From IMG/VR virus record IMGVR_UViG_3300043100_000006, positions 1 to 64,000 of that record: 64,000 bases of DNA, one strand, 5' to 3'. This DNA is from a virus. Shown here piece after piece: positions 1-64,000 of the stretch (positions are counted from its first letter, which is position 1; the number at the start of each line of letters is the position of its first letter). Both the position numbers and the translations under genes were made by a program. The notes under the pieces were generated by a model. The model did not search any database. It was not told where the DNA came from and saw nothing but the letters and a program-made list of their open reading frames with translations.

Positions 1-125
1 CCGCGTCTGGACACGTCGCCCTGACACCTGATACATTTCGGAGCGATGGGCCAGCGCAAACGCTCAAGCAAGTCCCGGCAGCAATCTTCATCGGAGAAAC
101 GCGACATGAGATCACGAAGAGTCAT
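1..125 (-). mobile_element. IS1595-family transposase, N-terminal part (runs off window edge)
   Basis: Manual translation from ATG at 125: MTLRDLMSRFSDEDCCRDLLERLRWPIAPKCIRCQG, matching the F.DEdaCr..Le.lRWp.gp.Cp.C zinc-ribbon start of IS1595 transposases; not in the ORF track. Confidence 0.75.
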
Positions 126-257
126 TCCAGTTCCCACCAAAAAGCTAGTCGCAGAAATCAAGAAACGATTGAAAGCAAAGGTGAAGGCGGCTTAACGTAC
201 CGCCCCTGCCGGGGACTAACCGGACGCTCCGCACGCGCGGAGTTGCACGGGCGAAGA

Positions 258-545
258 TCAAGCCCAATCGCCGCTGTTGACATAACTCTGCATCGTCCTA
301 GGGCGCTCCCACCTGTAGAAGTGAATCCGCATATAGTGCGCCTCAACAGCCCGAAGCAAACAACCAAGATGAAACCTCCACAAGGTTGTTTGCCAGTACG
401 GATTTCCCGCCCGATTAAAAGAGAACTCTCCGGCCTCATTGCGCGGATCAACTCCAGCGTGCGGACTGTTTGCGGGAATCGGGTCTGGGCAATAGTGGCA
501 TTTAGTCTTGCGGGTGCTCGTGAGATAGAGGACGGCGCGTTCCAC
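258..545 (-). CDS. hypothetical protein (CxxC)
   Basis: 95-aa ORF co-oriented and tightly packed with 549..953. Confidence 0.4.
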   Translation of the reverse strand: MERAVLYLTSTRKTKCHYCPDPIPANSPHAGVDPRNEAGEFSFNRAGNPYWQTTLWRFHLGCLLRAVEAHYMRIHFYRWERPRTMQSYVNSGDWA

Positions 546-548
546 GGT

Positions 549-953
549 TCACCGCCCCTCTACCGGCAAGTAGACCTTCAATTGTTCAACGATGGCTTGC
601 AGCGCCGTTACGTTGCCATCCGTGGCGATCTGGGCGCGTTCTTCCATCTTGCTGCGCTCCTCCGGGGATTCGTACCACTTGACGAGCAACCGGACGTTTG
701 CAATCAAGATTTCCTGGGCCTTGTGAGTCTCACAGAAATGAATGTGTAGAGGGTAATTGCAGTATCCCCGGCCCTCGATGGTGCAGCCGCATGGATGGTT
801 TTTAGTGACTCCGCCTTTGATCCACTCGATTCCGAGGGAACCATCGTTCAGGGCGGGATTTGTGTTGCAGTCCTTACAGGCACTTGGGTTGCAAACCGGG
901 TTATCGCATTCGGTTCGTTTCTTCAGGTGAATACAGAACGTGCTGGTTGGCAT
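549..953 (-). CDS. hypothetical Cys-rich protein
   Basis: 134 aa, ATG preceded by GGAGG on the - strand. Confidence 0.55.
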   Translation of the reverse strand: MPTSTFCIHLKKRTECDNPVCNPSACKDCNTNPALNDGSLGIEWIKGGVTKNHPCGCTIEGRGYCNYPLHIHFCETHKAQEILIANVRLLVKWYESPEERSKMEERAQIATDGNVTALQAIVEQLKVYLPVEGR

Positions 954-973
954 TTTAGCCTCCTACCCGCTAG

Positions 974-1408
974 TCATGCGGGTTTGATTAACAACAGGAA
1001 CAGTATTGCATGTGGAACAAAACTTGTCAAGTAAATAATCGTGCTCCAGTTTCGACCTGTCCAATAGACGCCCTTGAACCCGCTCTTGTTGTCGCTACGT
1101 CTGCCCTTGTTCATGCAGTTCTGCTGCGGAGTGGAAATCCGCAGATTGTGGCGCTGATAGTTCAAAGTGTTGCGGTCCCTATGATCCACCTGCGTTCGCT
1201 TACCTGATATGCCGAGTAGGAAGCAGTTTAGATACTGAGATGGGCTGGTTTTTGTTTTGCTTCGCCGTGCGTAAATGGTCTGAATGCTACCATCTTTATT
1301 GAGCACAATATTGGCGTGCCATTTGAACTGAGAGACCAGTTCGTAATCATCATCATCGACCAACGCGATATACCCCTTGGTCAGTTGGACAGTTTTCATG
1401 GGACTCAC
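974..1408 (-). CDS. HNH homing endonuclease (HNH-AP2 type, AP2 part apparently degenerate)
   Basis: LTKGYIALVDDDDY...VDHRDRNTLNYQRHNLR...QQN...NKSGFKGVYW; the C-terminus then loses the AP2 pattern. Confidence 0.85.
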   Translation of the reverse strand: MSPMKTVQLTKGYIALVDDDDYELVSQFKWHANIVLNKDGSIQTIYARRSKTKTSPSQYLNCFLLGISGKRTQVDHRDRNTLNYQRHNLRISTPQQNCMNKGRRSDNKSGFKGVYWTGRNWSTIIYLTSFVPHAILFLLLIKPA

Positions 1409-1543
1409 CCGAATCCTTTTCGACAGTTACACGCAAGAGAGAGGCGGATTCGGGTGAGGAACACTACCTCTACGCCCTGCGTGCAACCGTCCAGACCTAA
1501 AGGTAGCAGGTAATATGTCTGCGGTTCAAGCACATTATTTCGC

Positions 1544-1575
1544 TTGCAATTATCCCCGACATTCACTAGTATTCT
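1544..1575 (+). promoter_or_regulatory. sigma70-like promoter with ATTCACTAGTATTCT box
   Basis: TTGCAA-17 bp-TAGTAT; same box as at 7798, 11287 and 22004; lies at the strand switch. Confidence 0.6.
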
Positions 1576-1624
1576 ATCTTCGCAAGCACGGCACGATGAC
1601 AAAGCAAGTCAGTCCGCAGTGAAG

Positions 1625-1656
1625 AGAGCCGACGATCGGGGCGGCTCTTTGTCTTT
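1625..1656 (+). terminator. terminator/attenuator-like hairpin in leader
   Basis: AGAGCCG-10 nt-CGGCTCT followed by TTGTCTTT. Confidence 0.5.
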
Positions 1657-1673
1657 AACAAGGAGCATTTCAG

Positions 1674-2339
1674 ATGGCGATGAAGAAGAAAGGCAAGAAG
1701 GAACCCAAAGTTCTAAGCATCAGGGCGACGGATCAAAACCCGTTACGCTGGCCAGATGGGCAAGAGCGCACATTGATTGATCGACAAACCGCGCGCAATG
1801 CCTGGAAGAAGTCTTTCGCGGAATACCGGCAAAAGATTCTGGAACGGCTGGACATATTCGGTGTGAGCGAGGTTCTGTTCTCCTACAATCTTGCGCCGAG
1901 CGACCGCCAAGACCCAGGCGTTGCGATGTACTTCTCGAAGCCTCGCAAAGAGGATTACTCATGGCAAGCAGCGCTTGGAATTGATAAACCGATGCCAACG
2001 AAAGAAGAAATTGAAGATGCTTTCAAGGCGAAGGCGCTAAAGCATCACCCCGATGAGGTAGGGCGAGGATCGGGCGGCGACATTAAACTTTGGTACGTCC
2101 TGAAAGAGCACAAGGACCGCGCTATCGCATGGGTGACCGGAAACTACACACGCGAGGGCGAGTATGCAATCGCGGTTGATCGCTGCAAGGAACCACGCTG
2201 GAACCTCCGCGCCATCTGGGAAATCCTCAAAGCGGTCGCGGTTATGGATGAATTCGGAAATCCCGGCACGCTGGAGCGGACCTTCCGCGGATTCAAAACT
2301 GCGTTACCAGCGAAGGCCAGCACAAGCAAGGAGAGTTAA
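1674..2339 (+). CDS. phage J-domain (DnaJ-like) protein
   Basis: PTKEEIEDAFKAKALKHHPD J-domain motif, plus PLRWP..RT, DPGVAMYF and AIAVD..NLRAI motifs of a phage family. Confidence 0.8.
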   Translation: MAMKKKGKKEPKVLSIRATDQNPLRWPDGQERTLIDRQTARNAWKKSFAEYRQKILERLDIFGVSEVLFSYNLAPSDRQDPGVAMYFSKPRKEDYSWQAALGIDKPMPTKEEIEDAFKAKALKHHPDEVGRGSGGDIKLWYVLKEHKDRAIAWVTGNYTREGEYAIAVDRCKEPRWNLRAIWEILKAVAVMDEFGNPGTLERTFRGFKTALPAKASTSKES

Positions 2340-2870
2340 GTGGAAACCACTCCAAAGGAACTGATAGGGCGCGCGCCAGCGCCAAAGATGCCAGAGGAAA
2401 ACACTGCCGCCGATGTGCGCCGCCTCCAGGGGCAACTCGATATCGCCACGGCCGATCTTGAGCGCAGCGAACAAAAGAACATGCGACTGGAGCGTCTTCT
2501 GTCAAAGGTGCGCCAGCAGCATGACCCGCTTTATACGATGCTGCGTATTCTTTACGGTGACCTAGAGGATGCCGGCATTGAATCGCAACCGATATCGGCG
2601 GGCATCCAATCTGGCGCTGGTACTGTTTCAAGCGCAGGGAGTGATCGGAGTAGCGAGTTCTGGGCGAAGTGGAAACTTAAATTCGGCGGCACGACTGCGG
2701 AGATCATTGATGTGCTCATCGGGCATCCGGGGATGACGATGGACCAGATTCGCATCGCTGCTCACTGCGGGCGCTCTACGGCAGAGCAGTGCACGTACAA
2801 ATTGATGGAGTTGGGGCTGGTTGTGAAAGACGGCGGCAAGTTCGGGAAGTATCGACTCAAAGAACTGTAA
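2340..2870 (+). CDS. coiled-coil + winged-helix DNA-binding protein
   Basis: N-terminal heptads; C-terminal IIDVL..HPGMTMDQI...KLMELGLV wHTH pattern. Confidence 0.6.
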   Translation: METTPKELIGRAPAPKMPEENTAADVRRLQGQLDIATADLERSEQKNMRLERLLSKVRQQHDPLYTMLRILYGDLEDAGIESQPISAGIQSGAGTVSSAGSDRSSEFWAKWKLKFGGTTAEIIDVLIGHPGMTMDQIRIAAHCGRSTAEQCTYKLMELGLVVKDGGKFGKYRLKEL

Positions 2871-2874
2871 CGCC

Positions 2875-2887
2875 TCCACCGGGTGGA
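2875..2887. repeat. TCCACCGGGTGGA palindrome, copy 1 of 11
   Basis: Other copies at 11020, 13817, 16215, 19464 (1 mismatch), 22447, 30069, 33226, 43122 (rc), 48721 and 59450 (rc). Confidence 0.95.
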
Positions 2888-2897
2888 AGGATTCGAG

Positions 2898-3491
2898 ATG
2901 AGCGAAAGGAGTAGCACAGTGGAATTTTTCTCGGGACAGAAACGCAAGCTAACCCTGGTCGATGCCAAGATCAAGCGCAACTCGGAAGATGAGAAGCGTA
3001 TCCGGCTCGACTTTGCCATGCCCCTAACCGGGCAGTCGGAAATCGGAATGCCGCAAGAGATTGGCGCGGCGATGCGGTACGTTGGCGAACTAAAGAACGG
3101 GGCCACGGAATCAAAGATTGAAACACTGCCACTGCCGCAGACGATTCAGTTCTTTGCGACGGACAGTTCGAAGCGGGCGATGTTCGCGGCGATTGCGGCG
3201 GTTGACCTGAAGGATCTGATTGTCACGCGCCCCAAGGTTTCGGAGACCGCGGACACTTCTGCGGTCGAGCTGGCGTTCCATGCCAATTTCCCTTTCGATA
3301 AAAGCATCTGGGATTTTGTGCCAGACTATCACGGCAAAGTCTTCTGGTGCCTGTTCGAGAGAACTCAAATCACGACCGCCGACGTAGTTGCGGAGAAGGC
3401 TGGCGGGGCGGTGCAAAGCGTACTGACCATGCCGGGCGATAAAGGAAAGAAAGGGAAGAGCGGGAAGGATGCGGCTGTGGGCTCGGAGTGA
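2898..3491 (+). CDS. hypothetical protein
   Basis: 197-aa ORF with ATG just after the palindrome. Confidence 0.7.
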   Translation: MSERSSTVEFFSGQKRKLTLVDAKIKRNSEDEKRIRLDFAMPLTGQSEIGMPQEIGAAMRYVGELKNGATESKIETLPLPQTIQFFATDSSKRAMFAAIAAVDLKDLIVTRPKVSETADTSAVELAFHANFPFDKSIWDFVPDYHGKVFWCLFERTQITTADVVAEKAGGAVQSVLTMPGDKGKKGKSGKDAAVGSE

Positions 3492-3682
3492 GCAGCTATC
3501 GCAAGGCCGGCGCTCAGTGGACGGAGGACGGCAAGCAATGGGTGAGCACGCCGCTGAGCATGAATCGGTATTTCGTGGTGTGGTCGCTGAATGACGGAAT
3601 CATTCCGCTCCCAGAAGATAGGCATCCCTCGAAGCCAGTAGCGTCGGATAAGCAAGCTAAGAAGATTGGATAGGAGTTGTAG

Positions 3683-4435
3683 ATGGGCACGACCGGATTA
3701 CCGTGTGTCAAGAACTGTGGATGCTTCACAGATCGCATGGTCGATATCGACGACAGCGGCCAGAAGGCTCCGATATGTATTTGGTGCGAGGATGGCGTGC
3801 CTTGCGAAGCGGCTGCTGAGAGGAACGCGCAGCCGGTGCGAAAGATTCCGCAATCGGTTATGATTCGAGTCAGCAAAGAGGACGCCGGTAAATATCCGCC
3901 ATTGCCGACAGAGAAACCAAAGCGCAAGAAGGCTAAAGTTCTCGAACCGGCGATTGTGGCAGCGGCGCCAGGTATCGCGAAGAAATTACAGGCAACGGTG
4001 CAGGACGCGATTAACGATCTGGAATCCGAGGCAGTGAGGCCGGATGCGGATCAGTGGAAACGAGGGGCGATGACAAAGAACGTTAGCAAAGATACGCTCA
4101 AAGGGTTCATTGACATAGCGGTAGCGCTGACCATGTTTAAGCAGGGTGTAAGCGTTACGAAGATTGCGAAGGAGAAGGGCTTTCCGGTCTGGCGCTTCTA
4201 CCAGTCCGCGGAGTGGGCGAAGGCGAAGGCTACGCTGGGTACACAGAAAGCGGTGCCGCGGAAGGCGACGAAATCGAGGACGGTGGCGCGGTTGCACCGA
4301 GCCGCCACGAACGGGAACGGCATTGCGCCGGTATATCTCAGCGAATCAGCGATGGATAAACTCTGGGAGGATTGTACGATTGAGGACAAGGCGGAGATGA
4401 TCACCGGGTTCATGGCAAAGGTGCATCCGGCATGA
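3683..4435 (+). CDS. hypothetical protein, N-terminal Cys motifs and possible HTH
   Basis: CxxxC/CxxC pairs; ALTMFKQGVSVTKIAKEKG HTH-like segment; AGGAG RBS. Confidence 0.65.
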   Translation: MGTTGLPCVKNCGCFTDRMVDIDDSGQKAPICIWCEDGVPCEAAAERNAQPVRKIPQSVMIRVSKEDAGKYPPLPTEKPKRKKAKVLEPAIVAAAPGIAKKLQATVQDAINDLESEAVRPDADQWKRGAMTKNVSKDTLKGFIDIAVALTMFKQGVSVTKIAKEKGFPVWRFYQSAEWAKAKATLGTQKAVPRKATKSRTVARLHRAATNGNGIAPVYLSESAMDKLWEDCTIEDKAEMITGFMAKVHPA

Positions 4436-4629
4436 GTATGGTCGCAGTTTTTGCTTGCGAGGTCTGCGGCACTGAATCTATACACGGACGATTTAAGGGC
4501 GATGAAATGTATCACGCGGCATTTCAGTGCAAGCGATGCCAAAAGCGAACGGCGCACAAGTTTACGCGGTACTCGTCGGAGGAGTTGGTTCCAGAGGGTG
4601 TACGGAAAAGTTCAGCGAGGCAGAGTTGA
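4432..4629 (+). CDS. small zinc-ribbon protein
   Basis: CEVC and CKRC; ATGA overlap with the upstream gene. Confidence 0.6.
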   Translation: MSMVAVFACEVCGTESIHGRFKGDEMYHAAFQCKRCQKRTAHKFTRYSSEELVPEGVRKSSARQS

Positions 4630-4644
4630 GAAAGGAATGGACCT

Positions 4645-4893
4645 ATGAACGCAGTAACGTTCGACAGCGTTAAGCAGATTATCGTTGAGCAGATCGGCGT
4701 GGACGCCGAAGAGGTCACGCCACAGGCGAACTTCGTCGACGATCTGGGCGCGGATTCCCTGGACACGGTCGAACTGGTTATGGCCTTTGAGGAAGCCTTT
4801 GATCTGGAGATTCCAGACGAAGAAGTAGAGGGGATTCGGACGGTGCAGCAGGCAGTGGACTATCTTGCTGCCAAGAAAATGAAACGGCAATGA
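4645..4893 (+). CDS. acpP: acyl carrier protein
   Basis: [30 protein letters not shown] with the phosphopantetheine Ser intact. Confidence 0.97.
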
Positions 4894-5429
4894 GCGATGG
4901 GTTCGATAGTCGGGTGATGGTAACATTCCACCGCGGAGTTATAGCGTCGATCTTTCGCGAGTGCGACCGATTCGACACGCACGAGACAGGCGGTGCGCTA
5001 ATCGGAACCTATCGCGGAACTCCCAAGTCTGGAATCTCAATCACCGTTAAGGGCGTAATCGGAGCAGGTCCGAACGCATCGCGCACGGCTACCAGCTTCT
5101 TCAAAGACGGCGAATATCAAGAGCGCATCTTTCGAGAGATTGAGCGCAAGCATCCAGAGATCGAGCATTTGGGCAACTGGCACACGCACCACATGAACGG
5201 CTATCCGACACTGAGCGCCGGTGACCGCGCAACATATCACCGCAACGTGAACTCGAACAAGCACAACACGGATTTCTTTTATGCATTCCTGGTCACGGAA
5301 AGCGTCAAGCCTGGGTCGGTAGATCATCACTACCGAGTGAAGCATTTCATCCTCTACCGCGGCGATGAGGGCGAATACGAACTGGCTGCAAGCCAGATGA
5401 CTACGATTGATGAACCGGCGCTGACATGA
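4890..5429 (+). CDS. JAB/MPN+ (Mov34) metallo-isopeptidase
   Basis: ETGGALIG...HLGNWHTHH...PTLSAGD = complete E...HxH...SxxD JAMM motif. Confidence 0.9.
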
Positions 5430-5935
5430 CCGATGAGTTCGACGGACCCGAACCCGAGAAGAAGCGGAAGCACGGCAAGTATCCCTACACGACCAAAAGC
5501 ATGGAATACTTGAGAGGCCTTGGGCGTGTGCCGTGGGTGGTAGAGAGACTCATTCCAACTGGCGGGCCATTCCCGAAAAAGCAGGACCTTTGGAACCTGT
5601 TCGATATCGCGTATGTGGACCCCGCGACGAATCGCGCTGGCTACGTGCAGACTACATCCTACGCGCAGCGAAGTGCGCACAAGAAAAAGATGCTGTCGGG
5701 TGAAGGCGAGACTGGCATCGTGCTACGTACTCTGCTGGCGATGGGGAATGTGGACATTGATCTCTACGGCTGGCGAAAAGACGATCACGATAAGTGGCAG
5801 GTCACTGTGGAGCGCTTGGTGCGAGCGGATGACTTACTCAGTGAGCGCATGGAGTTTGTGCTGGTGGACGCGCCGACATTCAAAGCGGTGCGAGCCCAGG
5901 CGAGGGCGAGAGAAGACGCGGCGGAAGGATTCTGA
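5426..5935 (+). CDS. PD-(D/E)XK-fold nuclease (resolvase-like)
   Basis: VVER...QDLWNLFDIAY...YVQTT pattern of phage restriction-fold nucleases. Confidence 0.6.
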   Translation: MTDEFDGPEPEKKRKHGKYPYTTKSMEYLRGLGRVPWVVERLIPTGGPFPKKQDLWNLFDIAYVDPATNRAGYVQTTSYAQRSAHKKKMLSGEGETGIVLRTLLAMGNVDIDLYGWRKDDHDKWQVTVERLVRADDLLSERMEFVLVDAPTFKAVRAQARAREDAAEGF

Positions 5936-6063
5936 GATTTGTGTTGTGCTCCAGCTCTGTCAGTGATACAACTTTAGGCAATCCGTAAACGGTTGCGAGG
6001 AGTTGGACCCCGAGCGGGCGGCAGTTCATCCCAATGGCTGCCGCCCATCCTGAAAGAAACGCG

Positions 6064-6645
6064 ATGCCGGAAAAGCAGGAAGCGAAATCGAAGCCTCGAA
6101 CGATCCGCACGATAGCCGACCTGAAAGCTACTCCCGACAAAGAGAATCCAAGAGTGCGAACGCCGCGCAACCGGAAAGTAATCGAGCACAGTTTGCGTGC
6201 GCTCGGCGCCGGACGGTCGATTCTAGCGGACGAGAACGGGCAGATCATTGCGGGGAACGGAACGGCAGAAGCAGCAGCGAAGGTAGGCATCACGAAAGTG
6301 CGAGTGGTTCCCACGGACGGGAAAGAGTTGATTGTGGTGCAGCGGTCGAATCTGACGGAGAAACAGAAGAAAGAGATGGCGATCGCAGACAACGCTTCAG
6401 CACTCTACAGCGAGTGGAGTGAAGACATCGAGGCGATGAGCGAAGGCGTTGATCTCGAACCGTACTTCACGGCGGCAGAACTGGATAGGATTGCTGGCAA
6501 AGCTACAGATGACTTTCAAAAGAAAGAGCAAGAACTGGTCGAAGGATTCGCCATCATCATCGAGGGCATCAACGAGGAGCAACAACTGAAATTGCTCGAA
6601 CGCCTAAGCGCGGAGGGACTCTCTTGCCGAGCGTTGACATTCTGA
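6064..6645 (+). CDS. ParB/Srx N-terminal domain protein
   Basis: NPR...IEHSLRALGAGRSILADENGQIIAGNGT...AIADN; alternative start at 6034. Confidence 0.85.
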   Translation: MPEKQEAKSKPRTIRTIADLKATPDKENPRVRTPRNRKVIEHSLRALGAGRSILADENGQIIAGNGTAEAAAKVGITKVRVVPTDGKELIVVQRSNLTEKQKKEMAIADNASALYSEWSEDIEAMSEGVDLEPYFTAAELDRIAGKATDDFQKKEQELVEGFAIIIEGINEEQQLKLLERLSAEGLSCRALTF

Positions 6646-7718
6646 GGAGCGTACCGATTCAGAGGACCGCTCGCGTCATGCAACTCGAGGGAATGTTTGA
6701 TCTTCCCATCGCAAAAGCTTCGGAGCAGAAATGGACAGTGCACCTGAATTTGCCAGAGGAGTGGAGCATCGGGCTTATCGTCGGCCCTTCCGGTTCAGGC
6801 AAGAGCACGATTGCTCGCGAACTGTTTGGGAAGCATTTCGTTAAGGGTTACAAGTGGGCGAAGGACAAAAGCATCATTGACTGTTTCCCGATTTCTGCCG
6901 GAATCAAAGACATTACGGGCTTGCTGTCCTCTGTCGGATTCAGTACGCCGCCATCCTGGCTCCGTCCTTTTCATGTGCTATCGAACGGCGAACAGTTCCG
7001 TGTCACGATAGCGAGAGCACTGGCCGAGCAGAAAGACCTGCTGGTGATCGATGAATTTACCAGCGTCGTTGATCGAACGGTGGCGAAAATCGGCTCTGCG
7101 GCTGTAGCGAAAACCGTTCGGCGTCGCGGACAGAAGATGATTGCCGTGTCATGTCACTATGACATTAAGCAATGGCTCGCTCCTGATTGGGTCTATGAAC
7201 CCGCGACGGATACTCTCAGCGCCGGGAGGTCACTTCGGCGTCCGTCAATCAAACTCTCAATCTTCCGCGTTCATCATAAAGCGTGGGAACTGTTCCGGCA
7301 CCATCACTATCTAGACACGGTCCTGCACAAGTCGGCCGCATGTTTCTTGGCGACATGGAACGAAGTGCCGGTCGCATTTTCTTCTTGGCTCCCACTCTTC
7401 AGTCGCATCCCAGCATATCGCGAACATCGCACAGTGTGTTTGCCGGACTTCCAGGGGGTTGGGATAGGGAATGCCGTCAGCGCCTACTGCGCCTCGATCT
7501 TTGCGGGGATGGGCAAGCGCGTATTCAGTACGACATCTCATCCGTCGATGATCACTGCCAGAGCAAAGAATAAAGCAACGTGGCGACTGTCCAGAGCGCC
7601 GAGTCTGACAGGAAAGGATGGTGGAGGGGGAACGAGTAAGCACGCGACTAGACGATTCACCGCATCATTTGAATATGTCGGGCCGAGCATGGATCGCAGG
7701 GAAGCAGCGCTATTTTAG
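6624..7718 (+). CDS. ABC-type ATPase fused to GNAT acetyltransferase
   Basis: GPSGSGKS, LSNGEQFR, VIDEFTS; C-terminal F..HHYL and VCLPDFQGVGIG acetyl-CoA motif. Confidence 0.9.
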   Translation: MPSVDILRSVPIQRTARVMQLEGMFDLPIAKASEQKWTVHLNLPEEWSIGLIVGPSGSGKSTIARELFGKHFVKGYKWAKDKSIIDCFPISAGIKDITGLLSSVGFSTPPSWLRPFHVLSNGEQFRVTIARALAEQKDLLVIDEFTSVVDRTVAKIGSAAVAKTVRRRGQKMIAVSCHYDIKQWLAPDWVYEPATDTLSAGRSLRRPSIKLSIFRVHHKAWELFRHHHYLDTVLHKSAACFLATWNEVPVAFSSWLPLFSRIPAYREHRTVCLPDFQGVGIGNAVSAYCASIFAGMGKRVFSTTSHPSMITARAKNKATWRLSRAPSLTGKDGGGGTSKHATRRFTASFEYVGPSMDRREAALF

Positions 7719-7783
7719 CTGAAACCCACGTCATGCGCGGCAAGGAAGTGGCTAAACCCTTGATTCGGTGCGCGGTATAAACC

Positions 7784-7812
7784 TTGACAGATTTAAGATT
7801 CACTAGTATTCT
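7784..7812 (+). promoter_or_regulatory. sigma70-like promoter with GATTCACTAGTATTCT box
   Basis: TTGACA-17 bp-TATTCT. Confidence 0.8.
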
Positions 7813-7846
7813 CATCTCAGTCGTAACCAACGACAGGAGACACAAA

Positions 7847-8722
7847 ATGAATCGCAACTTCCGAAGCAACTTCACTTCCAATCAACCCCTGACAATCGAA
7901 CAAATCGCGCAGTACGCGCCATCCGCCCTAGCTGTGGAGCCGCACATCTCGCGCTCCTCACGCTACGCTTACATCCCAACAATTAACATTATCGAGGGGA
8001 TGATCAAGTCTGGATTCCAGCCGTTCAAGGCGACACAGTCAATCTCAAGGATCGATGGCAAGCAGGCGTTTACCAAGCACATGATTCGCTTCCGTCATCA
8101 GGACTCAGGCCAGATTCTTGTTGGCGACTCAGTTCCTGAAGTCGTGCTGATCAACTCTCATGACGGAACAAGCGCTTACAAATTGATTGCTGGCATCTTC
8201 CGTTTTGTCTGCTCAAACGGCATGGTCGTAGCGGAGTCCACTACGGGCAGCGTAACGATCAAGCACCAAGGCAATGTGCTCGACAACGTTATCGAGGGCA
8301 GTTATCGGATTGTGGAAGACTCGAAAAAAGCGCTGGGTGCGATCAATCAGTGGTCGCACTTGCAACTCACATCTGGCGAACAGTCTGCACTTGCGGAAGC
8401 AGCCCACGTCATGCGCTTCGCTGATTCCGAAGGCAAAGTCACCACTCCGATTCTTCCCGCTCAGTTGCTTGCTCCTCGCCGTCATGATGACGCTGGGAAC
8501 GATCTCTGGCGGACGTTTAATCGCATCCAGGAGAACGTGATCAAGGGCGATCTCCACGGGCGCACCCGTTCGAGCTATGACGAGCACGGCCGATTCGTTC
8601 CTAGCCGTCGCGTCTCGACCCGCGAAGTCAAGGGCATCGATCAAGACGTTCGTCTGAATCGCGCACTGTGGACTCTTGCAGAGAAGATGGCTGAACTGCG
8701 TGGCGTCCCCGTCGCTGCCTAA
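7847..8722 (+). CDS. DUF932 family protein
   Basis: H.SRSSRY.YIPT, FTKHMIRFR, NSHDGTSAY..AGIFRFVCSNG, DLWRTFNRIQEN. Confidence 0.9.
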   Translation: MNRNFRSNFTSNQPLTIEQIAQYAPSALAVEPHISRSSRYAYIPTINIIEGMIKSGFQPFKATQSISRIDGKQAFTKHMIRFRHQDSGQILVGDSVPEVVLINSHDGTSAYKLIAGIFRFVCSNGMVVAESTTGSVTIKHQGNVLDNVIEGSYRIVEDSKKALGAINQWSHLQLTSGEQSALAEAAHVMRFADSEGKVTTPILPAQLLAPRRHDDAGNDLWRTFNRIQENVIKGDLHGRTRSSYDEHGRFVPSRRVSTREVKGIDQDVRLNRALWTLAEKMAELRGVPVAA

Positions 8723-8779
8723 TGTTAGTGTCTTGCTACTGCCCACCCGTAAAATAGTGTGGGCAGAGTGGAGGGCACT

Positions 8780-9163
8780 ATGCAACCGTTTAGCAGAGAC
8801 ACGTTGGTCGATCTCGATGGTGTCGCAGTCGTGCGCAGTCCCATGATTTATTCAGACAAGCCGGAGGAGATCGTCAATTACTATCCGACCGGGTTGCGCA
8901 CTCGGGATATGATCGAGAATTATGGCATTCCAGTTCCGGCAGAACTCTCCTATTCGACAATGGGACGATACGCGGTCATGACTGGAAAGCCAATATACGG
9001 GAATGCTCGTATTATTGAACTGCCGGATGGCGGGGCCACGAAGTGCATCAAGCAGGAGATCGTCCCGATTCCATGTCCGAAAGTTCGCAAGGGTATAGCG
9101 ACCCGATGGGCGAACTCGCGCTGGGAAAAATATCTGCAAGCGTTCGGATGGATTGCCGCCTAA
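8780..9163 (+). CDS. hypothetical protein
   Basis: GGAGG RBS, 127 aa. Confidence 0.6.
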   Translation: MQPFSRDTLVDLDGVAVVRSPMIYSDKPEEIVNYYPTGLRTRDMIENYGIPVPAELSYSTMGRYAVMTGKPIYGNARIIELPDGGATKCIKQEIVPIPCPKVRKGIATRWANSRWEKYLQAFGWIAA

Positions 9164-9211
9164 AGGTCTTTCAGAATAAAAAGTCGCTACCAGCGACAGG
9201 AGAATAAAGCA

Positions 9212-10108
9212 GTGAAGAAAATGCAAGCAACAATTGATCTCGGTGAGCCGCGCCAGAATGGATTCGAGTTCCCCGTAACGCTAGCTGAAAAGTACCAGCC
9301 ATGGATCAAGGACTTCGTGGGGCTCACGGAACCAAAGCGCGTAATGCTAGGACTGCTCAAGAATCCAAAACCGTGTTCGTTGCTTTTTATGGGCGATCCT
9401 GGAAGCGGGAAAACTACAATGGCGATGAAGTTTGCAGAGCAACTGCCGGCCGCGCATCATCATGTACGTGCGCAGTCGGCAGACATTGGCACGCTGGACC
9501 GCATCTGGGAACTCTGTCAGTATTATCCTGCTCGCGGTCGCTTCCATGTTGTGCATATCGACGAAGTTGATGGGGCCACGGAGAAAGCGCAGTTGCAACT
9601 ACTCTCGCGCATGGATGGCACATCCAGCCTGAAGCCGATGTGGGGCGGAGGATTCGAGCGCGGCGAGGTTCCGCCAATCATCTACATATTCACTTGCAAC
9701 GGGCGGCGCGTTAACGGAGAGATGAAGCCGCCAAGCGAATTGCTGCCACGCTTCCTGAGTCGATGTATCGTTCTTAATTTTGAAACTGTTCCAGTCTCGC
9801 AACTCGCCATGTATCTGAGCCATGTTTGGCGCAAAGAGAACGGTCCGGAGCGCGCCTACTCACAGGAATATTTCGAGTATCTCGCGGAGGGCATGGGTGT
9901 AAGAGATGCACTAATGCGTCTCGACTCCGAACTGTTAGCGCCGCGGAGTGCTGGCGATATCACTCGCATACTGCGGGAACGCGAGACGGCTAAGCGACAG
10001 CAAGAAGAGGTCATCAAGACTTCGCCGTTCCTGATGGACGATGCTGCTGCCGTCAGACTTGGACGGCAGATTCGCGCCGCGCAGTTACAGAACGCAAGTC
10101 AGGCTTGA
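9212..10108 (+). CDS. AAA+ ATPase, clamp-loader (DnaX/RFC-like) clade, paralog 1
   Basis: LAEKYQP, GDPGSGKT, HIDEVD, FLSRC sensor motif. Confidence 0.85.
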   Translation: MKKMQATIDLGEPRQNGFEFPVTLAEKYQPWIKDFVGLTEPKRVMLGLLKNPKPCSLLFMGDPGSGKTTMAMKFAEQLPAAHHHVRAQSADIGTLDRIWELCQYYPARGRFHVVHIDEVDGATEKAQLQLLSRMDGTSSLKPMWGGGFERGEVPPIIYIFTCNGRRVNGEMKPPSELLPRFLSRCIVLNFETVPVSQLAMYLSHVWRKENGPERAYSQEYFEYLAEGMGVRDALMRLDSELLAPRSAGDITRILRERETAKRQQEEVIKTSPFLMDDAAAVRLGRQIRAAQLQNASQA

Positions 10109-10190
10109 TCTTTGCTGAGCGGACTACCCGCAGGCAGGGCGTCCTGGGTGGTACCAGGCAGGCCGGGCGTAAGACGGCCAAAGGACTTGT

Positions 10191-10637
10191 ATGTTTTTCA
10201 AAGCTATCACGGTGCGTCAGCCTTGGGCGAACGCGATCTTTCTCGGCAAAGATGTGGAGAATCGCTCGCGCTACTTCAGTCATCGCGGACATCTACTAAT
10301 CCATGCTGCGACTAGAATTGATGAGTCAGCGCTGGACGACCCGCGCATTGTCGCACTACCGTCGAACGAATTGATATTGGGACAGTTAATCGGTGTGGTG
10401 ACTGTCCTTGATTGCGTGCGCGTCTCGGAGTCCAGATGGGCGGAGCCTTCATCCTGGAAACTCGTGCTTGCGAATGCGCGCTTGCTGAGACATCCCGTCC
10501 CTTGGCGCGGAAGTCTAGCGCTGTTCAATGTCAGTCAGGACGCTCTAAAGGACGTGCTTCCCAGTGGACTGGAGTCCGAAGTTGCGCCGGGGATGCTGAG
10601 TTTTACGACGGTCACGCGCGACCGGAAAGCCGACTGA
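10191..10637 (+). CDS. ASCH domain protein
   Basis: KAITVRQPWA..I..GKDVENRS...LLIHA...P.P.RG.L.LF. Confidence 0.9.
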   Translation: MFFKAITVRQPWANAIFLGKDVENRSRYFSHRGHLLIHAATRIDESALDDPRIVALPSNELILGQLIGVVTVLDCVRVSESRWAEPSSWKLVLANARLLRHPVPWRGSLALFNVSQDALKDVLPSGLESEVAPGMLSFTTVTRDRKAD

Positions 10638-10710
10638 CGGCTCAGGCGCACGGCTGGCGCGAGTTGCGCCGTGCGCCATCTACCTAGTTGAAGGCGGGAG
10701 GACAGAGAAC

Positions 10711-10992
10711 ATGAAAGCCGAAGCGGTGCAACTGGTTTTATTGAGAGAGCGCAACAAACTGCTCGCGGAATCTGTAGATTTGCAGCGGCAGTCTATGGAG
10801 TTTGCCAAACATCAGGCCGCCGAGCAAGCGAAGCGTATTGGCGATTACGGCGATAAACTTCTCAAAGAGGGGCTGAGAGATGTTCTCTCAGAGCTTCGCG
10901 TTGCCGAGGCTCAGACACTGCCCGACGATGACAAAATCATCATGGAGCGCATTCGCGAGGCGATCAAAAAGCTTGAAATGCTAACCATGTAG
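10711..10992 (+). CDS. hypothetical coiled-coil protein
   Basis: GGAGG RBS, 93 aa. Confidence 0.6.
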   Translation: MKAEAVQLVLLRERNKLLAESVDLQRQSMEFAKHQAAEQAKRIGDYGDKLLKEGLRDVLSELRVAEAQTLPDDDKIIMERIREAIKKLEMLTM

Positions 10993-11049
10993 GAGCCTAT
11001 TTTCCGGCTACCTTACGCCTCCACCGGGTGGAGAGATTGGAGTTCTACG

Positions 11050-11271
11050 ATGCCTTGCATGTGCGGAGACACTCACTGTTCGAGTTGCGGACCTGCTCAG
11101 GGAAATTCACGGTGTCCAATCTGCCGAGCATGGGCGGATGACGGGTGTGAACACTTTGACGAAGAGACCGGCGAACTGAAACCGGAGTTTCGGGAGGAAG
11201 CCGAAAAACTGGTAGCACTAGAGACTGCCGCGTTCAAGGAAATTATCGAAGGGGACGATTTCCCGTTTTGA
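11050..11271 (+). CDS. small Cys-rich hypothetical protein
   Basis: MPCMCGDTHCSSCGPAQGN; follows palindrome copy at 11020. Confidence 0.65.
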   Translation: MPCMCGDTHCSSCGPAQGNSRCPICRAWADDGCEHFDEETGELKPEFREEAEKLVALETAAFKEIIEGDDFPF

Positions 11272-11272
11272 A

Positions 11273-11301
11273 TTGACACCTAGCGGATTCACTAGTATTC
11301 T
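11273..11301 (+). promoter_or_regulatory. sigma70-like promoter with GATTCACTAGTATTCT box
   Basis: TTGACA-17 bp-TATTCT. Confidence 0.8.
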
Positions 11302-11319
11302 TCGCTTTGGAGAAATAGC

Positions 11320-12141
11320 ATGGAACTTTTCAACATCGACATCCCCGAAACCGAATCGGCGGCACTCCCTGGCTGCAACTACATCTACGCTCCTGCTGGA
11401 CAAGCTGGCGAGTACGCACCGCTGGCAGCGAACCCGTACCGTGGATGTTCACATGCCTGCAAATATTGCTACGTTCCAGGCGTTCTGCGAATGGACCGTG
11501 CGGAGTTCGATGCAGGCGCTAATCCGCGGCCGAACTTTCTCGCCAATCTGCGGAAGGATGCAGTTAAGTATCAGAGGGCAGGCATCACCGAGCAGGTAAT
11601 GTTGTCCTTCACGACCGATATTTACAACCCCTCAAACACTTCGATAACCCGCGCCTGCCTGGAAACTATTCAGGATCACGGTATGGCGATTTGTCCGCTG
11701 ACCAAAGGTGGACGCCGTGCGCTGGCCGATCTGGATTTGTTCCGGCCTTCGCGCGATGCGTTCGCTTCCACATTGACAAGTCTGGACGATTCCTTTTCTC
11801 TCAAGTGGGAATCACGGGCTGCGTTACCCGGCGACCGCATCCAGACACTCAAGAGATTTCACGACGCTGGCATCTTTACCTGGGTTAGCTTGGAGCCGAC
11901 GCTCGATGTTGAATCCAGTCTGGCAATCGTGAAAGCAACGCATGAATTTATTGATCTTTTCAAGATCGGGAAAGCCAATTACCTCAAGGGGATTACATCC
12001 ACCACGGACTGGAGAACCTACACTCTCCGCATGATCGACCTGTGCGCGAAACTCGGAGTCGCCCATTACATCAAAAAGGATCTCCAACCATTTTTGCCAA
12101 ACGGTTATAAAAATCCGCTGCGAGTCTCGCAGCATCACTGA
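11320..12141 (+). CDS. radical SAM protein (SplB-like)
   Basis: NPYRGCSHACKYCY CxxxCxxC motif; LTK, TWVSLEP. Confidence 0.9.
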   Translation: MELFNIDIPETESAALPGCNYIYAPAGQAGEYAPLAANPYRGCSHACKYCYVPGVLRMDRAEFDAGANPRPNFLANLRKDAVKYQRAGITEQVMLSFTTDIYNPSNTSITRACLETIQDHGMAICPLTKGGRRALADLDLFRPSRDAFASTLTSLDDSFSLKWESRAALPGDRIQTLKRFHDAGIFTWVSLEPTLDVESSLAIVKATHEFIDLFKIGKANYLKGITSTTDWRTYTLRMIDLCAKLGVAHYIKKDLQPFLPNGYKNPLRVSQHH

Positions 12142-12155
12142 GAAAGAGGGCGCAC

Positions 12156-13046
12156 GTGCAAGACGCAATGGACTTCGGGCAGCCGCGACAGAACGCATTT
12201 GCATTCCCGGTTTCGCTCGCCATTAAATACCAACCGAAGATCAAAGACTTCATCGGACTCGAAGGCCCGAAGCGTACATTGCTCGGCCTCATCAAGAAGC
12301 CGAGGCCGTGCGCGATACTGGCAATCGGAGCGCCGGGTACGGGCAAGACTTCCGCTGGCATGGCGCTTGCGGAAGAGATGCCGACCAGCCTGAACCATCT
12401 TCGGTCACAGTCTTGCGATGTTGCCGCACTGGAAAGAACGTGGGAGCACTGCCAATACTATCCCGCGAAGGGCAATTTCCACCTGGCGCTCATCGACGAA
12501 ATCCAGCACACAAGCGACAAGACGCAACTGCAATGGCTCTCGTATGGCGACGGGACGGCATCGTTGCGCCCGATGATGTTCGGCGGATTCGAGGCTGGGC
12601 AAGCGCCACCTGTAATTTGGTATCTGACTTGCAACGGTGTGGGACCAAAGCAAACGGACCCGCCCACGGGATTGCTGGCGGCATTGACGCAGCGGTGCAT
12701 GGTGCTACGCTTTGAAGCGCCGGAACCGGCAAAGACTGCCGCATACCTGCGATGGGTTTGGGAGCGCGAAGGTGGACCTAAACGATACCCGAGCGAGTAT
12801 TTTGAATCGCTGGCGAAAGGGATTGGCGTGCGGGATGCGCTCATGCGGTTGGACGTGGAGTTGCTGGCGCCGCGGAGTCCAAAGGAGATTCGTGAGCAAC
12901 TGGCTGCGGATCGGGAAGTAGCGGCGAAAGCGGAAGCAGCGAGAAGCGAGATTACTTTGGTGGACCCGGAGCGGAGCGCAGCGGCACGGCGAGCATGGGT
13001 GACAATGCGAACGGACAGAGCAAACCAAGCGGCGGCAGCGCAGTGA
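12156..13046 (+). CDS. AAA+ ATPase, clamp-loader clade, paralog 2
   Basis: LAIKYQP, GAPGTGKT, LIDE, QRC; colinear with 9212..10108. Confidence 0.85.
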   Translation: MQDAMDFGQPRQNAFAFPVSLAIKYQPKIKDFIGLEGPKRTLLGLIKKPRPCAILAIGAPGTGKTSAGMALAEEMPTSLNHLRSQSCDVAALERTWEHCQYYPAKGNFHLALIDEIQHTSDKTQLQWLSYGDGTASLRPMMFGGFEAGQAPPVIWYLTCNGVGPKQTDPPTGLLAALTQRCMVLRFEAPEPAKTAAYLRWVWEREGGPKRYPSEYFESLAKGIGVRDALMRLDVELLAPRSPKEIREQLAADREVAAKAEAARSEITLVDPERSAAARRAWVTMRTDRANQAAAAQ

Positions 13047-13873
13047 AGCGAAAACCACAACCAAAGAATTTCCTCCGCACGGCGACGCTGGAGAGCCTTG
13101 AAGGAACGAAGCTGACTGCCATCTCCTTGTTCAGCGGATGCGGCGGAATGGATCTTGGAATAATGCAAGCTGGCTTCGAGGTCCGCGTGATGATCGACAA
13201 TGATAAAGCCTGCTGCGACACTCTCGCCTGCAATTTTACGGATGCGGGTTGGCGAAAACACAGCAGAGGGAAGCGGCCAGTATACGGCAAGAACCAGAAG
13301 CGGGAGCCGGTCATCTTGCACCGCGACATCTGCAAAACGAGCACGGCGGAACTCCTCGAAGCGGCCGATCTGCAAGTCGGTGAGTGCGGCGTGGTGACAG
13401 GCGGGTTCCCATGCCAAGGATTTTCGACCAGCGGCAAGCGAGAGATCAAGGACCCGCGCAACAGTTTGTACCTGCAATGCGTGCGAGTGGTCCGCGAAGC
13501 GCTGCCGCGATTCTTTATTTTCGAGAACGTCAAAGGTCTGATCAGCATGGGCAACGGTGCGATTATCAACCGAATATGCGGAGACCTGGCGGCGGTCGGA
13601 TACGAAGTGGTTTGGGAATTACTGAACGCGGCAGACTACGGAGTGCCCCAGCATCGAGAGCGCGCGTTCTTTATCGGTCGCAGACTTGACATGCTGGTGC
13701 TTCCGACAGGAGCCAAGAGGCCGCATCTCCACATGGGCGTGGCGGGCCGATACAAGCACCCGGCATTCTTCGAGAAACGTCATAAACTGGCCACAGGCTG
13801 GCGGCTCTCGGCTTCTTCCACCGGGTGGACAGATTCGACCCTAACCCACAGGCAGGGGCGTCCAAGGGGCTAA
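13043..13873 (+). CDS. C5-cytosine DNA methyltransferase, apparently lacking motifs IX/X
   Basis: SLFSGCGG, GFPCQGFS, FENV, YGVPQHRER. Confidence 0.85.
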   Translation: MKRKPQPKNFLRTATLESLEGTKLTAISLFSGCGGMDLGIMQAGFEVRVMIDNDKACCDTLACNFTDAGWRKHSRGKRPVYGKNQKREPVILHRDICKTSTAELLEAADLQVGECGVVTGGFPCQGFSTSGKREIKDPRNSLYLQCVRVVREALPRFFIFENVKGLISMGNGAIINRICGDLAAVGYEVVWELLNAADYGVPQHRERAFFIGRRLDMLVLPTGAKRPHLHMGVAGRYKHPAFFEKRHKLATGWRLSASSTGWTDSTLTHRQGRPRG

Positions 13874-13915
13874 AATCGCCCCAAAAACGACCCTAAAATA
13901 CCCTTACGAATTGTG

Positions 13916-13944
13916 TTGACATTACCAGTGAATCTGACTACCAT
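13916..13944 (+). promoter_or_regulatory. sigma70-like promoter with inverted box
   Basis: TTGACA-17 bp-TACCAT; spacer contains TTACCAGTGAATC (rc GATTCACTGGTAA). Confidence 0.65.
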
Positions 13945-13996
13945 ATTCTTGTACTCAATTACTGGTCCTTCGGGACCGCCTACAAGGAGTGACCCA

Positions 13997-14497
13997 ATGG
14001 GGCACATGAGCACGGCGACACAGGAAGCAATCACCCTCAGGCGCAAAGCAGCGGCAGCCAAGGCATGGGAAACCATGCGAGCAAAGAAGGCCACGCAACT
14101 CGAAGGCATCCGCGAAGGGATGCAGCAGACGGCGGAAAGCCTCAACGTCGATGATCTCTCAATCGTCCAACTTTATCTCCTCAGCGGCGGTGATGGGAAG
14201 CTTGACCCGGATTACCAGTTGTACCGGGCGCCAAGCACTCCGGTCACTGGGCTGAGCCATTATGTGGTGATTGGCCGAGCAGGGAAGGCAGTAACGCTCT
14301 TGCACCCTCCGACGCTCACGAAGTTCGACATTCCGGTTTTCAGTTTCCGGCCACGGCCAGCGGACCCGACCTGCTCGCGTTCGCGGATCGCAAAGCAGAT
14401 CGCTTCCCGAATCACATTGCATCGTCAACTCAAGCGCGAAGTTCCGAAGTGCGCCGAGCAAGTTTGCGCAGCTTTTGCGCAGAAGGCGGTGAACTAG
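13997..14497 (+). CDS. hypothetical protein
   Basis: AAGGAG RBS; RKAAAAKAWETMR motif. Confidence 0.7.
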   Translation: MGHMSTATQEAITLRRKAAAAKAWETMRAKKATQLEGIREGMQQTAESLNVDDLSIVQLYLLSGGDGKLDPDYQLYRAPSTPVTGLSHYVVIGRAGKAVTLLHPPTLTKFDIPVFSFRPRPADPTCSRSRIAKQIASRITLHRQLKREVPKCAEQVCAAFAQKAVN

Positions 14498-14499
14498 CC

Positions 14500-16937
14500 A
14501 TGCCGCAAACAAATCCCCAAGTAAAACTCCGGCTAGACGGCCAGCTTTCGCACAAGGAATGTAATACGGTTCTCGCAGCGTTGCGCTTATTCCAAACATG
14601 CCTCGGCAAGACGGAGGAAGATCCAATCGAAGTGTCGATCACAGACATTCTGCTGATGGAGCACTTCGAAGACGGCGAGGAGCCATTAACCGAAACCGAG
14701 ATTGACATGCTGTGCGAGCGCATCAATCTGGGTCCACTGCCCGAGCAGATCGCGACTGAAGCGCTGGCGTGCATCCCGGTGCGAGTGGGCGGCGAACTTA
14801 AATCGCATCTCGCTTTTGTTCGGTCCGGCCTTGGTATCGACAGCCACACCCTATGCCTGAAATCATGGACGCGGAAATCCGGCGAGCCATTCTCCGCGAA
14901 GTACGATTGCGCGGAATGCTGCGAGAAGCAGGAGGCGGCGTCATGACTCCTCATCTCCAAGCACCAACCGAAGTAGTGACCAAGATGGTCCAGTCCAACC
15001 GCTCTTTCATGACATGGGACGGCGAAAAGAATCGCACGCTGAAAATGTACCGACCATGCGATTGTGGGTGCGACCGGGCGAGGTTCGGATACCTCTCTGG
15101 TTCGGATGACAAAGGGAACGGGCTCACGATCTACGCGAAGTCTGAGAAGCAATATCAGGCGATGCGGAAGATATTCGGGGGTGCCGTATGAAGTGGACAG
15201 TTCATCCAGAGCAGGGCGCCGAGTTCGCAGAGTATCACGAATCCGACGCCGGAAGAGTTGAGCGCACACCGTCAGGATGGGATGCTTGGGTGTACATCCC
15301 AGAAAAGCTGCGGTTTGGCCATGCGACAAAGCACAAGGTAGGGGAGTGCTACACGACGGCGGTGTCCGCAAGGGGCGCTGTTATTCGAGCATGGAAAAAA
15401 TACGCGCCCTTGAATGAAGGTGTGGCATGAAAACCATCCTGTGTCCAGAAACCCTCTCCATCTCCCACGCCTGTGCCATGCTTCGCGAGATGGAAGCGCA
15501 AGGCATCATCTCAAACCTCGGTGGCTCATGGGAACCAGGCCGCAAGTGTCCAGAGGATGGAATGCGGCTTTACAACGATGCGTGGTTCGAGTATCGCGGC
15601 CAGCTCGTGAACGCGCATCATTTCGGCATCGTGTATGCCGTGTTCGATGTGCTGAACGGCAGGCCGGCAGCGGCAGAGTATTCCGAGTGGGGACCGCCAA
15701 AGAAAGCCGAGGACCCTTGGGTTGGGCTGGACGATCTGCGGCAGAAGTTGGAGGCCGTCCATGCCTAACGGGCAGTGGGTGTTCACGCCGATTACCGAGG
15801 AGGATCGCAAGCGCGGGTTTGTAACGCTAAGGACCGGCGAACGAGTCGAATTGACCGAGACGCCGCGACTTTCGGAGATCGAGATTCGGAGGTCGCGCTG
15901 CTTGGTGGTTGTGGCTTTCTGCGTTGCGGCCATCGTCCTCATTGTTGGGATATGGCGAGTGTGCGGAGCATGATTACCAGCACAGAACAGAGGCTCATCG
16001 TCGAGGCATCTATCCGGCGAAACATGCTGGCAATTGCGGACGAGATGGACCGCATAGCGGAGTCAGGCATTGAGTTGCCGGAAGTGCCAGGAGTGGTAAC
16101 GGCGTTCACGATGGGGCAGCAGGCGCGCAAGGAATGCGCCGAACGAGCAGGGCAGATTCGAGCGCTGTACGGGAACTTTACTTTTGGGCGGCAGCAGAGA
16201 GTGAACTAGATTCCTCCACCGGGTGGACGGATTGGAATTGACCATGCAGAGAAAAAGCGATGCGACGACGTTGCTCGGTGCGGCTCTGGTAGCGCTGGGT
16301 AACAGGAACTTTGAAGGCGTCGCAGATCGACTGCAACGCTCGCGGGTGATGATACGAGCATTTGCGGAGCAGAAAGGATCCCCCGTCGTCGAGGAGGTCG
16401 AGCCGCATCTTTTATTCGGCTCGACCTCTGGCATTACGAGTTTGGTGGTATCGGCAATTACGAGCATCTCGAAAAACAATCTCCAGGATGGGTACATAAA
16501 GGTGCGGGATGCTGGGCTGATGTTGAAGAAGATGGTTGAGCAGCGCGGTCGGAAGCGGGTGGGTGTATGAGCCGATGTGATGTCTGCCACGAGCCCATCG
16601 AGAAGGGCGAAGGTTTATTGCACAGCACGGAGCGGCTACTTGATTCCAGTCCAGAAGTGATGGGCTTCGCATTCTATCCGTGGGCCGACGTACCGGAGCG
16701 ATTCCCCATCGGGCGAATTCACAAGCGGTGTTTGCGGACGCAACTCCACAAGTACCTTGAGAGATTTGAGATGGGGCGGTTGGCGCTACCGGCTGCGCGA
16801 ATCATCATCACGAGGAAGAAGATGGCAGGGAGGGCAGCGCGATGAGGAACGCTCTGGAACTCTGGATACTGGACAAGATAGATTCAGCAATGCTCTGGCT
16901 GATCTATCTAGGGAGCGCCAAGGTTCAGGGTTCCTGA
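14500..16937 (+). other. run of ~9 small tightly coupled hypothetical phage genes
   Basis: ORFs 14500-14946, 14943-15191, 15188-15430, 15427-15768, 15761-15973, 15970-16209, 16244-16570, 16567-16845, 16842-16937, many linked by ATGA overlaps. Confidence 0.65.
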
Positions 16938-16943
16938 GGGTTA

Positions 16944-16975
16944 CTAAATTAGGGGAACTATATAGTTAACTCCCT
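16944..16975. repeat. left arm of ~31-bp inverted repeat
   Basis: CTAAATTAGGGGAACTATATAGTTAACTCCCT vs rc of 17804..17834 CTAATTTAGGGAACTATATACATAACTCCCT (28/32). Confidence 0.85.
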
Positions 16976-16988
16976 TGGAGGATTGAAA

Positions 16989-17240
16989 ATGATCGTCTGT
17001 GCAAACTGCAATAGGGCTATGCGCCCGAAGAAAAACGGTACAGCGTTTATAGAGATGGCTCAGGCTCGCCCGTACAAACTCTGGATGGCCGACCTCTGGG
17101 AATGTCAAGACTGCGGAGCGCAAGTGCTTTACACGGCTCCGATGCAGACTCCAATCGCGGAGTCTTACCAAGAAGAGTTTCCGGCGAAGATTGCCACTTA
17201 CGCGCCTCCGTATCAGGCGAAAGAATGGAGCAGGGCATGA
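16989..17240 (+). CDS. small zinc-finger hypothetical protein
   Basis: CANC...YKLWMADLWECQDCG; GGAGG RBS. Confidence 0.7.
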   Translation: MIVCANCNRAMRPKKNGTAFIEMAQARPYKLWMADLWECQDCGAQVLYTAPMQTPIAESYQEEFPAKIATYAPPYQAKEWSRA

Positions 17241-17797
17241 GCGCATTGCAAGAATTGGGCTTTACGAAAGAAGAGTTAGAGCAGAAGGTTATCCAAAAGA
17301 TCGCGGATGATCTTCTACTTGAATACGGCTACGAGTCGGAAACTGGCGCGGATACCGTCGATGACAGCCATCTAAAACGCAAGTTCCACGAGATCATCAA
17401 GAAGCACGTTGATCGCCAGATTAACAAGATGGCGGAGGAGTACGTTGTGCCGCATGTCCGCGAGATCATTGAATCCGTCTCACTCCAGCAGACAAATCAG
17501 TGGGGTGAGAAGAAGGGCGAAGACAAGACATTCAAGGAGTATCTGACGGAATCGGCGCAAGCGTACCTCAGTCAGCCCGTCGATTTCCAAGGCGATGCGA
17601 GTAGCAGTTACAGCCAGAAGAATCAGACTCGGCTCGTGCATCTCGTTCATCAACATCTGCACTATGCAATTGAAAGTGCGATGAAGGATGCGGTCGATCA
17701 GGTCAAGAAGCAGATCGGTCCTGCGCTTGAAGCGACCGTTAAATTGAAACTCGGAGAGATCGCCAACTCGCTCAAGGTGCAACTAGCAACGAAATAA
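17237..17797 (+). CDS. hypothetical helical phage protein
   Basis: 186 aa, ATGA overlap with the upstream gene. Confidence 0.7.
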   Translation: MSALQELGFTKEELEQKVIQKIADDLLLEYGYESETGADTVDDSHLKRKFHEIIKKHVDRQINKMAEEYVVPHVREIIESVSLQQTNQWGEKKGEDKTFKEYLTESAQAYLSQPVDFQGDASSSYSQKNQTRLVHLVHQHLHYAIESAMKDAVDQVKKQIGPALEATVKLKLGEIANSLKVQLATK

Positions 17798-17803
17798 GGA
17801 CTT

Positions 17804-17834
17804 AGGGAGTTATGTATATAGTTCCCTAAATTAG
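17804..17834. repeat. right arm of ~31-bp inverted repeat
   Basis: See 16944..16975. Confidence 0.85.
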
Positions 17835-17846
17835 AGGGAGGAAAAT

Positions 17847-18066
17847 GTGACGCGGCAAGAGCATTTTAGATTGGTGCAAACAACGGGCCTTGGAATATGT
17901 CGCTCCTGGCGATATGGCGAGCGCCTTTGCTTCTATGACCTCAGACCTCGGCAAACATGAACAGACCGAGAACCACGCGGGGATTCAGCTTGGAATGATG
18001 ATGCTAATGGGAGGCCGTCTGTCCACCGCGCGAGAGATGCGAGAGTTTATCGAGGGTTTCAATTAG
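17847..18066 (+). pseudogene. small phage protein with +1 frameshift (or sequencing indel)
   Basis: GGAGG RBS; removing one T from CATTTTAGAT restores MTRQEHLDWCKQRALEYV...SDLGKH...FIEGFN (220 bp = 73 codons + 1). Confidence 0.6.
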
Positions 18067-19105
18067 GGCGTAGCTGATTACGTGCGCCGCACACGAAAGG
18101 GAAAATGGCACAATGAGCGAGATCGACCGGGATTTGGAGCGAATCGAGCGCAAGTTGGACCAACTCTTAGAGTGGGTGGGTTATACGGACACTTGCGTCT
18201 GCCTCACGCGATACAGTACCCGTAATGCAACGCGAACTGCTGGCCGCCTGATATGTGAAAGATGCCGCAAGCCAGTAGACGAAAAGAGGGAGGCCGCACA
18301 GTCCTCATGACTGTATTTCCTAACAATCCGATAGTAGCGGCGTCGGCGATGGCGAGCGTAATTTATCTGTCGCTGCGATTCTGGCGGTGGTTGCGTCGAT
18401 GAAAGCGCCAACGAAATCATGCACGGATTGCGAGAAATCTAAAATGATCCATTGCTTTGCTCCATGCGAGTGGAGGAAGACGCTAGACTCAGATCGGCAC
18501 TGCCGGGAGTGCCTTGCGGGAGGAAGAAAGAAACCGGGGCGAGTGAAACACGCGGGGCGCGAAGTGTGGCGGAGGGATATGCGAGGACTGTTTGCATGAA
18601 CACCTATTTTCCATTACCGACTTCCGCGAGGTCGACTCCGACTCCGGACCTGCTAAAAGCATTCAGGGAAGCGAGTTCTATGTTCATGTCTTTGACGGCG
18701 GAACAGATTAACTCGGGGTGTTGTTTTGATTGGGCGGTTAAAGTATTTGACTTGGTCGAGGGCAGTAAGATTGCCGGCCACAATATCGAAGGACACGGCC
18801 ACAGCTACATCGAAGTGGGCGGATTGTGTTTTGATGCAGAGTGTTGGGAAGGTGTAGAGGATTGGCAGCAGTTGCCGTTCTTTCGCCGAGTGCTTCAGGG
18901 GAGGCGATGGATTGAGGCGAGTCATGGCCGATGGTTATATGGAGGCGGCATTCCACCTTGCGACAGGTGAATGCAGGCAAGCCAAGGCGAAATCTGCCGC
19001 GGTGTGAGTGTGGCCACTCGGTGAACAAGCACGTAGACGGGAAAGGGACGTGCATGGTGCGCGGGTGCTTTCGGTGCTGGGAGTTTAGGAGAGCGAGATT
19101 GAAAG

Positions 19106-19504
19106 ATGGGAATCGCTGACTTCATGGCCGATTACGAGCGAAGCACGGAACGAAATCCCTTCGCCTCTGCCGAGCGAGTGTGGCGCGCGAAAGCGGCATT
19201 CCGTCTTGCGGCATTTGATGGTCGCGTGGCTTTCAGTATTCGTTCTTTGCAGCGGGGCTGCGGGTATGGATCGGCAGCGTTGCTTTGGCTTTGCGACCTG
19301 GCGGACAAGCATGGAGCGATCTTGAGCGGGGTGATTGAACCGATGGGCAACCTACGGCCACGGTTGACGGCTGGGCAGTTGCGGGCATGGTATCGGAGAA
19401 ACGGATTCGCAGTAACGCGGGATGATCGCATTTGTCGAGTGCCGATGGGGATGGCGGAATCTTTCCACCGGGTTGAGACTTTAGAGGCAAGGAGAACGAG
19501 TTGA
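19106..19504 (+). CDS. GNAT acetyltransferase-like protein
   Basis: QRGCGYGSAAL..L...AD and LRAWYRRNGF motifs. Confidence 0.75.
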   Translation: MGIADFMADYERSTERNPFASAERVWRAKAAFRLAAFDGRVAFSIRSLQRGCGYGSAALLWLCDLADKHGAILSGVIEPMGNLRPRLTAGQLRAWYRRNGFAVTRDDRICRVPMGMAESFHRVETLEARRTS

Positions 19505-20892
19505 CCGAGTACGATGATTTTTTGCTGGCAAAGACGCAAGCCGGAAGTGAATCAGGATTCACCCCGGTATGGATGCCAGATTTCCTCTTCGACTTTCAGT
19601 CCTGGCTACTTGAGTGGGGAGTACGAAAAGGACGCGCGGCATATTTCGCGGACTGCGGATTAGGCAAGACGCCCCTCCAGCTCGTTTGGGGAGAGAATGT
19701 GGTGCGCAAGACGAATCGCCCGGTGCTACTGTTAACTCCTCTTGCGGTATCTGCGCAAACAATCGCCGAGGGAGAGAAGTTCGGGATTGAATGTAAGCGG
19801 CAGCGCGAGGGCGGATTCTTTACTGGCATCAACATTACAAATTACGAACGGCTCCATTATTTCAACCCGAACGACTTTGCCGCAGTGATATGCGACGAGT
19901 CGAGCATCCTAAAATCTTTTGATGGAGCGACGCGGCTTGCTATCACGGAGTTTATGCGAAAGGTCCCTTATCGCCTGCTCTGTACCGCGACGGCAGCTCC
20001 TAATGATTACATTGAACTTGGAACGTCGAGCGAAGCCCTGGGCGAACTTGGATATATCGACATGCTGCAACGATTTTTTAAGAACGACCAAAACACGGTC
20101 AAGCCGATGGTGTACCGGAACAAGGGACAAAACTTTGCTCAACTGGACGACCGAGCCAAGTGGAGATTCAAAGGGCACGCGGAGCCCGCCTTTTGGCGGT
20201 GGATGAGTTTTTGGGCGCGCGCAATTCGCAAGCCGTCTGACTACGGGTTCCCTGATGGGGCGTTCATCCTCCTGCCGTTGACTGAGGTTCAACACGTCGT
20301 AAAGACAAATACGCTTGCGCCGGGGATGCTATTCCCTATGCCAGCCGTCAGTCTGCCGGAACAACGAGAGGAGCGACGTCGGACCATCAAAGAACGCTGC
20401 GAGAAAGTAGCAGAACTGGTGGACGATGGCGAACAGGCTCTCATCTGGTGCCACTTGAACGATGAAGGAGACTTACTGGAAGAGTTGATACCTGGAGCCG
20501 TGCAAGTCAGCGGTAAAGACGCAGATGAATCGAAGGAAGAAAAGTTCCTCGACTTCGCGCGCGGCAAGATTAAGGACTTGGTTACTAAGCCGAAGATTGG
20601 GGCATGGGGACTCAATTTTCAAAACTGCGCTCACGTCACCTCATTCCCAAGTCACAGCTTCGAGCAATACTACCAAGGGATTCGGCGTTGCTGGCGATTC
20701 GGACAAAAGCGGCCGGTGCGATCTGATATGGTAACGACCGAAGGCGAGAAAGATGTGATGGAAAACTTACAGCGCAAGGCAAGGGCAGCGGACCACATGT
20801 TCACGCGACTCGTTGCGGAAATGAATCACGCCATGCACATTGAAACTGGCACAAAATACGAAACCCCAACGGAGGTTCCTGCGTGGCTGTGA
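19501..20892 (+). CDS. SNF2-like superfamily 2 helicase
   Basis: DCGLGKT, CDESS, TATAAPN, GLNFQ, QGIRRCWRFGQ. Confidence 0.93.
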   Translation: MTEYDDFLLAKTQAGSESGFTPVWMPDFLFDFQSWLLEWGVRKGRAAYFADCGLGKTPLQLVWGENVVRKTNRPVLLLTPLAVSAQTIAEGEKFGIECKRQREGGFFTGINITNYERLHYFNPNDFAAVICDESSILKSFDGATRLAITEFMRKVPYRLLCTATAAPNDYIELGTSSEALGELGYIDMLQRFFKNDQNTVKPMVYRNKGQNFAQLDDRAKWRFKGHAEPAFWRWMSFWARAIRKPSDYGFPDGAFILLPLTEVQHVVKTNTLAPGMLFPMPAVSLPEQREERRRTIKERCEKVAELVDDGEQALIWCHLNDEGDLLEELIPGAVQVSGKDADESKEEKFLDFARGKIKDLVTKPKIGAWGLNFQNCAHVTSFPSHSFEQYYQGIRRCWRFGQKRPVRSDMVTTEGEKDVMENLQRKARAADHMFTRLVAEMNHAMHIETGTKYETPTEVPAWL

Positions 20893-21878
20893 TCGAGCAG
20901 AAAGTTACGGATCGTTACGCAATTTACAACGGAGACTGCATCCCGATCATGGCGGCAATGCGCGAGGCTTCGGTGCATCTCTCGATATACTCTCCCCCAT
21001 TCGGGGGCCTGTATCACTACAGTTCCAACGAGCGCGATCTATCGAACTGCAAGGACTACCAGCAGTTTTTCGAGCACTACGCCTTTGTGGTCCGAGAAAT
21101 CGCGCGCATCACGATGCCTGGGCGCATGACGTGCGTGCATTGCATGGACGTTCCATCGGGAAACACTGGCACGGATTGGCTTACTGACTTCCCAGGTGAC
21201 ATCATACGGCTCCACGAAAAAGAGGGCTGGAACTATGTCGCTCGATATGCCGTATGGAAAGAGCCACTAGCGGTACGCAATCGAACAATGGCTAAGAATC
21301 TGGCGCACAAGACCATTGTGGAAGACTCCTCGCGGTGCTCCGTGGCATCTGCTGATTACCTCGTTGTCTTCCGGCGCAAGGGCAAGAACCCGATTCCGAT
21401 CAAACATCCGGTAGGGCTAATGGAGTACGCAGGTGAACGCAAGATGCCTGCCGAGTTACTAAAGTACCGCGGATGGAAAGGGAATCAGATCGAAAATCGG
21501 TACTCGCATTGGATCTGGCGACAATACGCCTCAGCGTTCTGGGATGACATCCGACTAGGGCGCGTGGTTAAGTTCAAGGCATCACGCGACCAAGAGGACG
21601 AGAAGCATGTCCACCCCTTGCAGTTGGATGTGATTGCGCGATGTCTCGTGCTTTGGTCGAATCCTGGCGAAACCCTCTGGACCCCATTCATGGGAGTAGG
21701 TTCGGAAGTGTGCGAAGCGCTTCATCAGGGGCGCAAGGGAATCGGCGCGGAACTGAAACCGAGTTATTATCGGCAAGCGGTGAAGAATGTCGAGGAAGCC
21801 GCGAAGGGCGACGAATATGTTGAACAAGAATCGTTGTACGGCGCAGACGCAGAAGAAGGCGAGGAACTGCCGGCATGA
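20883..21878 (+). CDS. N6A/N4C DNA methyltransferase (beta class)
   Basis: IYSPPF catalytic motif; HVHPLQL; TPFMGVGSE SAM-binding motif. Confidence 0.92.
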   Translation: MAVIEQKVTDRYAIYNGDCIPIMAAMREASVHLSIYSPPFGGLYHYSSNERDLSNCKDYQQFFEHYAFVVREIARITMPGRMTCVHCMDVPSGNTGTDWLTDFPGDIIRLHEKEGWNYVARYAVWKEPLAVRNRTMAKNLAHKTIVEDSSRCSVASADYLVVFRRKGKNPIPIKHPVGLMEYAGERKMPAELLKYRGWKGNQIENRYSHWIWRQYASAFWDDIRLGRVVKFKASRDQEDEKHVHPLQLDVIARCLVLWSNPGETLWTPFMGVGSEVCEALHQGRKGIGAELKPSYYRQAVKNVEEAAKGDEYVEQESLYGADAEEGEELPA

Positions 21879-21990
21879 TCTACTGCCTGACCTGCGGCAT
21901 CCCACTCGCGGGTGGCGACACAGGGAACGACGGGATCGTAGTCTTTATTCATGCGATGGCCGGGCACGAACTGGATGTGCTGGAATTGCC

Positions 21991-22019
21991 TTGACCGGCC
22001 AATGATTCACTAGTATTCT
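21991..22019 (+). promoter_or_regulatory. sigma70-like promoter with GATTCACTAGTATTCT box
   Basis: TTGACC-17 bp-TATTCT. Confidence 0.8.
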
Positions 22020-22043
22020 TACCACAAAAGAAAAGAGGCTCCA

Positions 22044-22442
22044 ATGAACGACGAAGCGAAGCAGGCAATTAGTATCGCAACCCCAACAGCAGAGGTCGGC
22101 AGAAGCATTGTGGCCGCTGCACAAGAACAGCGACGCGCACGGTTCCAGGATAAGGTAGTCGCGATCTGCGATTCAGAACTGGAAGCGGTAGTTATCGCGG
22201 AGCGCAAGATTGAGTTCTACCAGAAGTGCTTGGAGCACTCAAAGAAGCGACTGGCGGCGATTGAAGCCGGGGAGTGGCAGATCGTAAACGGTCAATTCGC
22301 ATTTAACGATTCGGAATTGACCAAGACTCCGATGGTTCCGATGAAGGATGAAGAAATCATGCTCGGTTGGTTTGGCGGGGCGGCTGGACGTGGCAAGATG
22401 GATGCGCAGAAAGTGCGCACCATCCTGAACGAAGTCGGCTAA
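22044..22442 (+). CDS. hypothetical protein
   Basis: GAGG RBS directly after the promoter. Confidence 0.65.
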   Translation: MNDEAKQAISIATPTAEVGRSIVAAAQEQRRARFQDKVVAICDSELEAVVIAERKIEFYQKCLEHSKKRLAAIEAGEWQIVNGQFAFNDSELTKTPMVPMKDEEIMLGWFGGAAGRGKMDAQKVRTILNEVG

Positions 22443-22859
22443 TCCGTCCACCGGGTGGACAGATGCGCCCCATACCAAAAAGTGTTCGGAGGAAAGTCAT
22501 GTGGTTTGTAGCGGGATTAATTCTTGGAGCGATTGCGGGATTCTCGGCGGCGTGCCTGTTCCGGGCGCGACCTCCGAAATTGCCAGAACGAGAACCTGAA
22601 AACGTCGAGGCTTTCTATCGCCCTAGGCGTGCGGCATGAGGCTCCTGCGTTACATCCTGTCGCAGTTCGTCTGTCAGCATCGGCGACGGTCTAAGCCAAT
22701 CAGACTTAGCGGCGCCGATGCTGCTACGGAATCTTGCCTGGACTGTGGGAAGTTCCGGGAGTACGACTTCGACAAGATGATGACCGGGCCGTGGCGGGCG
22801 GATGAATCGAAGAAGAAGACATGGATGGATATTAAGCCGTGGAGCAAGAGCGAGGCGAA

Positions 22860-23444
22860 GTGAATATCCTGAAAGTGGGACCAATCGAGAAACTGACGCG
22901 GGTCGACGCAGAGGCGCCCGAATACTCACGTCACGTCTGGTACGACGTAGAGAACGGTCGACTGGTGGCAACGAACGGGCATGCGCTGGTGATTGCGGCA
23001 GTCGAACCCGAGCCCAGAGACGTAAGCGGACTGGTTCCGCAAGCGACGTTTCGTTACGCAAGGACGCTTCTATACAAGCGCATGTACTCTACGCAATGCT
23101 TATCTGAGCAATTCATCTTTGGCGACGGAACCACGATGCCGCGGCCGCAGGGCGAATTCCCGGACTATGCCGCGATTGTACCCAAGGTTGCAGGACCGCC
23201 AACACTGACATTTAATCCAGAAGTGCTGGCGTTAATCGTCGCGGCCTTCCCGAAGCAGGAACTCGGCAAGAAGGGATCGAATCCAGGGTCAATCAGTTTG
23301 TGGGTAACGCCATCGGAAGATCCAGAGAAGCCGAACCCGATTGTAGTGAAGGCCCACTATCAGGGAGGGCTGGCGGTGTTGATGCCGGTGTCCGGAATGG
23401 ACCCGTCGAAGTGGAACACAGAACTGCCAGCTGGGAAGTTGTAG
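22860..23444 (+). CDS. DNA polymerase III beta-clamp-like protein
   Basis: LVATNGHAL, GEFPDYAAIVP, FNPEVL, AVLMP motifs typical of clamp domains. Confidence 0.75.
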   Translation: MNILKVGPIEKLTRVDAEAPEYSRHVWYDVENGRLVATNGHALVIAAVEPEPRDVSGLVPQATFRYARTLLYKRMYSTQCLSEQFIFGDGTTMPRPQGEFPDYAAIVPKVAGPPTLTFNPEVLALIVAAFPKQELGKKGSNPGSISLWVTPSEDPEKPNPIVVKAHYQGGLAVLMPVSGMDPSKWNTELPAGKL

Positions 23445-25103
23445 GGGGCTGTAGGGCAAACAAGGTAGGACACGGAAAGGAGGTGCCAATTGACGCATTC
23501 AAAGCTTTATCTGGCAATACAACTAAGTTGTGTGGCGCTGGCGGTGATGTCGTGTCGCTCCACATCCACAAAGAAGGGACTACAGCCTATTGCCGATTCA
23601 GCCCAGATTGACCGCGCCCGTAGAGCTTTGCGAACTGTAGCGGAGGCGGAGATTCACTGGTCGCAACTTTTGACGAGCGCGGTAAGCTGAGAGACGGAGG
23701 CGAGGAATGGGCGGCACATTTTCAGATCGTTACGATGAAGAGGCTGCGGGGGATTTCTCAGACCCTAGCCTCCGCATAACGCGCATTCTCGAAGAAGCGC
23801 GTCAACGAGTAAAGCCTATCGTGGATCGAGAGCGCGAAGGCGAAGATATAGGCGACGTGCTCAATATGCGCCTAGATTGAGGAGAACGGTAATGTCATGG
23901 AGCGTAGCATCTCTCGGTAAAGCAGAGGCAGTCCGTAAGGACATCGCCAATCAATTCACTCGCGGATCGAAATGCGTCGAACCTGAAGAGGCTATCCGCC
24001 AAGCCGCGTCGCAGATTCTCGATAAAGCCCTCGCCAATCAAGCTAACGTCTACGTGGTCAAGGTGCAGGCGAGTGGCAGTCAGGGTTACGTAGACTATAG
24101 TTCGCCGGAGAAGGGCACCTATCACAGCCTGAGCATCGATGTTCAGGTGATGCACGGATTCGTTGAGTGAGTTGACTGTGACCTTCGGGCACGCCAGAGA
24201 GAGAGGGGTATGTTCAGCGTAGAAGAAAAGCGGCAGATTGCAGAAAAGGTTCAGCAGGTTTTGCGGGAGACGAATCACCCCGAGTTGCCGAGCGTAGAGA
24301 TTCAGTTCAATCTCCACGTGGACGGCGCGGAGCCGTGGTCATGGGCCGACATTCGCAACAACGGTGCCGTACGACAGCCGAACGTTAATCCGTGGAACGA
24401 GAACGAGTAGCGCGGGAGTTATTTCTTAACCTTGGGGTAACTCAAGAAAGGTCACCGATGTTTCGGATTAGAACATTGTTCTGGGTGATTTGGTGGGCGC
24501 TGTGCGGCAGACTTTCGGCTAGGCGGCACGAACTGTATGTCGCAGATTTCAACTATCGCGGCTCGAAGTTCAGCATCCACCGCTTTGACATGCGGAAACA
24601 TTGGCACGAAAAGTATTTGTAGTTTGGGGCAATTCAAGAGAAAAGGAGAACGGGATGCTTCGATTTATTCTCAGGCGGCAGCGTTATGACGGCGAATGCC
24701 TCAATGCGCTAAAGACGGACCATGAGACCATTGATTGTGACGTGCCCGCGCTAGAAAAGGCGCTGTGCTCGGGCGGTCAAGGCGGAGGGCCAAGTGGCGA
24801 TGCTTTTGACCGACGCGAACTTATGGCAGTAGAAGTTTTGCTGAAGTAACGAGCTTGCTCCGCCGTAGTGGTGCTCTGCCCTGGAAAGGCACATTTTCTG
24901 AAGGGCATCAGGAAAGCGGAGTAGGGAGAGTGCGGCGGCTGAAACAGAGTAGCCAAGATCGTATCGGCGGGGTATCTCTGATAAATGTGCGCACGATGTA
25001 CAGGATAGGCAGAACGCCAAAATTGCCGAGGTATTCCTGATAAACGTGTTGCAGGTAGGCCGCCGCACTTATCTTTAACCAGTGAGTCAGAAGGAAAGGA
25101 AAT

Positions 25104-25895
25104 ATGATTCGGTCGTATTTAATTCGACTCAGGCCAACAAAACGTCAAGCCGATGAGCTTGAGCGAATTTTAGGGGTTTGCTGCGAACTATATAATGCAG
25201 CCTTGCAGGAGCGCCGGGATGCGTGGAAGGTGGAGCGGAAGTCGATCAGCTACTACGATCAAACGAAGGAGTTGACGGAACTACGAACTCTCGATGCGGA
25301 AACTGCCTCTGTACCGTGTCATATCGCCCGCGATCCGTTGCGCCGGGTAGCTAGAGCGTTCGACGCTTTCTTTCGACGATGCAAGCAGGGCCAAACTCCA
25401 GGTTTTCCCCGTTGGCGATCCAAGAAACGATATGACAGTTTCGGCGTTGAGTGTCGAATTGACGGCGATATATTGCTCATTCCGTGCATGGGGCTGCGAT
25501 TCAGGAGCCATCGAAATATCAAAGGAACTCCACGTCACTGTGTAATTATCCGTACCGGGTTGAAATGGACTGCTAGAATCGCCTGTGAGATAGGACCAGC
25601 GCCGGATAAGCGACCTATCTTTAATCCGGTCGGCATCGACCTTGGACTTGAGAACTTCCTGTACTGCTCCGATGGTACGTTCGTGGACAATCCACGGTGG
25701 ACGGCGGAACATGTTCCCGCATGTACGAGTGGGCGGCAGACTGGCTCGTCGCGGAGATTCAATTCAAGCCATACGCCCCAGAAACGCGACCGGGAGGGGC
25801 CGCTAAATGACCGTATCCAACGAGCGCGAATTTACGGGCTGGCGCTTCGTAAAGCCGTCAGGGTGCGGTTCATTCCGGTCGTGGCTACTGTATAG
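25104..25895 (+). pseudogene. tnpB: C-terminally truncated TnpB (IS200/IS605 OrfB)
   Basis: Y..RLRPT..Q, LYNAALQERR, AFDAFFRR...PGFPR, RuvC-I VGIDLG...SDG...NPRW; homology stops at ~25711; no RuvC-II/III or Zn finger. Confidence 0.85.
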
Positions 25896-26691
25896 CTGGA
25901 GATTGCGGCGGCGATGGGAAGGAGAATTCACACTGGTCTACGAGTGCGGCTTTCGGTACTTCGGAATCGAGCGCGTCTGGGAATACGTGGAACGAGGGGA
26001 AATGTAATGAGCACATCCAACGAGGAAGCACGGATCGAGTCGCTGATTGACGATATAGCCTTGGACCTGATCGGCAACCCAGAATTCTCGCGTCGTCAAA
26101 TCGAGGCAGACTCAAAGAAGTACCGGGCGCTGTGTGCTTCACTAAAGACTGCCTACCAGCGCGGCCTGTCCGACGCCACAGAGAGAGCGGCGAAAATTGC
26201 GAAGGAACATTGGCGATCAGAGAACGGTTCGCTGCTCCATGCCTCGATTATCGGAGATCACATCGCGGCTTCCATCCGCAGCAAGGAAGGGGAATAGCAT
26301 GGCGAACTGGGGTAAGTTGAGTTGGGTTGAGAAAGCCTGCATCGTGGCGGTCGGTGTCGCTGCAATTGTGTGGACACTTGTACTGTGGCAGATTGAGCAT
26401 GGAAAGTGAGCGGGGAGGAACGAATGCTACCTAACACTGCGCCGCTAAAGTTGTCGAGAGAGGATCGTATGTTTCTGGCGGGAGTTCTCGTCTCGCTGAC
26501 TGTCGTGAAAATCTTCGGCAACGATGCAGTATTTGATGAGATTGTTCGTAGTGTGGGGGATGTTCAGCTTCTCGACGAAGCTACCCGAAGCGGCAATCTT
26601 AGGCGTAGCGGGATGAGTGATTGGAAGCGGAGACAGGCGCGATGAACAAGTCCTTGCTCCCTTTGGTGCTCTTGATGGCGATGGGGGGTAT

Positions 26692-27156
26692 ATGACGGTA
26701 ACTCTAGAGCGGGTGCGACCTACGGAGGACGCGATTCTAGTAATGGTGCGAGATCACTACTCCCATCGGTCGAATGTTGTAGCGCGTCCTAGAACCGCTA
26801 AGACTAGCAAGACATGGTGGTCGAATGCGAAGTTGATTGTTTTTTCTGATCCTGAGCGCACCTTCGTTTTCGCTTGGCAGTGGCCGCGAGTAGAGTACCG
26901 TGCCGACAAGCAGGACGGGTTCAATAACACAATGTTTCATCGTTCATATCGGTGTGCGGCAAAGGCCAGCGAAATCATTTTAGCGGCGGAACAAGCGGTA
27001 GTCGCGGAGTGGGGGCCGAATCGCGCATATACCTACGTTGACCCGGAAGAAGTCAGTGCAAATCCTGGCTACTGCTACAAGATAGCGGGATGGGAATTCG
27101 TAACAATATCCAAAAGCGGCAAACATTTGTTGCAGAAACAATTAGCGGCGAAGTAA
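26692..27156 (+). CDS. Mom-like GNAT (putative DNA base modification)
   Basis: DHYS, NTMF, ASEII..A, YTYVDP...NPGYCYKIAGW. Confidence 0.7.
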   Translation: MTVTLERVRPTEDAILVMVRDHYSHRSNVVARPRTAKTSKTWWSNAKLIVFSDPERTFVFAWQWPRVEYRADKQDGFNNTMFHRSYRCAAKASEIILAAEQAVVAEWGPNRAYTYVDPEEVSANPGYCYKIAGWEFVTISKSGKHLLQKQLAAK

Positions 27157-27187
27157 TTGGTGGCGTTCTCTGTACGGGAGGGATGGA

Positions 27188-27937
27188 ATGAGCGAACCAT
27201 TGGTAGTCACGTTTGGCGGAGGTCGGAACGGTACTGGTTTACTGCTGGGCATGTACGAGCGTCAGATTAAGCCCGATCTGATTATGTTCGCGGACACGGG
27301 CGGCGAGAAACCTGAGACCTATCGCCACATCCACATGTTCGACGAATGGCTTCTCGCTCACGGAATGCCGGGGATCACAACGGTCAGGAAATCATCGAAG
27401 TACAACAGTCTCTACCACGAGTGCCACGTTCGCAAAACTCTGCCCTCTCTCGCGTTTGGCTGGCGGTCATGTTCGGACAAGTGGAAGCAGGAGCCACAGC
27501 GTAAGTTCCTGCAACACTGGGAGCCTGCCGTAGCGTGCTGGGGGAACGGTGGCAAAGTGCGGCGTGTGATCGGCTTCCATGCTGGGGAGTCGCATCGCGC
27601 CGCACGATTTACCGAGGACGAGAAATACCGCAACGTCTATCCTCTGATTACATGGGGCTGGGACAACGGAGACTGCATCGCGGCGATTGAGCGGCACGGG
27701 TTGGAGATTCCGCCCAAGAGCGCGTGCTTCTTTTGCCCAGCCAGCACCAAGGCGGAAGTGTTGGCCCTACGCCGGGACGATCCGGGATCATACGAGGCCG
27801 CCGTTCTCATGGAGCGAAATGCCGCGCCAACGCTGGTAAAGATTAAAGGACTAGGCCGACATTGGAGTTGGGAGAACTTGCAAGCCGCGCCGGACGTGCA
27901 TTGCGTAGAACAAAGCTGCATATGTTTTGACGAATAG
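27188..27937 (+). CDS. PAPS-reductase/PP-loop family protein
   Basis: VVTFGGGRNG, FADTGGEKPETY, CSDKWK..P, YPL, KSACFFCP. Confidence 0.85.
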   Translation: MSEPLVVTFGGGRNGTGLLLGMYERQIKPDLIMFADTGGEKPETYRHIHMFDEWLLAHGMPGITTVRKSSKYNSLYHECHVRKTLPSLAFGWRSCSDKWKQEPQRKFLQHWEPAVACWGNGGKVRRVIGFHAGESHRAARFTEDEKYRNVYPLITWGWDNGDCIAAIERHGLEIPPKSACFFCPASTKAEVLALRRDDPGSYEAAVLMERNAAPTLVKIKGLGRHWSWENLQAAPDVHCVEQSCICFDE

Positions 27938-28266
27938 GAAGTGATACCTGGGTATCCACCCTAAAGGAGAAGTCATGGCAACGTGCGGGTTCCAAATGTC
28001 GGGCGGGCTGTGCGGAGTTCCAATAGTGCCGCAGGCTGAATCGCCGACAGGGTACGCGCACGCAAGCGGTTACGGATGGCTGCATTGGGCATCGCCGACT
28101 CCGTACCGGGTGAGTGTTGAGGTATTCGTGCCATGCGCGGTATGCGGCAAGATACGAAGCGAGAATCCGGCGCACATTCAATTCGGCGGGCACAAGTTCA
28201 CGGCGCGGATTGTGGAGAGAAGTTGCAGGAGCTAGGGCTACTGCGGTAATTGACAGGGAGGGGTGA

Positions 28267-28749
28267 ATGAGGACGGACGCTTACTTGTCGGATGATCGGC
28301 TATATCGCTACTGGCTGCTGCGCGTCTGGGATGACGCGCTGCCGATTAACTGTACCTGTGGCGTCAACCCTTCGAAGGCTGACGAGAAAGAGAACGATCC
28401 TACAATTCGCAAGGACATCGGGTTCTCGGAGCGGCAGGGATTCGGCGGGCTGCTCAAGGTTAACCTGTCGGCGTTCCGCAGTACCGATCCGAAAGGCGCT
28501 AGGTATCAGCCCATTGGTGAATTTAATACCCCAGCACACATCCGACAATATTTCGATACGTTCAACGCAAAGCAGATGACATTTTGCTGGGGGAGAAATG
28601 GAACCCGCTTCTTTACTCAGGCCGCAAACCTGCGGGCGGAATTCCCAGAGGCAGTGTGTTTCGGTAGAAATCCAGATGGTACGCCGCGCCATACGCTGAT
28701 GCTGCCTTACACAACAACACTGGAACTATACGAACCAATCCCGTACTAA
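28267..28749 (+). CDS. DUF1643 family protein
   Basis: YRYWLLRVWD, NPSKAD..NDPTIR, NL.AFRSTDP, WG, G.PRH. Confidence 0.9.
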   Translation: MRTDAYLSDDRLYRYWLLRVWDDALPINCTCGVNPSKADEKENDPTIRKDIGFSERQGFGGLLKVNLSAFRSTDPKGARYQPIGEFNTPAHIRQYFDTFNAKQMTFCWGRNGTRFFTQAANLRAEFPEAVCFGRNPDGTPRHTLMLPYTTTLELYEPIPY

Positions 28750-30276
28750 CTGGGCTGGATTTCGAGTCTGTGCGGAGAGAGGAGCGGGGATGCTTGGAAC
28801 ATTGATTGGAATCTTTGGCATACTAACGTCGGTATGGTTGCAGAACTGGCTGGCTGCGTCTTGGGCTTTAGCATTCACCTTTATGGCAGAGGCTTCGCGG
28901 ATAAACGATAAGCGTGAGCGGTCTACTAGGAGGGGATGATGCCGACTAAGCCAATAGGCAGCGATTTCGTTGAGGAGGTCGCTGAGCACAATGTCCGCTG
29001 CTCCGAATGCCGCTTGCTGATCGTTGGCGGTCAGACCTGCCTCGTATCGCGCAAGGATGGCAAGGTTAAGAAGCGCGTATGCGGCGAGAATTGCAGGCTG
29101 GAGTTCGATGCGCGATTTTGGCAAAATGCGGCACGACGAAATCAACGAAGGAGGGACCGTGGCTGACTCATTGAGACAAGAGCGCGCGCGGCAGGCACGA
29201 GCAAAGCGCGGCTATACCGAATGGACTGATGGATTGGTGGCTAACTTCGCCGAGCAGGAGGAGCGGCTACTCGTTCGGGAGATCGTCGCTAAACTACGTG
29301 AGACTCGTGACCGCCGCAAGCAATTTGGCGATGCTGTCAGCCAAGCGGCAGCGGCAGAATTGGATTATCAGGCGTCCGAGCTTGAGCGCATCCACGGCCT
29401 AGAGCCGGAGAAGGAGAGGAATAATCAATGAACCGAGAACTAGATGGCGAGATTGCGGAAATCGTCTATGGCTGGAAATTGACGCACGTCGGCCCGGATG
29501 CTCAAGGACAGAACGAGTGCGACATTCTCTCGCCTAACGGTAAATTGCCGCAAGGATTCGAACTGCCACGGGTCGGCAAGATTCACCGCGCATATCTTTG
29601 TCCGTCATAAAAAGCCCGTCGTATTCTGGTTTGAAACTTACGTGGAAGCGGCGGCAGAAAAGAAAGAATAGACCTTACAGTCTTGAGAGGAGATGGTGAG
29701 AGATGGAAAAGACAACGTTTTGGGCCGATACGCATGGGAACCGAAGCACAGTTAGGTGCGGCAATGAAGAAGTACTGACCGACTGCCGTTCCTCGGAGGC
29801 GCGCGCCATCGCACGCCAATTGAACGATGTCTTAGCGAGAGCTATGCAAGAGCAGCGTCCAGCGGAAGTGCTAAAGAAATCTATCGGTAAGATGAGTGCT
29901 GCGGAGAAGCGCGCCGCCCTGATAACTGAATATGCCGTGATGCGCGTCTTGGATCATGAAAACTAGCCACGGGACGTGAATCGTAGAATATGCGTTGTCA
30001 AATCTGAATCGGAGGACAAACCCTGGAATGAAGTTTCTAATCGCTGCACTCTTGATGGCATCGTGCCGTCCACCGGGTGGACAGATTCGGCCCCTCTTTA
30101 TTTTAACCTTGACATTCCACAGCCGCATGTAAGAGACTCCATTCAGAGTAGTTCTCGCTTTCTTTTGTTAGTCCGCGTGGTTTAGCGGCGCGCCCCTCGA
30201 GAAGGCCTACCCTGGCGAACTGTGGGTGCTTCACAAGTAGACACTCCTGCTGTCCCAAACGACATTGCTGTTATTC

Positions 30277-30303
30277 CCCGCCAAGGTTGGCGGGTTTTGT
30301 TTT
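30277..30303 (+). terminator. intrinsic terminator preceding late region
   Basis: CCCGCCAA-GG-TTGGCGGG followed by TTTTGTTTT. Confidence 0.75.
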
Positions 30304-30331
30304 GAGAGGACTGAAAGCGCATCCACCTGAT

Positions 30332-30700
30332 ATGAAAAGAACAGAGACGGCGGTCCGCCTCGTAGACGAGCATATGCAGTTCCTGAAGTTTACGAGTGAG
30401 GAAGACGGCATTTCTAAGCGACGCTCTGGCTTCTGGCAAGAGGTCTACCACCCCACCACGGGCAACTTCTACGCCCTGCAGAAAATAAAATTCCTTCCGA
30501 AATCTAGTGACCATTCCAGCCCATGCGGGATTACCGCGTCCGAATCCTTAGGAAATGTCGGGATTTGGGATGGGCTTTTGCCGGAGGAAGGCGGGACTGT
30601 TCCGGTCGGAAAACTTCGTGCGGACAAACTGAAATTAAAGATGTGGCCCTTTGAGGGCGACAACAAAGCGGTGCGCGTCTCGTGCTTGGCACGAGCGTAA
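30332..30700 (+). CDS. hypothetical protein
   Basis: 122-aa ORF, first gene after the terminator. Confidence 0.55.
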   Translation: MKRTETAVRLVDEHMQFLKFTSEEDGISKRRSGFWQEVYHPTTGNFYALQKIKFLPKSSDHSSPCGITASESLGNVGIWDGLLPEEGGTVPVGKLRADKLKLKMWPFEGDNKAVRVSCLARA

Positions 30701-30714
30701 AAAGAAAGGAAACC

Positions 30715-31281
30715 ATGCAAGCCAATCGCAGGGATTTTGTAAAGTACGCAATGACCACTCTCGGCGCCCTCGCAGTCTCGGGCGGTACGATGTTACTAAC
30801 CGCGTGCGGCAATGTGGCCGAAGACATCATCACTGCATTTCAGTCTGTGCTTACAATCCTGCAAGGCGCAGGAGTAGTTCCTGGCGGAGCGCTGGTCGCG
30901 GATGTTTCTGCAGCGCTCTCAGCGGTGCTTTCGGAAGTGACTGCATATGCGAACGCGCCGGCGACCGACAAGACTTCCACTGGGTTAAAGTTGGCAACGC
31001 TGATTCAAGAAGCCCAAGCACAACTCCAAACATTTTGGAACGATCTAAAACTTACCGGCGTGCTGGCGACCGTGGTGGAGGGTGTGGTCACGGTGATACT
31101 GAGCACGCTGGCTGGATTCCTGCCAACGTTGCCGACGCCGATCGCGCAGAGCGATGTGGTCATGAAGGCGGCACGTCTACCGCGCCACCTTAACTACGTC
31201 CCGCAAAAGCTTAGCGCAAAGCAATTCCGGGCGACGGTAAACAAGTTGATGGCGGAGAACAAGTACCCGAAGGTTTTCTGA
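30715..31281 (+). CDS. Tat-signal lipoprotein
   Basis: NRRDFVK twin-arginine motif, hydrophobic stretch, LTAC lipobox. Confidence 0.75.
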   Translation: MQANRRDFVKYAMTTLGALAVSGGTMLLTACGNVAEDIITAFQSVLTILQGAGVVPGGALVADVSAALSAVLSEVTAYANAPATDKTSTGLKLATLIQEAQAQLQTFWNDLKLTGVLATVVEGVVTVILSTLAGFLPTLPTPIAQSDVVMKAARLPRHLNYVPQKLSAKQFRATVNKLMAENKYPKVF

Positions 31282-31282
31282 A

Positions 31283-31990
31283 ATGAGGAAACGAGCGGCC
31301 ATCCTGGTAGTTGGGGTCCTGTGTGCGATGCCCGTGCTTGGGCAGACGCATGCGCCGAAAGCATCACGCAAGATGGCGCGAGTAAAGACTTCGGCGATTG
31401 GTCCAACGGTGAGCCTGTGGTGGAATGCGGAGGCCGCCTCCGGATTCAACGTCTACCGCGGAACCACTGCGGCATCATCGTGTGCGACTCCGCCAGCGTT
31501 CGTGCTTATCGGTAGCACCGCTTCGGCGCCTACTTCGTCCTCGCCATATGTCGATGCGGGCGTAACTTTTGGCACGAACTACTGCTACACGATCACGGCG
31601 TTCAATACCGCTCCGCCGTGCTCGGTGACCGCGCCATGCGAGAGCGCACAAGAGACGCCAGCGGTTTTCGCGCAGACTCCAGTGAACCCGACGCCCCCAC
31701 CCCCAACCGGTTTAACGGTTGGAACGATCACGGCGAAATCCGTCCCGCTGCAATGGAAGGCACCGAGCGCACAGCCGGGGATTGCCGTCCAGTCCTACAA
31801 CGTGCTGCGGTGTCATCAAGCAACATGTCCCAACCCACCGCTAGCCGCATCGGTTACGGGCACGAAATACACGGACGAGTGTGACTATCAAGGCGGCAAG
31901 TGCTGGTACGAGATCACGGCCAACGATTTGATTGCTGGCAAGAAAGTAGTGACCGGGGCGAGCAACATCGTGCTGGCGAAAGTTCAGTAA
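31283..31990 (+). CDS. secreted protein with two FN3-like domains, paralog 1
   Basis: Sec signal; VSLWW..GFNVYRG..YCYTITA; PPTGL..LQWKAP..YNV..YEITA. Confidence 0.8.
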
Positions 31991-32001
31991 GAGGAAAGAA
32001 A

Positions 32002-32214
32002 ATGCAGCGAGGAATTGTGAAGTGGTTCAACGACGCCAAGGGTTACGGGTTCCTTGGCCGCGAAGATGGGGGCAAAGATGTATTCGTCCATTTCACAGCT
32101 ATTCAGATGGAAGGATACAAGAAGCTTGAGGGCGACGAGCAGGTTGAGTTCGAGATCGTAGAAGGGCCGAAGGGCAAACCCCAGGCAGCGAATGTGCGGC
32201 GGCTCGAAGCATAA
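32002..32214 (+). CDS. cspA: cold shock protein
   Basis: [14 protein letters not shown] (RNP1), DVFVHF (RNP2), QAANV. Confidence 0.95.
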
Positions 32215-32848
32215 GAAAGGCACGGCATGTCAAAGTTCGCGCTCGTCGTAGTAATCGCCTGCGGCTACGTTCTCGGGCAGATCGCGTGGGAACTGGTAGG
32301 CTTGCTGGTCGAGTGGGCTGGCAAGGGAGTAGGATTGATTATAGCGGCCGCAGCGAAGCAGATGATCGCAGCGCGGCAGCGGCAAGTAGAAGCGCAAACG
32401 TTACCATCCGCGCGAGTTCGTTCACCAATCGTAAGAGAAACGGGAGGACAAGTCGATGAAAGTCACGAGCGCGAATCTTGAAGCAGTGCAAGGTCTTTTG
32501 TCGAAGGCGAGCGAGCAACTCACAGCCCAGACGAAAGCGGCGAAGTCCGCGGAAGATCAGCGGCAGGCACTTGACGGCAAAGTGCGCGGATTGCAAGGGG
32601 CGTTCGACATCTGCGCGGGATCGTTTGCGCAGGGGGTGGAGTTGAGCAGTAATCAGTTGAACGATCTGCCAGCAGAGGCGCAGCAAGCGCTGGGCTACAA
32701 GAAACTCACGCCCGGACCTGAACCACCGGCACCGTTGTCTGGGACGGTGGGAGCGCAGGCGAAGGCATCGGTCTAACGCAAGATCCAGCGGATAGCAGTA
32801 CCGCTAGAAATTTCCTCCGGAGAAAGCAGTCCCGGCGAGAGCACGAAA

Positions 32849-33112
32849 ATGGTAAGAGCGAAGTTTAAGATCACGGGCATCGAATTGTTCGAAAGCCCAG
32901 TTGGTTCCGGACGCGTGAAGATGAGTCCGGTCTACAAATATGAGGCGGGCAAAAGCGGCAACGCTTGTGAAGAGAACCGCTTATTCTGGGAAGCGACGCC
33001 AAGCGGCGAGATTTCCCTTTCGATCACAAACCCGGAAGGGTTCAAGCCATTCATCGACGCCTTCCATGCGAAGAAGCCGATGTATGTAGACTTTACTCAG
33101 GCACCTGAGTAA
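32849..33112 (+). CDS. conserved small phage protein
   Basis: VRAKF...EENRLFWEATPSG.I.L.ITNP...YVDFT pattern. Confidence 0.7.
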   Translation: MVRAKFKITGIELFESPVGSGRVKMSPVYKYEAGKSGNACEENRLFWEATPSGEISLSITNPEGFKPFIDAFHAKKPMYVDFTQAPE

Positions 33113-34364
33113 GCGACGGCGACCAGACCCCTAACCGCCTTGGTGGGCCGACCTACCTACGGGCGGGGTGGCTGGGAAGGTCAAACCGACAGGGCGGGTG
33201 TCGGCCCGCCCAACGTCGTGATCTCTCCACCGGGTGGAGACTTTCGGGAAGTTATGACAAGCGAAGAGTACGTTAAGGTTGAGCATCCGCAAGCGAGTTG
33301 TTTCTTCACGACGACTTATTGGCCCGGTTGCGGCACGCATAAAAGATGGCTCGTCACGCTGACGCCGGTTCACAGTGTGAGCAGGGGCGATGGAGAGACG
33401 CCAGAGGAAGCATGGGAGACTGCTGCTCAGTGGGTGCGCTGGCGTAAAGAACTAAAAGAAGTCAAGGAATCCTTCTCGAAACTTTCGGGAGTTTTCGCTA
33501 CAGCGGAACCGTAGCGAAAGAGGGACTGGTAGGACACCGGCTGTAAAGATTACATGTTCGGACACCTTAGTCCCTCATAAGTTCAGCGGGAACAAAATTG
33601 TTCCGGTGGGAACATTGGAGGCAGGCATGAGCGAATCGAACACACCGAACGGCGCTTGCGGGATGCCTCAGAAGCAGCCGCAGCAGGCAGGGCCGAACGT
33701 GCTGCCTCTGGGGCGAACGACGGGCGCGGTGACACCGAGTGCGCCAGCGATTAGTCCAGCGCAGCCTGTGGGGCCACAGAAGGCGGATTATCAGTAATGG
33801 AACCGGTAAGTCCAGTGCTGCCATCGTCCGGCGACCTAGAGGAGATTTTCGCGGCATCGGACGGCTCGGACAAATACGAGCGTCTACCAACCTTTCGGAC
33901 GGACAAGGCAGTTATTAGCCGATGGAGATTGACAGACGAAGAGCGGCAGCACATCGCGGACGGCGGCGATCTGTTTGTGTGCATTCTGAACTTCGGGCAA
34001 CCAATATGGCCAATCATGCCGATTGCTGCATCGCCCGAACTGGCGCTTGAGACGCTGCTGCGAGTTGAGGAGCATGTATGAGAAAGCCAGTCTTCAAGCC
34101 GATATTCATTTCACGGTTAGCGATTCCGATGTCACCGAAAACGCGGTCGCAAAGGTTCCGCGCATGGCTGGAGAAGTGGCTGCCTGTACGATTCGGTCCG
34201 CGCACGTCCGCGTATCCCTTGGGCGATGTGACATGCGAGTACACCCCGAAGCCAAGAGAAGCGCTACTAGGCGACGATAAGACCATTGAGACATGCCGAG
34301 ATCGCTTCAATAACATCAGGTTTGACGGAACCGAGCCGTACATCCCCCCACCTGAGAGCATCGC

Positions 34365-34715
34365 ATGAATCGGCGCGCATTTTTGACGGCGCTATGTGCG
34401 CTCGCCATACCGTTCAAAGCAGCCAAAGCTTTCGCGAGCGGTGGCATTGTGCCAGGAGACAGTAGTTACCTTGTCGGCTCGGTGCCCACGGATTTCGTGC
34501 TGCCCCGTGCAATCGCAGACGCGATACTCGCGAAGACACGTGCAGAGTGGGAACAGGGTCCGGATTCAGTCTATAAATACATCGGCGCACACGAGTCAGG
34601 CGCTACTATTGTAACGGGTGGATGCGGACCAGCAGTCCCGGTCCTACTTGGTAGACAGAGAATGTCGGCGCGATGGTGCTGGACGGCCCCCTTCAAAGGC
34701 GAAAGAACGGCGTAA
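34365..34715 (+). CDS. small Tat-signal protein
   Basis: MNRRAFLTALCALA. Confidence 0.55.
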   Translation: MNRRAFLTALCALAIPFKAAKAFASGGIVPGDSSYLVGSVPTDFVLPRAIADAILAKTRAEWEQGPDSVYKYIGAHESGATIVTGGCGPAVPVLLGRQRMSARWCWTAPFKGERTA

Positions 34716-34719
34716 GTCC

Positions 34720-35262
34720 ATGAGCGGAACGGAGATAACGGCTGGCGCAGCAAGCACCGCGATTAGCAGCGCGAAAAGAAAGAAGGGTGGGCCAGGCAAT
34801 CCTTCGAAGATCATTGCGCATCGGTTCAAGAAGAACGACCCGGAAACGGGCTTTCGGGATGAGCGAATTAATCGCACCGCGCTGCAAATGCAGAAGCGCA
34901 CACTTTTGGATGATATCCAAGATGACCTAGCGGAAATAGTCCTGTGTACGGATGGACTAAAACGAACGAACAGCAGGCGGGTAGCTGAGGCGATTCGCAC
35001 AGCGGCAGTGAGAGGCAAGATGGAAGCAGCTCATATTCTGCTGGATCGCACGCTCGGCAAAGTGCCAGCGGTTGGAACTGGGGGAGGCCCGGAGCGAATT
35101 CCGGGGACGCCTGGGACTGAAGTGAACGTGACAGTGAATGCCCAAGCAATTGCGAACGCGCAAGTTGAAAGCAGAAACACCAAAGATCCATCAGAACTTG
35201 TCCGACTCCTCGACGAGTACTATGGACTCGCCCGCAGGGACGATGTCAGGCTCAGCGGTTGA
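34720..35262 (+). CDS. terminase small subunit (putative)
   Basis: Overlaps terL; GNPS...RFKK...D.RINR; A.RG.MEAA..LLDRTLGK. Confidence 0.7.
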   Translation: MSGTEITAGAASTAISSAKRKKGGPGNPSKIIAHRFKKNDPETGFRDERINRTALQMQKRTLLDDIQDDLAEIVLCTDGLKRTNSRRVAEAIRTAAVRGKMEAAHILLDRTLGKVPAVGTGGGPERIPGTPGTEVNVTVNAQAIANAQVESRNTKDPSELVRLLDEYYGLARRDDVRLSG

Positions 35263-36772
35263 GGTACTGCCGCCAGAAGTTCCCAAGAATCCGTTGCGGC
35301 TGTATAAGTATCAAGCGGACTGGATTAACGATGAGTCGCAGTTAACGATCGCCACAAAGGCTCGGCGGATCGGCTTCTCGTTTGCGGCTGGGTTTAAGGG
35401 TATACGTAAATGCCTACTGAAGAAGCAAGACTTCATTGTTCTCAGCGCTGGCGAGCGGCAATCAATTGAATTTATCGGTAAGTGCGTCGCCCCACATTTG
35501 CGAGCGATCGGGGCGATTGCGGAATATCATGACGCATTCTTTCCGGGCTCCTCGATTTTAGAGAAGCGCGTCATTCTTGGAAACGGTTCCCGCGTTATAG
35601 CACTGCCGGCGAATCCTGAGACAGCGCGAAGTTACGGCGGGGATGTTCTGCTCGACGAGTTCGCGTTCCATCTTGACGCGCGTAAAATCTACGAAGCTAT
35701 CGCGCCATCAATAACCCTTGGCTACGAGTTGGCGATTATCTCGACGCCAAATGGTCAACAGGGGCCGTATTACGAGTTAGCCAAAGAAGCTGGATTGACG
35801 GGAGAGGAACCCAAGAGCAAGCGATTCTCCCCGCACAGTTGCAACATCTTCCAGGCGATTGAACAAGGATTTTCGGATCGCTTCGGTAGGCCATTGGTCG
35901 CAGAAGAAGTTCGGCAGACATGTCTTGACGAGGAGATGTGGCTCCAGGAATTTTGTTGCCAGTTCCTTTCGATTCTTTCGCAGTGGATACCATACGAACT
36001 ATACAAGGCGAATGAATCGAGTTCGGCATCAAGCGGGGAGCCAGACCCGGAATACTCAAACATGTACGCGGGTTGGGACATCGCCCGTAACAAGGATCTG
36101 TCTGTTGTCTGGTTCATGAACCAGGTAGGGGATGTGAGCGTAACCCGCGGACTCTGGGAGATGAGGAACATCCCAACGCCGGAGCAGGTACGGCGCATCT
36201 GTGCGATCATGCCGCGGATTCGGCGGCTCTGTATCGACAAGTCGGGCATGGGCCTTCCTATCTTCGAGCAATTGGAAGAGAAGTTTGGTGCGAGCCGGGT
36301 AGAGGGAGTGCAGTTCACGCTTCCTGCAAAAGAGGCGCTAGCAACGCATGGCAAGCGCCGGATGGAAGAAGCGAAAGTCCGTATTCCAGAAGGGCAAGAC
36401 ACGATCCGGTATTCCTTCGCTTCGATTAAGAAGACTACGACAGCGACAGGCCAAGCGCGCTTCGATGCCGAGCATGACGAGAAGTACGGACACGGCGATC
36501 ACTTTTGGAGTTTCTGTCTTGCGGAATCAGCGGGACATAATCCAGGTGATGGGTTCATGCGCTGGTTGCAAATCAAGTCAGACGAGAAGAAGCAAAATGC
36601 TCCGGTGCCAGGCCCGCAGGATATTGGCGGAGGGCTGGTGTTGGGCGCGGCTCCAGTTGCTGGCACGGTAACAGTGAACGCGCCAGAGACGGCGGGACCG
36701 GAGAAACCTAGAGAGCAAGTGAAACCATTCACCGATCCGTACGGATTGCTGCAAAGAGCAGCGAGGAAATAA
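35243..36772 (+). CDS. terL: terminase large subunit (Mu gp28-like)
   Basis: KARRIGFS Walker A, LLDEFAF Walker B, ISTPNG, GWDIAR..D nuclease motif, HGD. Confidence 0.95.
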   Translation: MSGSAVEVLPPEVPKNPLRLYKYQADWINDESQLTIATKARRIGFSFAAGFKGIRKCLLKKQDFIVLSAGERQSIEFIGKCVAPHLRAIGAIAEYHDAFFPGSSILEKRVILGNGSRVIALPANPETARSYGGDVLLDEFAFHLDARKIYEAIAPSITLGYELAIISTPNGQQGPYYELAKEAGLTGEEPKSKRFSPHSCNIFQAIEQGFSDRFGRPLVAEEVRQTCLDEEMWLQEFCCQFLSILSQWIPYELYKANESSSASSGEPDPEYSNMYAGWDIARNKDLSVVWFMNQVGDVSVTRGLWEMRNIPTPEQVRRICAIMPRIRRLCIDKSGMGLPIFEQLEEKFGASRVEGVQFTLPAKEALATHGKRRMEEAKVRIPEGQDTIRYSFASIKKTTTATGQARFDAEHDEKYGHGDHFWSFCLAESAGHNPGDGFMRWLQIKSDEKKQNAPVPGPQDIGGGLVLGAAPVAGTVTVNAPETAGPEKPREQVKPFTDPYGLLQRAARK

Positions 36773-38062
36773 ATGACGTTCCGCTCACGAACCGATTTGA
36801 ACGTACAGCAACTTCCGAGCACCATCCCGGTGATGGGGCCAGCGGGTTCTATTGTTACCGACCCTGCTTTCGGATGTCAGATCATTCGCGCTACGGATGA
36901 GAACTCAATTCTGTTATCGGGGAAGCCGAGTGCGTTCTGTACTGCGGGAGACGGCGGGTCCGCTGATGTCAACGTGTGGAACATGGATTCGACGATGTTG
37001 TACGTGCAGGATGCAGGCGGAGGCGGATTCATTCTCAGTTTTAATCCGCTAACCTTGGCAGTGAAGCGCATCTTTACATCGTTCCGTCCGATTGGGGGTT
37101 GCGTATTCAGTCGAGTAAGCCCAACGGTCCTATTCAATTTGAACGGCACGCAATTTCTGCAATACGATCTCTCGAATCAGTCTTTATCTACTCCTCCGGC
37201 GCCGGTTCTCGTCTGTGACTTTGCCGAGCAGTTGCCCGCGACGGCAACATGGAAGAGCATAGGAGGAGTGGAAAACGGCGATACCGTATTCACGGCTGCA
37301 TTCTCCACTGCTGGCGACCAGGGAACAGGAATTTATGCTTGCTGTTATATCGTCGGCTGCGGGTATCGCACTTGGAATACGGAAACCGGTGTAGTAAGTG
37401 GCACGTTTGGGACACAGGGAACGGTCAGTTTTCCCGATCGATTTACGATCCACAATGTGAAAGGGAATAAGACCGGCCAGTGGCTAGTGGTAGCAGCAAC
37501 CACGAAGTTCGCCGGGGCGATTGGAGAGGGACCGTATCTCTGGAACATCAACACGTTGCAGGTTGGCAATATCGGTGTAGTGTGGGGCGGGCACTGGACT
37601 GCCGGTTACTGCGAATTCTACAATTGGGACAGTTCTGACAAATTCGGTATCCCATACGGGGCGCACGTTCGGCGCTCGCTTTACAATTTGGGGCAGCCAA
37701 ACAGGATAGCAAACCCGAGCCCGACGCCAACGTTGATGACCGCGTTGGATGATCACGTAAGCATGAATGGGCAGGATAGCTCACTGTTGATTTCTGGGAC
37801 GGCGTGGGTTGTTCCTGTGGGGTCACCACTCGCACCATTTCCGGCAGCCTGGTACAACGAAATCATCGGGTTTGATCTGACGGGCACGGGCATTGTCTGG
37901 CGCTTTTGTCATACGTTCACGAGAGGCAGTTCGGGAAACTTTTATGCCGACAACGCCATTGCGTGCGGCGATCAGTTGAATACTTTCGTGGCGTTCACGT
38001 CGGACTGGATGGGAACGCTGTCTGGGGAGCGAGCGGACGTGTTTATCGTTGCACTGAAATAG
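36773..38062 (+). CDS. beta-propeller-like protein, possibly carbohydrate-active
   Basis: DPAFG..IIR.TD start, beta-rich repeats, VAFTSDW..DVFIV end. Confidence 0.6.
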   Translation: MTFRSRTDLNVQQLPSTIPVMGPAGSIVTDPAFGCQIIRATDENSILLSGKPSAFCTAGDGGSADVNVWNMDSTMLYVQDAGGGGFILSFNPLTLAVKRIFTSFRPIGGCVFSRVSPTVLFNLNGTQFLQYDLSNQSLSTPPAPVLVCDFAEQLPATATWKSIGGVENGDTVFTAAFSTAGDQGTGIYACCYIVGCGYRTWNTETGVVSGTFGTQGTVSFPDRFTIHNVKGNKTGQWLVVAATTKFAGAIGEGPYLWNINTLQVGNIGVVWGGHWTAGYCEFYNWDSSDKFGIPYGAHVRRSLYNLGQPNRIANPSPTPTLMTALDDHVSMNGQDSSLLISGTAWVVPVGSPLAPFPAAWYNEIIGFDLTGTGIVWRFCHTFTRGSSGNFYADNAIACGDQLNTFVAFTSDWMGTLSGERADVFIVALK

Positions 38063-38238
38063 GGGGCGATTGCTATGCCATCGGGCGGAGTGCTTGTATT
38101 ATGCGCAGCCCTTGCTACTGTGATGTACGTTGGCGACAAGGTTGTGCACCTTAAGCCGATCCAGAAAGCAAATCACGAGATCTGCCGCGTCGCGACAGGA
38201 TTTCAGAAGTGCAAGACCGCAAAGAGATTGGAGACCAA

Positions 38239-39129
38239 GTGACATCGAAGGAATTGGTACAGAAAACTGTGCTGGGCTGGAGTGGCAGACTGGCCGCACA
38301 CGAAATTTCTTACAATGGCGACGGCCATGTGCATCGTGCGATTCCTTACAACCCCACGACCCCAGCGGTTGCGCTACAGAAGGCGCAACTGATGCAGTCG
38401 GACGGAGTGGATATTTGCATCTGCACATGGCAGGGGCCGTGGGCAGAATCCTGCAATGCGGCAGCGATAGCGATGCTGGCCGCGTGTGAGCAGGTAGGGT
38501 TGCAGTTTGCGCTACTGCTTGATCCTGGCGGAATGCAGAAGTGGCTAGCAAATCAATCGCAAGCAACAATTACGGACAATGTGATAGCGGCTCTGCAAGC
38601 GGTCTCCACGGTGCAAATGATCGACTCCCCGGCGTACGTGCCAGAACGATGGGTATTGGATTTCAACACAGGCGCGAACCTGTCTACGCTGAAGACGGCG
38701 TTGCCATCGCTTACGTTCCTAGAACAGGGGGCGGGTTTCAGTTGGATTAGCATTCCAGCAATCACAGATTCGACGGCTCGCAACACTGCCGCAGTGGCGA
38801 ATCTGAAAACGCAGCACGCAAACCCAGCAATGAAGATTGCCAGTTTCTGCAAGTCGTTCGATGACAGCGGCCAGCCTTTACCGACAGGAGTGCAATCGCA
38901 ATCGGCGTTTGATGCTGCAGGCGGAGTCCGAAACCTCACCAACTCCGTGTGGAGCGGCCCAGCCCGCATTCTGGAATCGTTTGCGGGCCAGTTCTCGCTG
39001 CAACAGTTGGCGACGATCAACCCGGCGACGCCGGTGATCGCCATCTTAACTTGGTCGGATTACGACGAACAGAGTTCCGGTCCTCGCGAAAAAGTAGTCG
39101 CCGAGGAGCAGGGAATCGTCTGGTTATAG
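38239..39129 (+). CDS. putative glycoside hydrolase (GH71/GH99-like TIM barrel)
   Basis: Q..LM..DGVD....WQG; FDD; ILTWSDYDE resembles the TWND..E motif. Confidence 0.55.
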   Translation: MTSKELVQKTVLGWSGRLAAHEISYNGDGHVHRAIPYNPTTPAVALQKAQLMQSDGVDICICTWQGPWAESCNAAAIAMLAACEQVGLQFALLLDPGGMQKWLANQSQATITDNVIAALQAVSTVQMIDSPAYVPERWVLDFNTGANLSTLKTALPSLTFLEQGAGFSWISIPAITDSTARNTAAVANLKTQHANPAMKIASFCKSFDDSGQPLPTGVQSQSAFDAAGGVRNLTNSVWSGPARILESFAGQFSLQQLATINPATPVIAILTWSDYDEQSSGPREKVVAEEQGIVWL

Positions 39130-39164
39130 GGCTATAGCCGTGAAAGTGATCAGAGGGAACTGAA

Positions 39165-40889
39165 ATGGCGCGCGGACTTGTCCAATCCGGGTTCGGTAAG
39201 GCAACGCCGATCAGCCGTGGCTTGTTCGAGCGATTCACGGATGGCGTGAACACACAGATTTCGTCCATCAACCCGATGGGATGGATGGGGCCGTCGCAGC
39301 CGATGGCCAGAGTGGCGCCACGCGGGACGCAGACGCGCATCTGGGATTACCGCTTTGGGCAGAACATCGATTACACGCCGAAAGCGTTCGAGGGTTACTG
39401 CTACGAGGTGCTACGAGACCTAGCGGACGGTTTCGATCTTCTACGGATGGTGATCGAGACGCGAAAGGATCAAGTGAGTCGCGTTCCGCATTCGTTCACA
39501 ATGCGAGCGCAGCCAGGCGAGCCGCCGAGCAAAACGAAAGAGCGACAGTTGGAAGATAAGCGCATTGGTAAACTGGAGGAGTTTTTCTCGAAGCCAGATG
39601 GCGTGCACAGTTTCTCCGACTGGCAGCGCATGATTCTCGAAGACATGTTCGTGATCGATGCGCCTTGTGTCTGCCCGCGCTGGCGGAGAGATGGCGGAGT
39701 GTACGGGTTCGATGCGATCGACGGCGCAACAATCAACATCCTAGTGGATGAGAACGGGAGACTTCCGGAGCCGCCAGACCCAGCGTATCGGCAGATTATC
39801 AAAGGGATGCCGGCAGTGGATATGATGATTCCGACGCCGGCAATTCGGAAGTCGGATCAGTTATTTTATTTCCCACGCAACGTGCGGACGCGCTGGCTTT
39901 ATGGATATAGTCCAGTAGAACAAGTTGTGCTGACCGTCAATATTGGACTGCGGCGCCAAATCCATCAACTTCAATGGTACACGGATGGGACGATCCCAGA
40001 TGTGTTTCTCGAAGCACCAGAGGGTTTGAGCGAGGACCGCTTCACGCAATTCGAGGCGATGTGGAACGAGAAGTTTGCGACCACTCAGGCCCGCCGCAAA
40101 GCTAATTTCATTCCGCACGGGACTGCGGTCACCTTCGCGAAAGACCCGAAACTGAAAGACGAGATGGATGAATATCTCGCACGCAAGATCGCTTACGCAT
40201 TCAGCGTGTCGCCGACAGCTCTGGTCAAGATGGTGAATCGAGCGGCCGGCCAGCAGATGAGCGAGGACGCGAAAGCGGAAGGGCTCGAACCCATCTTGGC
40301 ATGGTGGAAAGAGTTCATGGACGATCTACTTGGATTCATGGGCTGCTCGGATATCGAGTATGCGAACGGACAGAGTTCACGCGAGAATCCTCTGCTGCAA
40401 GCGCAGGTCAATCAAATTTATCTGAGCACGGTCGACGACCAGGGCCACAGCGTTCTGCGGGCAAATGAAGTTAGAGAGGATCTCGGTCGCGACCAAATTG
40501 ACTACGCCGCCGAGGACGACGAAGAATTCCAGAAAGGACTCGATCAGCAGAGTCAGCGCAACGATCTTCAGGCAGACAGCCAGGAGGATATGATGCGCCG
40601 GCAGCAGCAAGTACAGCACGCCGACGAGCCGCGGCCCAAGGCGGCAAAGGCGCTTGCGGAGTGTCCGCTGTGCCGCACGGGAATGAAGGTAGTGATGCGC
40701 GACGGCGATACAGTGACCGGGCCGCATCACGTGGACAGCGACGGCACAGAACTGTTGTGTTATGCGGCGCAAAAGGTTTTGGGTACGGCGCAAAAAAAAA
40801 AGGCTCGAAGCCTACGCGCTACCGGGTCGACTCGGGTTCTCGGAGCGAGCGTCACACGCAAGCTTTTGTCCGAACATCGAACTTACTGA
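39165..40889 (+). CDS. portal protein
   Basis: LRDLAD...LR.VIETRKDQ, IDGATI, YRQIIKG, YGYSPVEQ, YTDGTIP; position after terL. Confidence 0.92.
   Translation: MARGLVQSGFGKATPISRGLFERFTDGVNTQISSINPMGWMGPSQPMARVAPRGTQTRIWDYRFGQNIDYTPKAFEGYCYEVLRDLADGFDLLRMVIETRKDQVSRVPHSFTMRAQPGEPPSKTKERQLEDKRIGKLEEFFSKPDGVHSFSDWQRMILEDMFVIDAPCVCPRWRRDGGVYGFDAIDGATINILVDENGRLPEPPDPAYRQIIKGMPAVDMMIPTPAIRKSDQLFYFPRNVRTRWLYGYSPVEQVVLTVNIGLRRQIHQLQWYTDGTIPDVFLEAPEGLSEDRFTQFEAMWNEKFATTQARRKANFIPHGTAVTFAKDPKLKDEMDEYLARKIAYAFSVSPTALVKMVNRAAGQQMSEDAKAEGLEPILAWWKEFMDDLLGFMGCSDIEYANGQSSRENPLLQAQVNQIYLSTVDDQGHSVLRANEVREDLGRDQIDYAAEDDEEFQKGLDQQSQRNDLQADSQEDMMRRQQQVQHADEPRPKAAKALAECPLCRTGMKVVMRDGDTVTGPHHVDSDGTELLCYAAQKVLGTAQKKKARSLRATGSTRVLGASVTRKLLSEHRTY
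40796..40802 (+). promoter_or_regulatory. -1 slippery heptamer A_AAA_AAG in A10 run
   Basis: In the portal frame CAA AAA AAA AAG; the -1 frame is open to 42241. Confidence 0.65.
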
Positions 40890-42241
40890 GGCGATTCTTT
40901 AAGCGGTGTCAGGCGAAGTTGGTTGCAATCGCCAAGGAAGTCCCGTCGCTGGGAAAGATTCCAGAGGGCTGGCACTTCTACGATCCTGAGAGTGGAGCCG
41001 AGCTGCCGAAGGCTGCGGCCGTCGATATGATGCGCGACGTGATGAAGGTCGCGACCGCAATGATCGTGCTGCCGGACTCTCTGGCGGCGGAAGTAATTGA
41101 GAAGGGCACGGCGCTGATTGCGGACGAAGACTTGGCTGGCAAAGGCCGAGAGGATGAGCCGCACATCACGGTCAAGTTTGGGGTGAGGGAAAATCTGGAC
41201 GAGACCGCGGAAGTGCTGGTGGAGTTCTATCCGTTCGATGTGACGCTGGGCAAGACGCGAATCTTTTCTCCAAGCCAGAACAGCGGAGGCGGATCGGTTG
41301 TGTACGTGGAAGTGATTGCGCCGATCCTACAAGACCTGCACGACCAAGTGAGCGATGGCATCGGCTTGCGGCACGATGGCGCGGATTATGTTCCGCATGT
41401 CACGCTGGCCTACGTGAAGACGGAAGAGGCTGCGAAGTACGACGGACTCGATACGTTCGAGGGGTTGAAGTTCACGGCGAATGTAGTGACGATCAAGCGG
41501 AAAGAGGGCGGCGTTTGGAACTTGGACCTCGGCGCTGCACGGCTCACGGCAAAGGCCGGAGACGATGAAGAGGATGAGGAAATCGAGGAAATCATTCTCG
41601 ATATTCTCAAAGGGTTCCAGGAGATCGTACCTGCGGTGCAGCACGAACTGGAAGGCACGTATCTGGACCAGGCGCAGACGATGGCGACTGCGATGGAGAG
41701 CACGGTCCAGTTGTCGGTACTGAATCAGCGAGCTCTGGACTACGCAAGAGCGCGAGCCGCTGAGATGGTTGGCATGAAGTGGGTGGACGGCGAGTTAGTC
41801 ACGAACCCGAACGCAGTCTGGGCAATTACGGACACGACGCGGGATGTGCTGAAGGATCTGATCACAAACGCATTCACGCAAGGGCAGACGCCGGCAGAGT
41901 TGACGAAGTCAATTGAGCAGACGGGAGTCTTCAGCGCATATCGAGCTGACATGATCGCTTCGACTGAGATGTCGAAGGCTACGATCCAAGGCTCCCTTGG
42001 AACGGCGAAGGATGTGGGTGCGATTGGTAAGCAGTGGGAAACCAGCGGCGACCACGACATTGACGACGAATGCAACGACAACGAGGACGATGGCACGGTT
42101 GCAATTGGGGACAGTTTTAGTAGCGGGGATGATGGTCCCCCTTCCCATCCAAACTGCAATTGTGCCCTTGTGTATATCACGGCGGACGATCCAGAAGCAG
42201 CGGACCTGCTGGAACCTGAAACTGTAGGGGCGGAGGATTGA
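40802..42241 (+). CDS. 2H-phosphoesterase (Acb1/T4 gp57B-like) + MuF/SPP1-gp7 minor head protein; probably reached by frameshift from portal
   Basis: EPHITVKFG and YVPHVTLAY HxT motifs; C-terminal RADMIASTE, KQW, C..N, PP.HPNCNC. Confidence 0.85.
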   Translation, partial: GSKPTRYRVDSGSRSERHTQAFVRTSNLLRRFFKRCQAKLVAIAKEVPSLGKIPEGWHFYDPESGAELPKAAAVDMMRDVMKVATAMIVLPDSLAAEVIEKGTALIADEDLAGKGREDEPHITVKFGVRENLDETAEVLVEFYPFDVTLGKTRIFSPSQNSGGGSVVYVEVIAPILQDLHDQVSDGIGLRHDGADYVPHVTLAYVKTEEAAKYDGLDTFEGLKFTANVVTIKRKEGGVWNLDLGAARLTAKAGDDEEDEEIEEIILDILKGFQEIVPAVQHELEGTYLDQAQTMATAMESTVQLSVLNQRALDYARARAAEMVGMKWVDGELVTNPNAVWAITDTTRDVLKDLITNAFTQGQTPAELTKSIEQTGVFSAYRADMIASTEMSKATIQGSLGTAKDVGAIGKQWETSGDHDIDDECNDNEDDGTVAIGDSFSSGDDGPPSHPNCNCALVYITADDPEAADLLEPETVGAED

Positions 42242-43403
42242 GATGGCGCAATATCAGCCCGACCCAGCACCGATCACGCAGCACGGAATGGGTCCGTGGA
42301 CGAAGCCAGTATCACCACAGCCTCCAGTGACACCGGGAACGGTGAAAGCGCAACCGCCTGAGAAGCATCAAGGGAGCGCAGATCATCCACAAGGCAGACC
42401 GCCGAAATGAGTGAGCAGGGAGACTTCGCGAAGCAGGTTGCCGACGAAGCCGCGTTGCTGATTGAGATGAAGCGGTTGGACCGCAAGAAGCACACGGCAT
42501 ATCTGTGCGGCCAGCGTGCAACCTCGATGGGCATGATGCGAGTGTCGCCGTACTACGAGGATGGGGCAGCGAACGCGGCGTTCTTTGCGGGGTTCGATGG
42601 CAGGGATGAGCCGACGCTGGATGAACTACTCGCTCCGGTGCTTGAGACGACAAATAATGGCGTATCCGCTTAATGTCGAACTGAATGGGCCGCCGCAACC
42701 AATCGCTGGCATCCAGTCCTGGAAATGCGGCATGTGTCCGTTTGAGTTCGTTCATATCGAACCAGAAGAGACAATTCTCGCGGCGTTAAAAATGAGCGAG
42801 CATCTATTTCTGATGCACGGCAAGTCAATGAGCGAAGTTCCTGTGCACTGCCAGCAGCACTAATTCAGGAGGAAGTCATGAGTAGGGCACGGCAAGCGAA
42901 GCAAGTAAAGAACACGGTCGTAACGGCGAAGTGCAAACTGAGCCGCGAAGAGTGCAAGGACGCAAACTGCCCGGTGCACGGCGAGCCGAACGACGAAGCG
43001 CCAGGTCCGGCGCCAGCAACGAAGGGCGCGGAGAAACTGGAAGCGGCGGAGGAAGAGGGCCGCAGGATCGCGGCGACTGGCCACGCGATTCCGATTACCG
43101 CAGTTGAGGCGGACGAATCCCTCCACCCGGTGGACTTGCCGGGTCATGTGCTCACGATGTTGCGCGAGGCGCACGACACGATCAAACACATTCAACATCA
43201 GAACGATTTCACGCGTGACCTTTTGAGGCGGATGGAAAATGTACTGGAGCCGCCTCCGGAGTTGATGACGATCGAAGAGGCACGGCGGCGTTTGGGCGTA
43301 GGTGATGTGATTCGATGCAGCGTAAAGCCGGACCAGTTAGCAGGATAAGCAAGGCACGCGCACGAAAATTCAAGTGGCGCGATGCGCCAGACAGAGGAAT
43401 TGT

Positions 43404-44012
43404 ATGGGAGCACCCAAAGTTCTAGCGGCGGTTGGGAGCACGCCGGTAGCAGTGACGGCAGGCGCAAGCGGATGGCAGGTTAGCATCGCGCCAGCACCAG
43501 GGCAGAGCGGAGCGTATCAGGTTTACGATCAAAACCAGAATCTACTGGCAACGATCCAGGGGAACGCGAGCCCATACCAGTGGACGCTTTCCCAGACCGG
43601 AGACCCATATTTCTCTGGGCAGATCGTCGGCTACGTGTCGGTGCCATCGGGCACGATGAACATGCTAGTGACGGACACTGGAACGCAAGCGACCGCCGTA
43701 CCGCAGAGCGGCGGAGCATTTGGAGCCGCAGGAGCGATCACGCAAAAGAGTGGGCGCGCATTCCTAACCGGTGCAACGGCCACGGCTTACACTTTGGCTG
43801 CGCCGACGCCTGGAGCAGATGACTTCAAGTTGCTTGAGATTACTGACGCGGTGGGTGCCGCTCACACAATCACAACACCAGTGAACGCTCTGAATGGCAC
43901 GCAAAGTATCGCGACGTTTGGCGGCACGCGAGGAACTGTGTTGGCATTGCGAGCCTACCAAGGCGTGTGGTACGCAAGCCCGAGTACCCCGGTTACGCTT
44001 AGCGGAACATAA
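43404..44012 (+). CDS. putative virion decoration protein
   Basis: A/G/T-rich, beta-rich; AYTLAAPTPGADD...L.A.QGVW. Confidence 0.5.
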   Translation: MGAPKVLAAVGSTPVAVTAGASGWQVSIAPAPGQSGAYQVYDQNQNLLATIQGNASPYQWTLSQTGDPYFSGQIVGYVSVPSGTMNMLVTDTGTQATAVPQSGGAFGAAGAITQKSGRAFLTGATATAYTLAAPTPGADDFKLLEITDAVGAAHTITTPVNALNGTQSIATFGGTRGTVLALRAYQGVWYASPSTPVTLSGT

Positions 44013-44668
44013 CAAGAAAGGCACGGCATGGCAACGGATCAATTATCCTCCGCGAATGTTTTGCGGGCACAGCTCGATGCTGCGAACGAATTGCTCCGAA
44101 GGTTGACGGCAGTCCTAGCCGCGGTGCTGGTGGATCATCATCGCGGCAGACTGCTGATAACGAGCGAGACGGTAGATGCGATGTACGGCGACCCGGCGCA
44201 AGAGAACGGGTTTATGGTGGATGTGCAAACCGTGCAGCCACTTGGCAAGCACAGGTTGCAGGTAATGCAACCGAATGGCTCAACGTATGTACCAGCACCA
44301 GTAGTGATTGAAGGCGAGACACTGGAAGCCTCGGTCTGCGAGGATCCAAATCATAAGCGCGGCAACGGCTTGCGTTGCGAGGAGTGTGGGAAACTTCTGG
44401 AGAAAAAGGCGTAATGACTCAGGACGAGGTTGACGACTTCGTGATCCCGTCAATATCGTTTACGTCGCGCCCTTCTCATCTCGGGAACGATGGTAGCTGG
44501 GACCCTGCCATGTCGTTACGCAAACCAAGGGAGGCCACGCGGGAGCAGGTTGACAAGGCGGTAAGTCACTTTATAGACCTGTTGCACGCTGGCATCGTGC
44601 CTATGCCCTACAAGCCATAGGTGTATGGGGTGCCAATGGCACGCTGTTGCCAGGAGAGGATTTCTGAC

Positions 44669-46555
44669 ATGGACGCAGATAAGGCAGTCCAGTTTCTCGT
44701 GAAAGATGACAAGGGTAAGGGACATCTGCCCTACACGAAAGCGGACGGCAAGCCTGACCGCGGTCTCATGGGGGCGGCGCACGCAGCTCTGACAAGTCCC
44801 AAAGGATTTCGTGGCAAAAGGTACGAAGGGCCAGACAAAGCAAAGGCGCTCGCAAAACTGAAGAAGATTTATAAGGAGGAGAAGATGGAACTTCCCAGCG
44901 ATAAGGCCGCCGCTGCCCTAATTCATTTAATGGCCCTAAAAGGGCGAATTACAAAGAACGGAGAGCCAGAAAAGCGTGCAACCTTCGCAATCAAGGGCTG
45001 TTACGAAGCACCCCCTGATGATCCTGAACCTGGTCTGTTCGTGGAAGGCATTCTAGCTGCTGAGGAGGTTGATTTCGAGGGGGAAGTGATGGACTACAAA
45101 TCCTCGAAGCCGAACTTTCAGCGCTGGAATAAAAGCTTCTCCGACATGACTGGCGGAAAGAGCGTCGGGAACGTGCGTGGTCAACACAACCCGAAAATTG
45201 CGGCCGGTAAATTTGTCGAGATGTCATACGACGACGACAAACTATCTATTCCCGTACTGGCGAAAGTCGTCGATCCTGTGGAAGCAGATAAAGTACGGCA
45301 AGGCGTGTATACCTCATTTTCCATCGGCGCACATTACGCGCGGAAATGGAGAGATGGGAAATATACCCGCTGGACCGCCGACCCGTTCGAGGGTTCGCTG
45401 GTGGATTTTGGCTCGATTCCGATGACTCGCGGATTCACCTACCGCGCAGCCGATGGCAAGGAAGAGCAGCGAGAATTCGACGGCGGGCGCCGCGAGTTAC
45501 GAAAATCGTTCGAAGCGCTCGGCAAACCGCTGGTGGTTGAGGAAGAGGATCGCGTTGTGAAGGCCATCACTGGGATGGCGGCGGCGAGGAAGGGCCTGTA
45601 CACAATTTCTGGATTCGCGCAGTTGGTGCAAGAGTTGATCTATATGCGCGACTCCATCACCTTCGAGCGAGAGATGGAAGGTGATGCCTCTCCGGTCACG
45701 GATCGCGTGGCCGAAGCAACGCAAGAACTTTTGGAATGCCTTGCAGCCTATACGCAAGAACAGGTCAGCGAGGAAATCGGCAAGACTAAGGAGAACACCG
45801 TGGAACTGAAGGACCTTGTAAAAGATATCGACACGAAGCACGCATCCGCAGCAGCCGATCCCGCTGACAGCAAGCCAACCCCCGACGCCATCAAGACGGC
45901 ACTGGATAGCGTCAACGAAGGCCTGAAGGTTTTGAAGGCCGCAGGCTATTCTCTGCAACCTGGCTCCGCACCAGCCGGGCATGACAGTCCGGTGCGCGCA
46001 TCGGACACAGACAGTAAGGCTGTGGCGACCGACCCGAAGGCGAAGGGTCACGCGGAACTGAGCAAAGAAGATTGCAAGGCGGAGGAGTGCGACGTGCACA
46101 AGAAGGCGAAGGCTGCGGCCGATCCTGACGGCGAGAAGTGCAACAAGACCGCCGAGGAATGCAACGACGAGAAGTGCATGACGCACAAGGGCAAGAAGTC
46201 GGCAGCGGCGGGAGCCAACGGGGATGTCGCCCTGAAGCGCGCGGACGTTGTGAGCATCGTGAATGATACGATGGGCACGAAGTTGACGGAGTTCAAGACC
46301 GACTTCCAGCGAGAGGTAGTTGAGCCGCTCTCCACTCAACTGAAAGCGATTGGTGACACAATGGTCGCTCTCGGCGAAGTAAAGTTGCCGACACGCATCG
46401 TAGCGCGTCCCGGCACCAAGGCTGTGAGCAAGGACGATGAAGCAATCAAGGAAGCAGAGGACGCGCAGAAGGCAATCGAGAAAGAAAAGAAAGACGGCAC
46501 CACTACCAGCACCATTCTGCGAATTCGGGAGAACGGCCAGCGCGTTAGCTGGTAG
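44669..46555 (+). CDS. prohead protease + scaffold
   Basis: EEVDFEGEVMDY, NVRGQH, GVYTSFSIG, EGSLVD; charged helical C-terminus; immediately before the capsid gene. Confidence 0.85.
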   Translation: MDADKAVQFLVKDDKGKGHLPYTKADGKPDRGLMGAAHAALTSPKGFRGKRYEGPDKAKALAKLKKIYKEEKMELPSDKAAAALIHLMALKGRITKNGEPEKRATFAIKGCYEAPPDDPEPGLFVEGILAAEEVDFEGEVMDYKSSKPNFQRWNKSFSDMTGGKSVGNVRGQHNPKIAAGKFVEMSYDDDKLSIPVLAKVVDPVEADKVRQGVYTSFSIGAHYARKWRDGKYTRWTADPFEGSLVDFGSIPMTRGFTYRAADGKEEQREFDGGRRELRKSFEALGKPLVVEEEDRVVKAITGMAAARKGLYTISGFAQLVQELIYMRDSITFEREMEGDASPVTDRVAEATQELLECLAAYTQEQVSEEIGKTKENTVELKDLVKDIDTKHASAAADPADSKPTPDAIKTALDSVNEGLKVLKAAGYSLQPGSAPAGHDSPVRASDTDSKAVATDPKAKGHAELSKEDCKAEECDVHKKAKAAADPDGEKCNKTAEECNDEKCMTHKGKKSAAAGANGDVALKRADVVSIVNDTMGTKLTEFKTDFQREVVEPLSTQLKAIGDTMVALGEVKLPTRIVARPGTKAVSKDDEAIKEAEDAQKAIEKEKKDGTTTSTILRIRENGQRVSW

Positions 46556-46668
46556 AAGAGTTTCCGCAAGTCAGAAAGGTTCCCAGACCTTTCTCATGTA
46601 CGGCACGTAGCCCTAGACGATCTGGCCCGGATCGTTGACCGGCACATCTTGCATCAGGAGAAAAACAA

Positions 46669-48216
46669 ATGTTGCCTCTCGGCATGACCGCGGAAACACT
46701 TGAGGCCCTGAAAGCCATTCGCGCACGCGGCGGTGTGGCATACAAGGACATCAATACGGGCCTCGGCTATCAGTGGTACGATCTGCAACCGCTGGTAGAC
46801 CGCACCTTCCCACAAATCACCCCTCTAATCTCTGAGGTTCCACGGCTGGCCGGAGACGGCGGCAGTTCGACGAACTGGAAAGAGATCTATGCCATCAATG
46901 CTGGCAACCTGTCGCCTGGCGTTTCGGAACGCAATCGCAACGCGACAGTGTCGACGTTGCTGCGCAACCACTTCGCGCCGTATGCCGAACTTGGCTACGA
47001 AGACTTCGTAACCTGGAAGTCGGAACTCGAAGCCGGTAAGTTGACGCCGGAAGTGAAAGCGGTTGCGGTTGAAGACCTGTTCTACGCTTCGCGGCAGGCA
47101 GAAGAGAAAGTGCTGCTGTGGGGCAACACCGGCTTGGTAAGCGGCGGCAACGGCGTAACTTTCGGAGTCGCACCGACTCCGGTCGCGGCCTTGGTTGCTG
47201 GCGGCGCTTTGACGGCGCAATCCACTTCGCTGTGGGTTGCAGCGCTGACACCAGAAGGCTTCTTCAACTCGACTGTAGCGGGTGGCGTACCTACTTCGAT
47301 CACGCGAAACAATGTTGGCGGGTCGACGGACACTTACGGCGGTGGCAGTTCGCAAATCTCCGCCGCATCAAACGCCGTGACCACGGCTGGCGGCAACTTG
47401 TCAGTGAGTGGCACGGTTGCATGGGTGCCGGGAGCCGTGGCGTATGCATGGTTCATCGGTTTGACTTCTGGCGGTGCTGCTACGGCGCGGCTGGCTGCAA
47501 TTACCACGATTAACTCCGTGGTGATTACGGCGAATCCGGCTGTGACCACGCCGATTTCAGGCTCGACCGTTCTTGCTTCCGGTTGCAGTCAGGACAATAC
47601 GGGCAACCAGCTTGAGTTTGACGGGATGATGACGCAAACTGTCGCAGGCTATCTCGCGGGTTCAAGCGCGGTAGTAAACGCGCAGGCCACGGGCGTGCCT
47701 GGTACCGGCACCGGCCTGACCTACGACGGCGCGGGCGGCATCGTGGAGATCGAAGCGGACTTCCTGCAATTCTGGAATGCTTCGCGGCTAATCCCCGATG
47801 AGATCGTCGTTTCAGGGCAGGAGTTGAAGAACATCCTGCAACTGATCATCAACGGCGGCGGCGCTTCGCTCTATCGTTTGAACTTGGACGGCAACGCGAT
47901 GCGCGGAGGCATCACGGCAGGAAACCTAATCCGCAGTTACCTTGGAAAGTTCGCAATGGGCGGCGGTCACGAAGTCTCGATCAGCCTCCATCCGAACATG
48001 CCAGCCGGGACGATTCTGTACCGGACTAAGCAACTGCCGTACCGTATCCAGAACATGCGGAACACGTTTAACATCCGCACGTTGCAGGAGTGGCGGCAGA
48101 TTGATTGGCCAATCGTGCAGCGGTCGTGGGACTACGGCGTCTACGTAACTGAGACGGCAGAAATGCACGCATCTTTCAGTTTTGGCATAAGATCTAACAT
48201 CGCCAATATTGGCTAG
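46669..48216 (+). CDS. major capsid protein
   Basis: YDLQP...P..TPL...PR; HPNMPAGTI; IDWP...YGVY; strong RBS, position. Confidence 0.88.
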   Translation: MLPLGMTAETLEALKAIRARGGVAYKDINTGLGYQWYDLQPLVDRTFPQITPLISEVPRLAGDGGSSTNWKEIYAINAGNLSPGVSERNRNATVSTLLRNHFAPYAELGYEDFVTWKSELEAGKLTPEVKAVAVEDLFYASRQAEEKVLLWGNTGLVSGGNGVTFGVAPTPVAALVAGGALTAQSTSLWVAALTPEGFFNSTVAGGVPTSITRNNVGGSTDTYGGGSSQISAASNAVTTAGGNLSVSGTVAWVPGAVAYAWFIGLTSGGAATARLAAITTINSVVITANPAVTTPISGSTVLASGCSQDNTGNQLEFDGMMTQTVAGYLAGSSAVVNAQATGVPGTGTGLTYDGAGGIVEIEADFLQFWNASRLIPDEIVVSGQELKNILQLIINGGGASLYRLNLDGNAMRGGITAGNLIRSYLGKFAMGGGHEVSISLHPNMPAGTILYRTKQLPYRIQNMRNTFNIRTLQEWRQIDWPIVQRSWDYGVYVTETAEMHASFSFGIRSNIANIG

Positions 48217-48689
48217 CGCTTACACGGTATAGGTTGCAGATTCGCGGCAAGACAAGCAGCATAACTTTCCCTGGCAGGGCACTTCTGGGATGTATGTCGG
48301 GGGAGCCGGAACGGGCGGCGGTTGGGAGACCGTCGCCCTGAAGGTTTTATAATTCAGACATGAACGATCAAGGCTGCTACCATATTTGCTGGCCTCCGCC
48401 GATGTACAATCCATCGTGGCTCGGCAGGTTGCTCGGTTTCAGTATCGCCCAAGCCATTGGTCTCACCAAGATTATGAGGCTGGTAGTCAATAAGCCGAGC
48501 AAGGGCGAATACGCATTCGACTCGGCCACTGGCGTTTTCACATTCGCGGTCGAAGACGCTGACAGGGAGATTCTGATTGGATCTGCGATACGTACTATAT
48601 AAGTCGTGCAGGTTCAAATCCTGCCTATGCTGCTCACATAGATAGCTCGCGCGGTAGCGGGAAACTGGAGGCAAACCAGTAGAGCGAAG

Positions 48690-48716
48690 GCCGTCCCAAA
48701 AAGGACGGCTTTTCTA
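48690..48716 (+). terminator. intrinsic terminator after capsid region
   Basis: GCCGTCC-CAAAAA-GGACGGC followed by TTTTCT. Confidence 0.8.
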
Positions 48717-48748
48717 TTTCTCCACCGGGTGGAGGGACTGGGAAATAA

Positions 48749-49594
48749 ATGCTGACCGACATCGCCACGGTAATGCGCGCGCTGCATCTCGTGACGACCA
48801 ACAGCGTGCCGGTACTGTCGCCGCTAATTCCTGATCAGAGCCAAGCGTTTCTGGATGAGACCGGGCGCACGACCTTTGATCTTGCAAGCTATGTCGAGAC
48901 GCGGGACGGACTCGGCAACGATACGATGCAGTTGCAGTATTTCCCGGTGCAGTCGGTCGCATCGTTGGTCAAGAATGGCGTGACGATTCCGCTGTCAACC
49001 GCATGGAACATGTGGGGCTACCAGTGGGACGCGCTCGGCAAGATCACGCTGATCTGCGATTCGTTTAACTGCGGGAATATCACGTTCAACCGCAAGAACG
49101 TTGTTATTACCTACACCGCTGGCTATCCCACGATCACGGTATCGAACGAACTACAAACCATCGTAGCAACGAATCCGCAAGGGCCAGGGGGGACGGTAGC
49201 GACATGGCCTCCGCCGTACACGATTTACGTTCTGCAACCGAACTGGCTGGCGGATGGCGGCGTAAGTTATTTCGGGGGCGCGGCGTTGACGCCAGTGACA
49301 GGACCGCCGAGCGTGGGACAGTATTACGTTTTGGGAAGTGGCGGTTACCTGTTTGCTGCGGCTGATGTGGGCAAGCAGGTGACGTTGAACTATACCGCAT
49401 CTGGCTATCCATCAGACTTGGTTGGTGCCGTGACGCGGATGATCGCTCTGCGCTACTATCAGCAGGGGCACGAGGACAAGAAGCAAGACAAGCTCGGCGA
49501 GGGAACAACGACATATTCTAAAGAAGCGTACCCAACAGATGTTGTTAGGATCATCAAGAAATTTAAGAAGCATTTCTTCCTTCCCGGATTCTAA
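48749..49594 (+). CDS. head-tail connector/adaptor with inserted beta domain
   Basis: ETRDG.G...L..FPV.SV, VVITYTAGY, P.DL..AV. Confidence 0.8.
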   Translation: MLTDIATVMRALHLVTTNSVPVLSPLIPDQSQAFLDETGRTTFDLASYVETRDGLGNDTMQLQYFPVQSVASLVKNGVTIPLSTAWNMWGYQWDALGKITLICDSFNCGNITFNRKNVVITYTAGYPTITVSNELQTIVATNPQGPGGTVATWPPPYTIYVLQPNWLADGGVSYFGGAALTPVTGPPSVGQYYVLGSGGYLFAAADVGKQVTLNYTASGYPSDLVGAVTRMIALRYYQQGHEDKKQDKLGEGTTTYSKEAYPTDVVRIIKKFKKHFFLPGF

Positions 49595-50077
49595 ATGCCC
49601 AAAGCCTTCGACTTTTCCGTCAGCGGCGACATGGCAGCGCGTGCGCGAATGGAAGGTATGCCAGACCGCCTCGTGCCGCTGCTAGTGCGAAATTTGAACA
49701 CGGTCCACACGCAACTCCAGCGGTTTATTGTGAGCGACAAGTTGAGCGGCCAGGTGCTCAAGTCGCACTCTGGAAACCTGAAGCGAAACATCCTTCAGAT
49801 CCCTGCAACGGTCGAAGGCTATCAAGTTACGGCCGGTGTAGGGCTCGGCAAGAATGCCAAGTACGGATTGGCGCATGAGTTCGGCGCCGATATCCCGGAA
49901 CGAACGCCAGTGAATGCTAAGGCGCTTTCGTGGATCGGCGCGGATGGGGTCCGCGTGTTCTTCATGCGAGCACGGGCGTTTCATCTGCCAGAGAGAAGTT
50001 TCCTGCGATCCTCATTTACTGAGTTCCAGCCAAAGATTCAGGATGCCGCGGCATCCGCAGTGCAAGAAGCCCTATGA
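49595..50077 (+). CDS. neck/tail-completion protein
   Basis: LSGQVL...SG.L, Y...HEFG, KAL, PERSFLR. Confidence 0.75.
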   Translation: MPKAFDFSVSGDMAARARMEGMPDRLVPLLVRNLNTVHTQLQRFIVSDKLSGQVLKSHSGNLKRNILQIPATVEGYQVTAGVGLGKNAKYGLAHEFGADIPERTPVNAKALSWIGADGVRVFFMRARAFHLPERSFLRSSFTEFQPKIQDAAASAVQEAL

Positions 50078-50565
50078 GTGGTCCTTCAGTCTTTATTCCT
50101 CCATCGCGAGAATCGGTCTACGCCGCGCTGTTCGCGTTACTTCAGTCGGCGACTCTTGGCGGGAATCCGGCCTTCGTAACCACGGGGCGCGCCTTGCGGT
50201 CACAGGAACAAATCAACGGCATTGAGCAGCCGGCGATGTTCATGTTGCAGACGGATGAAGAGTGGAAGCAGAATGCCAGCGGCCTGCCCTACGTGTCCGA
50301 TGCGATGGTCGAGGTGTACATCTTCGCGCAGCAGCCGGACGATCTGGTAGCGCCGTCTCCGCAACTGAATAACTTGGTCGACGCAGCACTTGCGACCTTG
50401 AAACCTCCATACCCAGGACAGAAGCAGACCCTTGGCGGTCTTGTGGAAGCGGTTGTACTCCGCGGCAAAGCAGAATACCGTCTTGGTCTTCAGGGAGTGA
50501 TCAATGCTTTCGCAGTCTTTCCGGTTGTACTCATCATGCCGAAGTGGCAGCAGGGTCTCGGCTGA
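50074..50565 (+). CDS. tail terminator (putative)
   Basis: RE.VYAALF, QPA, QTLGGLV; position. Confidence 0.7.
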   Translation: MSGPSVFIPPSRESVYAALFALLQSATLGGNPAFVTTGRALRSQEQINGIEQPAMFMLQTDEEWKQNASGLPYVSDAMVEVYIFAQQPDDLVAPSPQLNNLVDAALATLKPPYPGQKQTLGGLVEAVVLRGKAEYRLGLQGVINAFAVFPVVLIMPKWQQGLG

Positions 50566-50861
50566 GTCATGGTTTGGAATCCGGTGCGCATGGCAAACGG
50601 GACATGGCTCTGGTGGGCCACACTGCCAAGCGAGTGGACTGCATGGGTAATTGACGATTCCTGGCGTCGAGGGATTGGGACAGAGTACAGGATTGCAGTC
50701 TCGGTCAAGACGGTGACATTCTTTTCGCCGGGCCGATTCATAGACTTCCGCGAGGCGAAGGTTGCGGCGGTTACTCGAGCGCTGCATCTCCAGTGGCAAC
50801 CGCTGGCGAATAACGGGCACTTTTCCAAAGAACGAAAATCCACGTAGAAAGGAATAAATCT

Positions 50862-53852
50862 ATGAAGATCATGGGAGGGCGCATCGTCGCACTGGTGGGC
50901 ATTCTCTCGCTCATGCTCTGTAGTCTTGTACTTGCGCAGGATATTCAACCAACCACGCAAGGGCCAAACAAAGAGACGGCAGCCTCGGCGGTAATTTCAA
51001 TTTCGGGAACGCCGGTCTTCTTCGCGGATAGGGGCGGCACGGTTTCTCAGGATTTTGAAATTGTCGTGAACGGATCTCCGTCCGCGCTGACAGTCAACGT
51101 TTACGGGTGCGGACTCTTTGTTTGTACTGCGCTTCCGCTCGGGACTTCGACAGGAACGGGAAGCCAGCACATCCCGGTGAGCGGCCCCTACGCCCGGTAC
51201 GAGGTTGTGCCGACTTTTAGCGGCGGAACTTCGCCGACCGTACAGATTAATCGCTACGCAACGACGGCACGAAGCGGCGGCACGACGCTCACGGGTACGG
51301 CGCCAATCGTAGTCGCGGGAGGGGCAGTGTCATGCCCCACCTGCGGCACTGGTACGGGTAACGTAATCGGCGCCACTACGCCAACAGCGGGCGATGCGGC
51401 GTCATTTGCCGATACCACTGGCAAGTTGCTAGCAGATGCCGGTGGCCCAGTCCCAACGACCATCGCTCCGGTAGCGACTCAGTTCTTAAGCGGGTATACC
51501 AAGAGCACTGGGGCATTTACGCAACGGGCTCTTGTGAGCGGCGATGTTCCAAACAATGGCGCGAACACAACCGGCAGTGCTGGAAGTTTTACAGGTAACT
51601 TGGTCGGCGACGTGACGGGAGCGCAGGGCGCGACGGTTGTTGGGAAAATCAACGGTGTGCCTTTATGTTCTGGCGTCGTTCCATCTACGACGCAAGTATT
51701 AACCTACACAACAGCGAGCAGCCCGAATCCATGTCTTACGTATGGATCTGTTAGCCCGCTTACGACAACTGGCGACATATATATCTACAATAGCGGTAAT
51801 GCTCGGCTACCATTTGGGGCAAATGGCCAATTCATGTTTGGTGCGAGCGGACTGCCGGCATGGGATGTGAATCTAACTGACGTTTCTAACCTACTTTCAT
51901 ATACCGGGGCGAGCGGAATCTCCACCAGTGGGCCGATCGCTGGCGGAACTGGAATAAGTAGCAGTGGATCGGGGGCTGGACGATTCAGTGCGGGTGCTGG
52001 TGCTACGCCGTTTCCAATTAGCGGCAATGCTTATGAATTAATCGGCCCCGCGCAAACGGGGACGGAGTATCAAGAGATGGTACCGAATGCTGCAGCGACT
52101 GGGTTTCTCTACGATACCTCAATCACTCCAGCGACGGCCGGTACGATCACTTTTAGCGGGACTGGGATTGCTACGATTCCACTCTCGACGGGCGGCACAT
52201 ATCCAGCAGGGATGTATGCTGGGAGCGGCACCGGGCCTCCTTGTCAAATCTCAGGTAATGGCACGAATGCCACCTGCACTACGACGATGAATAGCGGCGG
52301 GACGGCTGTCGCAAGCTTTAACGTCGGACTCCCTGGCAGTGGCTACACTTTAGCTACCGCATCCGTGCCCAACCAAAACTTTCGCTCTTATCTTGCGACA
52401 GCAGGTATTCCTCAAGGCGGTACGGGCCAAGCAACGGCCAATGCGGCATTTAACGCCCTGTCCCCAATGACAACGTTGGGTGACATTGAGTATGAAAACT
52501 CTACTCCAGCAGCCGCTAGATTAGCGGGGAACACGAGTGCGACCAAGAACTTCTTAACACAGACGGGCAATGGAACGACATCATCAGCTCCATTATGGGG
52601 GCCACTTGCATCTGGCGACATTCCGAATAATGCGGCGAACACTACAGGCACAGCTAGCAATGCAATCGCTGTCAATACGAACGCGTTTCCCGCTGCCGGT
52701 ACCTTCGTTTCGGGTGGTATGCCCTGCTACACGAGCACGACCGTAGAGGCTTCTTCCCTATTGTTTAATACGGCGCAGCCTATCATCGGGAGCGGCGCTG
52801 GCACATGCCCAGTAAGCGCTTCAGGAATTAAGTTTGGAAACAATTTAATTCAAAGCACGGCCAACGCCAGCAATATGACCTACTCTTCTGGCAACGGAAA
52901 CGTCAATGCTAACGTTGCCTTGGGTACGACTACCCTCCAAGGGCCAGATATCAATGGGACTGGCGGAGCAGCGTCTGTCGGTGGGCAAGCTTTAGTCCGC
53001 GGCGGAAACAACGCGGCCACCAACGCATCAAGCACGGCTGGAAACGTCGAAGTAGTGGCCGGGACTAGCGTGAGTGCTACGATCGGCCATCAGGGTCTTC
53101 ATCAATTTGGGGGTGCCTATACAAAAGGCACGACCTATACTCAATGGAATCTTCAGTGCTCACAATCTACGGCGGAACAAACACAGGACTGCACGGCGAG
53201 CCCGACCAATGTGATTGGAGTTGGTGAGAGCGTGAGTGCGACTGGCGTTACGGTGTTGGATGATGGAGATATCCCGATCAATGCCAGCGCAGCGGTGACG
53301 GCCGGGCATTCGGTATGCGCAGGCACGACGGCTGGACAGGTTACGGATAGCGGCGGCACAGGCCCATGCACATTTGGATCAACGATTGGGCACGTAACGC
53401 ATACCAGTGGGACTTACACACTGCCGGATGGCGTGAGCGTTACAGCGAGCACTTCGCTTCCGATTGTCCATTGGGAATATCGTGCGCCGACCTTCCCGCA
53501 AATGGTGGGTTCGGTTAGTTGCACACAAGCCAACTGCGCATCCTCCGCGACCACGCTATTCACTACAGGTGGAAGCACGGCACTATATAACATTTTCGCG
53601 GCAATTGACTGCACCGGTACGACCTCGACAGCTACGGCACAAATCAGCGTCAAATATACTGATCCCAGCGGGACGGTACAAACTCTCGCACCCACGGCTG
53701 CGGCCTGCACCGCTTTAGGAAGTTCCTCGGTAGCTATGATAAACCAGAGTGTAGAAGCGCAAAATGCGACAGCGATTCAATATCTAACGACGGGAGTAAA
53801 TTCACCGAACTATCAAGCCCGCGTCTCCATTATCCAGTTAACCACGAACTAA
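50862..53852 (+). CDS. large Sec-signal, T/G/S/C-rich fibre/adhesin-like protein
   Basis: Signal MKIMGGRIVALVGILSLMLCSLVLA-Q; internal repeats SGDVPNNGANTTG/SGDIPNNAANTTG and SPLTTTGD..ARL/SPMTTLGD..ARL. Confidence 0.8.
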   Translation: MKIMGGRIVALVGILSLMLCSLVLAQDIQPTTQGPNKETAASAVISISGTPVFFADRGGTVSQDFEIVVNGSPSALTVNVYGCGLFVCTALPLGTSTGTGSQHIPVSGPYARYEVVPTFSGGTSPTVQINRYATTARSGGTTLTGTAPIVVAGGAVSCPTCGTGTGNVIGATTPTAGDAASFADTTGKLLADAGGPVPTTIAPVATQFLSGYTKSTGAFTQRALVSGDVPNNGANTTGSAGSFTGNLVGDVTGAQGATVVGKINGVPLCSGVVPSTTQVLTYTTASSPNPCLTYGSVSPLTTTGDIYIYNSGNARLPFGANGQFMFGASGLPAWDVNLTDVSNLLSYTGASGISTSGPIAGGTGISSSGSGAGRFSAGAGATPFPISGNAYELIGPAQTGTEYQEMVPNAAATGFLYDTSITPATAGTITFSGTGIATIPLSTGGTYPAGMYAGSGTGPPCQISGNGTNATCTTTMNSGGTAVASFNVGLPGSGYTLATASVPNQNFRSYLATAGIPQGGTGQATANAAFNALSPMTTLGDIEYENSTPAAARLAGNTSATKNFLTQTGNGTTSSAPLWGPLASGDIPNNAANTTGTASNAIAVNTNAFPAAGTFVSGGMPCYTSTTVEASSLLFNTAQPIIGSGAGTCPVSASGIKFGNNLIQSTANASNMTYSSGNGNVNANVALGTTTLQGPDINGTGGAASVGGQALVRGGNNAATNASSTAGNVEVVAGTSVSATIGHQGLHQFGGAYTKGTTYTQWNLQCSQSTAEQTQDCTASPTNVIGVGESVSATGVTVLDDGDIPINASAAVTAGHSVCAGTTAGQVTDSGGTGPCTFGSTIGHVTHTSGTYTLPDGVSVTASTSLPIVHWEYRAPTFPQMVGSVSCTQANCASSATTLFTTGGSTALYNIFAAIDCTGTTSTATAQISVKYTDPSGTVQTLAPTAAACTALGSSSVAMINQSVEAQNATAIQYLTTGVNSPNYQARVSIIQLTTN

Positions 53853-53864
53853 TGCGGAGAATGA

Positions 53865-55679
53865 ATGGCTATCTTAAAGAGAGTCTTAGTCCTATTTTTA
53901 TTAGTCGCATCCATTGACGCACAACAGCAACTCAATCTGGTTATGGTCGCGCAAGCGCCGCTCGCCTCGGGGGGATCGACGGCAGCCCTATATACCGGAC
54001 TCGTCAATAATGTGTTCCAGCAAGGCGCATCGGGGAGTCTCGCGCGCTATGTAAGTGGCGTGACGCCTATTGTCGCTTGGAATGTGGTGGACACTGGTAC
54101 GACTGCTCCATCAATCAATTGGACGACGCTCGATGCCGATCTTAATGCTTGGCTATCAAACGGCGCGCCCTATCTTGGAATCATCTTCGCGCCAGCGATC
54201 GAAGGCGGCAATAACAACGGAACGCCAGCTTATGTCTTTACGACAACATACCAGGCGGCCATTGGAGCCGCACAGCCGCAAGATATCGTAGTGACGGGTT
54301 CCTATAGGGGTGGCAGCGGCAGTCCTTACGGCAATGCGAATGGCGCAACAGGATGCACGACAGGCTGTGATTACAATATCAATACTTGTGTTACCGCTGG
54401 CTGCACGTGGACGAATAGCGGCAATGACACGAGCGGACTCCCGGTGAGTATGATCGGGGAACCCATTGTCACCGCATGGGAATCTTTTGTGCAACAGGTT
54501 TACATCCACTTCTCTTCGGCCTGTGCGACGGGCGCGGGAGTGACGGACTGCACAAATGCGGCGACGGTGACCGCTAAATTAAAGTACATAAAGTTCGGTC
54601 CAACACAAGGCGGCGAAGCGAGTGTAGTTGGATTGGCCCTTTGGCCGATTCCCTCGGCGTACTCGACCTTCTCGCAGGCTTTTGTGGGAACTAACTCAGT
54701 GGCTCCAACTACGCCAACATGCCATCTCACTGGTACGGGTGGCGTGCTCAGTTATCTGGAACAGTTTTACGCTTTGCTGGGAACCTATATCACAACCTAC
54801 AATCCCTCGTGGATAGTGGTCGAATCGCTTCACTCGAATGGCAATCCTCCCAACGCTTCTTATGCGGACTGTCAGGCGATCTACGCAAAGGGAGACGGGT
54901 TGGGATTCGGCACCAACGGGTTAGAGATCAGCGACCAAGCCAATTATGCTGCTAGCAACGCGCCGCTTACGCCAGACCTTACGAATTGCACGAGCGATTG
55001 GTGCTACAACGTAAACGCCTATTGGCTGAATGTGCCGGCGAACTATCTTCAGACGTTGACGATTACCGATCCATCAAATGGATATCCACCTGGCGAAGTT
55101 ACTTCTGGCCAAGCCGGCTCGCTTGTAACCCTACTCACTTTTGCTTCGCAACGCCACGTGAGTATTGCGGAAATCTATCCGTGCGATGCCATGTTCGCCT
55201 TTGCAACCGCATGGAGTGGCCTTCCATCTACAGGTAATGGGGCAAGTTTGACCAACTGCCAGAGTTGGTACAACCAATCCTCGGGTGGGATTATCGGCTC
55301 GTCTGTCGGGGCGATTGGCGCGGGTTACGCGGTCAACGACACAGGCACGGTGACAACGGGCGGGGGTAATGCAACTTACATTGTTACGGCTGTCGTCGGG
55401 GGCGGAGTCTCATCTTTCAATATTGTGCTCACTGGGACTGGATACTCGGTTTCAAATGGCCAAGCGACGGCGAAAACTTCGGGGTCCGGGAATGGAGCAT
55501 TCACGGTAAATGTAACGGCTATCTCACCGCTTGCGGGGAGTTACAATGCCACTGGCGGCGGAGCAGGGGTGAATAATCAGTATGCGGAGGCGATTCAAAG
55601 TTTCACGTCGGCCAGCCCTGCGGGGACCGCGACTCTCACTGGTAATGCATCTGTAACAGGAAAGGCCTCGATTCAATGA
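53865..55679 (+). CDS. Sec-signal Cys-rich protein, possible clan-A glycoside hydrolase fold
   Basis: Signal MAILKRVLVLFLLVASIDA-Q; VAWNVVD...INWTTLD, GGE, YLQT, AEIY. Confidence 0.6.
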   Translation: MAILKRVLVLFLLVASIDAQQQLNLVMVAQAPLASGGSTAALYTGLVNNVFQQGASGSLARYVSGVTPIVAWNVVDTGTTAPSINWTTLDADLNAWLSNGAPYLGIIFAPAIEGGNNNGTPAYVFTTTYQAAIGAAQPQDIVVTGSYRGGSGSPYGNANGATGCTTGCDYNINTCVTAGCTWTNSGNDTSGLPVSMIGEPIVTAWESFVQQVYIHFSSACATGAGVTDCTNAATVTAKLKYIKFGPTQGGEASVVGLALWPIPSAYSTFSQAFVGTNSVAPTTPTCHLTGTGGVLSYLEQFYALLGTYITTYNPSWIVVESLHSNGNPPNASYADCQAIYAKGDGLGFGTNGLEISDQANYAASNAPLTPDLTNCTSDWCYNVNAYWLNVPANYLQTLTITDPSNGYPPGEVTSGQAGSLVTLLTFASQRHVSIAEIYPCDAMFAFATAWSGLPSTGNGASLTNCQSWYNQSSGGIIGSSVGAIGAGYAVNDTGTVTTGGGNATYIVTAVVGGGVSSFNIVLTGTGYSVSNGQATAKTSGSGNGAFTVNVTAISPLAGSYNATGGGAGVNNQYAEAIQSFTSASPAGTATLTGNASVTGKASIQ

Positions 55680-56479
55680 AGGTTCCCTTTATCACAGTAG
55701 TCTTCATCGCACTGACAGCAGTGGTCGCTGCGCAAAAGGTTGTACTGCCGATGCAAGTCGAGAGAATTCCCTGCCAGGCTAACTCAAACTACATCGGCGA
55801 TTTCGGACCAATGGAGGGCGGCACAAATCCGGCGTTGCGCGCCGAAATTGCAAAGCCGAACGCTGGAGCACCTAACGGCAGCGTGAGCCTGACATGCACC
55901 GCAGGAACAAGCGGAGCCGGACAGGGCGCGGCGATGAGTTTCAATTTTTACCGGGCTACCGCGACGACGGCATCCTGCCCGGCGAGTGGTTATGTAATCC
56001 TTGGCACAAGCCCGATGTTATCCAGTTGTGCATATGCAGATACTACCGTCTCGCCGAACACCACCTACTGCTATACGGCAACGGATCTAGATATTACGGT
56101 TGGTGCGACGTGCCCTGCGGGAGTGGTCTGCGAGAGCGGCCAATCATCGCCGCTTTTAGTCACAGTGCCAGCGCTGCTTCCGCCAAATCCGCCAACGGGA
56201 TTGACGGCTGGCCAGATCGTTGCAAAGTCAGTGCCCTTGCAATGGAAGGCTCCAGCGGCCCAGGCTGGCGTGATCGTGGAATCCTACAATGTGCTGCGGT
56301 GCCATGAAGCGAGGTGTCCTGACCCTCCGCTGGCTGCTACGGTGACAGCAACGAAGTACACCGACACCTGCGATTACACAAACCTCCTGTGCTACTACGA
56401 GATCACGGCCAATGACTTGGTGGGCGGGGTAAAGGAAACGACCGGGCCGAGCAATATCGTGGAAGCCAAGGTTAATTGA
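55676..56479 (+). CDS. secreted FN3-like protein, paralog 2
   Basis: Sec signal; C-terminal domain closely similar to 31283..31990. Confidence 0.8.
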   Translation: MKVPFITVVFIALTAVVAAQKVVLPMQVERIPCQANSNYIGDFGPMEGGTNPALRAEIAKPNAGAPNGSVSLTCTAGTSGAGQGAAMSFNFYRATATTASCPASGYVILGTSPMLSSCAYADTTVSPNTTYCYTATDLDITVGATCPAGVVCESGQSSPLLVTVPALLPPNPPTGLTAGQIVAKSVPLQWKAPAAQAGVIVESYNVLRCHEARCPDPPLAATVTATKYTDTCDYTNLLCYYEITANDLVGGVKETTGPSNIVEAKVN

Positions 56480-56751
56480 TGCGTCGGCCCCTGAAAACGG
56501 CAACAAGCTCTCAATTGCCGGGACGATGCTGTAGCGCAGCGCTCACCGCAAACCAGACGCCAACACTGACTGAGCGGGAAATTTTAGCATTAAAGTTAGC
56601 TGCGGAAGGATTGAGAAACAAAGAAGCTGCCGTGGTTCTTGACTGCTGCAGGACAAACGTGCGGAAACTGTGGCATTCAGCCTGCGTAAAACTTGGCGCA
56701 AACAATAAGTGCCACGCTATTGCACTTGCGATCCGAAGGAAGATCATTTGA
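56476..56751 (+). CDS. stand-alone LuxR-type HTH regulator
   Basis: LTEREILALKLAAEGLRNKEAA..L....V......KLGA....A...A. Confidence 0.8.
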   Translation: MMRRPLKTATSSQLPGRCCSAALTANQTPTLTEREILALKLAAEGLRNKEAAVVLDCCRTNVRKLWHSACVKLGANNKCHAIALAIRRKII

Positions 56752-56789
56752 ACGGAACGGAACGCAAAAATCTTCTAGCGCTCACCGCC

Positions 56790-57371
56790 TCAGGGAACAT
56801 GCTTCCAGATGTCGCGGCGCACGATTAGCCCGATCAGAGATGGCGAAACGTCATATTTGTCAGCAAGCCGACGATACTCCGTACCAATACGGGCCTTGCA
56901 ATCAGTGCGTATCTCTCTCACCTGATCCTCGGTGAGTTTGGACTGAGGAAGGTCCTCTCCCCGCTTGGTGCGGTTGCGCTTGTTTCTGTCGGCGGCGTTC
57001 TGGGCGTCAGTCCCTTCGATAACGTGGCGGGGGTTAAAGCAAGCCGGGGTATCGCAGGTATGGCGAGCCAAAGGATCAGGCCAGCGCCCGTGAGTCAGGT
57101 AGAAAGCAAGCCTATGTGCCCGTACTCTCTGCCCTGCTCCAAAATAGCAACGCCCATAGCCACCACTCATTTTGCCAAATGGCCAGATTAGGCACGCATC
57201 TGAATTGTGGGCTGCGATAGCCGTTTTCAGATAAAGCAACCGTGCGTCAGCATTTGCGAGATGCCGCGTCCGCATCTCCTGAAGAACGTCTAATTGTGCA
57301 GTAGAAGGTTTGCTAGAATTACGAGGAAGCATCGTTGCCCTCCGATGGCAATGGTGGTTTATGGCGAGCAC
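56790..57371 (-). CDS. HNH endonuclease (opposite strand within tail operon)
   Basis: CLIWP...GYG...AHR...RHTCDTPACFNPRHV..GT..QN..D; KLTEDQV. Confidence 0.85.
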   Translation of the reverse strand: MLAINHHCHRRATMLPRNSSKPSTAQLDVLQEMRTRHLANADARLLYLKTAIAAHNSDACLIWPFGKMSGGYGRCYFGAGQRVRAHRLAFYLTHGRWPDPLARHTCDTPACFNPRHVIEGTDAQNAADRNKRNRTKRGEDLPQSKLTEDQVREIRTDCKARIGTEYRRLADKYDVSPSLIGLIVRRDIWKHVP

Positions 57372-57460
57372 GCTTTCGCGAGCGTCTCGCCTTTCCTTAT
57401 TCTAGCAGAGCGCGAGATCGCAAGTCCAAACGCCCTAGGCGTAGAAAAAGGAGAAAGCAT

Positions 57461-58216
57461 ATGGTAATCGAATTCGGAAGTGGGGTACTATTTGGTAAGC
57501 CCATCGCGGGCAACCTGCCCACAAACCCGACGCCGGTGCGTCTCGGCGTCTTACAAGAATGCGCGATCAGTTTCAAGGGAGACTTGAAAAAGCTTTACGG
57601 TCAGTATCAGTTTCCGGTAGCGACGGCGCGCGGCAAAGTGGATATCGACATCAAAGGCAAGTTTGCGGCCTTCGATCCGATCGCAATGAACCAGTTGATG
57701 TTCGCGCAGCCGCAAACGGCGGGCATTACGCTGATTGCGGATAGCGAGAGCCATCCAATTGCAGCGACCGTTACCACTACGAACGCCTCAACCTATGTGG
57801 CCTCGGGCGGAGACTTCGGCGTGCAGAACGGTACGACGGGCGCGACGATGATCAACGTGCCATCCTCTCCGGCTGTTGGCCAGTACAGCGTGAACACCGC
57901 GACGGGCGTCTACTCGTTCAACGCGACAGATGTCACGAGCGGGTTCCCGGTTCTGATCAGTTATTTGTATCTGGCCTCGACGCGCGGCTGGACTACGGCC
58001 CTCACGCAACAGCTCATGGGCTACGCTCCGGTAGTCGAGATGTTTTTCTATGGCGACTTCCGCGGCAAGTACCTGGCGTGCCAGTTGAACAACGTAACCA
58101 TCGGAGATATCTCGCTACCCTCGAAGCTTGAGGACTTCTGGATGTCCGATCTCACTGGGTCCGCTAATGCGGACGCGAGCAATAACGTCGGCTATCTGTA
58201 CTCGGATGCCGCATAA
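57461..58216 (+). CDS. major tail (tube) protein
   Basis: FGSG.L...P...G.LQE...F...K.LYG.YQFP...ARGK; AAGGAG RBS. Confidence 0.85.
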   Translation: MVIEFGSGVLFGKPIAGNLPTNPTPVRLGVLQECAISFKGDLKKLYGQYQFPVATARGKVDIDIKGKFAAFDPIAMNQLMFAQPQTAGITLIADSESHPIAATVTTTNASTYVASGGDFGVQNGTTGATMINVPSSPAVGQYSVNTATGVYSFNATDVTSGFPVLISYLYLASTRGWTTALTQQLMGYAPVVEMFFYGDFRGKYLACQLNNVTIGDISLPSKLEDFWMSDLTGSANADASNNVGYLYSDAA

Positions 58217-58302
58217 TTCCCCCCCCCCCCCCCTCCACTTGTCGGGCGGAGCGTTCTGCTTCGCCCGACCTCTAACCTCATTCCCCGAAAGGAACGAAAG
58301 CC

Positions 58303-58764
58303 ATGCGCACGAAAGAAGTAACAGTCAATGAAGTCGCCTACCCCCTAACTTCCCTCAGTTGCGTCCAAGTCGATGAGATCATCTTCGCCAACGTAGATCT
58401 AAAGCAAGACGGCGCGACTGTCACTGCGGTTGTGCAGGGAACCAAGCGAACGATCCGCGACCGCGTGTGTCCGGCAATCGCAGCCTCCCTCAATAATGCA
58501 GTCGCCATCAATCACAGGACTGGGTTGCCGGGCGATGCCCAATGGTTCCTGCGAGCAAACCGCTGGGATGCTCCCGATGGTATTGCAGAAGAAAAGTGGG
58601 CGACGCCAGAGTCGGTCAGCGAACTGCTTTACGACGAATCAATGCGGCTCTACGGCGAGATCATGATTCTCACCGGACTGCGTGCCACCGCCGAAGTGAC
58701 CAAGCGAGCGGAAGTAAAGGTGCAGCCAGAGGGGGAAGAAACAGCCACCAGCGTCGTGCACTAG
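58303..58764 (+). CDS. tail assembly chaperone (G)
   Basis: Between tube and tape measure genes; ends with G_GGG_GAA slippery site at 58731-58737. Confidence 0.75.
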   Translation: MRTKEVTVNEVAYPLTSLSCVQVDEIIFANVDLKQDGATVTAVVQGTKRTIRDRVCPAIAASLNNAVAINHRTGLPGDAQWFLRANRWDAPDGIAEEKWATPESVSELLYDESMRLYGEIMILTGLRATAEVTKRAEVKVQPEGEETATSVVH

Positions 58765-59075
58765 AGGACATGGTTGGCTGCTTATCGGTGGAACTGCACA
58801 AGTTTCCCGAAGAAGTCTGGTGCATGTCGTACTGCGATGCGATGTTGCAGTGGCGGGAGTTTGAAAAGGCTCCGCCCGTGCGTTATCAGGTCGCGCAATA
58901 TCTCGGCTACAAAAACCCTCACCGCAAGTGGACCGGCAAGGTTGCTCCTGGCGACTTTATTGAAATGCAGAAGGTCATGGGACCGGCTGCGCCTATGCCA
59001 GCACACTTGAAAGAGGCTATCAAGTGGGCAGAGGGCATGAAGAATAAGCATCCTGGGCTAAAAACCGTGCAGTAA
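58737..59075 (+). CDS. tail assembly chaperone -1 frameshift extension (T)
   Basis: The -1 frame (ORF 58542..59075) is open across the slippery site; PP.....A.YLG motif. Confidence 0.7.
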   Translation, partial: RNSHQRRALEDMVGCLSVELHKFPEEVWCMSYCDAMLQWREFEKAPPVRYQVAQYLGYKNPHRKWTGKVAPGDFIEMQKVMGPAAPMPAHLKEAIKWAEGMKNKHPGLKTVQ

Positions 59076-59163
59076 GTTTTCATTGGCTACAGACTCGACT
59101 CCCTGCTGATTCAACCATAACCCCGATTCCGAGCTAAGGCCGAAACTCAAATGGAGGGAAAAC

Positions 59164-59406
59164 ATGGAAAAGATCACAGCGGAAATAAGAGTAACAGGAC
59201 TCAAGGTTCAACCGTTCGCTTACAAAGGCAGCACTGGCGATGAGGTTGGAGGCGAATCATTAGAAATGCGGGCTGCTGGTTTCTGGGTCGATGAAAAGAC
59301 CAAGGACCACTATCCCGTATCGCTTCACATGACCGTCTATCCGGGGCACGGCGTCGTTCCCGCGATAGGCGATTGCGTGAACATCTCTGTAGAACGCAGC
59401 AGTTAG
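59164..59406 (+). CDS. hypothetical protein
   Basis: GGAGG RBS, 80 aa. Confidence 0.6.
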   Translation: MEKITAEIRVTGLKVQPFAYKGSTGDEVGGESLEMRAAGFWVDEKTKDHYPVSLHMTVYPGHGVVPAIGDCVNISVERSS

Positions 59407-59457
59407 GCGGTCCGCAGGGGGGTCGAGTCTGTAGCCAGCGACAAATCCCTCCACCCG

Positions 59458-62241
59458 GTGGAAGGATTCGAGGACAATCCCATCGACGACGTTGTTTTCA
59501 AACTGACAACCGTATACGACGGCGCACAACTAGCCGAAGGTATGTCTGGGTCTACGGCTGTGATCGAGGGCGATGTCGCCGCATGGAAAGAAGCATTTGC
59601 TTCCGCATTTACCCAGATAGAATCCAGCAACGCCGCTGTCGTTGAGTCCATTCGCACTCTCACTGCCGCGATTGACACCATCCCAGTTGCATCTACTAAG
59701 GCCGCTGCCGAATCAGGGAGCGCCTTCTCCGCCCTTACTGAGCACATCGTTAGTTCTGCTGAGGTAGCAAAGCTAGAAGCGGCCGGCATCGGCGGAGCTT
59801 TCTCTGGACTCGGCGCAATCCTCGGCGGGGGACTTGCCGTAGGGTTCCTCGCACATCTTCTCGATGAAACCAACAAAGAGGTAATCGCGCTGGGGAACCT
59901 TTCCGTGCAGAGTGGAGTGTCAATCAGTTCACTCGCAGGACTACAACTGACGGCGAGAGAACTCGGCATTGATTTCCAGGTTGTCCAGCAATCCATGACC
60001 AGGTTGGAGGCGGCGCAGGCTCGCGCCGTTGAAGGCAGCCGGGCGCAAGTGGAGGCCTTCGCGCGTATTGGGTTGACGGTCAATGAGATCAAGAATCTTT
60101 CACCGGAAGAACTGTTCAATACCGTATCCGGAGCCATACAGCACACGGGCAGTTCCGCGGATATAGCAGCATCCGCGATTACGCTTCTCGGTCGCGGTGG
60201 ACGCGCCTTAATTCCAGTATTCAAGGAATATGGCGGGACGCTCGACGAGGTAATGAAGAAACTCGGGGAGGAGAGCGGCGTCACTGAGCAAGCTTATCAA
60301 GAAGCGCTGAAATACCAGAAGGTCATGGCGGACCTTGGCGACGAGATTCGTAAACTGGCCATCGAGTCCATACCCTACCTAACGTTCGGGATACAGCACC
60401 TGTCGGCGTTCTTGGATGAAGCGAGAGCGGCAGTCGGCGAACTTGTGATCAGATCCGTCGAGTGGGTAGCGGTTAATCGTGACGTTGCGGATGCGCTGAC
60501 TGGAACTAAAAGTTTTAGCGAAGCCTATGCGGACATCAAGGTTCAGGCGGCTTTAGCAACTCAGTCCATCGCGCAACTGAACACCGAGACGGCAAAGTTG
60601 GTGAATCAGGACCTCGGCAAAACTCAAGAGAAACCAGGCGACCTAATGAACTGGGTCAACAGCCTCGACAGTGGCAAGAATGTACCATCGGGCGCAGGAG
60701 CACCGGCAGCGAAAGATAACCGCCTCGAAGACTGGAAACTACAACTTCAGCAGATGCAGGATGCGAGCAACCAGTCGCATCTGGAAATGCTGGCGCAGGA
60801 AGTGGCGTTCTGGGATAACATCCTGCAAACCGTTAAGTTGAAGACTGCGGAAGAAGTCGAGATCCGGCACACGATTGCGACGGCAAATAAAGAGTACACG
60901 AAACAGATCGAAGGCGATGTCATTCGGAGTTATCAGGAAGCGGCGCAGGCGGCGGGCGAGGGCACGGAAAAGCAAATCGCCATTCTGCAAACTCTCGAAG
61001 CCTATGTAGAGAAGACCTCGGGCAGCCAGTTCTCAGCAGAAGCCATCCACGCGCAAGAGGAGATCACGAAGGCCAAGAATGCGGCGGCGGAAAACGAGAT
61101 CAAAAACCTCTCGAAGATCGCGTCGATGAATGAGGAGATCGCCGCACAGGAAGCGAAGCGCGCGACTCTCCAAGTCCAAGAGGCGGTGAAGGACCAGCAA
61201 GCGCAGATCATCGAGCAGAAGGACCAGCAAATCAAGCCCACTGGAACCATCGGGGCCGTTGTCGACGCAAGCCAACTCCAGGCGCGGTCCTCTCAACAGA
61301 TTGCCATCGCACAGAGTGCCGCGTCTCAGGAAGAAGCAATCAGTGAACAACTCAGAGACAAACAAATCGCAGACGCGGAAGTTGTGGAGAACGCGAACAC
61401 CCAAGCCTTCGCGGCTGGTACCATCAGCCTCCAGCAATATCAGGAGGAGCACGACCGCATCGAAGGCGAGATTACAAAGTTCATCCAGCAGCAGGCAACA
61501 GAGCGCGAGGAGATCAACAAGAAACTGAACGATCAGATGGACAAGGCGGACGAGCAGGAAGCGAAGAAGATGATGCAGATTCAGGAGCAACTAACCAACT
61601 CCTTCGCGGCTGCCTTCGACAAGATGATTTTTCAGTCCAAGAATGCGGGTCAGGCCCTCCGCGATTTGTGGCAGGGGATTGTGAAAGCCATCATCGAGCA
61701 ATTTGTGAAGATGGCAACGCAATTCATCATCCAGCAGACAGTGATGAACGCAATCGCTAAGGCTTTGGCTGCACAGAAGTTGGCAACGGCAATGGCTGCG
61801 GATGAAGCGGAGCACGTCACGACGGTAGCGGCGAACGAACTCCAAGTACAGAGTTATGCGGGAGTGGCGGCTGCGGCTGCGTTTGCTGCGAATGCCGAAG
61901 ACCCTGTCGCGGCTGCTGTGGCAGCTACGGCGGCGTTCGCTGCTACAGAAGCTTTCGGATCGGCTGCCGCAGCGGAGCGCGGGTACGATGTGCCGGGAAA
62001 GAGCGGCGTGTATCCAACGTTCCTCCATCCGCGCGAAATGGTTTTGCCGTCCGACATCGCCGGCGGAGTGCGGAGCATGGTAAACAACTCGACTTCGAAC
62101 ACAAGTGCGGCAGGCCAGACATTCAACGTGCGCCAGGTGTTTGCGCCGACGATCAATACGCCATTCAATCCGGAGGAGCACGCGGATAAATTGTTCTCGA
62201 TGTTCCGCGGCAAGTTGCGGAAGTTGGGGGTGAGCGCATAA
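59458..62241 (+). CDS. tape measure protein
   Basis: 927 aa, A/E/Q-rich helical; C-terminal GYDVP...LHPREMVLP. Confidence 0.92.
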   Translation: MEGFEDNPIDDVVFKLTTVYDGAQLAEGMSGSTAVIEGDVAAWKEAFASAFTQIESSNAAVVESIRTLTAAIDTIPVASTKAAAESGSAFSALTEHIVSSAEVAKLEAAGIGGAFSGLGAILGGGLAVGFLAHLLDETNKEVIALGNLSVQSGVSISSLAGLQLTARELGIDFQVVQQSMTRLEAAQARAVEGSRAQVEAFARIGLTVNEIKNLSPEELFNTVSGAIQHTGSSADIAASAITLLGRGGRALIPVFKEYGGTLDEVMKKLGEESGVTEQAYQEALKYQKVMADLGDEIRKLAIESIPYLTFGIQHLSAFLDEARAAVGELVIRSVEWVAVNRDVADALTGTKSFSEAYADIKVQAALATQSIAQLNTETAKLVNQDLGKTQEKPGDLMNWVNSLDSGKNVPSGAGAPAAKDNRLEDWKLQLQQMQDASNQSHLEMLAQEVAFWDNILQTVKLKTAEEVEIRHTIATANKEYTKQIEGDVIRSYQEAAQAAGEGTEKQIAILQTLEAYVEKTSGSQFSAEAIHAQEEITKAKNAAAENEIKNLSKIASMNEEIAAQEAKRATLQVQEAVKDQQAQIIEQKDQQIKPTGTIGAVVDASQLQARSSQQIAIAQSAASQEEAISEQLRDKQIADAEVVENANTQAFAAGTISLQQYQEEHDRIEGEITKFIQQQATEREEINKKLNDQMDKADEQEAKKMMQIQEQLTNSFAAAFDKMIFQSKNAGQALRDLWQGIVKAIIEQFVKMATQFIIQQTVMNAIAKALAAQKLATAMAADEAEHVTTVAANELQVQSYAGVAAAAAFAANAEDPVAAAVAATAAFAATEAFGSAAAAERGYDVPGKSGVYPTFLHPREMVLPSDIAGGVRSMVNNSTSNTSAAGQTFNVRQVFAPTINTPFNPEEHADKLFSMFRGKLRKLGVSA

Positions 62242-63092
62242 TGTCCTCGCCGCTGCTCACGTTCCCGCTGTCAATTCCTGCAACGTTCGGCTGGCCTCTG
62301 AAACAAACTGCATATGGCACGACAATAACCCAGCATCCGGCAAGCGGGCGCGGCGATATCCGCATTCCGACAATGCTTTACCCGCGCTGGAAATTCTCAT
62401 TGGACCTCTCATTTTTGAAAGGCGACGCTACGGGCGTCAATACGAACTGGCAGTTGTGGACAAACTTTTTTATTGGCGTCCAGTTTGGAGCTGCGGACTG
62501 GCTCTTACTTCACCCATACGACAACATAATTGGCAGTTACAAAGTCACGGGGGCGGTAACGAGCGGGGTCTTCTTCCCGGACGAACAGGTAGTGCAGGCG
62601 ACTAGCGGGGCAGCGGCGCAGATGATTGGATCGACCTTTGGAATCGGCCCATTGCTCATGGGACCAATTACAGGCACTCCAGATGGAACGCATGGATGGG
62701 TCGGTCAACAGAGCGGAGCGGTGTTTACGCCGAGCGCGACTCCGGTTGTAAATACCTCGCAGGCAATCGCGACAGGTGACGGCACGACTACCGAATTTTC
62801 CATTATCAGAACGTTCGTGGTCGGCGGCGCCCAGGAACTTATTCAGAATTTCTCGGTCGGATCGCCACAGGTATTCTTGAATGGTGCTTTGCAGTCATCC
62901 TCGCTGTACAGTATTGACGAGTACGGAACCATCACGTTTACAACCGCACCAGGCGCAGGCGTAGTGATTTCGTGGATTGGGCAATTCTATTACCGGTGCC
63001 ACCTCCTGAAAGACGAGTTTGACGATTTGAGCGAGGACTATTACCAGTTATGGTCCTGCAGTTCCGTGGAGTTTGAAAGCAGCCTTCTCTGA
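62241..63092 (+). CDS. distal tail protein (DUF2460-like)
   Basis: SGR..R....YPRW.F.L; GDG.TT.F; FTTAP..G..I.W.G.FYYRC. Confidence 0.85.
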   Translation: MSSPLLTFPLSIPATFGWPLKQTAYGTTITQHPASGRGDIRIPTMLYPRWKFSLDLSFLKGDATGVNTNWQLWTNFFIGVQFGAADWLLLHPYDNIIGSYKVTGAVTSGVFFPDEQVVQATSGAAAQMIGSTFGIGPLLMGPITGTPDGTHGWVGQQSGAVFTPSATPVVNTSQAIATGDGTTTEFSIIRTFVVGGAQELIQNFSVGSPQVFLNGALQSSSLYSIDEYGTITFTTAPGAGVVISWIGQFYYRCHLLKDEFDDLSEDYYQLWSCSSVEFESSLL

Positions 63093-63093
63093 A

Positions 63094-64000
63094 ATGAAGA
63101 AAATATCTCCCGCCCTCCAAGCCTTCTTGCTCACAGCGAACGGCATCATGTCGCGCGCCGATCTTGTGAGCATCACGCTTCCGAACGGGATGACGCTCAA
63201 TGTTGTCTCCGGCACGAACACCGATATCGTTTTCCCTGCGAACGGAATCCGGTTCTATTGCTCAAAATACGGCGTTTGGGAGCGCGGCGCGTTCACGAAC
63301 AAGGCAGACTTTAAGCCAAGCAGCGAGTCGATGGAACTAAAAGGACTGATTAAGGAAACGGTCTTCTACCCTGGAACCACTACCCCATTGATGCAGGTGA
63401 TCAATCTCGGAATGTTGAGCGGAGCGACAGTCAGCATCCAGAGCATCTTCTGGTCCGCGGGTGCCCCGACTGCATCCTTCTATCTTCCTGCCAACCTGAA
63501 TGTAGGATGGACAGGCGGAAACGTTACCGGCATCAGCATGGGTTCGATGCAATTGACGGTTGGGCAGATCGGAAATATCAAGAACGCGGGCCGGTCGAAT
63601 ATTATCTGTGAAGTCTTTGATCTGCTTTACATCCTGAACCGCCAGGTACCTCCGTTCAGCATCCAGTCCGCGTGTCGTCATTCCGTCTTCGATCCAAGTT
63701 GCACGCTAAATGTGGCGAACTTTCAAAGCACGAATGTTCCACTGGATGCGACCAGCACAAGCCTTTACTTGAATCTCGATCTGCCAGCGCGCGCAAGCGG
63801 CACAGCGTATGCGTTCGGCAACTTGATCAATGTCGGCAACGTGATCTACATGTGCACAACGGCAGGAACGTCGGCTGGCAGCGCTCCAACGTTCAACTCC
63901 GCACGCGGCGCGATTACATCGGACGGCTCTACGCTCAGATGGACCTCGCAAAACGGCGCCTATCCGTTGGGTTACGTGTTCTTCACGGGCGGCCAAAACA
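63094..64000 (+). CDS. baseplate hub protein (DUF2163-like), partial
   Basis: Open to the window end: MKKISPALQAFL...ADL..ITL..G; LN..VP...Q..CRHSVFDPSC. Confidence 0.8.
   Translation, partial: MKKISPALQAFLLTANGIMSRADLVSITLPNGMTLNVVSGTNTDIVFPANGIRFYCSKYGVWERGAFTNKADFKPSSESMELKGLIKETVFYPGTTTPLMQVINLGMLSGATVSIQSIFWSAGAPTASFYLPANLNVGWTGGNVTGISMGSMQLTVGQIGNIKNAGRSNIICEVFDLLYILNRQVPPFSIQSACRHSVFDPSCTLNVANFQSTNVPLDATSTSLYLNLDLPARASGTAYAFGNLINVGNVIYMCTTAGTSAGSAPTFNSARGAITSDGSTLRWTSQNGAYPLGYVFFTGGQN

Follow-up and report, generated by a model that had tools for sequence, protein, structure and literature searches.

What is the function of a 13-bp palindrome, TCCACC(G/C)GGTGGA, that recurs all along a phage genome, and which molecule reads it? 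The genome is 102,179 bp long and the window analysed here is its first 64 kb. The 11 window copies given in a preliminary description were all recovered: ten are exact and the one at 19464 has a single mismatch (GGTTGA arm); 43122 and 59450 carry a central C and the other nine a central G (Table 1). The number expected by chance is 0.04 per 64 kb, and the maximum reached in 100 shuffled controls was two. Scanning of the whole genome brought the total to 19 copies (17 exact and two with one mismatch), with a mean gap of 5.4 kb over 102 kb. Copy quality was sharply bimodal genome-wide, only one site being found at two mismatches. The motif is not a host repeat: the 111 single matches encountered in 596 Gb of genomes correspond to the chance rate. 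Single exact copies are present upstream of integrases in Acidobacteriota integrative islands, and one 6.8-Mb Acidobacteria MAG carries three exact copies, each beside an integrase in a tRNA-adjacent island.

Table 1. Palindrome copies of the window with their gene context and their equivalents in related genomes (G001 to G003), and the ParB gene of the phage
Feature	Position	Centre	Context	Equivalent in relatives
Copy 1	2875..2887	G	Occupies 27-nt gap, stop 2868-2870 to ATG 2898	G001 35582
Copy 2	11020..11032	G	27 nt past stop 10992, 17 nt ahead of ATG 11050	G001 43675 (probable)
Copy 3	13817..13829	G	3' tail of C5 cytosine methyltransferase ORF 12995-13873	None in G001 (positional comparison)
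Copy 4	16215..16227	G	5 nt past stop 16209, 16 nt ahead of ATG 16244	G001 47648, centre C
Copy 5	19464..19476	G	One mismatch (G11 to T); 24 nt ahead of TTG 19501, start of a helicase-like gene	G001 50985, centre C
Copy 6	22447..22459	G	4 nt past stop 22442	
Copy 7	30069..30081	G	Within 320-bp intergenic region	Arrangement recurs at G001 53910 and G002 7516
Copy 8	33226..33238	G	Between stop 33112 and ATG 33254	G001 56583, centre C
Copy 9	43122..43134	C	Inside ORF 42878-43348 or between ORFs 42931-43107 and 43148-43348	None in G001 (positional comparison)
Copy 10	48721..48733	G	15 nt ahead of ATG 48749	G001 74735 and G003 893, centre C
Copy 11	59450..59462	C	Full AATC...GATT form at 59444-59468	G001 82086 and G003 7659; there ATG 8 nt past copy
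ParB-family protein, 581 aa	96605-98350 of the genome (outside window)		ParB_N 1e-24, HTH_ParB 1e-12	

The symmetry extends beyond the core. Base counts per position over 40 sites show that the AATC/GATT flanks noticed earlier are genuine, with A-12 in 31/40, A-11 in 38/40, T-10 in 27/40 and C-9 in 27/40 on the left, and G+9 in 29/40, A+10 in 35/40, T+11 in 37/40 and T+12 in 36/40 on the right. The full element is a 25-29-bp palindrome, AATCyn-core-nrGATT, without further conserved ends. The central base was G in 26 sites and C in 14, never A or T, and it flips between G and C from one orthologous copy to another, as predicted for a symmetric reader that is blind to the strand. An odd 13-bp core with an S centre, present in many dispersed copies, is also what characterizes operators of the KorB/OB type.

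The motif is kept in relatives. A colinear genome (G001; ~75% nucleotide identity) has 13 copies, 13/13 at positions matching copies here, and two further related fragments hold three and two. Decaying copies were absent from both the whole-genome mismatch scan and the positional comparison with the relative; since all 13 relative copies are positionally conserved and none is decaying, purifying selection is indicated. The same observations go against the possibility that the copies are, in the first place, linkers for recombination or what is left of small mobile elements (REP/MITE-like, or T4-type promoter-stem-loop cassettes) that shuffle gene cassettes and have no binding function of their own. 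The two genomes do display some mosaicism around the copies: homology blocks start or stop at 16215 (where nucleotide homology with G001 begins exactly), 59444 and 78779, the gene behind copy 33226 has its G001 homologue behind another copy (33226 + 33254 here, 4037 + 4058 in G001), and genome-specific insertions are bounded by copies (the antisense cassette between 72137 and 72794, and 13817 beside the methyltransferase, both specific to this genome). However, mosaic junctions lie at gene boundaries anyway and identical 25-mers at junctions can cause shuffling as a by-product; moreover, the element is merely 25-29 bp long with no further conserved ends, Y1_Tnp is absent from both genomes (no Y1/RAYT transposase) and the motif is at chance level in the 596 Gb. 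We thus regard a linker function as very unlikely.

The location of the copies at gene junctions was upheld by a test that is independent of start-codon choice, which asked whether a copy begins no more than 30 nt past the stop of a + strand ORF that is 60 aa or longer: 9/19 copies of this genome (p=6e-6) and 9/13 of the relative (p=4e-8) did so. These copies fall 4-27 nt past stop codons in a stop-site-start arrangement, and many copies occupy 27-40-nt gaps within apparent operons, probably since coding sequence can hardly accommodate a 25-bp palindrome. The left arm often provides the TAA stop of the upstream gene, and the purine-rich right arm adjoins the next ribosome-binding site; the distance from site end to start varies from -4 to ~40 nt. 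Other copies precede promoters or sit at a convergent junction: a TTGACA box lies 27 nt downstream of copy 30069, ahead of gene 30287-30700, a promoter-like site is present near 13915, downstream of copy 13817, copies are found just upstream of -35 boxes (76842 in this phage, 95527 and 102362 in G001), and copy 72137 occupies the convergent junction past the tail-fibre operon. As to individual genes, ATG 22463, earlier taken as the start following copy 22447, is probably not real, and a GGAGG-preceded ATG ~40 nt downstream of the copy (near 22499-22501) fits better; GTG 59458, inside copy 59450, is indeed the sole start available in the tape-measure frame. Two copies had been placed inside coding sequences: this holds for 13817, within the last 19 codons of the methyltransferase ORF, whereas 43122 may be intergenic between small ORFs.

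An arrangement of this kind brings to mind an intercistronic RNA hairpin whose stem would keep the SD-like right arm (GGUGGAG/GGAAGGA) hidden and would be melted by a ribosome when this terminates at the left-arm TAA, or, in a variant, a site for processing or stability whose activity the conserved cold-shock-domain protein encoded at 31900-32214 might modulate. The position of the copies between stop and start codons and the purine-rich right arm abutting start codons agree with it. The flanks do not: Watson-Crick pairing accounts for only 138 of 240 flank pairs, G-U pairs (22) are not in excess over C-A pairs (24), and no compensatory changes were found among them. The common AAAG left-flank variant faces an unaltered GATT, and the two flanks approach the consensus each on its own, the half-sites degenerating independently. 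Folding energies of the plus and minus strands were not different (p=0.16), the stem is only 5 bp in many copies, and no Rfam match was obtained. In addition, the primary sequence does not covary but is invariant, the centre switches strand sense between orthologues, start spacing is variable, and there are copies ahead of promoters or at a convergent junction. Because flank mismatches are uncompensated and G-U pairs not in excess, a dimeric DNA-binding protein is favoured over an RNA hairpin, which appears improbable. Occlusion of the ribosome-binding site, one of the two proposals in the preliminary description, is therefore unsupported; the other, one dimeric protein reading a parS- or operator-like palindrome genome-wide, is the idea that fared best, given the invariant sequence, independent half-sites, centre flip and conserved positions.

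The sites could also be stop signals for transcription, either unusual terminators or stoperator-like protein roadblocks, that split the one-strand genome into units. This would suit copy 72137 with its convergent junction, the copies just ahead of -35 boxes, and the host islands, where a copy ends a tail-fibre-like block before the integrase. However, no T-run or U-tract follows the sites, while canonical terminators exist elsewhere in the genome (48345, 48710, 75806 and 99268); the one at 48710, a hairpin plus T-run (~48690-48720), precedes copy 48721 by 11 nt and would make it redundant as a terminator. Many copies are, besides, in the short gaps of apparent operons, and a roadblock would be a sub-case of a dimeric reader such as ParB. 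The stoperators of mycobacteriophage L5 lack symmetry and follow the direction of transcription, and their reader is the immunity repressor of this temperate phage; the start-associated sequences (SAS) of cluster K phages stand at a fixed short distance from start codons. Both are, like the palindrome, dispersed 13-bp motifs at phage gene junctions, but the sites here are symmetric, their start spacing is variable, and neither a repressor nor an integrase was found, so that the two analogies fail on symmetry and spacing. Altogether, we give very little credit to a stop signal.

The palindrome is thus best viewed as a double-stranded DNA site that would be read symmetrically by a dimeric phage protein, most likely ParB. 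In a scan for DNA-binding families (~90 window, L144 and L145 proteins against Pfam, and genome-wide searches for HTH_3, sigma r4 and Y1 transposase), ParB was the only recognisable sequence-specific DNA-binding family common to both genomes; no Xre-type repressor was common to both, and no integrase was found in either. There is one parB per genome, and the G001 protein is 74.5% identical, with a conserved recognition helix. The protein possesses the N-terminal CTP-binding domain (GxxR box) and the HTH DNA-binding domain expected of the ParB of a ParABS system. It aligns with Spo0J 1VZ0 (5e-37), intact GERRFRA motif included, and its model resembles the known structures ParB-parS 6T1F (TM 0.83), Noc 7NFU and KorB 8QA9. 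KorB 8QA8 matches it at 3e-16, Spo0J and Noc doing better; the Pfam KorB domain (E=0.0016, 18.8 bits) is under the 22.3-bit cut-off, and NCBIfam nucleoid_noc on the N-terminal 185 aa (4e-43) is under the family cut-off. The C-terminal half is Cys-rich and has no PDB match among the Foldseek matches listed.

The three binders suggested earlier within the window (2340-2870, 3683-4435 and 6034-6645) are disfavoured by having no homologue in the relative that keeps the motif. The last of these had been called ParB-like, yet it matches no ParB model, and the true ParB lies outside the window. Since more than half of the phage proteins are without a recognisable fold, a reader of another kind is conceivable, the site remaining the same symmetric double-stranded DNA. 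One candidate is the product of 2898-3491 (from 2883 in a longer form), directly after copy 1, whose conservation is one of the highest (87.6% identity to the relative) and which matches no family; another is a coiled-coil protein (32456-32776, 88-106 aa), the only clear protein shared with the motif-bearing host islands. The coiled-coil gene accompanies the motif in three phage genomes and in one Acidobacteria MAG, where three paralogous islands have both, and a phage-like ParB is missing from the contigs of those islands. Neither protein has a DNA-binding signature. A feature search puts 2898-3491 near clusters of viral hypothetical proteins without Pfam domains, which gives no link to the palindrome, and the coiled-coil gene heads a block containing a tail-fibre-like protein, which suggests a structural role. 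As ParB belongs to a proven palindrome-reading family and is conserved here, we consider such an unrecognised reader unlikely.

If ParB is the reader, it would not be acting in a standard ParABS system, which requires a cognate ParA and sites clustered at the par operon. No AAA_31 match was obtained in this genome or G001 (14/14 control genomes matched), the gene after parB matched no family, and no copy lies within parB, the shortest distance from parB being 950 bp (upstream) in this genome and ~4 kb in the relative. Other phages provide a mixed picture. The two closest phage ParB homologues are those of VarioGold and Aval, and each genome has its own dispersed 16-bp palindromes: GTGCAGAnnTCTGCAC in VarioGold (three exact and three one-mismatch copies, one within parB) and GTGCACACGTGTGCAC in Aval (two exact, two with one mismatch and one with two, the latter within parB); the VarioGold genome paper makes no mention of a palindrome or of parS (PMC9658991). 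No such palindromes were found in three control phages. Against a link between ParB and the motif, three ParB-bearing phage records (G004, G005 and Microcystis yong2) have no repeated palindrome, and no phage-like ParB shares a contig with the motif-bearing host islands. Also counting against it, the near-exclusive stop-site-start placement could reflect an RNA-level or translational role instead.

KorB of the IncP plasmid RK2 has 12 OB sites with an S centre. It is a ParB-family CTPase with an HTH whose clamps slide from their sites (PMC11790492), and its operators, like ours, are 13-bp odd palindromes with a G/C centre, in a dozen or more copies across the whole replicon, some just ahead of -35 boxes and others distant from promoters. 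The differences are that the replicon here is a phage and not a plasmid, that no IncC/ParA partner or KorA-like clamp lock was identified, that the site has outer AATC/GATT sub-sites, and that the protein is 581 aa long with a Cys-rich C-terminal half. As pure speculation, a second conserved element inside promoter spacers, GATTCACTAG, could be the site of a KorA/TrbA-like partner of ParB. BisD of ICEclc is likewise a CTP clamp of the ParB-like kind and has a supplementary C-terminal domain; its loading site is an odd-length palindrome whose central base is free, and it spreads over tens of kb, controlling mobile-element genes (PMC12409273); but it has two bisS sites 2 kb apart, against 19 dispersed ones here, and acts at promoters with BisC, of which no counterpart is known here. 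In letters, the OB oligo core, TTTAGCGGCTAAA (PMC11790492), bisS, GAGCTATCCCCnGGGGATAGCTC, and the Pseudomonas parS, TGTTCCACGTGGAACN, with its TCCAC/GTGGA half-sites (PMC12409273), share the form of the phage palindrome. Noc of Bacillus (7NFU, 7OL9) is a ParB paralogue without ParA that has many dispersed palindromes with a CCCGGG-like centre, though it is a chromosomal protein tethering DNA to the membrane. Lastly, for the prophage-plasmid N15, the account in PMC7205306 (citing Ravin and Lane 1999) gives SopB and four separate IR centromere sites. N15 too is a phage genome in which several inverted repeats, set apart from one another, serve a ParB-type protein, but it has SopA, uses its sites for plasmid partition, and has four of them against 19, ParA not having been found here.

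From co-occurrence and from these analogies, we infer, with slightly more confidence than doubt, that the 19 palindromes serve an orphan ParB clamp as KorB/OB-like loading sites. At each of them ParB dimers would be loaded, as KorB, BisD and Noc are at theirs, and would turn into closed, CTP-bound clamps that slide away to the DNA nearby; as the sites are 5.4 kb apart on average, the clamps would be able to reach all of the 102-kb genome. The purpose may be genome-wide transcriptional control (silencing, insulation or activation), the organisation or maintenance of a non-integrating genome, or both. A bolder scenario, to which we attach a low probability, is that the small tRNA-integrated islands keep one site ~250 bp upstream of their integrase to sense or hijack an incoming phage ParB, which would activate excision at long range in the manner of BisD, while a non-integrating Acidobacteriota phage uses its orphan Zn-finger-extended ParB clamp as a master regulator from 19 sites. 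If true, this would be a satellite-helper signalling route via a sliding clamp; a hint of cross-talk among mobile elements comes from the same site lying upstream of host-island integrases.

With a single protein and a single 25-bp site, the system would be compact and testable, and bench tests are possible now because VarioGold and Aval are cultured phages with the same layout. ParB-family CTP clamps are known for chromosome and plasmid partition and, lately, for long-range regulation, by KorB on a plasmid and by BisD on an ICE. A phage whose whole genome is tiled with sites where a ParA-less ParB loads would, if this is confirmed, extend the clamp principle to the control of virus genes or the organisation of virus genomes.

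A scan allowing at most one mismatch recovered 11 copies of TCCACCSGGTGGA in the 64-kb window, exactly those listed in the preliminary description, when 0.04 were expected by chance and the highest count in 100 shuffles was 2. Extension to the full contig, as that description had proposed, gave 17 exact and two one-mismatch copies for the whole genome (a 102,179-bp virus record, classed with direct terminal repeats, whose first 64 kb form the window). There was a single two-mismatch copy genome-wide and the three-mismatch count was close to that of control patterns, so that the family has a sharp boundary and no decaying members. The spacing between copies was slightly more even than random (CV 0.61). 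Alignment of 40 sites (19 from this genome, 13, 3 and 2 from related phage contigs, and 3 bacterial MAG sites) gave the consensus (y)sAATCyn-TCCACC-S-GGTGGA-nrGATTs(G), in which the 13-bp core is essentially invariant and conservation of the flanking AATC and GATT blocks is similar on either side (A-11 in 38 and T+11 in 37 of the 40). The centre base was G in 26 sites, C in 14, and never A or T. The CCSGG/CCGG sequence found at this centre is a typical C5-methylase target, and targeting by such an enzyme might be the reason for the invariable G/C. A C5 cytosine DNA methyltransferase ORF lies at window 12995-13873; its match to the Pfam model is confined to the first half (positions 2-164 of 324), it is absent from the colinear relative G001, and its last 19 codons traverse the palindrome copy at 13817.

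The genome (55% GC, nearly all genes on the + strand) had no nucleotide match among 50,697 phage records, and a pattern scan of IMG/VR returned three related contigs, all from one sample; an IMG/VR search with the promoter element GATTCACTAGTATTCT brought no additional relatives. G001 is complete (102,896 bp) and colinear with this genome; the genes common to both show 65-85% nucleotide identity and the rest is mosaic. Of its 13 copies, 10 are exact and 3 have one mismatch, and, as judged by flanking orthologous genes, all have a positional counterpart in this genome. Several positional pairs differ by a flip of the centre base (see table); because a G and a C centre are one site seen on opposite strands, these flips fit a strand-blind reader. 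Homology blocks of the two phages begin or end exactly at copies (window 16215 and 59444, genome 78779), and one gene is found with its upstream copy at different loci (window 33226-33514 versus G001 4037-4318). Identical 25-mers at gene junctions may favour such cassette shuffling. Other elements of the gene content are a phage-encoded cold-shock-domain protein (window 31900-32214; CSD, 4e-27), kept in G001 and in the related fragment G002, a short TnpB-like protein (window 25104-25895; HTH_OrfB_IS605 plus partial OrfB domain), whose G001 homologue sits within a 17.8-kb G001-specific insertion devoid of palindrome copies, and an IS1595-family transposase inside the phage genome (101285-102163, minus strand).

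Placement was assessed by the distance from the upstream stop codon, which is independent of start-codon choice. A copy counted if it started no more than 30 nt past the stop codon of a + strand ORF with 60 aa or more, a zone that takes in about 8% of the genome; this held for nine of the 19 copies (p=6e-6) and for 9 of the 13 in G001 (p=4e-8). The TAA stop often falls within the left AATC block, and the right arm adjoins the next ribosome-binding site, with a site-to-start-codon distance of -4 to about 40 nt. Copy 72137 lies at a convergent gene junction and copy 72794 adjoins a minus-strand promoter. A minority of copies are followed by a TTGACA box 11-41 nt downstream (30069 and 76842 here, 95527 and 102362 in G001, 7516 in G002). 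A general association with promoters was rejected, a sigma-70-like promoter being present within 200 nt of only 6 of 37 sites, against a background of 5%. The genome also displays a promoter family, TTGACA-N7-GATTCACTAG-TATTCT, with a 10-nt spacer element, GATTCACTAG, centred on ACTAGT. Conservation of this spacer, found in G001 too, far exceeds sigma-70 needs, and an inverted copy directly follows the -10 of the parB promoter (genome ~96630). By analogy with KorA/OA, a second regulator may use the element as its operator.

Coordinates of the features (this genome unless a record is named)
Feature	Record	Position(s)	Remark
Promoter family	window	7770-7815, 11260-11305, 21975-22025	exact
Promoter family	window	1535-1580	one mismatch
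Promoter family	genome	76892, 85212, 82196; 72767 (minus strand)	further sites
Hairpin-plus-T-run terminators	genome	48345, 48710, 75806, 99268	canonical
Centre flip	genome / G001	16215 / 47648	G / C, positional pair
Centre flip	genome / G001	19464 / 50985	G / C, positional pair
Centre flip	genome / G001	33226 / 56583	G / C, positional pair
Centre flip	genome / G001	48721 / 74735	G / C, positional pair
Centre flip	genome / G001	76842 / 95527	G / C, positional pair
Palindrome copies, VarioGold	OP296522 (L177)	5756, 15561, 21002, 29452, 31899, 37753	
Palindrome copies, Aval	OP131589 (L178)	5488, 7662, 13369, 20625, 38568	
25-bp palindrome, MAG JABCZL01	islands L160, L161, L162	L160:4945, L161:4382, L162:11530	one per island

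The preliminary description had offered, as an alternative to a DNA site, an RNA hairpin that would occlude the ribosome-binding site. The flanks (positions 7-12 from the centre) formed Watson-Crick pairs in only 138 of 240 cases and, on the transcribed strand, G-U pairs (22) were in no excess over C-A (24). The frequent left variant AAAG stands opposite an unaltered GATT, hence no compensation in the flanks. The mean predicted folding energies of the two strands were alike (-13.3 versus -12.4 kcal/mol, p=0.16), many copies are limited to a 5-bp inner stem, and an Rfam search of the element gave zero family matches. Pair counts, strand-specific folding and Rfam thus leave an RNA structure unsupported. 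An intrinsic terminator was rejected because canonical hairpin-plus-T-run terminators are present elsewhere in the genome; the one at 48710 ends 11 nt upstream of copy 48721. From these tests and the separate terminators, the element is not a terminator of the ordinary kind, and it is not a covarying RNA structure either. A sequence that is invariant, in half-sites that degenerate independently of one another, is what marks the site of a dimeric DNA-binding protein, and the palindrome is probably read by some symmetric DNA-binding protein. The motif with one flank occurred 111 times in 596 Gb of prokaryote genomes, each time singly, which is the random expectation; the host repeat envisaged in the preliminary description was rejected on this ground, and a REP/RAYT element because a Y1 transposase was not found.

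The three binders proposed earlier (window 2340-2870, with a winged HTH, 3683-4435 and 6034-6645) were discarded since none has a homologue in G001, which keeps the motif; the 6034-6645 protein, previously called ParB-like, matched no ParB model, ParB_N included. Outside the window, genome 96605-98350 encodes a 581-aa ParB (ParB_N 1e-24, HTH_ParB 1e-12, KorB domain sub-threshold), the only ParB_N gene in either genome and 74.5% identical to its G001 counterpart. Its GERRFRA CTP-binding box falls within a 174-residue alignment to Spo0J of T. thermophilus, and the first ~210 residues of its AlphaFold model (pLDDT 86.5) superimpose on ParB-parS 6T1F (TM 0.83), Noc 7NFU (0.78) and KorB 8QA9 (0.72). 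No other DNA-binding family common to both genomes was found with Pfam among ~90 proteins of the window and of the retrieved stretches L144 and L145, nor by genome searches for HTH_3, sigma region 4 and Y1 transposase; Protein Atlas and PHROGs gave no useful information on 2898-3491, 30287-30700 or the island genes described below. ParA-type ATPase, tyrosine integrase and serine integrase are absent from both genomes. The recognition helix, GKEE(S/A)Y(V/I)A(K/R)RLKL, is kept in the six closest ParB homologues and is the same, GKEESYVAKRLKL, in P0010-P0012; other homologues have GKPE(T/S)HVV.RLRL or GKDVAHVTKMLKL. The homologues lie on contigs of ~94-102 kb (P0008, P0010, P0012, P0013) or 27-34 kb (P0007, P0009). 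Scans of IMG/VR, JGI metagenomes and GTDB yielded only G001 (or its identical copy) and relatives at 31-44% identity; further ParB relatives at 49-55% identity exist. On these sequence grounds we are inclined, if only slightly, to regard ParB as the reader of the palindrome.

The ParB family counts over 1000 homologues, 530-640 aa long, and Acidobacteriota MAGs account for several of its named matches. C-terminal to the HTH, residues ~230-370 (genome 97300-97720) carry conserved Cys/His clusters (C240, C243, C262 and C267 invariant; C330, C358, C363 and H366 at least 90% conserved) that look like a Zn-binding extension; none of the Foldseek PDB hits listed covers this Cys/His-rich C-terminal part (350 residues). 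In NCBIfam, ParB scored highest with PRTRC_parB, at 173 bits against a cut-off of 278.6 bits. The window also encodes a JAB/Cap3-like isopeptidase (4890-5429) and a DUF932 protein (7784-8722), a set which, with ParB, recalls the PRTRC or leading-region cassettes of ICEs and plasmids.

In the phage database, ParB was closest to two long orphan ParBs, one from Variovorax phage VarioGold (38%) and the other from Acidovorax phage Aval (35%), both phages being cultured and temperate. VarioGold has three exact and three one-mismatch copies of GTGCAGAnnTCTGCAC over 39 kb, one inside parB, and 30 shuffles never gave three copies of any palindrome with 7-bp arms. Aval has two exact, two one-mismatch and one two-mismatch copies of GTGCACACGTGTGCAC, the last inside parB. 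These dispersed palindromes are 16 bp long and parS-like, with one copy within each parB; the VarioGold genome paper mentions neither a palindrome nor parS (PMC9658991). The control phages B3, Aussie and ThpS-P1 contained no palindrome with three copies or more. A repeated palindrome was not found in the distant ParB-bearing records G004, G005 and Microcystis phage yong2; the association of ParB with a palindrome is therefore not universal.

One Acidobacteria MAG (JABCZL01, 6.8 Mb) holds three exact copies, for an estimated ~0.3 expected. Each terminates a paralogous block of ~4.3 kb and lies 250-290 bp upstream of a tRNA-adjacent integrase gene (integrase family confirmed in two of the three; a candidate only in the third, the C1 island, L162). 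In a second Acidobacteriota MAG (CAVTKB01, L074:7787), a copy is ~240 bp upstream of an 89%-identical integrase. The block begins with a homologue of window gene 32456-32776, and this 88-106-aa coiled-coil protein, plus a weak tail-fibre similarity, is all that islands and phage have in common. The islands point to Acidobacteriota as the host of the phage. The presence of the motif in these islands, with no phage-like ParB found on the same contigs, argues more than anything else for a reader other than ParB. Another possibility is that the islands respond in trans to the protein of the phage. They may be satellites or prophage remnants having a cis-site in common with this phage.

If ParB is the reader, several known systems offer comparisons. 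On RK2 the CTP clamp KorB, a ParB-family member, silences distant promoters by sliding from the OB sites where it loads; the core of the OB oligonucleotide is TTTAGCGGCTAAA, a 13-bp odd palindrome (PMC11790492). BisD, the ParB-like clamp of ICEclc, has an additional domain; its loading site is GAGCTATCCCCnGGGGATAGCTC and its spreading extends over at least 50 kb (PMC12409273). In N15 the centromere sites for SopB are four separate IRs (PMC7205306). Pseudomonas parS, TGTTCCACGTGGAACN (PMC12409273), contains the TCCAC/GTGGA half-sites that in the phage palindrome are split by three bases. Unlike classical ParABS systems, the phage has no ParA and its sites are not clustered, and by score its ParB would not count as a KorB orthologue. 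A parS/KorB-like interpretation, in line with the parS-like system suggested in the preliminary description, is the best supported by sequence inference, and in its working the phage system would be most like KorB/OB.

Follow-up and report, generated by a model that had tools for sequence, protein, structure and literature searches.

The JAB/JAMM metallopeptidase gene found next to an acyl carrier protein (ACP) gene in this phage appears, from the relationships of its product, to encode a stand-alone, horizontally mobile version of a bacterial peptidase subunit, namely the JAB protein of a six-gene ubiquitin-like conjugation cassette. Two aspects are of interest here: the phage enzyme is a candidate for erasing a bacterial ubiquitin-like tag, and the presence of its gene seems to depend on the carriage of an ACP.

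Organization of the ACP and JAB Genes

The window, i.e., the whole stretch of DNA analysed (64,000 nucleotides), corresponds to bases 1–64000 of a 102,179-bp IMG/VR virus record, which has direct terminal repeats and a CheckV completeness of 100%. The phage is an uncultured one from soil, and nearly all of its genes lie on the + strand. The ACP and JAB genes are embedded in a packed + strand unit, where no promoter-like or terminator-like + strand site was found from 3300 to 7780. The features surrounding the two genes are the following:

4432..4629, + strand: zinc-ribbon protein of 65 aa, located 5' of the ACP in the same packed unit; weak zinc-ribbon Pfam matches only; ATGA overlap with the ORF at 3683–4435.
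4645..4893, + strand: AcpP-type acyl carrier protein of 82 aa (PF00550, NCBIfam AcpP models), with the DSL serine intact.
4890..4893, + strand: ATGA stop/start overlap between ACP and JAB, read directly from the sequence.
4890..5429, + strand: stand-alone JAB/JAMM (MPN+) metallopeptidase of 179 aa, recognised by motif, fold and homologs; member of a phage orphan clade of the cassette JAB-UEV family.
5426..5935, + strand: phage-only protein of 169 aa, probably a PD-(D/E)xK Hjc-like nuclease according to its nearest named clusters.

Further downstream, the same unit includes genes for a ParB-like protein, an ABC-ATPase/acetyltransferase-like protein (6624–7718; phrog_11143), a DUF932 protein and a clamp-loader-like ATPase. 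The unit is an early, replication-type operon in which both the ACP and the JAB genes are intact and accessory; TerL and portal are located 30 kb away from the JAB. The comparison of the DNA between 3600 and 9200 with phage sequences retrieved nothing useful.

The preliminary description of this locus, made from the sequence alone, had taken the ATGA overlap as a translational coupling of the ACP to the JAB. As a specific link between the two it does not hold, since ATGA overlaps are a local rule: they recur at 3488–3491, 4432–4435 and 5426–5429. Of the five junctions from 2883 to 5935, four are overlaps of 4 bp, and over the whole genome about 12 of them were counted in some 103 junctions between genes of the same strand (crude gene call). 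Moreover, the JAB is missing from a related phage in which both the ACP and the downstream gene are present. In this phage, G304, which is complete (102,896 bp) and with which 69 of about 144 ORFs are in common (median identity 58%), the ACP gene (78% identical) is followed by an unrelated ORF of 81 aa and then by a homolog of the 169-aa gene; the JAB is absent from the whole genome. The presence of the ACP and of the 169-aa homolog in the absence of the JAB indicates that, in this lineage, the ACP is the resident gene and the JAB the insert. At the corresponding locus of G304 (L101), a gene for a Mom-like protein lies directly upstream of the ACP; it has no counterpart in the phage studied here.

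As regards the 169-aa protein, its homolog in L101/G304 shares 58% identity with it and lies about 270 bp past the ACP of G304. The protein matched no Pfam, PHROG, NCBIfam or PADLOC family, and its nearest named Atlas clusters are Hjc/Mrr_cat at 0.88–0.89, which is a lead only. The viral scan with this protein as the query gave no match; the G304 homolog surfaced through the ACP scan only.

The named best matches of both the ACP and TerL are from Terriglobales/Terriglobia, a group including carriers of the bacterial cassette described below (Terriglobales MAGs are among them); this indirect evidence points to a Terriglobia-type acidobacterium as the probable host. The cassette is rare: among 301 genomes sampled from the order to which one Terriglobales carrier belongs, 2 have it.

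The Acyl Carrier Protein

The ACP had been described as a canonical AcpP with an intact DSL serine, and the profile searches bear this out. The protein scores 61.7 bits on PF00550 (cut-off 20.8) and exceeds the curated cut-offs of four NCBIfam AcpP models, i.e., NF002148 (117.7 vs. 71), NF002149 (114.7 vs. 106), NF002151 (112.1 vs. 92) and TIGR00517 (106.1 vs. 70.45). It also matches the PHROG family phrog_5934, 'acyl carrier protein' (2e-22), and no match was obtained with it in the PADLOC search. The DSL serine for the 4'-phosphopantetheine arm is present, together with an acidic helix II. No ACP synthase gene was found in the phage; thus, phosphopantetheinylation of the ACP would need a host enzyme.

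The ACP is 74–83% identical to bacterial AcpP proteins, the named matches being from Terriglobales. An identity of at most 83% indicates that the gene is host-derived, but not a fresh copy. A recent passive capture from the host, which near-identity to a host copy would have indicated, was rejected on this ground and because the gene is kept in the relative G304 at 78% identity. Single AcpP-like genes lacking fatty-acid synthesis partners are known in other phages (phrog_5934), including those of Vibrio, Xanthomonas, Prochlorococcus and Yersinia; the ACP studied here differs from them in being unusually host-like, with its 74–83% identity to Terriglobales AcpP and its scores above the AcpP equivalog cut-offs.

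The JAB Protein Is an Orphan in the Complete Genome

The residues of the JAB motif (E32, H98-x-H100, S109 and D112) are invariant in the alignments of 12 and 16 homologs; the spacer between H and S is of eight residues, the canonical one being of seven. The score on the Pfam Prok-JAB model is 24.5 bits, with a gathering cut-off of 25, and precomputed PF14464 matches exist on many of the homologs. The AlphaFold model (pLDDT 89) is similar to CSN5, Rpn11, an archaeal Rpn11 homolog and Cap3 (Foldseek probability 1.00, TM 0.6–0.7). The full catalytic motif and the ATGA overlap (4890–4893) previously noticed are confirmed: the catalytic motif is intact, and the fold predicted by the model is an MPN one. 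RadC does not appear among the Pfam matches of the JAB at E<=0.01, and the RadC structure 2qlc gives a Z of 6.8 with the model of a long homolog, versus 14–17 for Rpn11 and Cap3. The gene fits tightly between its neighbours, where no remnants flank it, and about 60 columns, including all the catalytic residues, are invariant across 16 short forms sharing 56–84% identity.

The search against PHROGs did not assign the JAB to any family, and tblastn did not retrieve any match from GenBank phages. In the complete phage genome, PF00899 (ThiF), PF01648 (ACPS), PF00109 (ketosynthase) and PF00501 (AMP-binding) matched nothing at E<=1; likewise, our own HMMs of the cassette E2, E2-like, E1 and MBL proteins matched nothing at E<=10, and the best E of the tag HMM was 1.8. 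The partner search consisted of these Pfam models and the cassette HMMs. The lack of E1, E2, Ubl tag and fatty-acid synthesis genes, initially stated for the window, therefore extends to the complete 102-kb genome for the models searched. The JAB is truly an orphan in a complete genome.

A kinship with the tail-tip JAB of the lambda gpK type, one of those considered in the preliminary description, was discarded. In the gpK type the JAB is fused to NlpC/P60 and belongs to the tail module, beside the Ubl-like gpI; the phage JAB has neither, being a single-domain protein of 179 aa encoded in an early operon and matching no PHROG family and no NlpC/P60 domain.

Bacterial Relatives of the Phage JAB

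The JAB protein search retrieved 622 homologs, a few of 170–180 aa and many of about 300 aa. The library-wide search with the JAB profile gave 91 clusters at E<=1e-30, and most among the matches listed are of about 300 aa. The long form was found in 80 genome loci (one archaeal, the rest bacterial) belonging to more than 10 phyla, with 43–58% identity to the phage JAB (45–58% in all but two). Every long form, in these 80 loci as well as in 12 metagenome loci, is located inside one conserved, one-strand cassette of six genes, whereas in the metagenome loci the short forms are never inside it. The genes of the cassette are the following:

Tag: ORF of 57–65 aa whose consensus is ...EILPNGE(I/V)R...KPLTMREDLGGEY plus 0–10 more residues, ending in LGGEY (57 aa); found in 66–68 of 79 loci.
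E2: protein of about 125 aa.
E2': E2/RWD-like protein with a Phd-like N-terminus, about 176 aa.
E1: ThiF-type protein of about 290 aa.
JAB: JAB domain plus a C-terminal UEV/RWD-like domain of 125 aa.
MBL: ComEC-type metallo-beta-lactamase nuclease of about 278 aa.

In the long JAB, the C-terminal domain consists of a helix, four strands and two helices, and has a Z of 7–8 to UEV, RWD and the E2 domain of Cap2. The phage JAB matches the HMM of the cassette JAB with an E of 5e-86. The identity of 45–58% extends along the entire JAB domain, and the invariant residues (E, HxH, S and D) and the ECD motif are common to both proteins. The phage protein, however, stops exactly at the domain boundary, without the 125-aa UEV/RWD-like domain, and lacks the cassette neighbours. 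In addition, three substitutions are fixed between the short and the cassette JAB (A36, K72 and S122 in the former; R, Q and H in the latter, where these residues are invariant). Lacking the UEV/RWD-like domain and being changed at three cassette-invariant positions, the phage JAB may not see the same substrate.

In the tree of 102 JAB domains, the phage JAB falls in an 18-row clade composed only of short forms (SH-aLRT 100); the tree is unrooted, and midpoint rooting sets this short clade against all the cassette forms. The closest relatives are P0002 and P0003, at 83–84% identity.

As to its nature, the cassette is a split relative of the operon type 6a of Iyer et al. 2006 (PMC1779556), a type now named 6A-MBL, which has been described as an anti-phage system and reported from Pseudomonas aeruginosa (10.1101/2025.09.30.679545; PMC13276650). 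The 6A-MBL models are among the top NCBIfam matches of the cassette JAB, E1 and MBL, and the domain set (E2, E1, JAB and MBL) is the same. In one locus (L010), a canonical 6A-MBL pair lies directly next to the cassette, with scores that exceed the NCBIfam cut-offs (283 vs. 220 and 349 vs. 320 bits). The homology, together with this one defence-island neighbour, suggests a defence role for the cassette.

The best NCBIfam match of the phage JAB itself is also with 6A-MBL (NF058523 cap2_3, the MBL model being NF058524), through the JAB part of cap2_3 (3e-13). In 6A-MBL, however, E2, E1 and JAB form a single protein of 665 aa, and the phage lacks the other parts. The possibility that the phage JAB is a 6A-MBL cap2_3 was thus rejected: only the JAB part matches (49.1 vs. 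320 bits), and the genome is devoid of E1, E2 and MBL.

CBASS Cap3 (NF050170; PDB 9ild) resembles the phage JAB in being a small, stand-alone JAB isopeptidase of similar fold, which reverses an E1/E2-made conjugate. It differs in that the JAB studied here is phage-encoded and lies outside a defence operon, without CD-NTase, Cap2 or effector. The identification with Cap3, also raised in the preliminary description, was likewise rejected: the scores are far under the cut-offs (29.8 vs. 200 for NF050170, 40.5 vs. 127.6 for TIGR02256), no ThiF/E1 is encoded in the phage genome, and the neighbours are the ACP and the Hjc-like gene.

Phage Contigs Carrying the Short JAB

The short JAB was found in five of 2.9 million viral contigs (IMG/VR), in five different gene contexts:

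This phage: between the ACP and the Hjc-like gene.
L002: following an SbcCD-like nuclease.
L003: flanked by TerL and portal.
L118: immediately ahead of TerL.
L119: ahead of a portal-MuF fusion.

Apart from the JAB, the whole-contig comparison reveals almost nothing in common between these phages and the one studied here. The short JAB is the best-conserved, or the only, gene common to four otherwise unrelated phage contigs; its identity between otherwise unrelated phages is 52–66%, and it is always alone, no E1, E2, tag or MBL having been found in any of the other contigs. Such a conservation of one gene, alone, in unrelated phages is the behaviour of a mobile accessory gene whose function is self-contained.

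Co-Occurrence of ACP and JAB

The preliminary description had called for a survey of the ACP-JAB neighbourhood in phages. Adjacency is not conserved: ACP and JAB are adjacent in no other JAB phage. At the genome level the pair does recur, an AcpP-like gene being present in all three of the other informative JAB phage contigs (three out of four when a 6.7-kb fragment is counted), 6–40 kb from the JAB:

G308: ACP of 89 aa, 10.5 kb from the JAB, on the opposite strand.
G309: ACP of 92 aa, 39 kb from the JAB.
G307: only the C-terminal half of an ACP, truncated where the contig stops and lying 6.5 kb upstream of the JAB; read directly from the sequence.

The best NCBIfam matches of the G308 and G309 carrier proteins are AcpP models, below cut-off. 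JAB and ACP are the only families common to this phage (G000), G308 and G309.

As a control, a carrier protein was looked for in 50 viral records related to this phage by TerL or portal, and none of them has one; these records are mostly fragments, amounting to 1.39 Mb in total or about 17.6 genome equivalents. When lineage-matched controls were sought for the other JAB phages, the TerL of L003 found only itself and that of L118 only one 10-kb contig, so that the controls are relatives of the TerL and portal of this phage. The ACP is matched by 93 of 50,697 GenBank phage records (0.18%). For three out of four versus none out of 50, the Fisher exact test gives p = 1.6e-4 (4.2e-3 for two out of four); the Poisson estimate is p = 1e-4 at a frequency of 1% per genome and 0.026 at a generous 17% per genome, the sample being a small one of three independent contigs. 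The converse does not hold, since the JAB is present in none of 15 other ACP-bearing viral records and in no GenBank phage record; it follows from the latter that none of the 93 ACP-matching GenBank phages has the JAB.

The conservation of the pair as a genome-level co-occurrence means that some ACP-JAB link survives. This link is real, the short JAB being seen, among informative contigs, only in ACP-carrying phages, and this in turn would imply some connection between ACP carriage and the need for the JAB. Three candidate reasons can be put forward. As a speculation, the carrier protein could be what the cassette tags or senses; alternatively, holo-ACP could interfere with E1/E2 thioesters, or the JAB phages could simply share a host range.

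Possible Function of the Phage JAB

The stripping of defence conjugates is the best-supported role for the phage JAB, because its closest relatives are the peptidase subunits of an E1/E2 cassette related to an anti-phage system. In such systems, JAB proteins (BilC, Cap3) mature the C-terminus of the modifier and remove the modifier from its targets (PMC10557695, PMC13276650); hence, the simplest effect of a free copy in a phage would be the removal of the host tag, with the cassette thereby disabled. Tag erasure by the phage JAB is the most likely mechanism in our analysis, and we propose tentatively, with confidence falling a little short of an even chance, that the protein cleaves or deconjugates the cassette tag as a counter-defence. 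The JAB would be expressed early in infection and would recognise the LGG at the C-terminus of the host tag; it would then cleave the isopeptide bonds between tag and target, or mis-process the tag precursor, thereby undoing the conjugation step on which the cassette depends. The ACP is an AcpP kept by the phage, and its 4-bp overlap with the JAB results by chance from the tight packing.

The prediction of a JAB-tag complex gave a score of 0.37 (runs 0.82, 0.37 and 0.23), classed as 'weak support', versus 0.00 for the best of three controls; of 80 solved complexes, 58 attain the mark used, and of 110 mismatched pairs, 2 do so, whereas with a score of 0.60 or lower it is attained by only 7 of the 80 and by both mismatches. 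At least 69% of the contacts are consistent between the runs, and the pLDDT of the partner is at least 48.

In its outline, the preliminary description was correct about the genes, which are real, and about the kind of role of the JAB, i.e., the stripping of defence conjugates, which the kinship with the cassette supports best; the target system is a different one, the cassette tag being likelier than the CBASS or Bil conjugates then proposed (Cap3 at 29.8 vs. 200 bits), and the coupling is incidental.

A stronger version of the same proposal, which we consider rather unlikely, is that a single counter-defence against ubiquitin-like tagging is divided between the ACP and the orphan JAB. The cassette would tag or sense a carrier protein (the phage or the host AcpP), or else the thiol of holo-ACP would drain the E1/E2 thioesters, and the JAB would erase the tags that still form. 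If true, this would be the first phage 'deubiquitinase-type' immune evasion module and would explain why the JAB is confined to ACP-bearing phages.

Other explanations do not involve the defeat of a tagging system. The ACP and the JAB might act in one non-defence phage pathway, e.g., a carrier-dependent biosynthesis or modification, with the JAB as an amidohydrolase like that of Mec+/CysO or QbsD/QbsE. The co-occurrence of short JAB and AcpP-like genes in unrelated phages would fit this idea, as would the JAB peptidases of metabolic sulfur-carrier operons (Iyer 2006, PMC1779556) and the GNAT-type enzymes encoded near ACPs (the ABC-ATPase/acetyltransferase-like protein at 6624–7718 and the Mom-like protein of L101), although the latter is missing from the phage studied here. 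We find it quite unlikely, given that, for the models searched, the phage lacks a sulfur carrier, Ubl, E1, ACP synthase, ligase and ketosynthase, that ACP and JAB lie 6–40 kb apart in the other phages (on opposite strands in G308) and no third gene is common to the JAB phages, and that the nearest JAB homologs are all in conjugation cassettes and none in metabolic operons. An involvement in morphogenesis, i.e., the processing of head or packaging proteins, in spirit like the JAB of the lambda tail-tip protein K, would account for the location of the JAB beside packaging genes in three of the five phage contigs (L003, L118 and L119). In this phage, however, 30 kb separate the gene, which belongs to an early operon of the replication type, from TerL and portal, and in L002 it follows an SbcCD-like nuclease; the absence of a PHROG family, an NlpC/P60 domain and a Ubl-like partner, and the fact that the close relative G304 assembles virions without any JAB, make this role improbable.

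The original idea, according to which the JAB mimics Cap3 or BilC and strips primed CD-NTase (type II CBASS) or Bil Ubl conjugates while a translationally coupled ACP acts as a decoy, draws on the common JAB fold: Cap3 (9ild) is the only PDB sequence match of the profile (E 0.0016), the model of a long homolog has a Z of 15.7 to Cap3 and of 13.7 to BilC, and the PADLOC CBASS JAB models match at 1e-13 to 1e-14. It becomes very improbable in the light of the low scores on the Cap3 equivalog and TIGR02256, of an ACP coupling that is not conserved, and of the far closer relationship (45–58%) with the cassette JAB, which acts on another, non-CD-NTase tag. We attach a similarly slight probability to the JAB being functionless, either as passive cargo or as the last remnant of a phage-borne cassette, with a shared host range behind the co-occurrence with ACP. 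The rarity of the short JAB (five of 2.9 million viral contigs) could be read in this way, but the gene is precisely packed without flanking remnants, it keeps about 60 invariant columns, catalytic residues included, over 16 short forms, and it is the most conserved gene in common between unrelated phages; moreover, none of the 50 control relatives of the TerL or portal of this phage has an ACP.

Implications for Bacterial Ubiquitin-Like Conjugation and Its Phages

The deubiquitinases and deISGylases of eukaryotic viruses are erasers of host immune protein tags and are mostly papain-like or OTU proteases. The logic proposed for the phage JAB is the same, but the eukaryotic-virus enzymes are mostly not JAB enzymes. 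In the literature searched, whose coverage is incomplete, we found no phage counterpart of the viral deubiquitinases, nor any published phage JAB counter-defence or phage-encoded eraser of such tags. If the tag-erasing role is true, the phage JAB would be a bacterial parallel to the viral deubiquitinases.

Bacterial ubiquitin-like conjugation (type II CBASS, Bil, 6A-MBL and their relatives) is a young field, and a mobile phage copy of the cassette peptidase represents a ready probe of whether the cassette is a defence system and of what it tags. The restriction of the JAB to ACP phages, in turn, offers a handle on why some phages carry a lone ACP.

Organization of the conjugation cassettes

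In a Terriglobia MAG, the bacterial cassette, in which the genes for the tag, E2, E2', E1, JAB and MBL are separate, is directly followed by a canonical pair of 6A-MBL, the anti-phage system of which the cassette is a split relative:

L010:9767-14355, cassette, then the canonical 6A-MBL pair

Both members of the pair exceed the NCBIfam cut-offs, that is, 283 bits (cut-off 220) for the MBL enzyme and 349 bits (cut-off 320) for cap2_3, the latter lying inside a 1138-aa protein; therefore, two related conjugation systems adjoin each other in this locus. One archaeal MAG contig (L066, Methanosarcinales) also harbors this cassette whole, including the tag, with a JAB identity of about 49%.

The MBL gene lies just 3' of the JAB gene in L016, L007 and about 65 other loci; ...TRRVA or ...TRVR forms the C-terminus of many of the encoded MBLs, whereas others possess 8-12 extra residues. 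These ends recall the processed or activated C-termini of CBASS CD-NTases. On a single metagenome contig, one ORF of 611 aa (L090:2486-4321) spans both the JAB-UEV protein and the MBL, representing either a fusion or a read-through.

Gene neighborhoods in the phages

The JAB gene of the window is followed by a 169-aa gene (5426-5935) belonging to a family seen in phages only; the closest named Atlas clusters of its product are Hjc/Mrr_cat nucleases (0.88-0.89), and the putative active-site stretch reads VQTT instead of the expected E-x-K. Further downstream, the following overlapping genes are located:

window 6034-7718 (both genes together), ParB-like protein (phrog_620) and an ABC-ATPase of 364 aa whose C-terminal part is acetyltransferase-like (phrog_11143, 2e-104; PADLOC mad3/mad8-like)

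In another phage contig (L002), a long imperfect hexanucleotide-type repeat (5738-5992), which encodes (KV)n, (RS)n or (LT)n depending on the frame, is placed directly 5' of the JAB ORF and is fused to it in-frame.

In G304, a related phage lacking JAB, two genes lie 5' of that for the ACP, neither having a counterpart in the window's phage:

L101:2194-3945 (whole region), Mom-like DNA modification (GNAT) gene (phrog_1384, 2e-22) and IS1595/ISXO2-like transposase ORF

Host of the phage

The TerL (Terminase_6; window 35138-36772) has named relatives in Terriglobia and Acidobacteria MAGs (47-48% identity), and this sequence affiliation supports a probable acidobacterial host for the window's phage.

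Follow-up and report, generated by a model that had tools for sequence, protein, structure and literature searches.

A conserved A-run at the end of a soil phage portal gene: probable recoding into a 2H phosphoesterase and MuF extension

Recoding in phage structural genes is well established for tail chaperones and for a few capsid genes. In lambda and most long-tailed phages, the tail assembly chaperones G and GT are produced by a -1 frameshift (Xu, Hendrix and Duda 2004, as cited in PMC7302621). The tau and gamma products of dnaX arise from a ribosomal -1 frameshift on A_AAA_AAG in Escherichia coli, and from RNA-polymerase slippage on a 9-base run in Thermus thermophilus (PMC5009743); according to the same source, RNA polymerase slips efficiently in vivo on 9 consecutive A or T, and A_AAA_AAG shifts very readily if one tRNA-Lys decodes both codons. 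The portal and MuF genes, which are of interest here, form constitutive fusion genes in Microbacterium phages of clusters EA3/EA5/EA8 and EB (PMC7302621). MuF proteins may also carry effector or toxin domains (Jamet et al. 2017, PMC5576092), as is the case for VIP2-MuF in Microbacterium phages (PMC7302621), and the MuF protein of SPP1, gp7, is present in 1-2 copies per capsid, located on the portal (PMC5576092). Searching the literature for portal proteins together with frameshifting or slippage, we found in-frame fusions only and no published case of portal recoding; the word "portal" is absent from the full text of a large 2016 review of frameshifting and slippage, and no publication linking Acb1 with MuF was found.

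The locus considered here belongs to a soil phage with a complete genome of 102,179 bp. All positions refer to the window, that is, the whole stretch of 64,000 nucleotides analysed, and all features are on the plus strand. The portal gene (39165..40889) has a zero-frame product of 574 aa and ends with the stop codon TGA (40887-40889). Near its end the portal frame reads CAA AAA AAA AAG (40791-40802), and the recoding site is a run of ten A (40792..40801). No other stretch of 8 or more A or T exists in the complete genome, which sets the run far apart from chance; the slippery heptamer A_AAA_AAG (40796-40802) is in phase with the portal frame. The -1 frame is open at 40661-42241 and reads GSKPTR after the slip, so that the junction becomes AQKKK-GSKPTR and the predicted fusion has 1025 residues. 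The extension, reached by slippage alone (40802..42241; 479 aa and a stop), consists of a linker, a 2H phosphoesterase domain, an acidic linker and a MuF domain, in this order. An earlier note on this DNA had described the A10 run, the -1 frame open up to 42241 and a fusion of about 1025 aa, and all three agree with the sequence, the fusion as a predicted product.

This arrangement resembles dnaX in that two products in a set ratio would come from one gene via a run of A in lysine codons, with the heptamer of the E. coli gene and the run length of the Thermus one, and in that the long form among relatives is either in frame or reached by a shift. Unlike dnaX, it is found in a phage portal gene, the shift yields the longer product in this clade, a stem-loop or Shine-Dalgarno-like (SD-like) stimulator is unsupported, and both ribosome and polymerase fit as the source of the shift. 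Similarly to G/GT, a conserved -1 recoding site in a morphogenesis operon would place a C-terminal extension on a fraction of the upstream protein, and the downstream frame lacks a start of its own; the proteins, however, are portal and MuF, not chaperones, the site is a long homopolymer, and there is an enzyme domain in the extension. The order of portal and MuF is that of the Microbacterium fusions. Those, however, are single reading frames; here the join needs slippage, which would fuse some of the subunits and not others, and a 2H domain separates the portal from MuF. Finally, as in other effector-MuF proteins, a head protein encoded beside the portal carries enzymatic cargo; in those proteins the cargo is C-terminal to MuF, whereas here it lies between portal and MuF, and a 2H phosphoesterase is absent from the MuF survey (PMC5576092).

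Both ends of the predicted fusion are assigned by profile. The portal reading frame matches PF04860 (52.8 bits, cut-off 39.1) and positions 13-465 of the 717 in phrog_2662 (E 9e-53), and the MuF part of the extension matches positions 485-709 of the same profile; thus, phrog_2662 spans both halves, and the window's two frames correspond to its two parts. The MuF, or SPP1 gp7-like, domain (41849..42169; residues 397-503 of the -1 reading frame), encoded in the extension that directly follows the portal domain, was predicted earlier, together with its HPNCNC motif, and is recognized by PF04233 (44.4 bits, cut-off 29.6, profile positions 3-111 of 112), while its score with TIGR01641 (36.4 bits) is below the cut-off of 39.65. 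For the neighbouring reading frames no matches were obtained in PHROGs (eight tested) or Pfam (six tested), hence no protease, scaffold or terminase context can be named. In the phage database, nothing matched at the nucleotide level, and the 2H part had just two weak matches among proteins.

The slip site and its frame offset are conserved in homologous portals. In all 22 portals of the clade (P0001, P0003-P0023; 54-83% identity), KK[K/N] is followed by 23-37 residues leading to a Y before the stop, and this out-of-frame layout was seen in 22 of the 23 close relatives found. The exception is P0288, with a portal 79% identical, which continues in frame through KKK into a homologous linker and MuF. 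As P0288 is in frame, the out-of-frame state is not obligatory among close relatives.

DNA was compared for two independent close relatives, L001 and L002/L003, the other clade members being represented by proteins, and it is in these two that the run length and the hairpin region were compared within the clade. By position in the portal-frame codon, the differences from L001 number 4, 4 and 16 in 40702-40801, and 1, 14 and 0 in 40802-40889; the 14 of 15 correspond to p = 2e-6, and the second position is still the richest in differences up to 42239. The same switch of codon phase at the run is observed for L002, and from 40802 on the substitutions in both relatives fall at the -1 frame's wobble position. 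Both frames are thus under purifying selection, each on its own side of the run. The zero-frame tail after KKK (28 residues, basic) is poorly conserved, with 13 of 28 residues identical to L001, whereas the linker that overlaps it, GSKPTRYRVDSGSRSERHTQAFVRTSNLLRRFFKRCQAK (40802..40918, 39 codons), retains 37 of 39 and has 0, 1 and 16 nucleotide differences at the three positions of its own codons. Its homologue in P0288 is the in-frame linker, and its model contains a helix at residues 16-45 at low confidence (pLDDT <50).

The run has nine A (A9) in both L001 and L002, and A9-A10 is found in the distant metagenome-assembled loci L005, L009 and L013, where the -1 frame immediately after the run at the portal end encodes (P)IDRxR, the motif carried by the in-frame fusions after KK; in the in-frame relatives, which include several distant ones in frame at the same tract, the run is mostly A6-A8, with one at A9. 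The heptamer A_AAA_AAG is also in phase in L001, L002 and L009, and is replaced by A_AAA_AAC in L005 and by A_AAA_AAA in L013.

The count of ten A is the same in two assemblies, namely the source contig, at a depth of 15.5, and a soil-metagenome contig obtained independently (2025 study, run X2) that spans 40656-41252 and is identical across the run, with no indels; the comparison is between contigs of two different studies, which can hide rare variants, and neither has A11. An assembly error at the run is ruled out by this second contig and by the layout shared in the 22-portal clade. From the A10 in the second assembly, the conservation in 22 portals, the switch of codon phase, the in-frame P0288 and the lack of a conserved downstream start, we conclude at the level of sequence comparison that the A-run is a slip site kept by selection and represents conserved recoding, as the earlier note had supposed for the join between the portal and 2H-MuF.

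The best explanation, to which we assign a probability of about 0.8, is that the A10 run is a programmed slip site yielding a 574-aa portal and a minority 1025-aa fusion, with the 2H domain as cargo inside the head. Most decoding would stop 28 codons past the run and give the 574-aa portal, and a minority would shift to the -1 frame and give the portal-linker-2H phosphoesterase-MuF protein. The C-terminus of the portal points into the capsid, which would put the extension within the head, at the portal. SPP1 gp7 has this position, in 1-2 copies per capsid; the rate of slipping would thus determine on how many of the twelve portal subunits the extension is present. The shift itself could have two sources: RNA polymerase would add one A, ribosomes would slip on A_AAA_AAG, or both. 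An A or T homopolymer of about 9 or more at the frame junction, typical of transcriptional slippage, is present as A10, and so are two marks of a ribosomal frameshift, the in-phase heptamer and a conserved -1 frame without a start that is under selection from the slip site on. Both processes can be productive on A9-A10, alone or together.

A narrower version of this explanation, suggested in the earlier note, is a purely ribosomal -1 frameshift of the dnaX/IS3 type, stimulated by a hairpin (40817..40847). The heptamer is indeed in phase in the window, L001, L002 and L009, it is of the kind that is shift-prone with a single tRNA-Lys (PMC5009743), and a CGCU/AGCG stem is possible in each of the three sequences compared. 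The stability of the hairpin, however, is no better than that of shuffled sequences (z from +1.0 to -1.5 in the three, for the folding energy of pseudoknot-free structures), it begins 14 nt after the slip site, where a stimulator would be expected at 5-9 nt, and no clear SD-like element was seen upstream of the site. Moreover, every out-of-frame case with available DNA has 9-10 A, more than a ribosomal site needs; some of the runs reach this length through the rare leucine codons CTA and TTA, and some end in AAC or AAA. Such a pattern of long runs fits RNA-polymerase slippage, efficient at 9 A (PMC5009743). Shift-proneness also hinges on the tRNA-Lys set of the host, and there are no tRNA genes in the complete genome of the phage. 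Hence the heptamer stands, the hairpin as a stimulator is not supported by these folds, and an exclusively ribosomal mechanism seems rather unlikely.

The second question is the nature of the enzyme. The predicted domain (41018..41560) contains two HxT motifs, HIT (41162-41170) and HVT (41396-41404), at the places noted earlier, and matches PF13563 (2_5_RNA_ligase2; 42.2 bits, cut-off 27) and PF02834 (26.9 bits, cut-off 23.3); on the basis of the motifs and the PF13563 score, and with a model to match, it is assigned to the 2H phosphoesterase superfamily. The AF2 model of the domain is confident (pLDDT 90.7), with Z >10 for many 2H structures, whereas that of the full extension is poor outside the domain (mean pLDDT 63.6). 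The earlier note had called the domain Acb1-like. It does share with the Acb1 anti-CBASS nuclease the 2H fold, the two HxT motifs and the phage origin, and Acb1 is the best match in a profile search of PDB sequences (9q2g, E 2e-5, followed by 5h7e, 7.5e-5). On the other hand, it scores 21.7 bits with the Acb1 family PF23474, below the gathering score of 27, over profile positions 69-114 of 144 only, it has about 175 aa against about 150 aa, and the Acb1 structures (7t26, Z 12.9; 9q2g, Z 11.4) are outranked by E. coli LigT (Z 16.1, rmsd 2.1 over 152 residues) and D. radiodurans CPDase (Z 16.0). So the fold was called correctly, and a likeness to Acb1 in particular holds only in part; orthology to ThpR is rejected, with 26.1 bits for TIGR02258 against a cut-off of 65.7.

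These neighbours suggest another role, in which the domain would be a LigT/ThpR-like 2',3'-cyclic phosphodiesterase that heals RNA ends and counters host anticodon nucleases or RNases, not a degrader of signals. In addition to the structural ranking, PF13563 is the best Pfam family, and TIGR02258 is the sole NCBIfam match with a functional name. The score with the latter is, however, far below its cut-off, Acb1 is first in the sequence-profile search, no RNA ligase or kinase partner was found nearby, the neighbouring reading frames tested being without family matches, and Acb1 proper occupies the same slot in related fusions. The latter are the in-frame portal-Acb1-MuF proteins P0291, P0294 and P0325 (Acb1 E 1e-32 to 1e-37), found along with in-frame portal-2H-MuF proteins (P0131, P0182, P0153, P0180 and P0331). 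We therefore regard RNA healing as the specific function as doubtful.

Returning to the programmed slip site with in-head cargo, the 2H domain is predicted to be a catalytically intact enzyme in a slot that related phages fill with Acb1, toxins or other effector domains. Most likely it acts early in infection on host nucleotides or RNA, for example by degradation of an immune signal or by healing of RNA ends with 2',3'-cyclic phosphates. We infer delivery with the virion and an anti-defence role, the latter gaining indirect support, by analogy, from the true Acb1 in the same slot of in-frame portal-MuF relatives; that it is host immune signals that are disarmed is a guess. The enzyme would have to be released, and a covalent link to the portal would block its ejection unless cleaved, which speaks against the model; no protease or cleavage site for this purpose was identified. 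If confirmed, the arrangement would account for the way in which MuF-type proteins and their enzyme cargo come to stand, in a few copies, at the single portal vertex; many portal genes now annotated as "truncated" and MuF genes annotated as "start-less" would have to be corrected; and attention would be drawn to virion-associated effectors (2H, Acb1, ADP-ribosyltransferase, zeta toxin) with a dose set by slippage. The 2H domain itself is a candidate well suited to study for a new activity in counter-defence or RNA repair.

A bolder generalization is that the poly-A tract is a bidirectional device of the whole family, where slippage extends the portal if the tract is out of frame and truncates it if in frame, setting the number of subunits with a MuF-anchored effector, and that the effector of this clade is a new 2H enzyme, preloaded in the head, that destroys a host immune nucleotide signal before phage genes are expressed. 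Taken as a whole, we consider this unlikely, more so than either of the two narrower proposals above.

If there were no recoding, 2H-MuF would be translated from its own start, at TTG 40919 or nearby (about 440 aa), and its overlap with the portal tail would be incidental. Gene callers do produce proteins of 435-444 aa beginning near this point in the window and in relatives, and a leucine or valine codon usable as a start is present at position 87/88 in the window, L001 and L002. However, the 39 codons upstream of it are conserved as a translated -1 frame (see the linker above), and no downstream start explains selection on them. From the slip to the 2H domain, TTG 40919 is the one codon that resembles a start, and it is preceded by a weak AGG, unlike most neighbouring genes checked, which carry GAGG, GGAGG or AGGAGG; the called starts vary between relatives, and neither a conserved start nor a strong SD was found for the downstream frame in the window or the relatives. 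P0288 and the distant in-frame fusions join exactly at the run, and upstream of the run the -1 frame is unconserved and interrupted, in L001 and L002, by a stop 35 codons before it. Starts at TTG 40919 and at ATG 41027 are accordingly rejected, being unconserved, with a weak SD and with the upstream linker under selection; the earlier statement that the -1 frame has no convincing ribosome-binding site or start holds, relatives included, and an independent start is very improbable.

Least probable of all is a DNA-level origin, that is, a hypermutable contingency tract with A11 genomes supplying the fusion, a frameshifted pseudogene or an assembly error: homopolymers mutate through replication slippage, and in-frame versions of the tract occur in P0288 among the close relatives and in several distant ones, but 22 of 23 close relatives are out of frame across 54-83% identity, purifying selection acts on each frame on its side of the run, and the assemblies of two studies agree on A10 without an indel variant, as far as contigs, which can hide rare variants, reveal it.

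Immediately upstream of the slip site, the portal C-terminus contains the motif CxxC...HH...C (40662..40760), in which C500, C503, H522 and C532 are invariant across 14 aligned portals, and which may bind zinc.

The portal ORF (39165-40889, 574 aa; PF04860, 52.8 bits; phrog_2662, E 9e-53) belongs to a virus record that is complete at 102,179 bp and has direct terminal repeats. Near its end the portal frame reads CAA AAA AAA AAG (40791-40802); this holds an A10 run (40792-40801), and the in-phase heptamer A_AAA_AAG occupies 40796-40802. An open -1 frame extends over 40661-42241 and encodes a 2H phosphoesterase (PF13563, 42.2 bits; PF02834, 26.9 bits), whose HIT and HVT motifs start at 41162 and 41396, followed by a MuF domain (PF04233, 44.4 bits) that includes HPNCNC; reading after the slip starts with GSKPTR and yields a 1025-aa product. 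The layout of portal and 2H-MuF at the run is thus confirmed, with all coordinates from the earlier note correct. An A11 run, which would make a simple in-frame fusion, finds no support: A10 with zero indels was observed in Logan contigs (depth 15.5) from the run that is the probable source and, again without an indel, in a contig of a separate soil study spanning 40656-41252, these being contigs, in which rare variants are invisible. No other A or T run of at least 8 bases occurs in the whole genome. Only one further homopolymer exceeds 7 bases in the 102-kb genome, an intergenic C15 run (58219-58233), directly after the TAA of the ORF at 57335-58216 and followed by a GC-rich hairpin.

The protein search retrieved portals at 54-83% identity from many metagenomes, several on ~100 kb contigs. 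All 22 clade members (P0001, P0003-P0023) have a tail of 23-37 residues after KK[K/N], with Y-stop at its end, and in the 14-sequence alignment the three lysines are invariant, while the flanks vary; the terminal Y-stop is conserved because the overlapping -1 frame codons for N-L-L-R are conserved. At the DNA level, two independent relatives were compared, L001 and L002 (L003 is apparently the same phage as L002), both of which carry an in-phase CTA AAA AAA AAG (A9) together with a -1 ORF. The slip site and its offset are kept in both.

Counted by portal-frame codon position, the differences between the window and L001 are [4,4,16] in 40702-40801 and [1,14,0] in 40802-40889, and in all later bins to 42239 position 2, the wobble position of the -1 frame, is the richest; for L002 the counts are [4,3,16] before the run and [1,11,0] after it. 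For 14/15 differences to share one phase, the probability is 2e-6. In the first 39 codons past the run, 37/39 residues are identical to L001 (nucleotide differences [0,1,16] by codon position), whereas the zero-frame portal tail overlapping this conserved linker is merely 13/28 identical. The -1 frame shows no conservation upstream of the run; in L001 and L002 it is closed there by a stop at a distance of 35 codons. Thus, the -1 frame must be translated from the run onwards, by ribosomes that can have entered it only from the portal frame. The sequence comparisons give strong support to recoding at the A10 run, at about 0.8-0.85.

Recoding could proceed in two ways with an identical protein product, and we regard them as about equally probable: ribosomal -1 slippage on A_AAA_AAG, or an extra A added by RNA polymerase. 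Ribosomal slippage is suggested by the classic heptamer, but no stimulator is supported, as the hairpin proposed in the earlier note (40817-40847) does form, but at a distance of 14 nt from the site and with z-scores of +1.0 to -1.5 relative to shuffled sequence. Poor frameshifting is expected in organisms with a separate AAG-reading tRNA-Lys (PMC5009743); no tRNA genes were found in the phage genome. Polymerase slippage is consistent with runs exceeding the length needed by a ribosomal site, with rare Leu codons (CTA, TTA) bringing the run to that length in L001, L002 and the more distant locus L005, and with a last codon that is not fixed (AAG, AAC, AAA). Slippage in vivo is efficient at runs of 9 A or T and is exploited by T. 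thermophilus dnaX (PMC5009743). An independent start of the 2H-MuF protein was rejected, since the gene-caller starts differ among relatives (residues 83 to ~124 of the -1 ORF), and the window offers just one start-like codon ahead of the 2H domain, TTG at 40919, which is preceded by a weak AGG, most neighbouring genes checked having GAGG, GGAGG or AGGAGG; the earlier note had likewise seen no convincing start.

Among the close relatives found, only one protein, P0288 (1157 aa), is in frame. Its portal part, 79% identical to that of the window, continues via IKKK into a homologue of the -1 linker (..ITSVRIDTSQHSDRHQQAVERTSGLLQKFFKR...PDGWHLYDP) and then into MuF at 55% identity, without a 2H domain, and so displays the predicted portal-linker join as a natural polypeptide. 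More widely, the portal-MuF profile phrog_2662 (717 positions) is matched by the portal at 13-465 and by the -1 ORF at 485-709, and many of the homologues at ~40% identity join portal and MuF in a single ORF, an arrangement known from Microbacterium phages (PMC7302621). MuF is detectable in 17/80 genome loci, in frame in 9 of these. The run is A9 in L005 (TTA AAA AAA AAC) and A10 in L009 and L013; in all three the portal ends shortly past it, and the -1 frame directly after KKK encodes (P)IDRxR, a motif found after KK in the in-frame fusions. The in-frame loci have A6-A9 at the equivalent place, and every out-of-frame case with DNA has 9-10 A. Given this shared position, the A tract marks the portal-MuF junction across the family. 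In L013 (5389-5670; junction motif DIDRNRP) a stop interrupts the -1 frame after 90 codons, and the MuF ORF then continues, still in that frame; decay of this copy, a second recoding event or an error of assembly might each account for it.

The AF2 model of the 2H domain (pLDDT 90.7) is closest to E. coli LigT (Z 16.1, rmsd 2.1, 152 residues) and D. radiodurans CPDase (Z 16.0), with lower scores for Acb1 (7t26, Z 12.9, 134/137 of its residues; 9q2g, Z 11.4); in the profile search of PDB sequences Acb1 9q2g (E 2e-5) was about level with 5h7e (E 7.5e-5). The domain scores below both family cut-offs (Acb1, 21.7 vs 27; ThpR TIGR02258, 26.1 vs 65.7) and hence forms a 2H subfamily of its own, its catalytic motifs intact. 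Thus, the 2H fold claimed in the earlier note stands, but the Acb1 label does not, LigT being structurally nearer. In-frame portal-2H-MuF proteins also exist (P0131, P0182, P0153, P0180, P0331), and P0291, P0294 and P0325 have a full-length, high-scoring Acb1 domain between portal and MuF. Further relatives have an ADP-ribosyl exotoxin (PF03496), zeta toxin (PF06414), ParB (PF02195) or topoisomerase I (PF01028), the in-frame relatives with varied cargo comprising P0291, P0294, P0325, P0297, P0308, P0310, P0333 and P0329. Among the viral structure matches are 2H domains within large proteins of Gordonia and Microbacterium phages, labelled 'capsid morphogenesis' or structural. Cargo of the effector type thus occupies the slot. 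An effector-cargo role of the 2H domain is therefore reasonable; both an Acb1-like anti-signal role and healing of RNA 2',3'-cyclic phosphate ends are plausible.

Portal C-termini would point into the capsid, and at slip rates from some percent to tens of percent a few subunits of each dodecamer would be extended; SPP1 gp7 is present on the portal in 1-2 copies per capsid (PMC5576092). The conserved basic linker, predicted with low confidence to be helical, may dock the extension or hold a cleavage site, and release of the cargo into the host would require cleavage. A CBASS-blocking virion ejection protein has been reported (bioRxiv 10.1101/2025.07.23.666291), hence early-acting virion counter-defence has precedent.

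We found no description of recoding between portal and MuF in the published literature, and the 2016 review (PMC5009743) nowhere uses the word 'portal' in its full text. New here are the ~100 kb soil phage clade, enzyme cargo between portal and MuF, the in-frame homologue, and Acb1 proper in the slot. Around the portal (36773-46555) eight ORFs had no match in PHROGs (E<=0.001) and six none in Pfam (E<=0.01); in its head module this phage stands very far from those described.

Directly upstream of the slip site, the portal C-terminus (40662-40760) contains CxxC...(P)HH...C (C500, C503, H522, C532), invariant in 14 relatives, which may be a small zinc-binding module. In P0123 (647 aa), a relative of the -1 ORF, a ~230-aa insertion after LAYIN splits the 2H domain, which then resumes. 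The portal ORF of L002 (2126-5011, 961 aa) and protein P0009 have a ~370-aa insertion after VNRA|C with LAGLIDADG-type motifs, an apparent intein carrying a homing endonuclease, which is absent from the portal of the window.
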